A stretch of 42,868 nucleotides of DNA from Anaerolineae bacterium. Lineage in GTDB: Bacteria > Chloroflexota > Anaerolineae > B4-G1 > DUEL01. The notes beneath the pieces are model-generated. The model searched no databases. It worked only from the letters and a program-made list of their open reading frames with translations, and was not told the DNA's origin. Below are positions 1-42,868 of the stretch, piece by piece (positions within the stretch are counted from its first letter, which is position 1; every line of letters starts with the position of its first letter). The DNA is taken from NCBI GenBank assembly GCA_016926575.1, contig JAFGOJ010000454.1, positions 1-42,868 of the forward strand, in the 5' to 3' direction. Position numbers and translations under genes: made by a program.

Positions 1-314
1 CCCAAAAGCGCCCAAACAACCAACAGGATCACACCCAGGATCGGCAGGCCGAACAGGATCACCAGCATCCTGCCGGTCGCATCCACCTCTTGGTCGCCAT
101 CGGTGCAAATGGTATTCACCGCCACGACGTCTCCCCGCAGGTCGCTCTGGGACCTCGTCTTGCTGTCCAGGTGCATACCCGGAGGGCACAGAACCGGCGA
201 CAGGAATCCCAGGGCTTGTGGGGCGAACGCCCCCAGGACAAACAACACGGGGCACATCAGGATATTGAGCAATGCGAAGACGAGCAGCGCTTTCAGCAAG
301 ATAGACTTGGACAT
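1..314 (-). CDS. hypothetical membrane protein, N-terminal part only (gene runs off the left edge)
   Basis: Hand reverse-translation from ATG at 314-312 gives MSKSILLKALLVFALLNILMCPVLFVLGAFAPQALGFLSPVLCPPGMHLDSK...MLVILFGLPILGVILLVVWALL with no stop down to position 1. A GGAGG Shine-Dalgarno (complement of 321-325) lies 6 nt upstream. There are two hydrophobic helices. The ORF track omits it because no stop lies in the window. Confidence 0.5.
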   Translation of the reverse strand, partial: MSKSILLKALLVFALLNILMCPVLFVLGAFAPQALGFLSPVLCPPGMHLDSKTRSQSDLRGDVVAVNTICTDGDQEVDATGRMLVILFGLPILGVILLVVWALL

Positions 315-328
315 TTTCTTCCTCCATT

Positions 329-679
329 TCAAACTACCACTTGTTCAGCGACCGAAGCTGTCGTGACCGCTTCGACATGGACCAGCTTCCGAATGGGCCA
401 ACCTCGTGATTCTTCGTTTCCTGAACTATCCGAGGCCGAAGTAACGCGGGAGAAGGTCGCCACCTCTATGTCATACAAGCAGATCTCGTTCACGCTATCT
501 GGCCTGCCCTCGCTCAGGAAGTCGGAATCGCCCTGGAGGGCGACGATCGTCCCGTCGGGGCTCAGGCTGGGATGCCAACTGTCCCGCAGGCTGTCTGAGG
601 CCAAAGTGACGCAGGTACAGGTCATCGCCGCCGTGTCGTACAGCCAGATTTCAACTATTTGTTCACGGACTGGTTTCAA
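329..679 (-). CDS. PD40/TolB-like beta-propeller repeat protein, probably a fragment
   Basis: 116-aa ORF with PD40-type repeat signatures (SWHPSLSPDGTIVAL, ICLYDIEVATFSRVT, SGNEESRGWP). It is only about 2 repeats long, has a TTG start and no signal peptide. Its 5' end overlaps a + strand promoter-like site. Its stop lies 15 nt upstream of the next minus-strand gene. Confidence 0.4.
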   Translation of the reverse strand: MKPVREQIVEIWLYDTAAMTCTCVTLASDSLRDSWHPSLSPDGTIVALQGDSDFLSEGRPDSVNEICLYDIEVATFSRVTSASDSSGNEESRGWPIRKLVHVEAVTTASVAEQVVV

Positions 680-687
680 GATATAAT
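659..687 (+). promoter_or_regulatory. candidate sigma70-type promoter for the SARP regulator (TTGTTC-N17-TATAAT)
   Basis: ttgttc at 659-664, a 17-nt spacer, and tataat at 682-687, about 80 nt upstream of the ATG at 768. Confidence 0.35.
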
Positions 688-767
688 CACGCCATCAATT
701 TCAGCGGGACACCAACCATCATAGCCCATCACCGTCACAAGAACGTCACAGGCGCAGATTCTTTCCT

Positions 768-3700
768 ATGGCTCGACTGGAAATTGCCCTCCTTGGCACC
801 TTTCAGGTCAGCAAGGACGGAAACCCTATCACACGCTTCGAGACCGATCCAGCGCGGGCGCTGCTGGCCTATTTGGCCCTGCATGTCGGCACCCCTCTGC
901 GTCGGGAGACACTGGCCGACCTGCTGTGGCCCGATCAATCCCGCCCGGAAGCGCTGCACACACTGCGCCAGACGCTGAACCGGCTGCGCCGCGCCATCGG
1001 GGATCGCGAAGCAACTCCTCTTTTTTTGCACGCCACGCGCCAGATGATCCAGTTCGACTCCGACAGCGACTATTGGCTCGACACACACGCCTTTGCTCGC
1101 CTGATCGCCGCCATCCGCGCACACGCCCATCGCCGCCTGGAGGCCTGCCGCGCCTGTATGCAGTGTCTGACAGAGGCCGCCGATCTGTACCGTGGCGACC
1201 TGCTGCCCGGGTTCAATCTGAACAGCCTGCCCTTTCAAGAGTGGCTAACGATCGAGCGCGAGTGCTTGCATCGGCAGGCGATGGAAGCCTTCTATCACCT
1301 GGCAGACTGCCACAACCGGCGCGGCGAGTACGCGCAGGGTCAGGATTATGCCCAGCGCCAACTGGAGCTAGAACCATGGCGCGAGGAGGCCCACCGCCAG
1401 TTGATGGAATCCCTGGCGTTGAGCGGGCAACGCAGCGCGGCTCTGGCCCAGTATGAGGTGTGTTGCCGCACGCTATCGGAGGAACTGGGGGTGGAGCCAG
1501 AGACAGAGACGCTGTCGCTCTACGAGCAGATCCGCAGCGGCGGTCTGCAAATCGGCGGGATGCCCCCCCACAATCTGCCAGCGCCGCTCACGCGCTTCTT
1601 GGGGCGCGAGACTGAGCTAGATCGCATCGCCGACCAGCTCAACGACCCTGACTACCGGCTGCTGACCCTGGTAGGGCCGGGCGGCGTTGGCAAGACACGG
1701 CTAGCCTTGACGGCTGCCAGGCGGGCAGTCGGCTACTTTCCCGATGGGGTGTGGTTCGTGCCCCTGATCGGGATGCGCGAAGAACCAAAGGAGGAGCTGC
1801 ACGAACGGCTTGCGACCGCCATCGGGAGTGCGATAGGCATCACTTTTTCCGGCCCGGATGATCCCACGACAGAGCTGCTCAGGATCCTGAGCCCCAGAGA
1901 AGCCCTCCTGATCTTGGATAGCTTCGAGCACCTCACTGCTGGCGTCGAACTTGTCCTGGAAATCCTCAAGCAAGCAGCCAAGATCGCCGTGTTGGTCACT
2001 TCACGGGCGCGGCTCAACGTCCAGGCCGAGCGTCTCGTGCAGATTGCAGGCCTACCGGTACCACCCCGGGATGATAGCCCGGAAGCCGGCCGCTACAGCA
2101 GCGTACAACTGTTCCTCGACCGAGCCGCCTGCACAGCGGGCACCCTTGACCGCGATCTGGGCCAGGTCGCGAGCGTGTGCCGACTTGTGGAGGGAGTGCC
2201 GCTGGCCATCGAACTGGCGTCTGCCTGGGTGGAACGTCTGCCGCTGGCCGAGATCATCGCCAACCTGCAGCGCGACGTCGATTTTCTGTCGGCGACGTTT
2301 CAGGATATTCCAGAGCGTCACCGGCGGCTACGCGCGGTCTTTGAGAGTTCGTGGCAGCTGCTCTCAGCGCCGGAACAGCGCACCCTGGCCCAATTGGCCG
2401 TCTTTCGCGGAGACTTTAGCCAGACGGCTGCCCTGGCCGTGGCCGCAGCCCGGCAGGCCGAATTGGTCGGCTTGACGCACCAATCCCTGCTACAGCGCAT
2501 CAGTCCCGATAGGTACACCCTGCACGCGCTGGTGCACCAGTTCGCCGCTGAGAAACTGGAAACCATCCCCCCCCTGGCAAGCGCATACGAGAGTCACAGC
2601 ACCTACTACCTGGCCTTCGTCAGCGAGCGGGCCGGCAGTCTGGGAGGAGACACGCCTCAGCAGGCCGTCGCCGAGATCCAGGCCGAGAGCGCCAACGTGC
2701 GCCAGGCATGGCAGTGGGCGGTGGCCCAGGTCGATATGAGAGGCAACCCGATCCCTCACATCACTGCCCTCGGCCAATGCTCCGAAGGGCTGACCCAGTT
2801 CTATATGCAGACCGGACTGCTCCGCGAAGGCGAACATGCCTTTCGAGCTGCTGCAGGCCGACTGCGGCCTGCCGTGCAAAGCGACGGGACGTTTTCTCCA
2901 GAGCTTTCGGCCGCCGCGCTGCGGGCGCTTTCCAAGCTGCTCTCAGCGCAGGGGCACCTTCTGGCCTGCATGGGCGATCACGCGACCGCAGTCACTATTC
3001 TCCAGGAGGCAGACGCCGCTTACGAACAGGCAGCCACAGTCCTGCCAGACAGCGACCCGGCAGGGCGAGCAACACTGTTGGTCAATCTGGGCACCTCGTA
3101 CAACCGGGTAGGAGAGCGGGTGCAGGCTGTGGAACGCCTCAAGGCAGGCCTGGCTCTGGCCCGTCAGGCCGACGTTCCACACGTGGAAACGACGGCGCTC
3201 AGCACACTGGCCCAGGTCGCTTGCGAGCAAGGAGCCTATGACACAGCACAACAGTACTCGGACGAGATGCTGATGCTGGCCCGCAGCCGAGGAGATCGAG
3301 CGTGTGAAGCGTCCGCGCTATCCATGCTAGGTTCCATCGCCTGGCGATGGGGAGACGTCGAGCAAGCAAGCCAATGCATCTGGGAAAGCCTGACGATCTG
3401 CAGGGAGCTTGGCCACCGACACCGACTCCCACGCTTGCTCAACGTCTTGGGCGTGATCTCCATCGTGCAGGAAGACTATGACCAGGCCGAGCGGCTGTGG
3501 GGAGAAGGGCTGAAAATGGTGCAGGAGATGGGTGATCGTCAGGCGATGGCCGACACGCTCAACAACCTCGGCTACGTCAATCACCACCACTTGGGAAACC
3601 TCGAGAAAGCAGAGCAATACTACAAAGAGTCTCTGGCAATCGCCAGGCAGATCGGCCACCGGCAGGGAGCGACCAGTACCCTGAGCAACCTGGGGCACCT

Positions 3701-4097
3701 TCACGTCCTGCTGGGTGAGCACACACGGGCCTGGGACTACCTGCACAAGGCATTGAGCGAGTCTACGGCGATTGGAGTGATCCCCCTGACCCTGGATGCG
3801 TTGGTTGGCGTGGCCCGGTTGCAGGCTGCGGCCGGGCAGCGAGAGTCGGCGGCAGCGTTGGCGGAGCTGATAGTGAACCACCCGGCCGTGGAGGCCGATA
3901 GCGCTCAGGTTGCCGAGGCCATCCTCACCGAGCTGCGCGAGGTGCTCCCCGCCGGGCAGATCGACGCGGCGCTGGAACGCGGCAGGGGGATGGAACTGGA
4001 CGCGATCGTCGCAGAGCTACTGGACGAGAAGTGGACACGCGAGGCAACCCCTGTCCAGTCCTCATCCCCAGGCTCAAGCGATTCAGCGGGCCGGTAG
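768..4097 (+). CDS. AfsR/SARP-family transcriptional regulator: N-terminal wHTH+BTAD, central P-loop STAND/NB-ARC-like NTPase, C-terminal TPR array
   Basis: 1109 aa. N-terminus reads LEIALLGTFQVSKDGNPI...LLAYLALH...LADLLWPD...TLRQTLNRLRRAIG, followed by a BTAD-like YRGDLLPGF...ALAQYEVCCRTLSEELGVEPETETLSLYEQI. Walker A is LVGPGGVGKTRLAL. The C-terminal half holds many TPR-like units (NNLGYV...EKAEQYYKESLAIARQIGHRQGATSTLSNLGHL). Confidence 0.9.
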   Translation: MARLEIALLGTFQVSKDGNPITRFETDPARALLAYLALHVGTPLRRETLADLLWPDQSRPEALHTLRQTLNRLRRAIGDREATPLFLHATRQMIQFDSDSDYWLDTHAFARLIAAIRAHAHRRLEACRACMQCLTEAADLYRGDLLPGFNLNSLPFQEWLTIERECLHRQAMEAFYHLADCHNRRGEYAQGQDYAQRQLELEPWREEAHRQLMESLALSGQRSAALAQYEVCCRTLSEELGVEPETETLSLYEQIRSGGLQIGGMPPHNLPAPLTRFLGRETELDRIADQLNDPDYRLLTLVGPGGVGKTRLALTAARRAVGYFPDGVWFVPLIGMREEPKEELHERLATAIGSAIGITFSGPDDPTTELLRILSPREALLILDSFEHLTAGVELVLEILKQAAKIAVLVTSRARLNVQAERLVQIAGLPVPPRDDSPEAGRYSSVQLFLDRAACTAGTLDRDLGQVASVCRLVEGVPLAIELASAWVERLPLAEIIANLQRDVDFLSATFQDIPERHRRLRAVFESSWQLLSAPEQRTLAQLAVFRGDFSQTAALAVAAARQAELVGLTHQSLLQRISPDRYTLHALVHQFAAEKLETIPPLASAYESHSTYYLAFVSERAGSLGGDTPQQAVAEIQAESANVRQAWQWAVAQVDMRGNPIPHITALGQCSEGLTQFYMQTGLLREGEHAFRAAAGRLRPAVQSDGTFSPELSAAALRALSKLLSAQGHLLACMGDHATAVTILQEADAAYEQAATVLPDSDPAGRATLLVNLGTSYNRVGERVQAVERLKAGLALARQADVPHVETTALSTLAQVACEQGAYDTAQQYSDEMLMLARSRGDRACEASALSMLGSIAWRWGDVEQASQCIWESLTICRELGHRHRLPRLLNVLGVISIVQEDYDQAERLWGEGLKMVQEMGDRQAMADTLNNLGYVNHHHLGNLEKAEQYYKESLAIARQIGHRQGATSTLSNLGHLHVLLGEHTRAWDYLHKALSESTAIGVIPLTLDALVGVARLQAAAGQRESAAALAELIVNHPAVEADSAQVAEAILTELREVLPAGQIDAALERGRGMELDAIVAELLDEKWTREATPVQSSSPGSSDSAGR

Positions 4098-4128
4098 TAC
4101 GAGAGGGATGGGTTTCGGTGCGCGCGAC

Positions 4129-4207
4129 CCGGCCTGCCTTTGCCAAGAAGCGAAACGGCCCTACCCCGTCCGCACCGGGCCAGTACTGGATCGCCTCGGC
4201 CAGATCC
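4129..4207 (-). repeat. Copy A: decayed comM 3'-end fragment plus a shortened R1 flank module
   Basis: 4161-4207 (ctaccccgtccgcaccgggccagtactggatcgcctcggccagatccg) aligns with 12934-12979 (ctaccccgcccgcctgggccggtactgaatggcctcggccaggtgcg). The core gggcc..cg matches at about 29/34 with one 1-nt indel. The minus-strand reading is DLAEAIQYWPG versus comM HLAEAIQYRPR. 4129-4138 ccggcctgcc and 4147-4155 gaagcgaaa match the ends of R1 (12831-12840, 12852-12860). The central ~70 nt of R1 is absent. Confidence 0.6.
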
Positions 4208-4228
4208 GTCCTGAGCGCAGCCGAAGGG
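4208..4228 (-). repeat. short GC-rich dispersed-repeat unit (CCTTCG-N5-GCTCAGGAC type)
   Basis: The reverse complement cccttcggctgcgctcaggac shares ccttcg...gctcaggac with the two in-frame copies at 32226 and 32511. It abuts the point where copy A stops matching comM. Confidence 0.45.
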
Positions 4229-4256
4229 TGAGGATGGCTCATTGGGCCTTCCCCGT

Positions 4257-4285
4257 TTGACAGCCTGCCGGAGAGCGCCTATACT
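4257..4285 (+). promoter_or_regulatory. near-consensus sigma70-type promoter for regulator 2 (TTGACA-N17-TATACT)
   Basis: ttgaca at 4257-4262, a 17-nt spacer (gcctgccggagagcgcc), and tatact at 4280-4285. It lies about 75 nt upstream of the ATG at 4362. Confidence 0.55.
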
Positions 4286-4361
4286 CTGTGCGAAGGACGA
4301 GGCACACAGCCTCAAGCGGGCTTTGCCGGAACCTCATTCGGATACAGAGACAGCGTGCTCG

Positions 4362-6287
4362 ATGACTGTGCCTTCGATCGCCGACCTGATTGACGAAAGC
4401 CTGGCCCTGGAACGAGCAGGCGAGATCGCCGCTGCCCTCGACCGGGCGCGCCAGGCGCTGGACGTGGCGCAGTCGGCGGGGGAGCCGGGAGCGGTTGCGG
4501 CAGCCCTGGTCGCCGTGGCCCGCTTTCGTTTCCGCATGGGACAGTACTCGGCGGCGCGCGCCCTGGCCGAGGAAGCGCTGGCGCTGGCCGCGTCGGAGGC
4601 TCCCGCCCGCGCCGATGCCCTGCTCATGCTGGGCATGTGCGCCGCCGAGACCGAGTCGCTGGCCGAGGCGGAGGACTATTACCGGCGTGCCGCGGACCTG
4701 GCCCGCGAGATCGGCGAACACCTGCTGCGTTTCCGCGCGCTCAACAACCTGGGAACGACGGTCTATTTCCCCCGCGGCCAGTTCGACCTGGCCCTGGCTG
4801 CCCTCCAGGAAGCACTACGCCTGGCCCGCCAGCAGGGTTGGGACGAGTGGCTGCCCTACCCCCTGCTCGGCCTTGCCTGGGTCTACCAGTTCACCGGGCA
4901 AATGCAGCGCGCCCGCGAGATGCTGGACGGAATGAAACGGGTGGCGCAAGTCGCAGCCGTGACCGAGGGGTATCACGTCAGCACGTCGGCCCAACTGGCA
5001 CTGGACGAAGCCGACCTGGAAGCGGCCCCGCCACTCTTGGCCCAGGCGCGCGCCGTGGCCGAGAGCACCGGCGATGCAGGGCTGGGTGTCGAGGCGCGAA
5101 TCATCACGAGCCGCTATCACCGCCTGACCGGCAGCGGGCCCGCCGCCCGCGACTGGGCCGACGACGCCTTGAGCATGGCCCTCCGCACCGGCTACCATCA
5201 CGAGCAGGGCCAGGCTCTCATCGAGCGCGGGCGCGCCGCCTGGGCGCTCGGCGACGGCGCAACGGCCGAAGCCGACCTGCGCGCCGCCATCGACGTTATG
5301 GCACCCCTGCCAGCGAATTTCGACATCGCCCGCGCCGCGCTCTTCCTCGCTGCCCTGCTGCACAGCCAGCGCCGGCCGGAGGCCCGCCAGGCCTGGCAGG
5401 AAGCAGCGCGGCGCGTCATCAACGGCGGCTATGCCTTCCTGCTGGAACAGGAACGAGCGCTGGCCTTTCCCCTCGTCGCGGCTCACCTGGGCGACCCCGA
5501 CCCGGAAACGGCGGCCCTGTCGGCCGCGCTGCTGACCCACCTGGAACGGGTGCCGCCGCCGCCCCTGCACGTCGTCGCCCTGGGCCGCTTCGAGGTGTGG
5601 CAGGGCGCGCGCCTTGTCCCCGAAGCAGCATGGCGTCAGCGCCGCGCCGGAGAGCTGTTCCGCCTGCTGCTGACCAGCACGCGGCGCCGCCTGTCTCGCG
5701 ACCAGGTTATCGAGGCGCTCTGGCCGGACAAGCCGCCGGGCGCGGCGAACACCCCCTTCCACCAAGCGACCTCGGCGCTGCGCCAGGCGTTGGAGCCGGA
5801 CCTGCCGGACAAGTTCCCCTCCCGCTATCTGGAGGTCGAGGGCGGGCAGGTGGCGTTGCATCTGCCGCCTGGCTCCACGATCGACCTGGACACCTTCGAG
5901 CACCACGCCCGACAGAGCGAGTGGGCGGCTGCCGCGGCGCTCTACGGGGGTGCCCTGTTCCCAGACGACCGCTATGCCGACTGGGCCGCCGAACCGCGCG
6001 AGCGGCTGGCGCAACTGTTTGTGGAAGTCGCGCTGGCGCTGGCTCGCCAGGCGCTGGAGGGCGGGCATCCTCGCGAGGCGCTGGCCTCCGCCCGCCGCGT
6101 CCTGGGAGTCGATCCCTGGCAGGAGAACGCCGTCCTGGTCGGCATGCGAGCTTGTCTGGCCCTCGAAGACCGGGTCGGCGCGCTGCGCCTCTACCGCGAC
6201 CTGGAACAGGCGCTGCGCCAGGACCTGGGCGTGGCCCCGCAGGTCGAACTGCAAGAGCTCTACCAATCCCTCGTAAGTTTTTTGTAA
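4362..6287 (+). CDS. TPR-repeat protein with C-terminal SARP-type wHTH + BTAD (reverse-order SARP regulator, no NTPase domain)
   Basis: The ORF is open from 4242, but the ATG at 4362 (MTVPSIADLIDESLALERAG) is the likely start. The N-terminal ~430 aa are TPR-like (ALLMLGMCAAETESLAEAEDYYRRAADLAREIGEH...). The C-terminus reads LHVVALGRFEVWQGARLVPEAAWRQRRAGELFRLLL...QVIEALWPD...SALRQALEP, followed by BTAD (YGGALFPDDRYADWAAEPRERL...ALRLYRDLEQALRQDLGVAPQVELQELYQSL). Confidence 0.85.
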   Translation: MTVPSIADLIDESLALERAGEIAAALDRARQALDVAQSAGEPGAVAAALVAVARFRFRMGQYSAARALAEEALALAASEAPARADALLMLGMCAAETESLAEAEDYYRRAADLAREIGEHLLRFRALNNLGTTVYFPRGQFDLALAALQEALRLARQQGWDEWLPYPLLGLAWVYQFTGQMQRAREMLDGMKRVAQVAAVTEGYHVSTSAQLALDEADLEAAPPLLAQARAVAESTGDAGLGVEARIITSRYHRLTGSGPAARDWADDALSMALRTGYHHEQGQALIERGRAAWALGDGATAEADLRAAIDVMAPLPANFDIARAALFLAALLHSQRRPEARQAWQEAARRVINGGYAFLLEQERALAFPLVAAHLGDPDPETAALSAALLTHLERVPPPPLHVVALGRFEVWQGARLVPEAAWRQRRAGELFRLLLTSTRRRLSRDQVIEALWPDKPPGAANTPFHQATSALRQALEPDLPDKFPSRYLEVEGGQVALHLPPGSTIDLDTFEHHARQSEWAAAAALYGGALFPDDRYADWAAEPRERLAQLFVEVALALARQALEGGHPREALASARRVLGVDPWQENAVLVGMRACLALEDRVGALRLYRDLEQALRQDLGVAPQVELQELYQSLVSFL

Positions 6288-6350
6288 GTCCCCGGTGCTA
6301 CACTGATCCCCAGAGTGCAGGCTGAAAGCCGAAGGGGGATCGGAAAGCCT

Positions 6351-6569
6351 ATGCGCACAACCCAAACCTTCATCCTGCGCCTGCTGGCCGACTCGGACGA
6401 GCTGGGGATGCTGCACGGGACGCTCCACGCCGTCGCCAGCGGCGAAGAGGAGCCCTTTGGCGACGCGGCGACCTTGCTGGCGCTGCTACGCCGGATGACG
6501 AGCGCCGCGCCGGGAGACACATCCCTCCGTCGAGACGAGGACGAAAAAACAAAGGAGAAAGACCTATGA
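6351..6569 (+). CDS. small hypothetical protein (72 aa), translationally coupled to the downstream secreted protein
   Basis: MRTTQTFILRLLADSDELGMLHGTLHAVASGEEEPFGDAATLLALLRRM followed by a charged tail. A G-rich SD (aaggggga) lies 11 nt upstream of the ATG at 6351. Its TGA (6567-6569) overlaps the next ATG (6566-6568) as ATGA, and the next gene's AAAGGAG SD sits in its last codons. Confidence 0.55.
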   Translation: MRTTQTFILRLLADSDELGMLHGTLHAVASGEEEPFGDAATLLALLRRMTSAAPGDTSLRRDEDEKTKEKDL

Positions 6570-7957
6570 AAACGCGACTGTCCACCCTGTTCATTGTCAT
6601 CCTGACCCTGGCCCTGCCGTCTGGTGGGGCAGCTGCCCAGAGGGCGGCCAACTGTGGGGCGAGCCGCTTCCCGATCGCTGACCTTGCCGCGACGACGCCT
6701 CGATCGCCCGGCGAGGTTGCGCCCGGCAGCGCAGCAAATGCTCCCCAGCCACAGGGGGCCGGGCTGGAATTGGGGCCGGCGCTGAACGCCGCACAGACGA
6801 TGACCTACACCGTCTACCTGCCGCTTGTGGCCCGCAACGCGGTTCCCTGTTTCCTAGACGGCTTTGCCAATCCGGGCAGCGGTTGGTACGTGGGAGCGGA
6901 CAGCGGGTGGAGCGTGAGCTACCTGAACGGCGAATACCAGATCCTGCTCACGGAAAACGATTACTGGGCCTTTGGATCGCCCTCCCAGCCGCTGCCAGAT
7001 GATTACCGCCTCGAGGTCGACGCCCGTCTGATCACCGACACCCTGGGCTCCTATGGCCTGCTTTTTGGCGCCGATGAGTTGGAAGAGACCGGATACGCCT
7101 TTGTCGTCTTTCCCACCGAACAAGCGTACGTGATCACCCGGCATAACGCCAATGGCACCTTCACAACGCTCGAAGACGAAGACTATAACCCGGTCATCAA
7201 CCCCGACACGGCCACCAACCGCCTGCGGGTCGACCGCATCGGCTCGTCAATCCACGCCTACGTCAACGACGTGCTGGTGGCGACCTGGGAGGATGACAGC
7301 TATATGGGGAGCGGGCTCACCTTTGGCCTGGCTGCCAACAGCTACGATGAGGGCGCTGTCGATGCCCGCTTCGACAACTTCTCGGCCTGCCAGGCGGCGC
7401 TGCCCGCCTGGCTCTATTCCGAGGACTTTGCCGTGGGCGGTCGATGGTATGAAGGTGACCAGGGTTGGGCGCAGTGGAGCTATCAGGGCGCCGAGTACGA
7501 GATCCTGATCCTCAATACCAATTCCTGGGCCTACTCCCAAGTGCCCCTGGAGGGCGGCCTGCCTCGCTTTGCGCTCGAGGCCGATATGCGCTTTGCCACC
7601 AGCACCTTGGGCAGCTATGGGCTCAACTTTGACCAGGTGGACGATCATCATCTTTACAGTTTCATCGTGATCCCGGGAACCCAAGAGTATGGCCTCTGGA
7701 AGTTTGACACGGACACCTGGACCGCTCTCGTCAATTGGACCACCTCGGCCTCGATCAACGCCGGCACAGCCACCAACCGGCTGCGGGTGGAGCGCGACGG
7801 GGAGCAGATCAGGCTGTACGCCAACGGCGTCCTGCTGAACAGTCTGTCGGATGCCAGCTACACGGGCAACCAGGAGATGAGCCTGTATGCCGCCTGTCAC
7901 GGCGACGCGCCCGTGGCGGCGCGCTATGACAACGTCGTCTTTGGCGAGCTGCCGTAG
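6566..7957 (+). CDS. secreted protein with two tandem ~170-aa ConA-like/LamG-like jelly-roll (lectin-fold) domains
   Basis: Signal peptide MKTRLSTLFIVILTLALPSGGAAAQ, a low-complexity linker, and a TYTVYLPLVARN motif. Two homologous units follow. One reads YLNGEYQILL...DYRLEVDARL..LGSYGLLFG...TATNRLRVDRIGSSIHAYVNDVLVA...ARFDNF. The other reads YQGAEYEILI...FALEADMRF..LGSYGLNFD...TATNRLRVERDGEQIRLYANGVLLN...ARYDNV. There is a strong SD. The fold assignment is an inference from the motif pattern. Confidence 0.8.
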   Translation: MKTRLSTLFIVILTLALPSGGAAAQRAANCGASRFPIADLAATTPRSPGEVAPGSAANAPQPQGAGLELGPALNAAQTMTYTVYLPLVARNAVPCFLDGFANPGSGWYVGADSGWSVSYLNGEYQILLTENDYWAFGSPSQPLPDDYRLEVDARLITDTLGSYGLLFGADELEETGYAFVVFPTEQAYVITRHNANGTFTTLEDEDYNPVINPDTATNRLRVDRIGSSIHAYVNDVLVATWEDDSYMGSGLTFGLAANSYDEGAVDARFDNFSACQAALPAWLYSEDFAVGGRWYEGDQGWAQWSYQGAEYEILILNTNSWAYSQVPLEGGLPRFALEADMRFATSTLGSYGLNFDQVDDHHLYSFIVIPGTQEYGLWKFDTDTWTALVNWTTSASINAGTATNRLRVERDGEQIRLYANGVLLNSLSDASYTGNQEMSLYAACHGDAPVAARYDNVVFGELP

Positions 7958-8050
7958 GCCCTGACGGCACGGGAGACGGCCGGGCGCACTCGATGTTGCC
8001 GCGGTGGAGAGCGCACGGATGAATACAGGGAATAGAAGAGGAGACAGGTT

Positions 8051-11000
8051 ATGAATACCGGACCTTTGCGCAACCCGACGTCTACCCTGCTTGTCATGGC
8101 GCTCTGCCTGACCCCTGGCATGGCGCATTCCGCAACGCAGGACGACTTGGCAGAGGGTGTCATAGAACGAATTTCCACTGCGGATATGACGCCCGACGGA
8201 TGCTATATCGAATCTCCATCGACCCTGTTGGCAAACGATCCACCCCCGATCGGGAATGACATTTTCGTGCGCGACCGCGACACGGACGGCAATGGCGTAT
8301 GCGATGAGCGCGGCGGCATCCGCACGACGCGTATCAGCCTGGGCGCCAGCGGCACCGAGCCGAACGATCTCATCCTGACCCCAGCCCCGCCAGCCGACGC
8401 GGACGCTGCCTCCCGTGGAGGGGCCTGGCCGCACAGCGGCCTTGTCGCCCCAGTGCTCCGGTCACCCAACTGGGTCGTGCTCTACGCCGCGCCAACCGCT
8501 CAGGGCAGCGGCGACTGCTCCAGTTGGGCGAACGCCTGCACCCTGCAGACCGCGCTGGGCAATGCTGCCAGCGACGACGAGATCTGGGTGCAGGCCGGTG
8601 TCCACAAGCCCACCGTCACCACCGACCGCACGATTTCCTTTACCCTCGACAGCGGCGCGTACATCTTTGGCGGTTTTGATGGCACGGAGACGAGCCTCGA
8701 CCAGCGCGATTGGCAGGCCAACGTGACGATACTCAGCGGCGACATCGACAACAACGACGTCAACACAGACGGCAACTTTATCGCCGAAACCCCGGCAGAT
8801 ATCCAGGGCAATAACAGCTACCACGTCCTGTTCACCGACACTGCGGCAGGGGGCACCGTGCTGGACGGCTTTGTCATCACCGCCGGGCAGGCCAACGGCG
8901 CCGCGAACACGGATGAAACACGCGGCGGGGGGATGTACAACCACGACAATAACCTGTGGCTGGAGAACCTCATCTTCAGCGGCAACACGGCGACTCAGTA
9001 CGGCGGTGGGATGTACAACGCGAGCACCGACTATCTGTGGCTGATGAACATCACCTTCAGTGGCAACACCGTGACAGGCAGTGGCGGTGGCGGCGGGATG
9101 CACAACCGCTACAGCAGCCCTGTGCTGGCGGGCGTCACCTTCAGCAACAGCAGCGCATCCCAGTCCAGCATGGGCGGGGGACTGGATAACCAGTTCTCCA
9201 GCAGCCCGACGCTGACGGACGTCACGTTTGTCAACAACAGCGCGGGTTGGGGCGGCGGGATGTCCAATTACAGCAACTGCCACCCCGAGCTGACGAACGC
9301 GACCTTCAGCGGCAACTCTGCGACGGGCAGCAGTGGCGGCACCGGCGGCGGGATGAACAACGCCAATTCCAGCAACCCAACGCTGACGAACGTCGTGTTC
9401 AGCGGCAATTCCGCCACCAATACAGGCGGCGGGATGAGTAATTCGGTCAGTAGCAGCCCCGAGCTGACGAACGTGGTCTTTAGCGGCAACACCGTCACGA
9501 ACTGGCACGGCGGCGGGATGGCCAACTCGAGCGGCGACCCCGTGTTGACCAACGTCCTCTTCCTCGGCAACACGACGCGGGCCGGCGGCGGCGGGATGTA
9601 CAGTCAAGGCGACTGCGTACCCGACCTTATGAACGTCACGTTCTACGGCAACAGGGTAACCCTGGCGAGCGGGCAGGGCGGCGGGTTGTATAGCGATTAC
9701 GATAGCTACACGCTGCTGACCAACGTCATCATGTGGGGCGACATCGCCCCCGCCTCGCCGGAAATCTACAACGCCAACGGCGGCACTGCCGATATCGCCT
9801 ACAGCGACATCCAGGGCTGCGGCGGCTCGGGCAGTGGTTGGGTCAGCACCTGCGGCATAGACTATGACGGCAACATCGACGCCGACCCGCGCTTCTTGGA
9901 CGCCGCCGGCGGCAACCTGCGCCTGCAATGGAACTCGCCCGCCATCGACGCCGGGAGCAACGAATGGATGCCAGCAGGCCTCCTCACCGACCTGGACGAC
10001 AACCTGCGTTTCGTCGACGTTCCCACCGCGCCCGACACCGGCTCGGGCACGCCGCCGATCGTCGACATGGGCGCCTACGAGGCCCAGGTCAACGTGGCGA
10101 TCGCCAAGGCCGTCTCACCGCCAGCCATCGCGTTAGGCGAGACGATCACCTTCACGCTGATGATTTCCAACAGCGGCAGCATCACCGCCACCAACGTGGT
10201 CGTCACCGATACCCTGCCCGCTTTCTTGGCTGGGACGGCGTTCAGCTCGAGCGTTGCCATAACCAATACCGGCTACCTGACGCCCTACGTCTGGGCGGTG
10301 CAGGACCTGGCGCCGAGGCAGGGCGGGATCATCACCGTCAGTGGCGTGCTGACCGCGCTGTCGGCGGGCGGCATCTACACCAACACCGCGACCATCGCCG
10401 ACGACAACGACAGTTGGGCCGGCGACAATACGGCCAGCGTGACCTACACCGTCGTCGTGCCCAACGTGGCCCCGACCTTCACCAGCACGCCGGTCACTAC
10501 AGCTACAGAAGACACGCTCTATACCTACGCCGTTGCCACCCAAGACGCCAACGGCGACCCGCCGGCGATCACCGCGCCGACGCGACCAGGCTGGCTGGCG
10601 CTTGCGGACCACGGCGACGGCACGGCGACCCTCTCCGGCGCGCCGGCCAACGCCGACGTCGGCGATCATGCCGTCGTCCTGCGCGTCACCGACAGCGGGG
10701 GCCTGACCGATACCCAATCGTTCACCGTCACCGTGGCCAACGTCAACGACGCGCCCTTCTTCACCAGCGCGCCGGTCACTGCCGCCGCGCAGGGCGAGCC
10801 CTACACCACCACGCTCACCGCCAGCGATGCTGACCTCGTCCACGGCGACGCACTGACCCTCACTGCCCCCACGCTGCCGCACTGGCTCACGATCACCGAC
10901 CACGGCGACGGCACTGCCATGCTCTCCGGCACGCCGGCCAAAGCCGATATGGGCGACCATGACGTCATCCTGCGCGTCACCGACAGCGGCGGGTTATTCG

Positions 11001-11194
11001 CCGAGCAGGTCTTTGTCATCACCGTAAGCAGCGACTCTTACATCTACCTGCCGCTCGTCATGAGGGAAAACACGGCAGCACAACGACCATCAGCACGGCC
11101 AGCCGCCGTTTGGCCCTGGAAGAACGTGACCGCGCTGACCGCCGTCACCGAGGGCAGCGCATCGCCGCTTGCCGGCGTCGAGGGTCAGCAATGA
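8051..11194 (+). CDS. secreted Pmp-repeat right-handed beta-helix adhesin with DUF11 and two cadherin-like/He_PIG Ig domains
   Basis: Signal peptide MNTGPLRNPTSTLLVMALCLTPGMAHSA. About 10 repeats of the polymorphic-membrane-protein type (FSGN(S/T)A..GGGM.N) lie at roughly 8920-9740. A DUF11-like segment reads VNVAIAKAVSPPAIALGETITFTLMISNSGSITATNVVVTDTLP. Two ~95-aa units end in VANVNDAP and VITV (GWLALADHGDGTATLSGAPANADVGDHAVVLRVTDSGGL and its paralogue). SYIYLPLVMRE lies near the C-terminus. Confidence 0.85.
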   Translation: MNTGPLRNPTSTLLVMALCLTPGMAHSATQDDLAEGVIERISTADMTPDGCYIESPSTLLANDPPPIGNDIFVRDRDTDGNGVCDERGGIRTTRISLGASGTEPNDLILTPAPPADADAASRGGAWPHSGLVAPVLRSPNWVVLYAAPTAQGSGDCSSWANACTLQTALGNAASDDEIWVQAGVHKPTVTTDRTISFTLDSGAYIFGGFDGTETSLDQRDWQANVTILSGDIDNNDVNTDGNFIAETPADIQGNNSYHVLFTDTAAGGTVLDGFVITAGQANGAANTDETRGGGMYNHDNNLWLENLIFSGNTATQYGGGMYNASTDYLWLMNITFSGNTVTGSGGGGGMHNRYSSPVLAGVTFSNSSASQSSMGGGLDNQFSSSPTLTDVTFVNNSAGWGGGMSNYSNCHPELTNATFSGNSATGSSGGTGGGMNNANSSNPTLTNVVFSGNSATNTGGGMSNSVSSSPELTNVVFSGNTVTNWHGGGMANSSGDPVLTNVLFLGNTTRAGGGGMYSQGDCVPDLMNVTFYGNRVTLASGQGGGLYSDYDSYTLLTNVIMWGDIAPASPEIYNANGGTADIAYSDIQGCGGSGSGWVSTCGIDYDGNIDADPRFLDAAGGNLRLQWNSPAIDAGSNEWMPAGLLTDLDDNLRFVDVPTAPDTGSGTPPIVDMGAYEAQVNVAIAKAVSPPAIALGETITFTLMISNSGSITATNVVVTDTLPAFLAGTAFSSSVAITNTGYLTPYVWAVQDLAPRQGGIITVSGVLTALSAGGIYTNTATIADDNDSWAGDNTASVTYTVVVPNVAPTFTSTPVTTATEDTLYTYAVATQDANGDPPAITAPTRPGWLALADHGDGTATLSGAPANADVGDHAVVLRVTDSGGLTDTQSFTVTVANVNDAPFFTSAPVTAAAQGEPYTTTLTASDADLVHGDALTLTAPTLPHWLTITDHGDGTAMLSGTPAKADMGDHDVILRVTDSGGLFAEQVFVITVSSDSYIYLPLVMRENTAAQRPSARPAAVWPWKNVTALTAVTEGSASPLAGVEGQQ

Positions 11195-11363
11195 CCGGCA
11201 CGGGGCCTTCGGCTGCCGCGCGGATCGACGAGGGCAAAGCCCTCGAGCTCATGGGCGGCGACGAGGGAGAAGCCTTCATTCCGAGTATGGCTGCTACGAC
11301 ACGGCGATGTTTGCCTGCAGCGTGCAGGTGGTTGGGGCCTCGCCTGAGTGGCCGACGACGAAG

Positions 11364-11476
11364 AATGAGAACTCTGGCCTGCCACAACCAGTGGGGAGCG
11401 GAAGAACCCGGTCACCGACCGGCAGTGACGTGCAGCACCGGTATCGGCGAACCCATCACAAGGGGCGGACTAAGGC
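11364..11476 (-). repeat. R1a: 113-nt direct repeat (comM-downstream terminator-like module), left flank of the ATPase cassette
   Basis: Hand alignment with 12821-12933 gives 104/113 identical with no indels. It contains the hairpin CCGGTC-ggt-GACCGG (11408-11422), followed on the minus strand by GTTCTTTCGCTT. Confidence 0.8.
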
Positions 11477-11500
11477 GATGATTCACCGGGCGTTCTCCTG

Positions 11501-12787
11501 CTAGCCCACCAGCCATTCGACCATCGAACGGGTCTCGATTGTCAGACCGTTCTCCTCAACCGCCGGCGCATTGGCATCCGTCAGGATCAACCCGTGAGAT
11601 AGCCCGAGCCCGCGCAGCGCATCTGCCAACGCCCGCACCTCTCTTTCGCGGGTGGCTGGCTGATCCAGGTTCTGCGCTACCTGGATCAACTGGCGGCTCT
11701 CCGGTAAGTAGAAATCCACTTCGTAACCTGCTGGAGAAATGCAGTAATATACCGACTGGGCCTTTCGCCGCAGCGCCAGAAAGACCATGTTTTCCAGCAG
11801 TCTGCCCGTATTGGGAGAGAATGCAAACCCGACAGCATTGGAAAGACCCGTGTCTATGCAGTACATCTTCTTGGGCGCGATCTGCTGGCGCTTGACCGAG
11901 TAGTCGTACACGTTCACCGTGAAGACTAACCAGCTGTTCTCCAGGTATTCGATATAGTTCTTGATCGTATTCACACTGCCCAGGTGAAATTGCTCCTTGA
12001 GTTTGTTGAACGAGACCTGGCAGGCCGGATTGCTCATCAGGTAGAACGCCAGCTCTTTGAGCGCGCGCACCTCTTCGATATGATACCGGGTAGCGATGTC
12101 TCGATGCAGTATATCGTCGTACAGCGTGCGCAGCAGTGGCAGCTCGGGATACTTGAGCGGTTCCGGAATGCCGCCCAGGCGCAGGTACTCACCCAGGTAT
12201 TGTTGCAACCTGGCGCGCTCTACAGTCGTCGAACGGGCCATATCCGGAAGCACATAGCCGCGGAAACGCAGAAACTCGGTGAACGAGAAGGGCAGCAACT
12301 CGATCGGCACGTATCGTCCGGTCAACCGGCTGCCCAGCTCCCGGCTGAGCAGCGAAGCGTTCGAGCCGGTGATATAGAACTTGAAGCCCATATCCATGAA
12401 GCGGCGCACCAGATGCTCCCAACCGGGGACATTCTGAACCTCGTCCACTACAAAGACCTGCCGCTCGCCAAATACCTCTACCAGGAGTTGGTACACATCG
12501 TTGGCGTCCTCAGCCTGGAAACCCAGAAATCGGTCGTCCTCGAAATTTAGGTAGTAGAACCTGTCTTCGCCCAGCCGGTGCGCCAGTTGCGCCAGCAAGG
12601 TGGACTTGCCCACCCGCCGCAGCCCGGAGACGATAACCGCATGGGGCAGCAGCGCAGCCTGCTCGATCTCTGCCAATTGCGTGCGCTCGATGCCAATATC
12701 GCGCCGCCAGAAGGCCTGGAACTGCTCCAATAGCATCGCCTTGATCTGCTCTCTCGTCCAACGGGCTTTCCATAGGTTTTCATTCAT
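11501..12787 (-). CDS. AAA-family ATPase with C-terminal DUF4143 domain (AAA_14/DUF4143 family)
   Basis: Likely start MNENLWKARW at 12787; the ORF is open to 12844, but that stretch lies in promoter/repeat sequence. Walker A is VSGLRRVGKSTLL and Walker B is VFVVDEVQ. The C-terminal region has the GYEVDFYL...LIQV signature typical of DUF4143. The gene is visibly more AT-rich than its neighbours. Confidence 0.9.
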   Translation of the reverse strand: MNENLWKARWTREQIKAMLLEQFQAFWRRDIGIERTQLAEIEQAALLPHAVIVSGLRRVGKSTLLAQLAHRLGEDRFYYLNFEDDRFLGFQAEDANDVYQLLVEVFGERQVFVVDEVQNVPGWEHLVRRFMDMGFKFYITGSNASLLSRELGSRLTGRYVPIELLPFSFTEFLRFRGYVLPDMARSTTVERARLQQYLGEYLRLGGIPEPLKYPELPLLRTLYDDILHRDIATRYHIEEVRALKELAFYLMSNPACQVSFNKLKEQFHLGSVNTIKNYIEYLENSWLVFTVNVYDYSVKRQQIAPKKMYCIDTGLSNAVGFAFSPNTGRLLENMVFLALRRKAQSVYYCISPAGYEVDFYLPESRQLIQVAQNLDQPATREREVRALADALRGLGLSHGLILTDANAPAVEENGLTIETRSMVEWLVG

Positions 12788-12793
12788 AGTGCA

Positions 12794-12822
12794 ATTATAT
12801 ACCACATAGTTTGCATTGTCAA
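12794..12822 (-). promoter_or_regulatory. perfect-consensus sigma70 promoter (TTGACA-N17-TATAAT) giving a leaderless or near-leaderless ATPase mRNA
   Basis: Minus strand reads ttgaca (12822-12817), a 17-nt spacer and tataat (12799-12794), then 6 nt (tgcact) and the ATG at 12787. The predicted TSS therefore falls at or next to the A of the start codon. Confidence 0.65.
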
Positions 12823-12933
12823 TGAAAACTCCGGCCTGCCACAACCAGCGGGAAGCGAAAGAACCCGGTCACCGACCGGCAGTGACGCGCAGCACCCATA
12901 TCGGCGAACCCATCACAAGGGGCGGACTACGGC
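12821..12933 (-). repeat. R1b: 113-nt direct repeat, right flank of the ATPase cassette, directly abutting the comM 3' remnant
   Basis: See R1a. The hairpin CCGGTC-ggt-GACCGG lies at 12865-12879 with a T-rich run downstream on the minus strand. This fits the 3' UTR/terminator of a comM-like gene whose stop codon is at 12934-12936. Confidence 0.8.
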
Positions 12934-13122
12934 CTACCCCGCCCGCCTGGGCCGGTACTGAATGGCCTCGGCCAGGTGCGGGATCTCGATGCGGGCGCTC
13001 CACCCGCACTTGGTCTTCACGCGCAGCACTTCATGGAAGTCAATGTGGTCTGGGAATGGCCTTACTCGAATTGGAGTAAGCAAGACGATCACGGCTTCAG
13101 TCATCCCTCGGAAGCACCCCAT
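12934..13122 (-). pseudogene. Copy B: orphan 3'-terminal fragment of a comM/yifB-like gene
   Basis: 12941-13001 matches 35731-35791 at 58/61. It encodes ...SARIEIPHLAEAIQYRPRRAG*, versus ...SARIEIPHLAEAIQYRPRRAS* for the intact comM. Upstream of 13002 the two sequences diverge, and the 62-aa ORF has no ATPase body. Confidence 0.75.
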
Positions 13123-13145
13123 CTACCCCATTCGGTTGCCCGCGT

Positions 13146-13174
13146 TTGACAAGCCCATGCTTTCGACCTACAAT
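13146..13174 (+). promoter_or_regulatory. near-consensus sigma70-type promoter upstream of the giant gene (TTGACA-N17-TACAAT)
   Basis: ttgaca at 13146-13151, a 17-nt spacer (agcccatgctttcgacc), and tacaat at 13169-13174. It would give a leader of about 360 nt before the ATG at 13542. Confidence 0.5.
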
Positions 13175-13541
13175 AAGACCAGACCACCCGTGACGCCCAG
13201 GCTGTGAATTCGGACGGCCGCCAACCCCTCGCGAGCCTTCCCGACGACTAGGGACATGGTCTCGCGCAGCACTCGTTGCGCCTTCAGATATGTGTGGCAG
13301 GCTATTGGCTTCAAGCGAAATGGGCGAGATGCTTGAAACAGTACCCTGTCCCCTGTTGTCAAGGAACACCGATGTGCCACAAATGCAGCGCTCAATCCGT
13401 TTCTCTCTTGCAGCCCCGCCATATCCTCTGTTCTGACCTCTATCCATTACGGCTTCCCGGTTGTCACAGGTGTGCCGTCTGTGGACGCTGCCTGGGCTCG
13501 CGCAGAGCAGGCAGGCTTGGCCCGATGACAGGAGATGTCGC

Positions 13542-16500
13542 ATGAAACCCTCACTCAAGTACGGTCATTGGATTCTGGCGCTGAGCGTCACACTGCTCCT
13601 GGCTGGGGGCACGCTGGCACCCAGGGCTTTGCAGGCCGATGCTCCCTCGCCGGAGCAGGTAGTACAACGCGCCTGGCGACTGGCTCAGGAGGCCAACACA
13701 TACCGCTTCGCCACCGAGATCGTGCAGACGACGTACCCCGCCCCGACACTGGTCAATGTGGGCCGTTCCACCCGCGAAGCCACGCTCTACATGGAGGGGC
13801 AAGCCGACCTGCCTAACCGCACACTGCTCATGACGTTATGGCAGAACGGCGGCAGCGTACTGAACCCCAGCGATGGTATCCAAGTGCGTATCGAAGGCGA
13901 CCGCGCCTATGGCCGCCAGGCCGGTGGGCCATGGGAGGAGGTTGACGATTTCTCGGGCGCCTTTGCCCCAGCCAACGACCTGATGGCTTACCTGGCCGGC
14001 GCGCACGACATCCGCAAACTCGGCACGGAAACCATCCAGTCCCCGCCAGAAGCACAGACCGGGCAAGACAATGCTTCCTCTCACCTCGTCCCGCTGCCTC
14101 CCTCTCTCTCCTACACCCGCTACGCCTTCGAGGTAGACGGCCCCGCGTTTGCCCATCACCTGCGCGATCAGATGGAGCGCCACTTGCGCGAGAAGGGTGA
14201 ACTCCCGCTGGGCCTGACGCTCGACACCTCCGACGAGATGCGCGCGGTCACCGGCGCGGGCGAACTGTGGTTGGATAGCCGCGGCCTGCCGCTGCGCCTG
14301 ATCGTGCACCTGGTCTACCCCTCACGGGAGAATGGGGAGCGCGTCGAGGCCGACGTCAAGACCGACTTCTCCGGCTTCGTGCCGCTGGTCCAGGCTGCCA
14401 CCCCCGCGGCCCGGCTGGCGAGTGCCATGGGCCTGCCGCGCACGCCGCACGACTGGCTGCAGTTCGGGCAGCAGGGTGCGCTGGCAGTCGGCTCCTTGGG
14501 GTTGTTCATCGCGCTCATCGTCTATTCCCGCTCGAAGAAGGTGTACGTCGCGTTCGTCGTGACGATCATCATCTCGATGGTCATCGGGCCGTTGCTACAG
14601 AGCCAACAGGTAGCAGCTTTCTCCGAGCGTATGGCCGCCCAGCGCGCGGAACAGGAGCAGCGCCAGCAGGAACAAGAAAGCGCCGACCAGGTGCAAGAGG
14701 AGATGACCGCCTCGACCTGGGACCCGCACCGCAACCCATTAGCGAACCAACAAGTCGACGAATCAGCAAGCCAACAATCGGCCGACCCGCTTCCAATTCC
14801 CGATGTCCAACTTCCGACCTCCAACATCCAATCCCTGATCGCCGCTCTTCAACTGCAGGCGACGACGACCATCACCAACCCCACCGCCGACAATGATGGC
14901 GACACGCTGACCAACATTCAGGAACTGCGCCTGGGCACAACGCTGGGCGATACCGACTCCGACGGCGACGGGATCACCGATGGCGCCGAAGTGCGCGGCT
15001 TCCAGGGCACATTGGGCGACATGTGGTACCTCGATCCGCTCAACCCCGACAGCAACAACGATGGCCTGCCGGACACGCTAGAGTGCCCGCAGTTGCTACG
15101 CCCCTCGTTGAGCGCGCTCTCTCCATCCGGCGCCTGCCAGGACAAGGACCAGGATGGTGTCCCCGACGTCTTTGACATAGACAACGACGACGACGGCGTT
15201 CCCGACCAAGTGGACCTTTCGCCGTTCAGTGTGATGGGCAGCGCGAGCGCGCCATTCAACTACGATAACCCCTTCAGATTCGGCGCCAGTTACCTGCAGG
15301 CAAACAAGCCGGTGCTGGTTGACGTGCAGTTGCGCCCCCAGAACCCCGACCACCTGTCGTACGCGCTCAACGTGATGGATTGGCCGGCCGGGGACACGCA
15401 AGGCCAGGTGCAGCGCGTTCTCCATTCGACCTATGCCAGTCACATGACAGGCGAACAACTGGAATACGAGCCATCGGCCGCCAACGGCGATATGCGCCTG
15501 ATCCCCATGCTGGAGATCGAAATGACCGGCGCTACCATACCCCTGCCGCTGACCACCACGCTGGCGACCACCATCCAGTGGAGGAGCGACATCAGCGGCA
15601 CGGTCAAAGCACGCCAGTCGGGGCAGAACATATTCCTTGATTTCAGCAGTTGGCCGGGCCGTTCGGTGCGCTATTATTTCATCATCTACAACGGCCCCTG
15701 CGGCGCGCTGGGCAGCGAATGGTTCGGGCCGTTCTCCGTCGCCGCGGGCGATACGTCCTACACAATAGCCAACAGGGACCTGCTGGACGTCGCGGACGGC
15801 CAGCACGCCATCACGGTCTATGACAACGTGGCGGGGGAGAATCCTGTCTGTACGACGATCGATAACATCGTCAACGGTCCCTATACCGACAGGATGGTGG
15901 ACGCGGCGCCGCTGGAGGTCTATGGCGTCAGCGTGCGGGAGAAGGATGAGAACGGCACGCTGCTGGCCTACGTCCCGCTGAACATGGTCAATGACGATAC
16001 CGGCGGCGCACGGGCAGCCTTTGCAGGCCGCATGTTCTATCAACCCGGCAGCGGCGGCTGGGGCAACACCCAGAAGATGCGCCTGGTGTGGCTGGTGCAG
16101 ATGCTCACCGACTGGTGCGACACGGAAGGATTCACGCCGTCCAGCGACGAGAACGCCGACGAGGAGCTCACGGCGTGGTGTAGCGAGTCCACCCACCGCG
16201 TGGAGCGGACGCAAGTGGTGCACACCTACTACGAAGACTGGCGGCTGGCGGGCCTGGCCGTGCGCGAAGACCACGGCGCAGCGGTGGCCATCGCCCACGA
16301 GGACCCGACGACGGACCAGCATCCTGATAACGACGACTATCTGTGGATGCTGGCCAAGGGGCTGGAGGCCTCTTTCGTCACCGGGCGCAAGGGCACGGGC
16401 GGGCAGCGCGACATCACGCCGAGCGTGATCCGGCAACGTTTCGACCGTGTTGCTGGCTCCGGCACGGACGAGCAGCGCTGGGGTATTCCGCAGGACGCGC

Positions 16501-19500
16501 TGCGGGTAACCTATTACGGCACCAACTATTTCCCGCACCAGGGTTATCTTGCCAACATCGCCGCGCAGTACAGCAAGGACGCCCTGGCCCGCTTCCTGGT
16601 CGGCGGCCAACCGACGACGGATGCACCCACCCTGCTGTTCGCGCGCGAGGAGTATTTCCGCAGCGCCAATCTGGACGCCGTGCCGCACACGAATGGGGCT
16701 GCCCAGGCGACAGTTGAACTGAAGCCGGAGGAGTACGCGGTGGAGACGGTGGCGACCGTCCAATGGGCGCCCTACCGCTATCGGAATGGCCAGTGGCAGG
16801 CCTACCCCATCGCCGAGTACATGGACGTGCTCGACCTGCGCATCGGCGATCTGTTCAAGGGCGTTCCCGATTTCTACGATCCGAACGACCTTGAGAACAG
16901 CGAGCTGGCGCTGGACGGCGCGGTCATGGCCGCACAGTCCAGTTACCTCGCCTTCTACAACGGCGTCTCCAACATCGTCCAGCGCGGCGCGATCGCCTAT
17001 GCGCAGGCGGACTTTGTGTGGACCGACCGGCAACTCCTCGACTGGACGTACCTCACGGCGCGCAAGGGCCTGATCATCGGCACCAACGCCGTCACAGTGG
17101 GCGTCGTCGAGACGCTCATCAACAAGATCGTGGACAAACTTGCGGCGAAGGCCATCGAACAGAACGTCCTGGCACTGTTCCAACAGGCGTTCCCAACGTT
17201 GGACTTTGCACAGAAAGCCGCCGAGATCGGGAAATGGGCTCAGTTCAAGGAGTTTGTCGGCGGTTTGTCGTGGGCGGGCTTCAAGAGCAGCGTCAGCGGC
17301 TTTGTATCGGACAAATGGGGCATGGTGACGGCGAAGCTGAAGGATCTGTTCGCGTGGGCCAGGGGCAGCCCGGGATGGGCATTGGCGGGTGCGGTCCTGG
17401 CGCTCACGACGATCGTCGCGGTTGCCGCTCTGGCCGGCGCTGGAAAATGGGACGTCGCGATCTCGGTGGGAGTCCTGGGGCTGAGCATGTTCTCACTGGG
17501 CAAGGCCATCTACAACCTGGTGACGTATGGCGCCTCCGAAGGGATCCAGGTCGTGACGCAAACCGTCAAGATCTTTGGCACAGTCACGAGCACGGCCAAC
17601 GTTGCCGGCGTCATCGGCCTGATCATCGCGGCAGTGGCGGCGATCGGGTTCTTCGTCTACGCCTGGGCCTCCAGCGGTGTGGGTATCTTTAGCCTGGCCT
17701 TCAACGCCATGCTGGCCCAGACGATTGCCCAGATCGTCGTGGCGGTCATCATGTTCGCCATCGCCGCGATTCCCGTCGTCGGACAATTGATCGTGGCGAT
17801 CATCGCCGTGATTGATTCCCTGATTGCCCTGATCTGCACCGCCATCGGAGAAGAGGCGCGCACCAACGTCGCCGGGCAGTGGCTCTGCCGCGGACTTACC
17901 GGCGTGGCGACGGAACTCATCCGCAACGTCATCTACGACGCGCACGACCTGGTGGACCTGCGCAACCCCGACCGGCTGCAATTCTTCAACTTCGATCAGC
18001 AAGTCTCCGAATCCCAGGGCGTATCCGAAGGCAGCACCGTCCGCTACAGCACCTCCGTCACCACCACCATCCAACTGGCGCACGTGTTCCCCGACTGGGA
18101 AGAGATGCTCGAGGGCTGGAGGAGCGGCACGCGCCTGATCCCCATCGATTGGAAATCCCTGTCCTACGCCTACCAGTTCAACAACGATGACCTGCGGACA
18201 GCCCACTACACCTACAACCTCCAAACCGTGCAGGCGAACACCCACGAAACCCTGTCCCGCTACAGCGAAGACGAGGGGGCCCTGGTATGGCAACAGACGC
18301 AGAGCGATTTCGGCTACATGGAAATCGTGCCCTTCCTTGCCGTCAACTCCACCAGTACCTACGACACGCTCGACGAAACCGGCATCAACCGCCCTGTATC
18401 GCTCTACCTGGCGGAAGGATACAACGTGCCCCTCCAGGAGTGCTTCGTAGTACCTGATCCGCCCGGCTGCATCATTGCCCCGTACGTTCCCTTCCTCTGC
18501 TTGGTCCCGGTTTGCCACATCCGGGACAATGCCGCCACCAGCCACATAGACCTGGGCCAAAGAATGTACCTCGACGTCTTCCCGGAGAACCTGAGCCAGT
18601 TCTACGACCTGGCCCCCAAAGATGGGGGCTATGCGCTGGCCTGGGGTCAGACCGGCGATGTGACCTTCCCGCGGCAGCGGGACGCCGACGGCGACGGGCT
18701 GCTCACCGTGGCACTGGGCGGCTCCGACCCCGACGACAGCAAGTGGGACTCGGACGGCGATGGCCTGGGCGACTATTTCGAGTACACCGTCGGCAGCGAC
18801 CCCACCCAGCCCGACGGCGACGGCGACGGACTGACCGACCAGGTCGAGTTCCGCCTGAGCACCGACCCCTACCGCGCCGACAGCGACGGTGACGGACTGA
18901 CGGACGCCGAGGAAGCGCGCGGCTGGGAGTTCGTGTACGACCTCACCACCGGCGGCCAGCTGCGCACCCGCGTCACCTCCGACCCCTTGACCCCAGACGC
19001 CGACGGCGACGGACTGACCGACTTTCAGGAAAAGACCTATGGATTCAACCCCCGCGTCCCGGAAAGCGACACCGTGCTGACGCTGGATTCGCGGGTGTAC
19101 GAAACGAGTGCCCCCCACCTGCTGCTGCGCTTCGAGGAGGATGCCGGGGCCGCTGCCTTTGGCGATTCGTCCGGCTACGGAAACGTCGCCGCCTGCGACG
19201 GGGACGGCTGTCCCACCGTCGTGGAAGGCAGATATGGCAACGCCCTCCAGTTCGACGGCGCCGACGATTGGGTGGAAGGGCCGGAGATGGACATCCCCGA
19301 CGACTTTACCCTTGCCCTGTGGGTCAACCCCGACCGGACGAGTGACGGCCAGACTTTCATCGGCAAGCACACGGCGGGAGGTGCCAATCTCATCGTGTTC
19401 GGCTTCTCGACCGGCGGCTATTCCTTCAACATCAGGGGCGCCTCCTACGCCGCGGGAACCAAGACGACCGGCTGGCAGCACCTGGCCGTCGTCGGGCACA

Positions 19501-22500
19501 GGACCGGCGCCTCAACGACTGAGGTGACAGTGTATAGGAACGGCGACCTGCTGTGGCAGCACACGCTCAGCTCCGTGGCGGGCGACGTCTCCGGCAAGCC
19601 CTGGGCGATCGGCCAGGAGTGGGATCCCGGCGGCCCAAGCGATTTCTTCGACGGCGCGATTGACGAGGTTGCCGTCTTTGACCGCGCCCTCTCGGAGACC
19701 GAGATCGAGGCCCTGATGAGGGCGCAGTACAACCCCAGCGACCTGTTCGTCCGGCCCGACGATCTCTTGCGCTACGAGGCGGCGATCAAGAACGAGCTGC
19801 TCGGCCGCCAGGCCCAGGGGCTGCTGACCACCGACTTTCCACCCACGACGCTCACCGGCAGCACTGTCAACCCGGTGTCGTTCATGTTGCAGCCACAGGA
19901 GACCGCCGTGATGTCCGGCAGCGTGCAGGTGAACTCTGCCGTGGCCTCTGGCACCGCCATCAGCCTGACCCAGGTGGCCGGGGCCGTCATCCTGGACTGG
20001 CGCGAGCAGTCGGGCTTTGCCGAGATGTGGCTGCCGCTGAACGAGATCAGCACGACGACCACGTTCCAGGACTATTCCGGGAACGTGCCTCAGCGCAACG
20101 GCAGATGCTCCGGCGCCCACTGTCCGGCGCGCGAGCAGCCTGGCTACTTTGACTACGGCCTGCGCCTCGACGGAATCAATGACTATGTGGTCTTGAGCGA
20201 CACCATGACGCTGGGCCTCAAGGACAGCAGTTTCACCGTCTCCGCCTGGGTTAACGGCGCCGCGTTCTCCAGCAACGATCAGGCCATCATGGGCACGGAT
20301 ACGCAGAGCACCAACCAGGGGCTGCACCTGGTCGTCCGCAACGGCAAGCCGTACATGGGCTTTTACGGGAACGACCTCGACAGCGGCTTTACGCTCTCGG
20401 ACGGCCGCTGGTACCACGTCGTCTTCCGCTACACCCAGAGCACCGGCGAGCAGGCCATCTTTGTCAACGGCGAGCCCAGGAACTGGCGCACCGGCGCGGC
20501 TGCGTTCCAGGGCAGCGGTACAGTCTACCTGGGCCGTGCGCTGGGCGGCAACTATTTCAATGGCTGGATGGACGACGTGCGTGTCTTCCAGCGCGCGCTC
20601 ACACGGGACGAGATCCGCGCCCTCTACGGCCAGCCCGTCCTGAGATTTGGCTTCGAGCCAAGCGTATACAATGTATACCTCGACGAGTCCGGCTTCGGCA
20701 ACTTTGCCGCCGGCGCCACCTGCCCGTCCTCCCAGCAGAACGGGATCAGCGGTGGGGCGCTAGAGTTCAGCGGGATGCAGCAGTGCTCCATGTTCATGAG
20801 CGAAAGCCTGAACCTGTGGGACAGCGCGTTCACGCTTTCGATCTGGCTTTACCCTAGGACCACCGGTTCCAGCACGTACGACGACTATACCCAGGGCATC
20901 TTTGGCAACTACTGGAGCTACCGCGACACTGCCGCCAACAACACCGACGCGGCCGCGCAGAGTTATCCCACCCTGTTCCGGGTGGGGCGCCGCTTGCGCT
21001 TCGGCTTTGGCGACGGCACGACCTGGCGGCACTGGGATACCGGCGATGTCCTCACCCTCAACAAGTGGAACCACGTAGTCGTGGCCTTTGGCCCCATTTA
21101 CGACCAGGACGGCAACTTCCTGGAGAACCGTATTACCTTCTACGTTGACGGCACGCCTGTGAAGAGCGAGGGGGTGGGAAGCGCCGCCCCACGCTACTCC
21201 TGGCTCTACAACTTTCTCATCTCCATCGGCCAGGTCAGCAGTATGGCCAGGCTCTACGTAGACAACATCTGGGTGGACGACGAGAAAGACGGCAGCGGGT
21301 CAGCAGAGCTGTGTCTGGCCTGGGACGAGCAGGAGATATACAACCAGGGAGACATAGGCGACGACAATGGCGATGGCAAGTCGTATTCCGTGAGCCACGA
21401 AGAGGTGTTCATCAACAGCGGCACACTCAGGATGTGGGAGGACGATCGCGACCACTCCAGCCGCGGCACCCGCTGCGGTGCCAGGCCTGACGACGACGAC
21501 GACCCGCTCGACGGCGGCACGCGCGATAGCGGCGGTTGGTCCTTCGACATCTACTACCCTGGCTTGGGACGGAGTGGCTACTCCTTCTCTGGCGACACCG
21601 AAGGCACGCTGTACCTGAGCAAGGACAACCCCTCCATCCCCTTCCATGGCCGCATAGACGAACTGACCCTGTACAAGCGCGCGCTTTCGGCCGAGGAGGT
21701 GCAGGAACTGTACCTCTCCGTTTCCGCTGCCCTGCGCCTGCGCCTGGACGATCCGCCCGGCAGCGACACTTTCGAGAACTCGCTGGATCTGAGCCGGCAG
21801 AGCGACGCCTACTGCTCGGGCAGCAGATGCCCCACCGCCGGCGTCAACGGGCGCGACCTCCAGGCCACCTTGTTCGACGGGAACGATGTGCTCAACACCA
21901 ACCTGACCGTAGACCAGTCCAGCAGTTCTGCCGGCGTGACCATGATGGCCTGGGTCTACCCCACGAGCACCAGCAGCGGGGTGCACCACGTGATCAGCAC
22001 CTACGCGGGAGGCGACTATCTGTGGTCCCTGCTGAGGAATGGCGACAAGTGGGCCTTCAACACCGGCATCGGCGTTCAGACGACCCTCGCTTCCGTCGAC
22101 GTGGGCCGCTGGCAACACATCGCTGTCGTCTACGACCCTGCCCACGGAACGACCAGCTTCTACAAGGACGGCGTACGCGAGTTCCAGAGTGTATATGGCA
22201 TGGCCTACCACAGCACCAGCAACACCGTCGCCATCGGCGGCAGGTCCGGCGGTGGCCTGTACTTTGATGGCCGCATAGACGACGTGCGCATCTTCAAACT
22301 GCCGCTCTCCGCCGCAGACGTCGCCAGCATCTACCGGGCTGCGCCCATCCTCCAAATGCACTTTGACGACGACCCGGCAAACACGACGCAGTTCAGAGAC
22401 AGTTCCGGCAACGGCCTCAACGGCACCTGTTCCCGGCTCCCCGGCTATTATGACCGCTGCCCCAAGGTTGGGGAGGGCATTCAGGGACAGGTTGGCCTGG

Positions 22501-25500
22501 CGGCCGACTTTGACGGCGTGGACGACTATTTCACCGTTCCTGACGACGATCGGTTGGACCTGGATGCCTTCAGTGTTGGCCTGTGGATCATGCCCACGGC
22601 GAACTTGACGCGCACGCAGATTCTGCTCAGGAAGGGTGAATATGACGACATCAACTTTGAGCTGCACGTCGAAGGGGGTACCCTGAAACCGATCGTGAGT
22701 TTTCACGACTGCGCGGGTTGGGGTGCTTACAGAGAGCTCGCGAGCAGCACGCCCTTGATAGTGGGCCAGTGGAATCATGTGCTGGGCACGTACGACGGGC
22801 AGGAACTCGTGATCTATGTCAACGGCTACGAACAGGGCCGAACGCGCCTGGCCGCGACGCCGTGCCACAATGACGCCACGTTGTTCGTCGGGATGGGCGC
22901 CTTACCGCCTGCTGCTCGCATAGACGAACTGACCATCTACGATCACGCACTGGGACCCTACGAAGTGCGCGATATCTTCCTGTACCAGGGTCGCTGGGTG
23001 GAGGATCGCCAGAGCCACACCATCGTCGTGGACGACGAATACCCCGTCTCCGCGCTGCTCTCATACGCCCCCACGCAGCCCTACCGGGCCAATCAGTACG
23101 TGGGGATGCACGTCGAGGCGCACGATGCCACCTCCGGCGTCAGTCTGGTCGAACTGGGCGTAAAACCCAGTGGCCAGGCCGCCTACACCTGGACTGCAGC
23201 GCCGCCCTGCCAGCAAACTGCCAATGGCATCGCCTGGTGCCCTGCCTTCGATCCCACGCAATTGGGCGGCGAGGGTGTCTACACGCTACAGACCCGCGCC
23301 ATCGACCGGGTCGGCCACCGCGAAACGCCCGCCCAGGAGTATGTCGTCTACGTGGACGGCACGCCGCCGACGATCGCTTCTGCGCTGGCGAGCGGCACGG
23401 TGGTCGGCGCCTCGCCGCACCCCAGCCGGCCCGGCGCCTGGCGTGTACCTCTGCGCGGCACGGTCAGCGATCCAATCATTGCAACGGGCGTGCCGGGCAG
23501 CGGCGTGCGGCCCGATAGCGTCTGGGTGACACTGCTCACGCCTGCCGGCGCGCCCGCCGGAGAGGGGCCGCAGCTGGCCGCGCTCAACGGCGTGACGTGG
23601 ACAGTGGCCTACGACTTTGGAACCAGAGAGCCTACCGGCGTCTACACGCTCCATGTCGAGGCCGCCGACCGCGCGCCGACCGCCGATACGTTGGGTAACC
23701 GGCGGGCCGTGGACCTGGGCACCATCGTCGTGGACGCCGTTGCCCCCAGCGCCGGGTTGAGTGTGCAGGACGTGCCCACCACGGCGGTCACGTCCATGCT
23801 GCCGTTCAGCGGCACCGTCGTAGAACTGCCCGCCCTCGATCACACCGTCCTGCGCCTGCACCTGGACGAGGTGTCCGGCGCCAGCACCTTCTACGATGCC
23901 TCCGGTTATGGGCACAACGCGACCTGCGAGGCCTCCTGGAGTGTCTGCCCTGCCATGACGGATGGCGTGTATGGCCACGCTCTCCAATTCGACGGGCAGG
24001 ACGATTGGATCGAGACTCGCCAGAGCCCCTTCCTCGATCTCAGCGGCGGCAGTTTCAGCGAGGCCTTCTGGGTCTACCCCACGCTCCAGGACGATTATGA
24101 GCACGGTGTCCTGGGCTGGGAGAGCATCGTGGCGGACCGGTATAACTACCCCAGCGTGTGGGTGGTCCAGCGTACCAAGATCCATGCTGGCTTTGGCGAT
24201 GGCGTGAACTGGAACACCATCACCACGGACGACATCCTGACCCCCAATGCCTGGAACCACGTCGCCGTCACCTTTGACGGCAAGAGTTACAAGGTGTACG
24301 TCAACGGCGCAGAGCGCTTCTCGACTGATGATTACGCCGGGAGGAAACCGTACGCGGAAACGCGGGTTATGATCGGCAGCGCAGGCGCCAGCCGGTACTT
24401 GAGGGGTACGCTCGACGAGGTGATCATCCTCAGCCGTGCGCTCCTGCCGGGCGAAGTGCGCACGCTGGCCCAGTCCCAGGTGGTCGGCGTGAGCGCGGTG
24501 CAGGTTGCCTTCACGCCGAACCTGTACGCCTGGCCCTTCTACAACGAGCAGACCCCCGCAGGTCAGGCGCTCCACCTGCCCTTCGAGGACGCGCCAGACG
24601 AGAACGGCTCCCTCACCTTCTATGACATCTCAGGGAACGGACATCACGGCCAGTGCGGCGCCAGGTGCCCTGCCACCGGTCAGAGCGGCCACGACGGAAA
24701 CGCCGCCGGTTTCGACGGCAGCGACGATTTCGTCGGCATCTCTGGATTCGGCAGTTTCACCACCACCACTGTCTCGGCATGGGTCTATCGCACTGGGGAG
24801 AACTCGACGCGCGAGACCATCGTGTCGTACAAGACGCACGGTGGCTGCGGCTTTACGCTTGCCCTGAACGAGACCAATCTCTCTTTGCCCAAGTCGAATC
24901 CCCTGCGGTTCAATAACCAGTACCCACGCTTATACGTCAACGTCGGCGGCACCTGGGTATCTGCCGAGCAGCAGCTGCCTATTCCGCAGAACCAATGGGT
25001 GCACCTGGCCGGCACCTACGATGGTCAGACCATCCGCCTCTACCGCGACGGCCAGGAGGTTGCCAGTACCCCGGCTCCCGGCGGTATGACACAATGCACA
25101 GCGGACGTCGCCGTAGGCAGCCGCTCTTCACAGGACATGCACTACTTCCCCGGCAGCCTAGACGAGGTGCGCATCTTTGAGCGCGCACTGTCGCCTGCCG
25201 AGATCCGCTCGCTCTACCTGGGCGCGGGGCCAGTGCTGGCACTGCCACTGGACCAGGCGTGGATCACCGATGGCTCCGTTCTCCCCGACATCTCCGGCTG
25301 GCAGCACGACGGCACATTGCACGCCGCCGGCACTTCCAGCAACCTGGCTGTGGCGGGCCAGGTCGGCCCGTATGCCCTGAACCTGGAGGGCGGCAACTAC
25401 TACGTCGCCGTGCCCGATAGTGCCGCATTCGACCTATCCACCTTCAGCGTCGGCGCCTGGGTCATGCCCTACTGGACGAGCTCACAGCCGCAGCCGTTGG

Positions 25501-28500
25501 TGGTCAAGCGCGGCGCGAGCGCCGCGCAGCAGAACTATGGGCTGTACCTGTACTATACGAACCTGTATAATGGAAACTCGGGCCACCTGCGCTTCTCCTT
25601 TGGAGACTGTGCGGCGACCCGCGAATTCAACAGCACCGCCACCCTGAACTGGCGGCAGTGGAACCACGTGATGATGACCTACGACGGCGCTCACTTCAAG
25701 GTGTACATCAACGGCGCCCTGGATCGCAGCGTGGACGTCGCCGCGACGCCGTGCCAGAACGCGGAGCCAGTCAGGATCGGCGGTGGGGTGCCGACAGGCT
25801 CGCTCCTGCCGTTCGCCGGCCGCGTGGACGAAGTGCGCGTCTACCCACGCGCGCTTTCGGCTACCGAGGTCGCGGCGCTCAACGAGAACCGCTGGCGCGC
25901 AGCCAGCCTGAGCGCGTCGGGGGCCGGTGCGGAGCAGGCGACCTGGACCGCCCAGGTGCCCGCCGGGCTGGAGGGCGACTACCGCGTAGACCTGCGCGGC
26001 CAGGACACGGCCAACCACACCGACAACTCCGGCAGCAGCCTGGGCGTGTGGGCGCCCACTGTGGATACGCTGGCCCCGCGCGTGACGCTGACCCGCACGC
26101 TGGTAAGTGGCGCGTACCATTACCGCATGGTGGCCGAGGACTATAACCTGACCGACGAGGGTCTGCACGCTCCCTGCGACGTGGGCGTGATCGTCACCAG
26201 CCAATACTTCCAATCCCCCTGGTACCTGGCGCTCTCCGCGCAGACGCAAGAGCGCAACCAGCGGCTCTACCAGTTGGCTGCCGAGTGCGAGGTGCCTGCC
26301 TGGATGATGCCTGGCCTGGTGGGCAGTTACGATACGCCCGGCCTTGCTTCCGGCATCGCCCTCTCCGGCACCACCGCCTATGTGGCCGACGGCGAGGCTG
26401 GCCTGCAGATCCTGGACATTTCCAACCCGGCGATCCCGCGCCTGGTGGCGACTTTCGACACGCCAGACACCGCCCTCGCCGTGACCCTGCCGCGCGTGGG
26501 ACAGGGTCAGGCTGCTCCCGGCGCCGAGGCCAGCACACCTAGGGGCGCCGCGGATTCCATTCCGCGCTACACAGAGCGCAGCTACCTGGCCCGCGAGCAA
26601 GACACCGGCGTGGATGCTGCCCTGCGCCCGTCTGAGGCGCCCTCACCGTATGAGCCCCGCGAGGCGCCGCTGGCGTCCGATATCGTCCCGATCCACGCGG
26701 CGGCATCTTCTGCGCGGCCCGGCAGCACATCCCCCTCGAAGGTTGACCGCTCCGCCGTCCAGCAGGGCGGCGACCCCGACCTGATGGTCGAGAGCATCGT
26801 CGCAGAGCCGGCTGCGGTTGGCCTCAATGAGCCGTTCACCGTCACCGTGGTGGTCAAGAACCAGGGCCCAGACGACGCGGGCGGCAACTTTCACACCGGC
26901 ATCTACGCTGACTTTGACCCGGCAGGACAATGCGACTGCTGCATCCACAGCTGGGCCTGCACCAGCGTCGTCTCCCTGACCGCCGGCCTCACCGCCACCC
27001 TGACATTCACCCACACCGGCTTCTCCCGCCCGGGGTATCATCGCATCTACGCCCAGACCGATTCCTACTGCGCCTACCTGGACAGCAACTGGGACAACAA
27101 CACCTCCGCCCCCATCACCGTCACGGTGCGCTTCTTCACCGTGACCATGACGAGCCCGGCGGGCAATGGCCTGGAAATCGCACGCGACGGCGTCATCTCG
27201 GCCACGTTCAGCCAGGTCGTGAGCGGCACCACCTTCAGCACACGCACCTTCACCGTGCGCGGCAATCAGACGGGCGTGTACACCGGCGTGGGACAGGCTG
27301 TCAGTTGGTCCTACATCTTCGATGCGGCGCGCGACTTTATGCCGGGCGAGACGCTGGTCGTCAACCTGAGCGACGGCATCCTGGCGGACGACGCTACCCC
27401 GCTCCTGCCCTACGCCTGGCAGTTCCGCAGCGCCGTAGACGGCGGCACAGGCGCCTTCCAGGACAGCGGCCAGAGCCTGGGCAGCGCCGGCTCCTACGGC
27501 ATCGTGCTGGGCGACGTGGACGGCGACGGCGACCTCGACGCGCTCACCCGATACGCCGCCGACCCGGTCAGGGTCTGGCAGAACGACGGCAGCGGTGTCT
27601 TTACCGACACCGGCCAGAGCGTCGCCAGTTCCAACGTCGCCGACTTCGCCCTGGGCGACCTCGACGGCGACGGCGACCTGGACATCTTTATCGGCGAAGG
27701 CTATGCCCAACCCAAGCGCGTCTGGCTGAACGATGGGACAGGCGTCTTTACCGACAGCCTCCAGTACCTGAGCGGCGTCGAGGAGACGCTGGCCGTGGCG
27801 CTGGGCGATCTCGACGGCGATGGCGACCTGGACGCCTTTGCCGGAAATCGCGGGCTTGGGCCCTATGACGCCAACCAGGTCTGGCTGAACGACGGCGCGG
27901 GCGTCTTTAGCCTCGGCCAGAACGTGGGCGCGGAACCCACCCTCGACGTGGCGTTGGGGGACGTGGACGGCGACGGCGACCTGGACGCTCTTGTGGGCAA
28001 CGAAAGCCTGTCCAACACCGTCTGGCTGAACGACGGGCTGGGGAATTTCAGCGACAGCGGCCAGGCCCTGGGCAGCGGCGACGTCGCCGTCTACGTGGCG
28101 CTGGACGACCTCGACGGCGACGGCGATCTGGATGCCTTCACCGCCGGCTACATGCTGCAATCCGGCCGTGTCTGGCTGAACGATGGTTCCGGCGTCTTTG
28201 CCGACAGCCTGCAAAGCCTGCCCAGCCCAGGTTCTCTGCCCGTGGAATTGGGTGACCTGGATGGCGACCACGATCTGGACGTAACCCTCGACGGCGGCGA
28301 CATCTGGTTGAACGATAGCACGGGCATCTTTACCGATAGCCTCCAGTCCATCGGCCTTGGCTGGCCAGACGGCGCCCTGGCGTTGGGGGACGTGGATGGC
28401 GACGGCGACCTGGATGTCCTGCTTGGGCAGGACTCGCCGGATGGCGAGATGTTCGTGGATGCCGTCACGCTCTGGCTCAACACCCGCCTGGCCCACGACG

Positions 28501-31500
28501 ACACCTTCGCGGTAGCGGAGGACTCGGTCGGAAACACGTTGAACGTGCTGGCCAACGACGGGTTCACCGGTGGGCCATCGCTCACGATCAGCAGCGTGGG
28601 CGCGCCGATCAGCGGCACCGTCACGATCGCCGGCAGCACCGTGGTCTACACGCCCACGCTTGACTTCACCGGGGATGACGTATTCACCTACAGCGTTGCC
28701 ACTGCCGGCGGCCTCCTCGGCGACACGGCGACTATCACCGTCACGGTGGGCGGCACCAACGATCCGCCCGCGGCGCAGGACGACACCGCCACGACGAACG
28801 AGGACACCGCGGCAGCCATCAGCGTGCTGGCCAACGACTCCGATCCCGACGGCCAGACGCCGTTCTTGCTGGCGGTGGAGAACCCCACCTCGCACGGCGC
28901 TGCCGCCATCGCCGGGAACACGGTGATCTATACCCCGTCACAGGATTTCAACGGCGCGGATACCTTCGCCTACACCATCAGCGACGGCATCCTGACCGAC
29001 ACCGCCCGCATCACCGTCACCATCCAGCCGATCAACGACGCACCGCCCTTCACCACCGGCCCCGACTGGGTGGTGGCCGAAGACTGCGGCACGCAGGTCG
29101 TTCCGGCCTGGGCGACGGACATCGCGCCCGCCCCGGCGACCGCGACGGACGAAGCCGGGCAGGTGCTCACCTTCACGCTGACGAACGACAACAACGGCCT
29201 CTTCTCCGCGCAGCCCGGGTTGAGCGTCGCAGGCGTGCTCACCTTCACACCGGCCGCGAACGCCAACGGCGTCGCCAGGGTGTCGGCGACGCTCCAGGAC
29301 AGCGGCGGCACGGCCAACGGCGGGATGGATACGACGATGCAATCCTTCGTCATCACTGTCACCGCCGTCAACGATGCGCCGCAGGCCAACGACGTCACGC
29401 GGGCGACGCCGGAGGACGTACCGCTCAACATCGCCATCGTTCCCAGCCAGGTCAGCGACGTGGACGGCGACCCGCTCACGGTGAGCAGCGTCGGCGCGCC
29501 GGCCAATGGCACAGCCACGACCGACGGCAGCAACGTGGTCTATACCCCGACGCTGGACTTGAACGGCGTAGACGTGTTCACCTACACCGTGCGCGACCCC
29601 GGTGGGCTGACCGACACGGCGACCATCACCGTCACCGTCACGGAGATGAACGACCTGCCGACGCTGGACCCGCTCTCCAAGCTGACGATAGACGAGGACG
29701 CCGCGATGCAGACAGTGGGCCTGAGCGGCATCAGCAGCGGCGCGCCAGACGAGACCCAGACTTTGACTGTCACGGCTACGTCAGACGACACGGGCTTGAT
29801 CCCGCATCCCACCGTCGCCTACACGAGTCCCAACACTACTGGCGCACTCTACTTCCAGCCGGTCGCCAATGCGTTCGGCGTGGTCACGCTGGCCGTGACC
29901 GTCACCGACGGCCTCTCGCAGACCGCGTGTACGTTCCAGGTGACGGTCACGCCGGTCAACGATCCGCCGACGCTGGACGCGATCCCCGACGTAGAGGTCT
30001 ACGCCGACGCCGGCCCGCAGACGGTCAGCTTGAGCGGCATTGGCGCCGGCCCTAACGAGAGCCAAGCGTTGACCGTGACCGCTTCTTCGGGCAACGTGGG
30101 CCTGCTGCCGCACCCCACCGTCGTCTACACCAGCCCCAACCCGACCGGCAGCCTGTGGCTGTCACCGCAGTCCGGCCACGCGGGTGCGGCCACGGTGGTA
30201 GTGACTGTCACCGACGGCCTCTCGCAGACCGTGCGCTCCTTCCAGGTCACCGTCAGCCCGTTCCCGCCCCGCCCCTACGCCTACGTCGCCGACTGGACAG
30301 GCGGCCTGCGGCTGGTGGACGTTTCCACGCCCGCCAACCCGCACGCCAGCGGCGTCTACACCACGTACTCTGCCTACGACGTCGCCCTCTCCGGGCCTTA
30401 CGCTTACGTCGCCTCCGGCTACGCCGGGTTGCAGATCATAGACGTCTCCGACCCGGCCGATCCGCACAAGGTGGGCGAAGCCGGCTTCGCCGGCAATGCC
30501 CAGGGCGTGGCCGTCTCCGGCGGCACCGCCTACGTGGCAGATGGCGACCGCAACCAGTTGCGGATCGTGGACGTCTCCGATCCTACTGATCCGCACCAGA
30601 TTACCACCTACGGTACGCCGGGATACGCTTACGATGTGGCGGTCTTGGGAGGTTATGCTTACGTGGCGTGCGGCTTCCGCGGCCTTCAGGTGGTGGACGT
30701 CTCCGACCCCGCCAACCCCCACCTCGCGGGCTCACTGGGCGCATCGTCCGCTCGCGGCGTAGCGGTCTCTGGCAACCGCGTCTACCTGGCCGACGGGATC
30801 GCCGGCCTGCGCGTGGTGGACGTTTCTGTTCCCAGCAGCCCGCAACTCGTGAGCACGTTCGATACGCCAGGGAATGCGTTTGACGTGGCCGTCGCCGGGG
30901 GATTGGTCTACGTCGCCGACTATGACAAGGGCTTGCAGGTGATCAATCCCGATGGAGTCACCCCCAGCGCGACAGCGTGCGATACAGCCGGTCACTGCAC
31001 GACAGTCGCGGCCACTGCGCAGGTGCAGGGCGCCGGCCTTGAGCCACTCGCGGTGAATTTGGGCGCAGGCGCCCTTGGCCCGATGGCGCTCTCTGAATCC
31101 GGGCAGGAATGGCCGAGCGTCTCCATCGCGGGCGTTCCATCGGTGCTCGCCAGCGCCGATCCCATCTCCGTCACCGGCGAGGCCTACGTGACCACCACCT
31201 CTTCCCTGCGCGCCCTGACGGTGACGGTGGACAGTGCCCTCATCTACGTTGAGACCTGGCCCAGCGGCACCGTCACGCAGACCGTCTGGAGCGCCGACTG
31301 GATGCCGGCCGGGGAAGGGACCTATGTGTTGCAGGCGCGAGTCGTGGACGACGACGGCGGCACGGCCAGCGACACGCTCACTGTCACGGTGGATACTCAG
31401 CCTCCCACCGTCGGCATCACGCCGACACTGCTCACCTCCGCGCAGTACCACCCACCGCGCGCCATTGACATCACCGGCGTAGCCACCGACACGGGCGGCG

Positions 31501-34500
31501 TGGCATCCGTCGAGGCCACCGTGGTGCAGGACGGCGTCGCCCGCAGCGCCGTCCTCCTCGGCGGCAGCAGCCCCACCGCGACCGCCTGGGTCGCCACCTG
31601 GTACCTGGGCAGCAACCCTCTGCCCGACGGCGAGGTCTATACCATCACCGCCCGGTCGGTGGACATCGTCGGGCGCAGCACGTGGGTCACCGAACCGGTG
31701 ACGGTGGACGTGACGCCGCCCACGCCGGTCACACTGACACTGTCGGCGGCGGGCGACCGGCTGTCGCCCGGCGAAACTCTGCGCGACACGCCCGCCACGC
31801 TGACGCTGACCTGGACGCAGGCCGGCGACGGCAGCGGCGTGGCCGGCTACCTGGCGGATTGGGCCATCGCCGTGACCAACACCACGCACACCACTTCCAG
31901 CATCCCGGCCCTGGCGACTCGCATCGTCACCACCACCGCCCAGGACGGGCAGAAGGTGACGGCTTGGGTTGTCGGCGAGGACATCTATCAGAACAGGCGC
32001 TGGCAGCGCGCCGGCCCGGTCTACGTGGACGGCCCACGCACGCCCGATTACGCCATCTTGGACGATCCCGACGGCGTGTATCGCGGCTGGATGGAGAGCG
32101 GCTGCAGCCTGCTCGGCGTGGACCGCCGCGCCAGCCGCCAGGCGCAGGGCGCTGAGCAGCGCTTCTATGCCACGTGGAACGCCGAGGGACTGCGGCTGGC
32201 CTGGAACGGCGCCAATTGGGACGATCCTTCGACAGGCTCAGGACAGGCCGGCGGCGACCTGTTCGTCTACCTGGACGTGCAGGCCGGCGGCGCGATCACG
32301 GCCTATAACCCCTACAGCGATACCGCCGGCGCCGTGGTCTACCTGCCCGGCGTCACGCCAGGTTCGTCGGCGGGCGCGATGACCGCCGACTACCTGGTCT
32401 GGGTGCGTGACGCGCGGACGGCGCTGCTGATGCACTGGGACGGCAGCGCGTGGATCTCGGACACTTTGCTCCTCCCCGCGTGGTACCGCTTCGACGCCGC
32501 GCTCAGCAACCCTTCGACAGGCTCAGGGGCAGCCGGCCACACCGACCTGTACCTGCCCTTCGACCTGCTTGGCATCGCCGACCCGGCCTCGACACCGCTC
32601 AACCTGGTCGCCTTCGCCAGCGAAAATGATGCGCTGCGCCTGTGGGCGACAGCCCCCGCAGCTAACCCCGTCAACAGCAGCCGCGTGGTCGAGACGGGTG
32701 TCTTTGCGGGCGAGGAGCAGGAATTCGCCCTCACGCAGCGCTATCACTGGGACGGCCTCGGTGCGGGCGTTTGCCCCAACGGCAGCGAAGGGAGCACGCC
32801 GTTCCAGTATCCCGACACCGATCTACAGGGGCGCATCTCCGCCGATCCGGTTGGCACGGCGTACGCCTTCGTGGACGACAACCTGTTCTGGCTGTGGGAG
32901 TTGCTGCTGGGCAGCCCGCCGGCGGACATCACGTCGCTCCTAGAGCCCTTGATGAGCGCCGACCTCCCCAGGGTGGGCAACGGCCAGTTGATCAGTTACA
33001 CGATCCGCTGCCACAACCAGGGCGCCTACACGGCGACCAACGTCGTCGCGGACGTCCAGGCCTTGTACGCGCTGGCCCTCGTCGGCGGCGACCGCCAGAT
33101 CCCCCTGGGCGACATCGGGCCGGGCGAGGAAGACACGGTCACCTTCTACGGCGTGGTAGACCTGGGCCTCAGCGCGGAACCGTGGGCCGCCGTGGAGGCG
33201 CGGATCTATGACGACGCCCACGACCCGTCCGGCCAGCCGCTGGAGTGGCTGTGGGTGCACCACCCGGTGGATCGCGACGCGCCCGAGTTCTTTGGCATCC
33301 AGCAACCGCGCTATCTGATCGGGACGGGCACGACCGACCTGCGCGGCTACGCCTACGACGATTCCGGCGTGCCCACGATGACGCTCACCATCCAGTCCCC
33401 ATCCAGCCTCACTCAGACGCTCATCTGCCCAGACGCGACTGCGCAGGACGGCCAGTGGACGTGCGCCTGGGACGTGACGGCCAGCAATGGCGGCGCAGCC
33501 CCCGCTCACGGCGCGCAGTTCGACGTGCAACTCCAGGCCACAGACGGGTTGGGGCAGAGCGGCCTGGGCGACTGGCAGCCCTTCGTCGTAGACGCTATGC
33601 CGCCAGCCGTCACGCTGGACGTGGCGGCGAGTGGCGTGAGCGACGGCAGCGTCGTGCGGGACACCACCTTCACGCTGGTGGGCGACCTGCGCGACGACGG
33701 CGGCGTGCAACAGGTGGACGTGTGCCTGGGTGGCAGTTGCGGGATCGCCAGCCTGACATCGCTCCTGGCATCTGCGCCGGCGAGTTACGAGGACGCGCCA
33801 GGCGCGCCGATCGCCATCACCGGCGGCTGTTTCGAACGCTATTTCGACGTGTCGGAGGATATCGCCATCGGTTGGGCGCGGCTGGGCTTTGTCGCCGCGC
33901 ACACCCACCGCGACGACCTCCAGGTGGAACTGCGCTCGCCGCACGGCACGACTGTGCGCGTGCTTGACGACGACGCCGTCTCCGGCACCCAGCTCCAGAA
34001 CTATGACCTGCTCCTGAGCGACGCCGCGGCGAGCGCGTATGCTGCCGGCGTCGGCGACGATCCCACCTGGCCGTACTACGAGCGTCTGGCGCGGCCTAAC
34101 GCTCCGCTGCACGCCTTCCAGGGAGAGTCCTCCGCCGGGCTCTGGACGTTGCGCATCTGCGATACGGATGGAGCGGCAAACGACGGTGTCTACTACCGCA
34201 GCCTGCTGGAACTCACACCGCGCGATGCCGCGGTGCAGGCGGCGCGCTGGTCATACCGCACGCCCGCCACCGCCGACAGGTTGGATCATATCTCCCGCAC
34301 CATCGTCATCTCCGGCACGGACGCGGTGGGCAACCGCTCCGCCATCAGCCTGATGGTGTGGGTGGACAATGTCGCGCCGGTGATCACTGTAACCCAAGCG
34401 GTAGCGCGTGCTGTCGTGGGCAGCCGCGATGCCCTGATCGGTGGCGTCGCGCACGACGGCGGGCAAGTGATCGCCGTCTCCGTGATCATCGAAACCCCCG

Positions 34501-35723: not shown

Positions 35724-37262
35724 CTATGATGCCCGCCGTGGCCGGTACTGAATGGCCTCGGCCAGGTGCGGAATCTCGATGCGGGCGCTCCCCGCGAGAT
35801 CCGCGATCGTGCGGGCCAGCTTGAGGATGCGGTGGAAAGCGCGCGCGCTCATCTGCAGTTGCTGCATCGCCGCCTTGATCAATCCCCGCCCAGCCTCGTC
35901 CAGGCTGCAGATCTGGCGCACTTCCGAGGGCCCCATATCGGCGTTGCACAGCAGGGGAGGTTCGCGAACCGCCCATGCCGCGAAACGCTGCCGCTGCACC
36001 TCCCGCGCCGCCTCCACCCGCGCCCGGATCGCCTCCGACGGCTCCCCAAGCCGCCCGTCGGTCAGCTTCTCATAATCCACCCGCGGCACCTCCACGTGGA
36101 TGTCGAAGCGGTCCAGCAGCGGCCCGGAGATGCGCTTCTGGTAGCGGCTGATGGCCTGCATCGAACAGGTGCATTCCCTCAACGGGTCGCCATAGTAGCC
36201 GCAGGGGCAGGGATTCAGCGCCGCCACCAGCATAAAGTTGGCCGGAAAGGTCAGCGTGCCCGAGGCACGCGCGATAGAGACCTGGTGATCCTCCAACGGC
36301 TGGCGCAGCCCTTCCAGCTCCCGCGAACCAAACTCGGGCAGCTCGTCGAGGAAGAGCACGCCCCGGTGAGCCAGGCTGATCTCGCCGGGTCGCGGCCAGT
36401 TGCCCCCACCCACCAGCCCGGCGTGGCTGATGGTGTGATGAGGCGCGCGGAAGGGACGGTGGCGGATGAGGGGGGTGTCCGGCGGCAAGAGCCCTGCCAC
36501 GCTGTAGATCTTGGTCACCTCCAGCGCCTCTTCGACCGACATCGCTGGCAGGATCGAGGGCATCGAACGGGCCAGCAGCGTCTTGCCAGCGCCAGGCGGG
36601 CCGCTCAGTAAAACGTTGTGGCCCGCGGCGGCTGCCACCTCGAGGGCGCGCTTGACGTGCTCCTGTCCCTTGATCTCGGCGAAATCCGCCGCGTAGGGCG
36701 GGAGCGGCGACGAGGCCAGGCCCTGGCCGGGGGTGTAGGGCGGGATCACGCGCAGCCCTTGCAGATGCGCCGCAAGCTGGCCCAGGTTCTCGACCGGGAT
36801 CACCTCCAACCCGTCGATCAGGGCTGCCTCGGGAGCGTCGGCGGCGGGAACGAATAAACGCCGGAGACGCTGCTGGTGGGCCAGCGCCGCGATGGGCAGG
36901 ATGCCGTTGACGTGGCACACCGAGCCGTCGAGAGAGAGCTCGCCGATGAACAACGCGCCTTCGACCTGCTGCGGCCAGGCCTGCTCCGACGCGATCATCA
37001 CCCCCACGGCAATGGGCAGATCGTAGACGGGCCCCTCCTTGCGTATGTCGGCAGGGGCCAGGTTGATGGTGATGCGCTTGTTGGGGAAAAGAAAGCCCGA
37101 GTTCCTGATGGCCGCGCGAACCCGCTCGCTGGACTCCTTGACCGCCGCGTCGGGCAGGCCGACCATGATCAACCCGGGCATGCCGCGCGCCGTGTCGACC
37201 TCCACGCTGACAAGGACGCCCTCCAGACCGACCAGGGCGCAGCTGGTGACTTTGGCAAGCAT
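35724..37262 (-). CDS. comM: YifB/ComM family Mg-chelatase-like AAA+ ATPase (competence protein ComM)
   Basis: 512 aa, beginning MLAKVTSCALVGLEGVLVSVEVDTARGMPGLIMVGLPDAAVKESSERVRAAIRNSGF...INLAPADIRKEGPVYDLPIAVGV. Walker A is LLSGPPGAGKTLLA, with GVLFLDELPEF and a C-terminal ...ARAFHRILKLARTIADLAGSARIEIPHLAEAIQYR. Confidence 0.95.
   Translation of the reverse strand: MLAKVTSCALVGLEGVLVSVEVDTARGMPGLIMVGLPDAAVKESSERVRAAIRNSGFLFPNKRITINLAPADIRKEGPVYDLPIAVGVMIASEQAWPQQVEGALFIGELSLDGSVCHVNGILPIAALAHQQRLRRLFVPAADAPEAALIDGLEVIPVENLGQLAAHLQGLRVIPPYTPGQGLASSPLPPYAADFAEIKGQEHVKRALEVAAAAGHNVLLSGPPGAGKTLLARSMPSILPAMSVEEALEVTKIYSVAGLLPPDTPLIRHRPFRAPHHTISHAGLVGGGNWPRPGEISLAHRGVLFLDELPEFGSRELEGLRQPLEDHQVSIARASGTLTFPANFMLVAALNPCPCGYYGDPLRECTCSMQAISRYQKRISGPLLDRFDIHVEVPRVDYEKLTDGRLGEPSEAIRARVEAAREVQRQRFAAWAVREPPLLCNADMGPSEVRQICSLDEAGRGLIKAAMQQLQMSARAFHRILKLARTIADLAGSARIEIPHLAEAIQYRPRRAS
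35731..35791 (-). repeat. Copy C: the 3'-terminal 61 nt of intact comM, repeated at 12941-13001
   Basis: 58/61 identity by hand alignment, in direct orientation, at an offset of exactly 22,790 nt. Confidence 0.85.
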
Positions 37263-37327
37263 ATTCGGTTACCCTCCGCTGGGCCAGATTGTAGCACAAG
37301 GGGCGAGAGCAGGCAAGCGCATAGGAA

Positions 37328-37368
37328 AGGGGTGCCGGCAGGCGGTTCCACCGCCTGCCGGCACCCCT
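37328..37368 (-). terminator. intrinsic terminator-like hairpin between the methyltransferase gene and comM
   Basis: A perfect 19-bp stem, aggggtgccggcaggcggt / accgcctgccggcacccct, with a 3-nt loop. It starts 19 nt downstream of the methyltransferase stop (37387). A TTCCTATGC run follows on the minus strand. Confidence 0.65.
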
Positions 37369-37386
37369 CTACCCTGTTTCCCTCGG

Positions 37387-38169
37387 CTACTTCCGGCCCA
37401 CCAGAACCACGTATCCCAGCCGCTTGAACAGGCCCTTGGGCATACGCTTCCTTTCCCTCATGTACTTCCTGAGCGCCGGATTCTTGATGTACAGGACCAA
37501 GGTGCGAGAAAACATCCTGAACATATCGCCTGCCGTGTAGCGCTTGACCTGGCTGGCCTCGCGGCGCGTCTCGACCCTGTAAACCCGCGCGACGACGTCC
37601 CTGAACCCGGCACCCTCCAGGAGCGCCCGCCAATCCTCGACGTCCAGGATGTCCGGCGCGATATCCCAGGTGCGCTTGTACTCGACCATCTCCGCCGTCG
37701 GCGTCTCGATCCAGATCTCTTCGTTCAGCCCGACGTACCCCCCAGGCCTCACCACGCGCGCGTACTCGTCTATCACCCGCTTCTTGTCCTCGATAAAGGT
37801 CGCCACCGACTCGCACAGGATGACGTCAAAGGTCGCATCGTCGAACGGCAGCGCCTGCGCGTCCGCGACCCTGAACTCGACGAGATCCCTCACCCCCAGC
37901 TTGCCGGCCCTCTCGTCGGACAGGGCGACCATCGGCTCGCGGAGATCGACGCCGACGACACGGCAGCCAGTCGTCCTGGCCAGGTAGCACGCCGTCGCGC
38001 CCGCGCCGCAGCCGACGTCCAGCACGGCAGTGTCCTTGCCAATATGGCACAGCGTCGCTAGCTCCTTGGTGGTCTCCAATCCCCCCATGTGCTTCGTGGT
38101 GCCTATGGCGGCCTGTATCTCGAAATAAGAGAGATCCGAGGCTTCCTGCAGATACCTGTCACGCTTCAT
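37387..38169 (-). CDS. class I SAM-dependent methyltransferase
   Basis: 260 aa, with motif I VLDVGCGAGATACYLA, the post-I acidic residue VVGVDL, and motifs FDVILCESV and RVVRPGGYVGL. Confidence 0.85.
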   Translation of the reverse strand: MKRDRYLQEASDLSYFEIQAAIGTTKHMGGLETTKELATLCHIGKDTAVLDVGCGAGATACYLARTTGCRVVGVDLREPMVALSDERAGKLGVRDLVEFRVADAQALPFDDATFDVILCESVATFIEDKKRVIDEYARVVRPGGYVGLNEEIWIETPTAEMVEYKRTWDIAPDILDVEDWRALLEGAGFRDVVARVYRVETRREASQVKRYTAGDMFRMFSRTLVLYIKNPALRKYMRERKRMPKGLFKRLGYVVLVGRK

Positions 38170-38322
38170 CGTGCACCCCCATTTTAAGACATTCAGTTTT
38201 CCACCGTGACGACCCTATCCCCCCTGCCCCCTTCCCGCCAGCGGCAGGGCAGCTTGGCAATCCGCCCCACGTTTTCGTCATGGAGGGTCTCCGCGGGACA
38301 TGGCAACTGCTCCCCACCGGCG

Positions 38323-41046
38323 CTAGCGGATCGCCAGGTCCTGCAGCCAGACCAGCCCGTCTCGGGCATAGGGACGATCGCCGGCGACAGGCAGCCGGAC
38401 GATGTCCGGGTAGGTGTACATCCCCGCCAACAGCGCCGCCGTCCCCGGCGGCGCCTCTGGCGGGAGGGATAGATCGACCCGCTGGGTAAAGAGATCGCCC
38501 GGCACCCACTGCGAGGTTGGGTAGACGCCGCCCAGGGGCGGCGCGTCGTGCTGGGCCAGCAGCCTCCCATCCTCGCCCAGCAGGTGCACGAAGAGCGTAT
38601 AGTCCTCGTCCATGGAACGCAGAGCCTGCCAGTAGAGCGTCAGCGAAAGGATATGGCCGGGCTCCGCCGTCCCTGCCACATCGTAACCGACGAGGCGCAC
38701 CTGTTCGCCGAGGACGACGTCCAGCGGAAAACCGGCGGGCGCGGCAGCCGCTTCGACAAAGCGGAATGCCTGGAACAGCACCCCCAGGCAGCGCTCGGAC
38801 TCAAGTGCGGGAGAACACCCCAAGCTCTCACCCCCGGCCGCCGCCAGCGCCACCCCCCCGCAGCGGGGATCGCCGACGATACGGGTGCATCCCCCCCGGG
38901 CGTACAGGGCGATCTGGTTGATCCCCTGCTGAAGCGTGAAGACAAGCGTGGTGTAGGTCATCCACTCGCCGACCACCAAGGGGGAGAGCAAGACGCCATC
39001 GACCTCGATCTCGAGCCGCTGGGGCGCCGCGAGGGGCAGAGCGGTGAACTGCAGCGCCCCCTGCTGCTGGCGTGGGGAATAGAGAACCAGATGCGCCGAC
39101 TCGGGCATCCAGCGGGCCGGGAGGCCGTTCCAGTCCTCGACGTACTGCCAGCCCTGCTCGAGGGAGCGCCCGTCGTTGTTCGGCAGCGCATACACCAGAT
39201 CCGTCGGGACCGCAGGCCCCGGCGGGACCTCGTAGATGGCCATCTCCTCCTCCACAGACCGGGGCGGGCCGAAGGCCGCTTCCAGTAGCTGCATCTCCGC
39301 CTCGACATGGCCCACGTGAAGCGTGTGGAGCAGGACGTGGCCGACCCCCTCGGCGCGGGCGACGGCGGCGCGGTCGGAGGCACTCGGCGCCGGGACGATA
39401 TCCGGCCCCACCGCCGGCAGCAGCAGCCCGTCGAGAAACCCCGCCACATCCGGCGAAACGGGCAGGGAGCGTTGGAACCAGCTGTCGAACAGGGGGCGCT
39501 CGTGGATCGTCTGGTAGAACAAGCCGACCTGCTTGACGTGGCCAGCAGCGATAGGCAGGTTCAGCACCGCGCCCTGGTTACCGCTCTCGGCGATATCGGC
39601 CAGGTAGGCCGGTGGGCGCACAGGCGTGGTGGGGCACGGCCAGACGACGAGGAACTCGGCCAGCGTGACCAGGCACAGTGCGGTGGCAGCCACGCCGCGC
39701 CAGCGGCGGCGCAGGCGCGCCATCAGCCAGGCCAGCCCGTAGGCGGCGAGCACCGCCAGGGCCAGCATAAGCGTCACGTGGATGCGCGCCGGGGCGCGGT
39801 TGAGCGAGAGCAGCGGCAGGTTGGTCAGCAGCGCGTAGGGCAGCGCCACGGTGATCTCCACGGGGCCCTTGACGTCGTCCACGCTGAACGAGACGACCTC
39901 GCCGTTCACCTTGAGCACCGGCCCCAGCGAAAGCACCGCAGCCAGGACGGCGACCAGTGCCCAGGCGGCCGCCTGGCACCGCAGCTCCGAGGCGCGCGGG
40001 CCCAGCGCGGCCAGCAGTCCCAGCCCCAGCGGCACGAAACCTGCGTAGGTCAGCAGCTCGGCGATGCGCCAGTCGTCGGGCGCGACGCGGTGCGCATAGG
40101 AGGGCACCATCCCCAACGCGCCCAGCACCGGGTTCGCGGGTGACGGGGCGACGATGCCCAGGAGGTCAGCCGAAAAGCTCACCGTGCCGATACCCTCCAG
40201 GTAGGCGCCCTGTCCCGACACCTGCTGGCGCAGCACGGGCCAGAAGAACGGCGCCGCGATGATCAGGCCCAGCGCCAACGCCCCGGCCAAGGCCAGCCAG
40301 CCCTGCCGCCCCATCTTGCGCTTGAGCAGGCACACCTCGCACAACAGCCACGCCGCTGTAGAAGGGACGAGGAGAAAGGGGATGAACAGGGGCTGCACCA
40401 GCAGCGACGGACCCAACGTCAGCCCACAGAGCACCGCCGTCGCCGCCCTCGGCCGGCGGACCGTCTTGATGAGCAGCAGGAGATAGAGAGGGAACAGGTA
40501 GGTGGCGATCAGTTCCATGTGGCCCGCCAGCGCGTGCGCCACCCGGCCCGGAAAGAACGCTTACACGATCCCGCCCAGCAGGCCAGCCCAACGATTCTGT
40601 GTCAGGTAGGCGCACAGGGCATAAGCAGCCAGCCCGCTGAGGAAAAAGGTCAACAGGAACACGACGTTGTACGCAGCGACCGGCGAGAGGAAGAGGAGAA
40701 AGGGGATTCCCACCACGTAGGTGGTGAAATACGTCAGCAGCAGCGGGTAGTCGGCGCCATCCGGAAAGTAGAGCCAGCTCAGATCACTGGGGCTCTGGCC
40801 CAACTGCAGCAGCGCCTTCCTGAACCACCACATCTCGTAGGCCTGTTGGTAGGCGTCGCGGCTCCAGGCGGGGTTCTGCGCCAGGTTCGAATCAAGCTGC
40901 AGGACCACGGGATAGGTGATCGCGAGCGTCAGCAGGGCAAAGGCCACCGGGACGGCAGCAGCAGGAAGGATCCGCCGCATGTGCAAAAGGGACAGGAACC
41001 TGCCCCACCGCGTCTTGCCTGCTCGCTCGGCCAGGCTGGAGATCAT
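38323..41046 (-). pseudogene. large polytopic membrane protein (GT-C-like, ArnT/PMT/YfhO-type layout) interrupted by one in-frame TAA
   Basis: ORFs 40561..41235 and 38323..40542 are in the same frame, separated only by the TAA at 40563-40561: ...NRWAGLLGGIV*AFFPGRVAHALAGHMELIATYLFPLYLL... There are many TM helices and a large C-terminal soluble part. The likely ATG is at 41046 (MISSLAERAGKTRW...), preceded by a G8 run. The functional class is inferred from topology only. Confidence 0.55.
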
Positions 41047-41284
41047 TGAGGCGCTCCCCCCCCTCTGCCACCGGGAAATGGCAGGCCTGCGCGCCCATGG
41101 CCCGGCACTCGATCTCGCGCACCCCAACCTCCTGTCCCGTGGCCCACTGCACCGCCTCGCTGGAGCCGATGTAGAGATGGCAGATGGGTTGCTCCGCCTG
41201 GCGACGGCAGCGCACGCCACAGGTCGAATCGGCAAGGACGAGCCCTATGGGCAGAGTGCCACTCTTGCGGTGCACGACGTCCAC
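40892..41284 (-). CDS. possible small Cys-rich ORF (only the 41060-41284 part looks coding)
   Basis: GTG start; VDVVHRKSGTLPIGLVLADSTCGVRCRRQAEQPICHLYIGSSEAVQWATGQEVGVREIECRAMGAQACHFPVAEGG. GC3 is high in this frame down to the G8 run at 41056-41063. Beyond that point, GC3 is high in the membrane-protein frame instead. No stop occurs until 40892. Confidence 0.3.
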   Translation of the reverse strand: MDVVHRKSGTLPIGLVLADSTCGVRCRRQAEQPICHLYIGSSEAVQWATGQEVGVREIECRAMGAQACHFPVAEGGERLNDLQPGRASRQDAVGQVPVPFAHAADPSCCCRPGGLCPADARDHLSRGPAA

Positions 41285-41306
41285 TGGACACGCTCATCCT
41301 CCCGCG

Positions 41307-42143
41307 TCAGAATTCTAGTTCCCAGACCGCCATGGATTCCCCTGTCGCCTCGAATCCAAAGCGGTGATAGAGACGCCGGGAACGTTCGTTGTGGGATTGA
41401 GTATTGAGGGTGACCCAATCGGCATTCTGCTGCCAGAAAGCGCGCAAAGCATCCTGCAGCAGCAGCGCGCCAATACCGCAGCTCTGATGGATCGGATGCA
41501 CGGCCAGGCGATTGAGATGGGCCGTCGGCAGGCGCAGTTCCCCTTCCGCGTACCCCACCACCCGGCCTCCTGCCTCCGCCACGACGAAATGGAGGACCGC
41601 AGCGGCCTTGCGTCGAATCGTGGCCTCGCTGTACCACCAATGAGGCGTGAAGGCCGCGCGGTCCAGCGCGGCTATCGCCGCGTCGTCTGTGACCTGCGCA
41701 GGCCGGATGCAGACCCCCACAGCTTCCGGTACCGCAGGCAGGGTACGGCCGTGCTTGGACAGCGTGATCACATTCGTCAGATGATGAAAGCCTCGCGCGC
41801 ACAGGTGTGGCCCTGCCCATCCCTGGCAGTCCATCCAGGCCAGGCTCCTCACCTCTCGATGGCCCAGTTCATCGAGCAAGCGAGAAAGCGTCAGATCGAG
41901 CCACCGGTCGACCTCCAGCATGTCGTCCAAAGCAGCCAGGCGCACCCAGGCCACGGGCGACTGGTCAGGCCACGCCAGGAGCGTTCCCACGACGTCTCCG
42001 CCTCGATCGACCACGATGAACAGGTCGTCTGCCAGGTGCTCCTGCCACTCCCAAAGCAAGGGCAACGTGCGGCGTGCTTCCTGGTTGAGCGCCTCGATGG
42101 CCGGCCGGTCGCCCGGACAGGCTCTCCTCACCTGCATGTCCAT
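41307..42143 (-). CDS. GNAT-family N-acetyltransferase with two tandem GNAT domains
   Basis: 278 aa. The C-terminal domain carries the acetyl-CoA motif LAVHPIHQSCGIGALLLQDAL...NERSRRLYHRFGFE. The N-terminal half is a degenerate GNAT-like domain (IVVDRGGDVVGTLLAW...). Confidence 0.85.
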   Translation of the reverse strand: MDMQVRRACPGDRPAIEALNQEARRTLPLLWEWQEHLADDLFIVVDRGGDVVGTLLAWPDQSPVAWVRLAALDDMLEVDRWLDLTLSRLLDELGHREVRSLAWMDCQGWAGPHLCARGFHHLTNVITLSKHGRTLPAVPEAVGVCIRPAQVTDDAAIAALDRAAFTPHWWYSEATIRRKAAAVLHFVVAEAGGRVVGYAEGELRLPTAHLNRLAVHPIHQSCGIGALLLQDALRAFWQQNADWVTLNTQSHNERSRRLYHRFGFEATGESMAVWELEF

Positions 42144-42151
42144 CGCCGTTT

Positions 42152-42180
42152 ACTTTAGCACATCGCCCCCTGGAGGTCAA
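42152..42180 (-). promoter_or_regulatory. candidate promoter for the GNAT gene (TTGACC-N17-TAAAGT), near-leaderless
   Basis: Minus strand reads ttgacc (42180-42175), a 17-nt spacer and taaagt (42157-42152), then 8 nt to the ATG at 42143. Confidence 0.4.
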
Positions 42181-42226
42181 GTCCTTTATCTGATGTAATT
42201 ACTCAACCGTCTCGCCCAGAGAGAGC

Positions 42227-42267
42227 GGGGGGTGTGGCGGGCGGCGAAGCCGCCCGCCACACCCCCC
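42227..42267. terminator. orphan perfect 19-bp hairpin (terminator/insulator-like) in the divergent GNAT-recA intergenic region
   Basis: ggggggtgtggcgggcggc gaa gccgcccgccacacccccc, followed on the + strand by acttctttcc. No annotated gene on either strand ends here. Confidence 0.45.
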
Positions 42268-42719
42268 ACTTCTTTCCCGCTGGCTGAGTACGTTACTATC
42301 TGATTTGCCTTTTTGCCCCAGTTGGTGTAAACTGGCTGAGTCTTCTCAGGAAGCGGGAGCAACGACCCGGGTGACTGAGAGGATGGTGCTACAGAATGCT
42401 AATCTGATTACCATCATGCTCATCTTTCGGTCAAATTTCTATTGCAGTCTTGAATTATCTCGCCCCTATATCCGCGGGTGATCTGAAAGTTCATCCCATA
42501 TATTGGGGGCGTTGCAATGGACCTGTTGACAATGTGCAATGATGTTTGCGTATATGACTCACGATCCCCCACTATGGGGCCGAATTCTAGGCGCAGAAAC
42601 GCGATTTGCCCCATAATTCAAGAGGTCGGTCTGAAAATGACCGAAAGGTGCGATCATGAACACAGGGCGACACAAGGTGCAGGCAGACCTTGTTGTCAGC
42701 GGCACAGGCTACATTCACT

Positions 42720-42868
42720 ATGGCTGACGAAGGAAAGCGCAAAGCTCTCGAAACGGCATTAGCCAGTCTGACCAAGCGTTATGGCGAGGGCACCGTGATG
42801 CGCCTGGGGGAGGCGACCCATCTGCAGGTCGAGACCATCCCCACCGGCGCCCTGGCCCTCGACCGCGC
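42720..42868 (+). CDS. recA: recombinase RecA, N-terminal 49 codons (runs off the right edge)
   Basis: The ATG at 42720 gives MADEGKRKALETALASLTKRYGEGTVMRLGEATHLQVETIPTGALALDR, the canonical RecA N-terminus. Confidence 0.9.
   Translation, partial: MADEGKRKALETALASLTKRYGEGTVMRLGEATHLQVETIPTGALALDR

What the first reader, a model, noticed from the sequence alone, without database searches (positions are those of the whole stretch)
11364..12933. Self-contained AAA/DUF4143 ATPase cassette bracketed by 113-nt direct repeats, with a perfect consensus promoter and a leaderless start
Seen in the sequence:
- R1a (11364-11476) and R1b (12821-12933) are 104/113 identical direct repeats, 1,457 nt apart.
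- The 1,344 nt between them holds just one gene (11501-12787, minus strand) and its promoter.
- That promoter is TTGACA-N17-TATAAT, placed 6 nt from the ATG, so the mRNA should be leaderless.
- The -35 box abuts or overlaps the first bases of R1b.
- The insert is visibly more AT-rich than its surroundings.
- R1 carries a small hairpin plus T-run on the minus strand. The duplicated R1a would therefore serve as the terminator of the ATPase gene.

From memory, to be verified: the DUF4143 C-terminal region is grouped with PD-(D/E)xK nuclease-like folds (here GYEVDFYL...LIQV). These orphan ATPases are of unknown function and are patchily distributed.

Inference: this is a one-gene insertion that duplicated, or recombined through, the comM-downstream module. 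The gene may be a selfish or defence-type gene.
Basis: partly seen in the sequence, partly recalled or inferred. Interest (0 to 1): 0.6.

Follow-up and report, generated by a model that had tools for sequence, protein, structure and literature searches.

The report
Repeat-bracketed candidate defence ATPase cassette
A single gene for an ATPase with a nuclease-like tail, of a widespread but untested "candidate phage-defence" family, sits with its own conserved palindromic promoter between two copies of the 113 bases that once followed the neighbouring comM gene. Comparison with about 70 related loci suggests such genes are repeatedly dropped next to gene ends by recombination that duplicates the target.

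Summary
- R1a (11364-11476) and R1b (12821-12933) are 104/113 identical direct repeats.
- They bracket one gene (11501-12787, minus strand): AAA_14 + DUF4143, PADLOC candidate PDC-S01.
- The gene has a 12/12 consensus promoter that ends 6 nt before the ATG.

What is new:
- In about 66 distinct related loci, mostly Chloroflexota/Anaerolineae, the 45 nt before the ATG are nearly invariant and ungapped. They hold a palindrome centred on the -35 box whose outer arms co-vary, and a second copy of the palindrome core across the start codon. The leaderless layout is therefore a family trait.
- Conservation stops at the stop codon, and genomic neighbours differ everywhere.
- Ten of about 50 loci carry direct repeats of local sequence on both sides of the gene, against 2 of 82 control genes. 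Three loci, including this one, have the repeat tight against the unit, and there it is the 3' end or terminator of the co-directional upstream gene.
- Where the repeats are coding, their differences are synonymous-biased. That points to two diverged alleles joined by recombination.
- In the window, R1a ends with 10 nt of the cassette's own left palindrome arm, so an R1-cassette junction existed before the duplication.

No empty site could be found, because the nearest relatives are only about 85% identical in ComM. R1 is not a high-copy repeat as far as could be tested. The mechanism is inferred, not shown.

The parts
11364..11476 (.). R1a, the distal copy of the 113-nt direct repeat. Read on the minus strand it ends (at 11364-11373) in AGTTCTCATT, a 9/10 copy of the cassette's inner left palindrome arm.
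11477..11500 (-). 24-nt spacer between the ATPase stop codon and R1a. It has no counterpart in other loci.
11501..12787 (-). ATPase gene, 428 aa. Features: Walker A GLRRVGKST and Walker B VVDE; helical and winged-helix modules; a C-terminal DUF4143 domain with alpha-beta-beta-beta-alpha-beta topology carrying E332, E356, D358 and Q369. PADLOC candidate PDC-S01.
12776..12794 (-). O2, a second copy of the palindrome core (consensus TTTCATT-ATG-AATGAAAAC) laid across the start codon. In the window its left half has 2 mismatches.
   Evidence: (I13)
12794..12822 (-). Sigma-70-type promoter: TTGACA (12822-12817), 17-nt spacer, TATAAT (12799-12794). The ATG at 12787 lies 6 nt after the -10 box, which predicts a leaderless mRNA.
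12809..12829 (-). O1 palindrome core GTTTTCATTG-A-CAATG(C)AAAC, centred on the -35 box. In most relatives the arms extend to 14-20 nt. Here the outer left arm is replaced by R1b sequence.
12821..12933 (.). R1b, the comM-proximal copy of the repeat. It starts right after the stop codon of the comM remnant and runs into the cassette's left palindrome arm.
12934..13001 (-). comM 3' remnant B. Positions 12941-13001 match the 3' end of intact comM (35731-35791) at 58/61. It marks the former end of comM, to which R1 was the downstream flank.

Best explanation
What the unit is:
- It is a self-contained one-gene unit of the PDC-S01 family, an ORC/STAND-like ATPase with a winged helix and a C-terminal restriction-endonuclease-like DUF4143 domain.
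- It carries its own regulatory module: a strong sigma-70 promoter that starts transcription at the ATG, plus two copies of one palindromic operator core, 33 nt apart (O1 over the -35 box, O2 over the start codon).
- I infer tight repression, most simply by the encoded protein's own winged helix. The long O1 hairpin may also block transcription reading in from upstream.

How it came to lie between the repeats:
- The unit lies 113 nt downstream of what used to be the comM stop codon.
- The two R1 copies are most likely two diverged versions, resident and incoming, of that comM-downstream segment. They would have been joined when DNA carrying R1 plus the cassette recombined into the resident R1, either as a single crossover of a circularised fragment or by homology-anchored illegitimate recombination.
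- R1a still ends in 10 nt of the cassette's left palindrome arm. The resident locus had therefore already held, and lost, a cassette, with the break 2 nt from the palindrome centre. This is loss followed by regain.

Shown: the anatomy, the family-wide promoter, the recurrence of flank duplications, and the allele-like divergence of the repeats that are coding.
Inferred: the order of events, the recombination route, the autoregulation and the defence function.
For: Unit and promoter:
- Anatomy of the unit.
- 66 distinct loci align without gaps over -60..+12, with invariant spacing from the -10 box to the ATG.
- Palindrome co-variation: 101 cells changed on both sides against 45.8 in shuffles (0 of 500 shuffles reach it); score 0.242 against at most 0.106 for slid partners.
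- O1 is found in 73 loci and O2 in 36.
- Flanks diverge right after the stop codon and neighbouring genes differ.

Flank duplications:
- 10 of about 50 loci have them, against 2 of 82 controls, Fisher p = 0.001. There were 15 direct hit rows against 1 inverted; some rows are redundant loci or second hits in one locus.
- Tight cases: L081 (73 nt, 93%, the 3' end of a glycosyltransferase-like gene) and L059 (47 nt, the terminator of the upstream ORF), with the same geometry as the window.
- L015: a 236-nt repeat made of gene segments, with 9 of 9 differences synonymous in the first 32 codons.
- L088: a 332-nt duplication of the comM 3' end around one WD40 gene, with differences at codon positions 1/2/3 of 5/8/22.

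Cassette turnover:
- Remnants of cassette ends occur in L039 (5' end) and L019 (3' end), and as a lone arm motif in L032.

This locus and R1:
- ComM relatives have no ATPase or R1 after comM.
- R1 is not high-copy: 2 copies in the window; no further copies at 85% or more in the 56% of the source run that was read; nothing in two collection scans beyond one 34-nt match that looks like chance.

Composition and fold:
- Gene GC tracks the flanks poorly: slope 0.48 against 0.85 for control ORFs.
- Fold: pLDDT 94.4; best PDB matches are CED-4, Apaf-1-like Dark, RFC, Cdc6/Orc1, Avs4 and MalT.
Against: - No empty site and no donor allele was found, so insertion is inferred from anatomy and analogy only.
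- R1 is non-coding, so the synonymous-bias test that supports the two-allele model in L015 and L088 cannot be applied to it. In L081 the five differences are not synonymous-biased.
- The ATPase is as conserved relative to its nearest relatives (82%) as ComM is (85%), and ComM neighbourhoods are also unconserved. Different contexts therefore do not prove mobility.
- Several flank repeats in other loci (L004, L016, L017, L018) look like REP-like hairpins lying further from the gene. They could be dispersed repeats in long intergenic regions, which would inflate the enrichment.
- The distal boundary of R1 coincides with the comM stop codon, which a random donor fragment end does not predict.
- There is no transcript evidence.
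Confidence: 0.45

Rival explanations
1. In-situ rearrangement. A local tandem duplication of [R1 + cassette], or a replication template switch, was followed by deletion of the second cassette from the centre of the O1 palindrome. This left R1 plus 10 nt of the left arm behind. The 8% divergence then accumulated afterwards.
For: - R1a carries the cassette's left arm and stops 2 nt from the palindrome centre, a natural breakage or template-switch point.
- The differences are 7 transitions and 2 transversions with no indels, as expected for neutral drift.
- L019 shows a remnant of an ATPase 3' end upstream of an intact copy.
Against: - It needs two events whose end points coincide.
- Coding repeats in L015 and L088 diverged under purifying selection, which in-situ decay of a dead copy does not give.
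- No second cassette remnant lies beyond R1a.
Confidence: 0.25
2. The promoter-plus-gene unit is itself a mobile element. It moves without a linked recombinase, by its own ATPase-nuclease or by a host enzyme acting on the palindrome. It inserts just behind gene ends at widely staggered breaks, so that repair duplicates 47-113 nt of target. The left junction would form by microhomology to the palindrome arm.
For: - In three loci (window, L081, L059) the duplicated target abuts the unit within 0-25 nt on both sides. The repeat period is 1,416-1,457 nt, and the target is always the 3' end or terminator of a co-directional gene.
- The palindrome co-varies like a structured site.
- The wider family sits on plasmids (279 records) and on some phage-like contigs.
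- Gene GC tracks the host poorly.
Against: - There is no conserved 3' end motif, no terminal inverted repeats and no transposase.
- Most loci show no duplication.
- The repeats are 7-25% diverged rather than identical.
- No relative was found on IMG/VR viral contigs.
- Contig depths in the source run (16.2 against 10.8-14.6) give no clear sign of extra copies.
- The canonical nuclease ExK motif is absent.
Confidence: 0.1
3. R1 is simply a dispersed intergenic or terminator repeat of this genome, and the ATPase happens to lie between two copies. No event specific to this gene took place.
For: - R1 holds terminator-like hairpins.
- Flank repeats in L016, L017, L018 and L004 look like REP-type hairpin elements.
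- The own genome could not be scanned.
Against: - Only two copies occur in 42.9 kb.
- No other copy at 85% or more was laid from the 56% of the source metagenome's contigs that were read. With N further copies the chance of seeing none is 0.44^N.
- No exact 22-23-mers were found in the species-representative genomes of genome contigs or in the JGI metagenome contigs, beyond one 34-nt match inside an actinobacterial argG.
- R1 begins exactly at the comM stop codon and ends inside the cassette's palindrome arm in both copies. A free-standing repeat family would not do that.
Confidence: 0.1
4. The arrangement is ancestral and vertically inherited. The ATPase is a conserved resident gene of this Anaerolineae lineage, and the R1 duplication is an old, functionally retained feature, for example paired terminators that insulate a tightly regulated gene.
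For: - The subfamily is one tight cluster, as conserved as ComM.
- In the window and in L059 the duplicated segment supplies a terminator-like hairpin on both sides.
Against: - Relatives at 85% ComM identity have other genes after comM and no ATPase there.
- The two R1 copies differ at 9 scattered sites, including the stem of the better terminator-like hairpin.
- The R1a hairpins are weak.
Confidence: 0.1

Closest known systems
PDC-S01 (PADLOC phage-defence candidate; AAA_14 + DUF4143, COG1373)
   Same: Full-length HMM match, E 2.3e-103. It has the same two-domain build of an ATPase fused to a PD-(D/E)XK-superfamily domain, and it is a single-gene system often found embedded among unrelated genes.
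   Different: - The defence function of the family is untested.
- This Chloroflexota clade is one tight 50%-identity cluster, as conserved as ComM.
- It carries an invariant palindromic leaderless promoter, which I did not find described in the searchable literature.
Integrative elements and their integrase-less derivatives accreted at gene 3' ends (for example islands at comM; cis-mobilisable elements flanked by att sites)
   Same: Imperfect direct repeats of the target gene's 3' region bracket the cargo. The comM 3' end itself occurs three times in this window and twice in L088. The cargo lacks recombination genes.
   Different: - The R1 repeat is the 113 nt after the comM stop codon, not the gene end.
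- No integrase lies in or beside the 1.3-kb insert.
- Repeat lengths vary from 47 to 332 nt between loci, with no shared core.
- The repeat runs into the cassette's own promoter.
Integron gene cassettes (ORF plus palindromic attC)
   Same: A one-gene unit with an imperfect palindrome whose sequence varies while the pairing is kept.
   Different: - The palindrome is at the 5' end and is the promoter. Integron cassettes are usually promoterless, with attC at the 3' end.
- There is no IntI and no attI.
- The core sequence is highly conserved.
- No arrays were seen.
STAND / ORC-Cdc6-type NTPases used in immunity (Avs, CED-4/Apaf-1, MalT)
   Same: The best structural matches of the high-confidence model are CED-4, Dark, Cdc6/Orc1, RFC, Avs4, NRC2, MalT and Avs5, which share an NTPase followed by helical and winged-helix modules.
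   Different: - TM-scores are low (0.27-0.41).
- There is no repeat sensor domain.
- The nuclease-like domain is C-terminal.
- Membership was not tested beyond fold similarity.
Homology-facilitated illegitimate recombination, or Campbell-type single-crossover integration (from my own knowledge of transformation genetics)
   Same: Both leave foreign DNA flanked by two diverged copies of the anchoring homologous segment, as seen in L015 and L088 and proposed here for R1.
   Different: It has not been demonstrated in Chloroflexota. No donor sequence is in hand.

Membership tests
Pfam AAA_14 + DUF4143 (COG1373) | Both domain models matched above the gathering score, in the order ATPase then DUF4143 | tested here: met
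   AAA_14 scores 119.1 bits (cut-off 27) over residues 50-173. DUF4143 scores 70.5 bits (cut-off 28.1) over residues 229-368.
PADLOC PDC-S01 | Full-length match to a PDC-S01 profile | tested here: met
   PDLC04787, E 2.3e-103, residues 32-427 against profile positions 10-407 of 412.
PADLOC PDC-S01 | Protection against phage | not testable with these tools
PD-(D/E)XK nuclease | alpha-beta-beta-beta-alpha-beta core fold | tested here: inconclusive
   The model (pLDDT 94.4) has H327-342, E347-350, E356-361, E366-370, H377-394 and E398-403. The domain could not be searched alone against the PDB, and full-length hits were dominated by the ATPase. DUF4143 is listed in the superfamily (PMC3424549).
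PD-(D/E)XK nuclease | Catalytic D ... (D/E)-x-K signature | tested here: not met
   E332 and D358 are invariant, but the beta-3 motif is Q369-V-[A/S]371. The Q-V pair is at least 90% conserved even among relatives of 30-47% identity. This may be a variant active site or a non-catalytic domain.
Leaderless mRNA gene | A -10 box placed so that transcription starts at the start codon, with no room for a Shine-Dalgarno sequence | tested here: met
   TATAAT ends 6 nt before the ATG. The spacing is invariant in 66 aligned loci.
Leaderless mRNA gene | Mapped 5' end at the start codon | not testable with these tools
   Three metatranscriptomes of the same study held no contig of this stretch.
Integron cassette | attC at the 3' end, with an integron integrase and attI nearby | tested here: not met
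   There is no conserved 3' element. The window ORFs around the cassette include none annotated as an integrase, though the neighbouring ORFs were not scanned against Pfam. The palindrome is 5' and is the promoter.
IS or transposon | Transposase, terminal inverted repeats and short identical target-site duplications | tested here: not met
   The only ORF is the ATPase. No inverted terminal repeats were seen. The flanking repeats are 47-332 nt long and 75-93% identical.
Site-specific integrative element at comM | Direct att repeats derived from the target, plus a tyrosine or serine recombinase (in cis or in trans) | tested here: inconclusive
   Direct repeats are present. There is no recombinase in the insert.
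Dispersed intergenic (REP-like) repeat, for R1 | Many copies per genome | tested here: inconclusive
   Two copies in the window. No others in 56% of the source run's contigs. None in the collection scans. The own genome was not searchable.

The most novel reading that the evidence does not exclude
The 1.34-kb promoter-plus-gene unit is an autonomous, recombinase-free mobile cassette. Its ORC/STAND-like ATPase with the nuclease-like tail recognises the palindrome and inserts the unit just behind the 3' ends of co-directional genes, at widely staggered breaks that duplicate 50-110 nt or more of target. On this reading, one of the commonest 'defence candidates' of prokaryotes would be, at least in Chloroflexota, a new kind of selfish single-gene element.
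Probability: 0.08. Interest if true: 0.85.

Novelty: new variant of a known kind. Interest (0 to 1): 0.5.

Why it matters
- PDC-S01 is reported as the fourth most frequent defence call across prokaryotes (PMC12988326), yet nothing is known about how it works or how it is controlled.
- This locus led to a large Chloroflexota clade in which the gene carries an almost invariant control region: two palindromic operator copies wrapped around a consensus promoter and a leaderless start. That gives a direct experimental handle for binding, repression and induction assays.
- The clade is as conserved as ComM. That fits poorly with the fast turnover expected of defence genes, so the functional label deserves testing.
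- The recurring duplications of neighbouring gene ends around these genes suggest a recombination route by which Anaerolineae add single genes behind gene ends without a linked integrase. The same pattern is seen around other single genes at comM, and in coding cases the repeat divergence looks allelic.

Tried and rejected
R1 copy number in the own genome and ATPase copy number per genome could therefore not be measured.
- R1 as a structured RNA: folding z-scores lie between -0.4 and +0.7, and Rfam gave only sub-threshold miRNA noise on the promoter palindrome. Rejected.
- R1 as coding sequence: one plus-strand frame is open in both copies, but 8 of the 9 base differences change the encoded residue (my reading). 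Rejected.
- R1 as a remnant of the argG 5' end: the only collection hit is a 34-nt (32/34) match to the start of an Acidimicrobiaceae argininosuccinate synthase gene. Only the 8 residues SLPVGDRV align, E 0.26. Left as unexplained.
- A conserved 3' end or left-arm remnant after the stop codon as a general feature: 6 hits in the first 100 nt over 67 loci, against 7 on the reverse strand. TTTCACC-type motifs occur only in 3 related loci. Rejected.
- Empty-site or excision joints in the source metagenome: none, but only contigs were available and only 56% of the run was read.
- Cassette depth as a sign of extra copies: 16.2 against 10.8-14.6, which is not convincing.
- Transcript evidence: none.
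- Short contigs (about 1.5 kb) of many homologues as a sign of mobility: the ComM hit list shows equally short contigs, so this was dropped.
- The first structure model, built from a shallow alignment, was poor (pLDDT 62.6). It was replaced by the model from a diverse alignment.
- Strand bias of G-T against A-C mismatches in O1 (65:23), and sense against antisense folding energy (-13.2 against -12.4 kcal/mol), are too weak to decide between an RNA hairpin and a DNA palindrome.
Full report
**1. Observation**

- The repeat finder returns one two-copy family of 113 nt, at 11364-11476 and 12821-12933. It is 92% identical, ungapped, with a spacing of 1,457 nt. The pairwise alignment shows that homology stops abruptly on both sides.
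- A blastn of the region against the whole window finds no third copy.
- Between the repeats lies one gene, 11501-12787 on the minus strand, 428 aa. It matches AAA_14 (E 1.6e-34) and DUF4143 (E 1.8e-19).
- The promoter scan finds TTGACA-N17-TATAAT at 12822..12794 on the minus strand, with 12 of 12 matches. The ATG at 12787 follows 6 nt after the -10 box.
- The gene has 57.3% GC against 63.9% in its flanks.
- The terminator-like hairpins in R1 are real but weak: three pattern hits in R1b and one in R1a.
- R1 folds no better than shuffled sequence, and it has no Rfam match.

**2. Setting**

- An intact comM lies at 35724-37262 (minus strand). Its last 61 nt recur at 12941-13001 (58/61), and in a more decayed form at 4155-4203. 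This agrees with earlier notes of this scan.
- R1b begins directly after the stop codon of that comM remnant. R1 is therefore the first 113 nt of what was once the comM-downstream flank.
- Source names in the protein searches place the organism in Anaerolineae/Chloroflexota.

**3. The gene is a discrete unit with a family-wide control region**

How the family is distributed:
- The ATPase has thousands of relatives. The best 120 clusters are 74-82% identical.
- In a library clustered at 50% identity the whole subfamily collapses into one full-length representative. The next relatives are 47% identical or less.
- I fetched 5 loci by exact protein look-up and 80 from metagenome contigs. Neighbouring genes differ from locus to locus.

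The control region:
- In all loci that have upstream sequence, the 45 nt before the ATG are nearly invariant. The consensus is AATAGTTTTCATTGACAATGAAAACTATTTG-TGTATTATTTCATT-ATGAATGAAAAC.
- Sixty-six distinct sequences align over 72 columns without a single gap.
- The -35 hexamer sits at the centre of a palindrome, which I call O1.
- The -10 box always ends 6 nt before the start codon. The leaderless layout is therefore a conserved trait and not a chance feature of this locus.
- The palindrome core recurs 33 nt downstream as TTTCATT-ATG-AATGAAAAC, across the start codon; I call this O2. The first four codons (MNEN) are thus also part of a DNA site.

Co-variation in O1:
- Beyond the invariant 10-nt arms of O1, positions 11-18 vary between loci but stay complementary. 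For example, pair 17-41 is T-A in 32 loci and A-T in 26.
- There are 101 cells changed on both sides, against 45.8 expected from shuffles. None of 500 shuffles reaches the observed value.
- The co-variation score is 0.242, against at most 0.106 when partners are slid by 1-3 columns.

The 3' boundary:
- Similarity ends at the stop codon, and no 3' motif is shared.

**4. What the protein looks like**

- With a diverse alignment AlphaFold2 gives a confident model: pLDDT 94.4, pTM 0.92.
- Its best PDB matches are CED-4, the Apaf-1-like Dark, RFC subunits, Cdc6/Orc1, Avs4, a plant resistosome, MalT and Avs5. These share an NTPase followed by helical and winged-helix modules. The TM-scores are low (0.27-0.41), so this is a resemblance in build and not a membership claim.
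- The C-terminal 100 residues have the alpha-beta-beta-beta-alpha-beta order of the PD-(D/E)XK fold. DUF4143 is listed in that superfamily (PMC3424549).
- E332 and D358 are invariant. The position of the canonical ExK reads Q369-V-[A/S], and Q-V is kept even at 30-47% identity. Nuclease activity is therefore open.
- PADLOC files the protein under PDC-S01 (E 2.3e-103). This is a 'guilt-by-embedding' candidate, reported as the fourth most common defence call in prokaryotes and still untested.
- Distant relatives (38% identity or less) occur on 279 plasmid records and on a few phage-like contigs. None was found on IMG/VR viral contigs.

**5. Are flanking duplications a property of the family?**

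Test and control:
- For 56 loci with at least 200 nt on both sides, I compared the 800 nt upstream with the 800 nt downstream.
- Ten distinct loci of about 50 have direct repeats at E 1e-5 or better. Across all hit rows, 15 were direct and 1 inverted; some rows are redundant loci or second hits within one locus.
- Among 82 other genes in the same loci, two have such repeats. Fisher p = 0.001.
- One of those two is itself telling. In L088, a relative with 85%-identical ComM, the last 332 nt of comM are repeated at 85% immediately after a single WD40 gene that follows comM.

Geometry:
- Three loci are 'tight'.
  - In the window the repeat runs up to the palindrome centre, and the second copy resumes 24 nt after the stop codon (period 1,457 nt).
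  - In L081 a 73-nt repeat (93%) ends at the left edge of the palindrome and resumes 5 nt after the stop codon (period 1,417 nt).
  - In L059 a 47-nt repeat (85%) ends 6 nt before the left arm and resumes 25 nt after the stop codon (period 1,416 nt).
- In L081 the repeat is the 3' end of a glycosyltransferase-like ORF, whose stop codon now lies in the cassette's left arm.
- In L059 the repeat is a hairpin plus T-run directly behind the upstream ORF.
- In all three tight loci the duplicated segment is the end or terminator of the co-directional upstream gene.
- The other seven repeats lie 85-470 nt away from the gene. Several of them (L004, L016, L017, L018) look like REP-type hairpins. Part of the enrichment may therefore reflect the long intergenic regions around a solitary gene.

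**6. How do such repeats arise?**

- Two cases are coding and allow a test.
  - In L015 a 236-nt segment of a split gene flanks the cassette region at 75% identity. In the first 32 codons all 9 differences are synonymous and the peptides are identical.
  - In L088 the differences between the live comM end and its remnant fall 5/8/22 on codon positions 1/2/3.
- Both patterns mean that most of the divergence arose while both copies were under purifying selection, that is, in two lineages. They do not fit decay of a dead in-situ duplicate.
- The simplest reading is that incoming DNA from a diverged relative carried a copy of the target next to its cargo and recombined with the resident copy. This could be a single crossover of a circularised fragment, or homology-anchored illegitimate recombination.
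- Traces of cassette turnover fit a gain-and-loss regime.
  - L039 holds a 5' remnant (O1, O2 and 14 codons) 2.7 kb upstream of an intact cassette, with a HigA-like gene between them.
  - L019 holds a 3' remnant (residues 390-427, 53% identical) about 300 nt upstream of its cassette.
- Gene GC follows flank GC with slope 0.48 (r 0.57), against 0.85 (r 0.78) for control ORFs. This is suggestive of transfer between hosts, but the control is noisy.

**7. The window itself**

- Here the left outer arm of O1 is not complementary to the right arm. It reads GGCCGGAG where CCACATAG is expected. The hairpin is weak: -7.2 kcal/mol against a family mean of -13.2.
- R1b replaces the outer arm, and the repeat continues through the inner arm, so both R1 copies end in AGTT(T/C)TCATT.
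- A 9/10 match to the cassette's own end at the tip of R1a is very unlikely in virgin target DNA. Either R1a was copied from a pre-existing R1-cassette junction, or the resident locus once held a cassette that was deleted from the palindrome centre.
- I therefore favour loss followed by regain through recombination between two 8%-diverged versions of the comM-downstream segment (confidence about 0.45).
- An in-situ duplication plus deletion at the palindrome comes second (0.25).
- Smaller odds go to an autonomous mobile unit with long target duplications, to a dispersed repeat, and to an ancestral arrangement.

**8. What could not be settled**

- The nearest ComM relatives are 85% identical. 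Their comM-downstream regions hold other genes, with no ATPase and no R1. At that distance an intergenic 113-mer cannot be traced.
- Exact 22- and 23-mers of R1 found one 34-nt match in an actinobacterial argG start (not significant at the protein level) and nothing in JGI metagenomes.
- Only one public run holds the locus. Its contigs show no skipping joint and no extra R1 copies in the 56% that was read.
- Contig depths (cassette 16.2, neighbours 10.8-14.6) do not show amplification.
- Three metatranscriptomes of the same study hold nothing from this stretch.

**9. Verdict**

The gene belongs to a known but uncharacterised family.
- New here: the family-wide palindromic leaderless control region; the recurrence and allele-like nature of flank duplications around these and other single genes in Anaerolineae; and the cassette-arm remnant in R1a.
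- An earlier AI note describes cut-off flank copies between AAA_14/DUF4143 and toxin-antitoxin cassettes in Daviesbacteria. It is a lead that points the same way, not independent proof.

Noticed in passing
L088:10246-10577 and L088:12918-13260: In a relative with 85%-identical ComM, the last 332 nt of comM recur at 85% right after a single WD40-repeat gene that follows comM. The remnant has a frameshift, an in-frame stop codon and an 18-nt palindromic insertion. Differences fall 5/8/22 on codon positions 1/2/3. This is the same 'one gene between two target copies' pattern as in the window.
   Followed up: partly
L015:821-1055 and L015:2979-3195: A 236-nt segment of a gene split by the ATPase region is present on both sides at 75% identity. 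The first 32 codons differ at 9 sites, all synonymous. The peptide RQELTRQRELFKRGHITQAEYEQAFLFIDRQL looked to me like part of a recombinase; this is my guess and was not tested.
   Followed up: partly
L039:1238-1330: A truncated copy of the cassette's 5' end (degenerate O1, -10 box, O2, GTG start and 14 codons) lies 2.7 kb upstream of the intact cassette. A HigA-like antitoxin ORF and a metallophosphoesterase-like ORF lie between them.
   Followed up: partly
L019:4001-4142: A remnant of an ATPase 3' end (residues 390-427, 53% identical), plus the same 15 nt that follow the live gene's stop codon, lies about 300 nt upstream of the intact cassette.
   Followed up: partly
window 11406-11439 and 12863-12896; L007:7573-7605: The core of R1 matches 32/34 nt of the start of an argininosuccinate synthase gene of an Acidimicrobiaceae MAG (peptide SLPVGDRV). 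Nothing beyond these 8 residues aligns. Origin unexplained.
   Followed up: partly
window 13146-13174 (+): A second near-consensus promoter, TTGACA-N17-TACAAT (11 of 12 matches), lies about 290 nt upstream of the 7,375-aa ORF that starts at 13461.
   Followed up: no
window 8051-11194 (+): The 1,047-aa ORF left of R1a contains at least 9 copies of an 81-93-nt unit (GGGM..N...L.NV.F.GN), which looks like a parallel beta-helix repeat protein, and a 156-nt internal duplication (10546-10701 and 10837-10992, 78%).
   Followed up: no
window 12941-13040 (-): comM remnant B is mosaic: 5% divergence from live comM over the last 61 nt, but only faint protein-level similarity (FH.vL..) over the 40 nt before that. 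The sharp step in divergence at 13002 looks like a recombination boundary.
   Followed up: no
L032:3561-3569: A perfect copy of the inner left arm GTTTTCATT lies 15 nt after the ATPase stop codon. It resembles the end of R1a in the window, but the feature is not general (6 forward against 7 reverse hits over 67 loci).
   Followed up: yes
L005:7258-8628 and onward: In one locus the ATPase lies next to a tyrosine-recombinase gene, a DUF499 protein and an SMC_N/AAA_13 protein. This is the only defence-island-like neighbourhood among the five contexts that came with Pfam annotation (L005 and L006 are the same arrangement).
   Followed up: no

Follow-up and report, generated by a model that had tools for sequence, protein, structure and literature searches.

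A 22-kb gene of an Anaerolineae bacterium encodes a member of an unnamed Chloroflexota family of giant proteins, probably a membrane-anchored surface fibre

Introduction

What does a bacterium make with a single gene of 22 kb? The question is raised by a contig of an Anaerolineae bacterium (GenBank assembly GCA_016926575.1, contig JAFGOJ010000454.1), of which we analysed positions 1 to 42,868; this whole stretch of DNA is referred to here as the window. Among the bacteria that form filaments and flocs in sludge, sediments and mats, Anaerolineae are some of the most abundant; they belong to the Chloroflexota, which have no outer membrane. To our knowledge, none of their giant genes has been characterised. 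Such genes are commoner in the genomes of Anaerolineae (PMC10608941). A sequence-only reading of the window had described one uninterrupted frame of 22 kb, encoding about 7,348 amino acids with an unusual combination of adhesion, lectin and propeller modules, which was not recognised as a described family and was called the sole cargo between the two best-conserved comM repeats. Here we report a computational analysis of the gene, its product and its surroundings.

Results

The Giant Gene Is Genuine and under Purifying Selection

As the earlier reading had it, a single frame is open without interruption, from 13461 to 35588 (7,375 codons). Within it, an AGGAG ribosome site precedes the ATG at 13542, and the gene starting at this codon (13542..35588, on the forward strand, as are all of the features within it described below) contains 7,348 codons plus the stop, i.e., the product is 7,348 amino acids long. 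This assignment is based on the open reading frame, the ribosome site, codon statistics and an existing NCBI record, in which the product is already deposited as MBN1180206.1, a "tandem-95 repeat protein" from an Anaerolineae metagenome-assembled genome (MAG). The tandem-95 model (NF012211) matched with 207.9 bits in five stretches (threshold 90 bits), covering about 500 of the 7,348 residues.

That the source contig belongs to a MAG, and that locus L001 of one relative is split into fragments, might suggest that the frame arose in assembly, or that it is a pseudogene in decay, and is not made as one product. However, a stop-free run of 7,375 codons would occur by chance with a probability of about 1e-79 at this base composition, and GC content at codon positions 1, 2 and 3 of the gene is 0.64, 0.49 and 0.84, respectively. 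The closest orthologue, L002 (JAIOAX010000001.1), has a frame that is uninterrupted over at least 5,029 codons, and comparison with it over about 5,000 aligned codons gave a dN/dS of 0.32, indicating purifying selection. By region, dN/dS was 0.16-0.26 in the N-terminal module and 0.5-0.6 at amino acids (aa) 4111-5080. Frames of more than 5,000 codons are also present in dozens of relatives from independent assemblies. Finally, we found no tandem DNA repeats within the gene, and no internal DNA repeats of more than about 80% identity over about 150 nt, so that collapsed assembly repeats are unlikely. The 22-kb gene is real and selected as a protein, and an artefact or pseudogene is extremely improbable.

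The Product Is Part of a Large, Unnamed Chloroflexota Family

The giant protein is not a one-off. A search with residues 560-1700 matched at least 559 cluster representatives (E ≤ 1e-30), with the match at the corresponding position in each. In the genomes of GTDB species it matched 290 places, nearly all from Chloroflexota; E values for the module reached 1e-221, and its position was the same in all long matches. Family open reading frames carrying this module are 3,000-6,700 residues long, and the 7,348 residues encoded in the window exceed all of the 150 best representatives listed (longest 6,699). Among 88 long relatives, BLAST coverage spans aa 1-1850, aa 1-600 (containing a signal peptide, LolA-like domain and transmembrane (TM) hairpin, see below) align in 68-86, and an array of LamG domains remains collinear to about aa 4250. 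In ten shorter, complete members that were scanned for domains, Laminin_G_3 was present in all ten, and TSP3 and Big_13 in eight each. The core of the family is made up of the N-terminal module, the Laminin_G_3 array, a C-terminal module and a short motif termed the YLP-box.

Members (e.g., P0055, 6,097 aa; P0090, 6,363 aa; and L002) carry database labels such as "thrombospondin type 3 repeat-containing protein", "hypothetical protein" or "tandem-95 repeat protein". The N-terminal module matches no family in Pfam or NCBIfam, and a search of the literature on giant proteins and TSP3 repeats in Chloroflexi found no description of the family. The earlier statement that this is not a described family therefore stands as far as curated families and the literature are concerned, although the family is large, and its members have already been deposited and named automatically.

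The Conserved N-Terminal Base Contains Two Hydrophobic Clusters and Large Putative Ectodomains

The base (aa 1-1,850) consists, in order, of a signal peptide, ectodomain E1, a TM hairpin, TSP3 block 1, ectodomain E2, a cluster of hydrophobic helices, ectodomain E3a and TSP3 block 2. The signal peptide, recognised from the sequence, is of the Sec type (aa 1-32, 13542..13637), with putative cleavage between ALQA and D; the N-termini of homologues are similarly hydrophobic.

E1 (aa 33-300, 13638..14441) had been described as an unknown domain of about 300 residues, and indeed no Pfam match was found at E ≤ 1. However, it was modelled by AF2 with a pLDDT of 84, and when this model was compared with the PDB using Foldseek, it matched RseB (E = 5.7e-6) and LprG (E = 1.6e-5, TMt 0.55), with further matches to LolA, EPDR1 and VioE. 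Across the LolA superfamily, E values ranged from 5.7e-6 to 2.2e-4 with a probability of 1.0 (aa ~35-290). The predicted fold, a half-barrel with a helical plug, is that of the LolA superfamily, whose members LprG, RseB and LolA are lipid- or lipoglycan-binding half-barrels. The similarity is one of predicted fold only; unlike those proteins, E1 has no sequence-family match and is a single domain of a 7,348-residue polytopic protein.

The TM hairpin, identified by hydropathy (aa 311-329 and 334-352, 14472..14597), has a basic loop (SRSKK) between its two segments, coincides with AF2 helices at 302-327 and 332-382, and is retained in the family consensus. It is followed by a Q/E-rich helix reaching to about aa 430, and then by TSP3-type Ca-binding block 1 (aa 450-560, 14889..15221), with four DxDxDGxxD motifs (472-555), where homologues give PF18884 matches. 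E2 (aa 561-1279, 15222..17378) is beta-rich in the AF2 model, contains strongly conserved motifs (GDMRLIPMLE, LDWPxGD and VREDHG) and has a dN/dS against L002 of 0.19. On the far side of the helix cluster, E3a (aa 1437-1700, 17850..18641) is Cys-rich and beta-rich and lies within the conserved module; it is followed by TSP3-type Ca-binding block 2 (aa 1701-1850, 18642..19091), with a PF18884 match at 1736-1757 and four DxDxDGxxD motifs between 1736 and 1827. When the model of aa 560-1700 was compared with the PDB and with viral structures, only FN3-like sandwiches were found (E ~1e-2), and nothing else below E = 1e-3. Comparison of the N-terminal module with the PDB by sequence and profile yielded nothing significant, and its separate pieces gave no Pfam matches at E ≤ 1. 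The largest part of the base, aa 561-1,700, has no recognisable relative.

The helix cluster itself (aa 1280-1436, 17379..17849) was defined by hydropathy, including the family average, in which the peaks of both hydrophobic clusters are kept. Where 5-6 hydrophobic helices had been read, we found five peaks, probably representing four membrane passes, a topology suggested by hydropathy. The cluster is rich in Gly and Ala, contains very few charged residues, has a Lys-rich loop behind its first helix and invariant Asp1425 and Cys1432 residues in its last, and is 90% identical in amino acids to that of L002. The presence of Cys pairs and TSP3 motifs on either side argues that both flanks are extracellular, and thus for an even number of passes; on the other hand, the five peaks could represent an odd number, which would conflict with that model. 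AF2 pLDDT was below 50 at aa ~1175-1352, i.e., in a helical stretch upstream of the cluster and at its start.

The Putative Stalk Combines Conserved Arrays with a Lineage-Specific Cassette

Beyond the base, domain searches revealed eight Laminin_G_3 domains with Ig-like spacers (aa 1905-4110, 19254..25871), one of the eight being interrupted by an insert, and an isolated LVIVD unit (aa 4266-4307, 26337..26462). There follows a lineage-specific cassette of about 1,200 residues (aa 4412-5575, 26775..30266), delimited by domain searches and comparison with relatives, which contains CARDB (4412-4522) and Big_5 (SbsA-type Ig, 4532-4629) domains, seven FG-GAP_3 stretches making up a 7-blade propeller (~4650-5050), and Big_9/Cadherin_5/tandem-95 units (~5063-5575). 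The cassette was found in 0-2 of the 88 long relatives. In the loci L057, L058, L063 and L067, a separate protein encoded upstream is collinear with it (40-47% identity), and the upstream open reading frame of L068 clusters with this cassette-like protein. The unusual combination of modules that had been noted was recovered, but is due mainly to this cassette, which elsewhere is part of a separate neighbouring protein.

Next come a propeller of about six LVIVD repeats (aa ~5580-5860, 30279..31121), common to 12-22 of the 88 relatives, and the conserved C-terminal module (aa 5861-7042, 31122..34667), common to 36-51. The latter contains Ig-like domains, an unassigned region of 330 residues, a weak DUF11 match near residue 6476 and a P_proprotein domain (aa 6786-6879). 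Residues 5850-7348 had no significant relative in sequence and profile searches of the PDB, and the C-terminal piece C2 gave nothing in Pfam at E ≤ 1. Past the YLP-box is an extension with two CARDB-like domains (34695..35585), shared with L043 and with 4-7 of the 88 relatives. Of the two CARDB domains that had been placed here, one was matched by domain search (7077-7177), while the second copy was seen only by eye. Nearly every other domain that had been named was recovered by domain searches in the order given, and the anatomy was as described. All recognisable modules are of extracellular types, i.e., adhesion, lectin-like or Ca-binding.

One relative, P0024, carries Rhs repeats and a toxin-like tail in place of everything past the first helix of the cluster, which suggests that the base may serve purposes besides adhesion. 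This fusion raises an alternative explanation, i.e., that the cluster is a device for membrane insertion or translocation in contact-dependent delivery, following the logic of polymorphic toxins, with the stalk serving to find the target cell. Consistent with this, the base of P0024 is followed by Rhs repeats, a core end of the DPxGxF type and a tail that varies, the cluster combines a Gly/Ala-rich composition and very few charges with an invariant Asp, and C-terminal parts are polymorphic across the family. However, Rhs features occurred in just one of 187 retrieved relatives, on a contig of 6 kb, and enzyme, toxin, immunity and peptidase domains were absent from the giant protein and its ten complete relatives. 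In addition, the cluster lies N-terminal to the stalk and beside the TM hairpin, the arrangement one would expect if it anchored the protein to the cell that makes it, and the open reading frame is followed by comM rather than by a small immunity-like gene. We regard delivery as very unlikely. Classification of the giant protein itself as an Rhs or polymorphic toxin was rejected, as it has no YD/Rhs or toxin match; of the relatives retrieved, P0024 alone has these features.

A Putative Sorting Motif Is Shared with Neighbouring Secreted Proteins

The YLPLV motif that had been noted is present, at residue 7045, and can now be identified as part of the NCBIfam YLP-box putative sorting motif (NF050076; SRVYLPLVS, aa 7043-7051, 34668..34694), although its score of 14.5 bits is 0.5 bit short of the cut-off of 15. 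The motif of the giant protein is internal, some 300 residues short of the end, and lacks the usual basic residue after LPLV; in many relatives, the same position is the extreme C-terminus. Besides the giant protein, two secreted proteins encoded nearby carry motifs of the NF050076/NF053834 type, and these are enriched at extreme C-termini, 10 of 29 matches being within 12 residues of a stop codon. A search of the literature for YLPLV, FLPLV or "YLP box" found no description.

The Gene Has a Sigma-70-Like Promoter, a Family-Associated Regulator and a comM Repeat

Upstream of the giant gene is a sigma-70-like promoter (TTGACA-17-TACAAT, 13146..13174, forward strand), which agrees with the consensus at 11 of 12 positions and from which a leader of about 360 nt (13181-13541) would follow, as the sequence-only reading had proposed. 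No Rfam family matched the leader, its predicted fold was no more stable than those of shuffled sequences (z = -0.06), and a riboregulatory role was rejected on these grounds. Promoter and leader are not conserved in L002, where homology begins 11 nt before the ATG. A SARP/AfsR-like regulator (Trans_reg_C, BTAD, STAND ATPase and TPR domains; 768..4097, forward strand) lies 9.4 kb upstream of the giant gene and is a conserved neighbour of the family: SARP homologues adjoin the giant gene in 16 other loci, and a two-component system takes their place in 7-8.

Downstream, and convergent with the giant gene, is an intact comM/yifB gene (35724..37262, reverse strand; TIGR00368, 597 bits, full length). 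A copy of its last 24 codons plus stop (12932..13006) forms a direct repeat with 35722-35796, with 88% identity over 75 nt and 95% over 61 nt. The repeat at the 3' end of comM that had been reported is real, and it raises the possibility that the 22.7-kb segment between the copies (13007-35721) entered next to the 3' end of this gene through site-specific or single-crossover (Campbell-type) recombination, making the gene a horizontally acquired cargo. In favour of this, the repeat flanks exactly the gene and its leader, comM is still intact, and the L002 orthologue, 84% identical, sits in a different upstream context. The adjacent AAA_14/DUF4143 ATPase gene also lies between long direct repeats, in this case of 113 nt, so that the spot seems to collect insertions.

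However, no integrase, recombinase or transposase was found anywhere in the contig, no tRNA is present, there is no break in GC content, and the giant gene is the sole credible gene between the repeats. As to whether orthologues also sit at comM, this gene was near none of 80 other family loci. Conversely, none of 80 metagenome comM loci had a family gene or the 113-nt repeat, the nearest available being no more than 85% identical in comM protein, and an exact 32-nt search of metagenome contigs for a comM island gave no match. The SARP regulator is outside the repeats, which fits a local rearrangement better than the import of a one-gene island, and L002 does not share the promoter and leader, nor does its upstream flank contain comM or a SARP regulator. 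Insertion at comM is thus a doubtful origin for the segment, and status of the giant gene as a mobile element, or "cargo", is not supported.

Discussion

Our results favour the interpretation that the giant protein is a Sec-inserted, Ca-stiffened, lectin-like fibre at the cell surface, to which we assign a probability of about 0.6; its topology, Ca dependence and type of ligand are what we infer from its modules and hydropathy. Export would begin with the Sec signal peptide, and the TM hairpin (311-352) and the four-pass cluster (1280-1436) would hold the protein in the cytoplasmic membrane. The LolA/LprG-like domain would lie outside, near the membrane, where, judging from its predicted fold, it may hold an envelope lipid or glycolipid. 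The beta-rich domain of 720 residues, framed by the TSP3 Ca-binding blocks, would also be outside the cell, as would the remaining ~5,900 residues, in which the eight lectin-like LamG domains with their Ig spacers would form a stalk carrying two beta-propellers and a cadherin-like array, and ending in the C-terminal module with its YLP-box. In such a structure the membrane-proximal base would be a conserved platform, and the distal modules a fast-evolving end that may bind glycans, matrix or other cells. The YLP-box is common to neighbouring secreted proteins and probably marks processing or attachment of the distal end, and expression is probably conditional, under the control of the SARP-type regulator.

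How does this compare with known systems? One analogy is with Ebh and Embp of staphylococci, which are monoderm. These proteins are of megadalton scale, are Sec-exported and held by their own TM anchor without a sortase, and carry many repeated binding modules that serve both attachment and envelope integrity. The giant protein would resemble them in having its own TM anchor and repeated modules, although no sequence relationship was found. Ebh is held by one TM segment at its C-terminus and is built of FIVAR/GA repeats, whereas the giant protein would be held by an N-terminal polytopic module with large conserved ectodomains, and its repeats are of LamG, propeller and cadherin-like types. In diderms, RTX adhesins such as LapA, SiiE and MpIBP have Ca-stiffened chains of Ig-like domains, distal modules that bind sugars or cells, and N-terminal retention, and leave the cell C-terminus first via a type I system; the giant protein differs in having an N-terminal Sec signal and TM helices. 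An RTX adhesin was rejected, since there was no RTX/HemolysinCabind match in the protein and there were no genes for ABC/MFP transporters in the contig. A sortase-anchored LPXTG protein was likewise rejected, the only similar sequence being LPFAG at aa 4089, with no hydrophobic C-terminal segment. CglD and MtsD, surface proteins of Myxococcus with TSP3 repeats, gave partial NCBIfam matches at aa 1728-1843 (43.6 and 31.7 bits, against cut-offs of 400 and 800), and have the Ca-binding repeats alone in common with the giant protein.

A different role for the same architecture would be that of an envelope tether or scaffold rather than an adhesin, with the N-terminus in the membrane and the YLP-box end on the wall, S-layer or sheath, joining envelope layers of a filamentous Chloroflexota cell, or neighbouring cells in a filament. 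Such a role would fit the anchoring features at either end, i.e., the N-terminal TM clusters and the YLP-box near the C-terminus, as well as the wide distribution of the family, often in multiple copies, in filament-forming Anaerolineae; the LolA/LprG-like domain, if the predicted fold is a guide, would suggest contact with envelope lipids. By contrast, the dN/dS of 0.5-0.6 in distal regions and the swapping of modules are more typical of ligand-binding tips, and the presence of a dedicated regulator points to expression that is conditional, not constitutive. We also estimate, without explicit computation, that a chain of about 45 domains far exceeds the thickness of the envelope. We consider the tether unlikely, and favour the surface fibre.

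The surface fibre may also be one product of a broader arrangement, in which the N-terminal module and the YLP-box represent a display system particular to Chloroflexota. The base, self-contained and polytopic, with its invariant Asp inside the membrane, would then export and anchor megadalton fibres, and perhaps energise or gate them, while an unknown enzyme would recognise the YLP-box, and gene fusions would mark partners. If so, the presence in the giant protein of domains that elsewhere belong to a neighbouring FG-GAP/cadherin YLP-box protein would indicate that these two proteins are physical partners. We put this forward tentatively, as a rather improbable reading.

The locus shows how the proteins of a family with hundreds of members are built. 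In their base, about 1,500 residues that are not repeats match no Pfam or NCBIfam family, and for most of these we could detect no structural relative. The family is linked to the YLP-box, which has been curated without being explained, to a dedicated SARP-type regulator and to a putative partner protein revealed by fusion. If the base is more than an anchor, it would represent a new way for cells that lack an outer membrane to mount very large surface structures; should it serve for anchoring alone, its description would still be a useful annotation for about 1,000 "hypothetical" giant proteins.

The Giant Frame Is a Coding Sequence

The plus strand of the window contains a stop-free frame of 7,375 codons (13461-35588). 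The first ATG in this frame, at 13542, is preceded by an AGGAG site and opens a gene for a protein of 7,348 aa. At the base composition of the window a stop would be expected about every 41 codons, and the probability that 7,375 codons would be free of stops is about 1e-79. Within the gene, GC content is 0.84 at the third codon position compared with 0.49 at the second. An exact look-up showed that the window equals one complete contig (42,868 bp) of an Anaerolineae MAG at NCBI, and that the same protein, with an identical start, has been deposited from it as MBN1180206.1, a "tandem-95 repeat protein". The single open 22-kb frame proposed in the sequence-only reading is thus borne out. When the DNA of the gene was compared with itself, no tandem repeats were found, and the internal repeats were no more than ~80% identical over at most ~150 nt, so that collapse of repeats in the assembly is unlikely. 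The giant ORF is a real coding sequence, and we regard the chance that it is an artefact as very small.

Domain Order and Proposed Membrane Topology

Domain searches recovered the previously proposed order of domains almost item for item. Eight Laminin_G_3 (LamG) domains (aa 1905-4110) are followed by a single LVIVD unit (aa 4266), a CARDB domain (aa 4412-4522), a Big_5 domain (aa 4532-4629), seven FG-GAP stretches, five to six Big_9/Cadherin_5/tandem-95 units, and six further LVIVD units. Ig-like matches and a weak match to DUF11 lie between these and a P_proprotein domain (aa 6786-6879), followed by a YLPLV motif (aa 7045). At the C-terminal end are two CARDB-like domains, one being a Pfam match and the second a copy seen in the sequence.

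The hydrophobic segments also reappeared in hydropathy analysis, with two at aa 311-352 and a cluster at aa 1280-1436. The N-terminus resembles a Sec signal (ALQA/D), and SRSKK, which links the helices of aa 311-352, is typical of turns on the cytoplasmic side. On either side of the cluster there are TSP3 motifs and Cys pairs; both flanks would therefore lie outside the cell, giving an even number of passes. Four passes appear to fit the positive-inside rule best, i.e., helix A (aa 1280-1301), a Lys-bearing cytoplasmic loop that includes the weakly hydrophobic aa 1305-1320, and helices C, D, and E (aa ~1354-1436).

A Conserved N-Terminal Module

When aa 1-1700 were compared with Pfam and NCBIfam, TSP3 repeats were the sole matches, even when pieces were scanned singly at E<=1. 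Homology searches nevertheless revealed that the region is a sharply conserved unit. A word-indexed search with aa 560-1700 returned 54 proteins, every source-named one being from a Chloroflexota MAG. When each GTDB species was scanned through a single genome, 290 places encoding the module emerged; nearly all belonged to bins of Anaerolineae, Thermoflexales, Ardenticatenaceae, and their relatives, and several genomes had two or three copies. With phmmer, run exhaustively against 1.84 billion representatives, 993 matches reached E<=1e-3 and 559 reached E<=1e-30, and the position of the module was constant, at about residues 550-1700 of the host protein. The ORFs that hold it are also giant: complete ones encode 3,085-5,006 aa, most exceed 5,000 codons and overrun the 10-kb flank examined, and the longest among the representatives listed has 6,699 aa.

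Structure prediction for aa 1-383 (pLDDT 84) gave a fold at aa ~35-290 that Foldseek assigned to the LolA superfamily, with matches to RseB (E = 5.7e-6) and LprG (E = 1.6e-5, TMt 0.55) and further matches to LolA, EPDR1, and VioE. Two long helices that follow this fold in the model correspond to the putative transmembrane hairpin. For aa 560-1700 the model (pLDDT 71) has three parts, i.e., a well-folded beta-rich region (aa 570-1170), five to six long helices (aa 1279-1464), and a second beta region after the helices. Compared with PDB and viral structures it gave nothing below E = 1e-3, FN3-like sandwiches being the only matches.

The hydrophobic peaks are conserved in family-averaged hydropathy. 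Two residues in the last hydrophobic helix, the aspartate D1425 (nt 17814-17816) and C1432, were invariant in two alignments of ten complete relatives each, as was a CxGxxG motif directly past that helix. The buried acidic residue suggests a role for the helix cluster that may go beyond passive anchoring. We consider it unlikely that the giant protein is a tether for the envelope or for a filament.

One relative, P0024 (a Chloroflexota MAG, 6,081-nt contig), retains the N-terminal base through the first cluster helix, beyond which come Rhs/YD repeats and a DPxGxF-type core end with a variable tail; either a variant of the polymorphic-toxin type or a chimera of the assembly could account for it. 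This single Rhs-tipped protein suggests a device for contact-dependent delivery, a function that we judge to be very unlikely for the giant protein. No enzyme or toxin domains were found in ten complete relatives, among which Laminin_G_3 was present in all ten and TSP3 and Big_13 in eight each.

Fusion with a Neighboring Surface Protein

We mapped BLAST coverage along the giant protein using 88 relatives, each of at least 3,000 aa. Nearly all aligned with the N-terminal module (aa 1-1850), and 45-86 of the 88 with the LamG array (aa 1850-4250). The CARDB/Big_5/FG-GAP/cadherin stretch (aa 4350-5550) was aligned by 0-2, the LVIVD region (aa 5550-5850) by 12-22, the C-terminal module (aa 5850-7050) by 36-51, and the C-terminal extension (aa 7050-7348) by 4-7.

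Over ~1,200 aa, the rarely aligned cassette (aa 4400-5575) runs collinear, at 40-47% identity, with a portion of a second, separate protein. That protein, of 1,900-2,300 aa, begins with a signal peptide of its own, carries a YLP-box (a YLPLV-type motif) at the C-terminus, and contains ten FG-GAP units together with Big_9/Cadherin_5 and CARDB domains. Its gene directly precedes the family gene in four loci from other genomes (L057, 273-7151; L058, 2496-8267; L063, 156-7444; L067, 1306-8253), and a shorter upstream ORF in a fifth (L068, 6-1226) falls in the same cluster. Thus, the "unusual combination" consists largely of modules of two neighboring surface proteins that have been fused. This arrangement suggests that these two proteins act together.

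The cassette is also present in the closest orthologue, L002 (JAIOAX010000001.1), which over 5,000 aa shows 84% DNA identity and 74-76% protein identity. Relative to L002, dN/dS was 0.32 overall and 0.16-0.26 in the N-terminal module, and the helix cluster was 90% identical in protein. The ratio climbed distally, to 0.39, 0.50, and 0.60 in successive segments, which is the pattern expected for a conserved base and a fast-evolving, exposed end.

In a 507-kb contig of the MFD03899 bin (L001, 10001-25342) an orthologue is split into six consecutive gene calls on the same strand, four of which have LamG or P-domain matches. The split is probably due to frameshift errors in that assembly, and it serves as a warning that, among the "members" of 1,000-2,000 aa in databases, many are fragments.

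A Putative Sorting Motif

In many relatives the C-terminus has the form [YF]LP[LI][VI]x[RK] plus 0-5 further residues. When every open frame of 150 aa or more in the window and 81 loci was examined, the motif was within 12 aa of the stop in 10 of 29 matches. Two NCBIfam models, NF050076 ("sort_motif_YLP", cut-off 15 bits) and NF053834 ("ultrashort_CTERM", cut-off 10 bits), describe this YLP-box as a putative sorting motif; we found no paper on it in the library searched.

Three secreted proteins of the window carry the box. In orf6566 (6566-7957; NF050076 15.2 bits, NF053834 13.6 bits) it is at residue 84, where it follows the signal peptide and a linker of low complexity, and in orf8051 (8051-11194; 14.5 and 13.4 bits) it is at aa 999, 45 aa short of the end. 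In the giant protein (aa 7043-7051; NF050076 14.5 bits, NF053834 not listed) it is internal, lacks the basic residue that trails the motif elsewhere, and has the two CARDB-like domains after it, as in the family locus L043. Because the box of orf6566 is on the N-terminal side, the motif may mark a processing site rather than being a purely C-terminal signal.

An orf8051-like gene also occurs at the family locus L032 (CAZXWB010000032.1), in a Hyphomonadaceae-labelled bin; the contig most likely belongs to Chloroflexota and was mis-binned.

Neighboring Regulators

All flanking ORFs of the loci were clustered. The commonest neighbor was a large SARP/AfsR-like regulator (Trans_reg_C, BTAD, STAND ATPase, and TPR), found in 16 other loci and mostly immediately upstream and divergent; loci with such STAND neighbors include L010, L012, L037, L040, L043, L073, and L081. 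The window has a full copy (768-4097) and, beside it, a second protein with BTAD and TPR only (4242-6287). In seven to eight loci, a HisKA_3 kinase and a LuxR-type response regulator take the place of the SARP. A dedicated regulator points to conditional expression of the giant gene.

The near-consensus promoter noted earlier is present as a promoter-like site, TTGACA-17-TACAAT, at 13146-13174. The 360-nt leader matched no Rfam family, showed no excess of structure, and lacks conservation in L002.

Repeats at comM and the Origin of the Segment

As previously proposed, the 3' end of comM is repeated, its last 24 codons and stop recurring at 12932-13006, while comM itself is intact (TIGR00368, 597 bits). 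A 113-nt direct repeat, 92% identical between copies (11364-11476 and 12821-12933) and without an Rfam match, brackets a lone AAA_14/DUF4143 ATPase gene (ORF 11501-12844, minus strand). The likely start of this gene is ATG 12775, with a perfect sigma-70-like TTGACA-17-TATAAT at 12822-12794. The second copy of the 113-nt repeat directly abuts the comM 3'-end copy on its left.

The two repeats resemble two successive insertions with long target duplications. However, an origin of the segment between the comM repeats by insertion at comM, which is a question separate from function, seems doubtful. The contig has no integrase, transposase, or tRNA, and its GC content is unbroken. comM was absent from all 80 other family loci. 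At 80 metagenome comM loci the giant gene and the 113-nt sequence were both missing; the proteins of these loci were at most 85% identical and thus too distant for an empty-site test. The SARP regulator, moreover, sits outside the comM repeats. The view of the giant gene as sole cargo therefore holds in that only leader and gene lie between the repeats, but a mobile island is unsupported.

The upstream flank of L002 is different, encoding UDP-glucose dehydrogenase, PfkB, an M16 peptidase, and fucose isomerase. DNA homology with L002 starts 11 nt before the ATG (window 13531, L002 8325), and promoter, leader, and upstream genes all differ. For this reason, the giant gene has changed neighbors recently.

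Separately, a 739-aa protein at 38323-40542 (minus strand) has many N-terminal hydrophobic segments and is matched by neither Pfam nor NCBIfam; in three metagenome loci (L086, L152, and L155) its last 120 aa are found again close to comM.

A Model for the Giant Protein

Giant multi-domain adhesins are a known kind of protein, and the family is therefore not categorically new; public databases already contained the gene and its relatives, with generic names assigned automatically. However, the view that the combination is not a described family stands for the polytopic N-terminal module, which is conserved, and for the family defined by that module. In Pfam, NCBIfam, PDB, and the papers searched, we found no description of these or of the links that tie the module to the SARP regulator, to the fused partner, and to the YLP-box.

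With a probability of roughly 60%, we propose that the giant protein is a Sec-inserted, six-pass anchored, Ca-stiffened surface fibre. Its conserved base would comprise the LolA-like, lipid-facing domain, the beta-rich domain E2 (aa 561-1279), and the helix cluster. On this base would stand a lectin-like stalk of LamG domains, with binding modules that vary at its distal part. The far end of the fibre would be the site of a YLP-box step, and expression would be under a SARP-type regulator.
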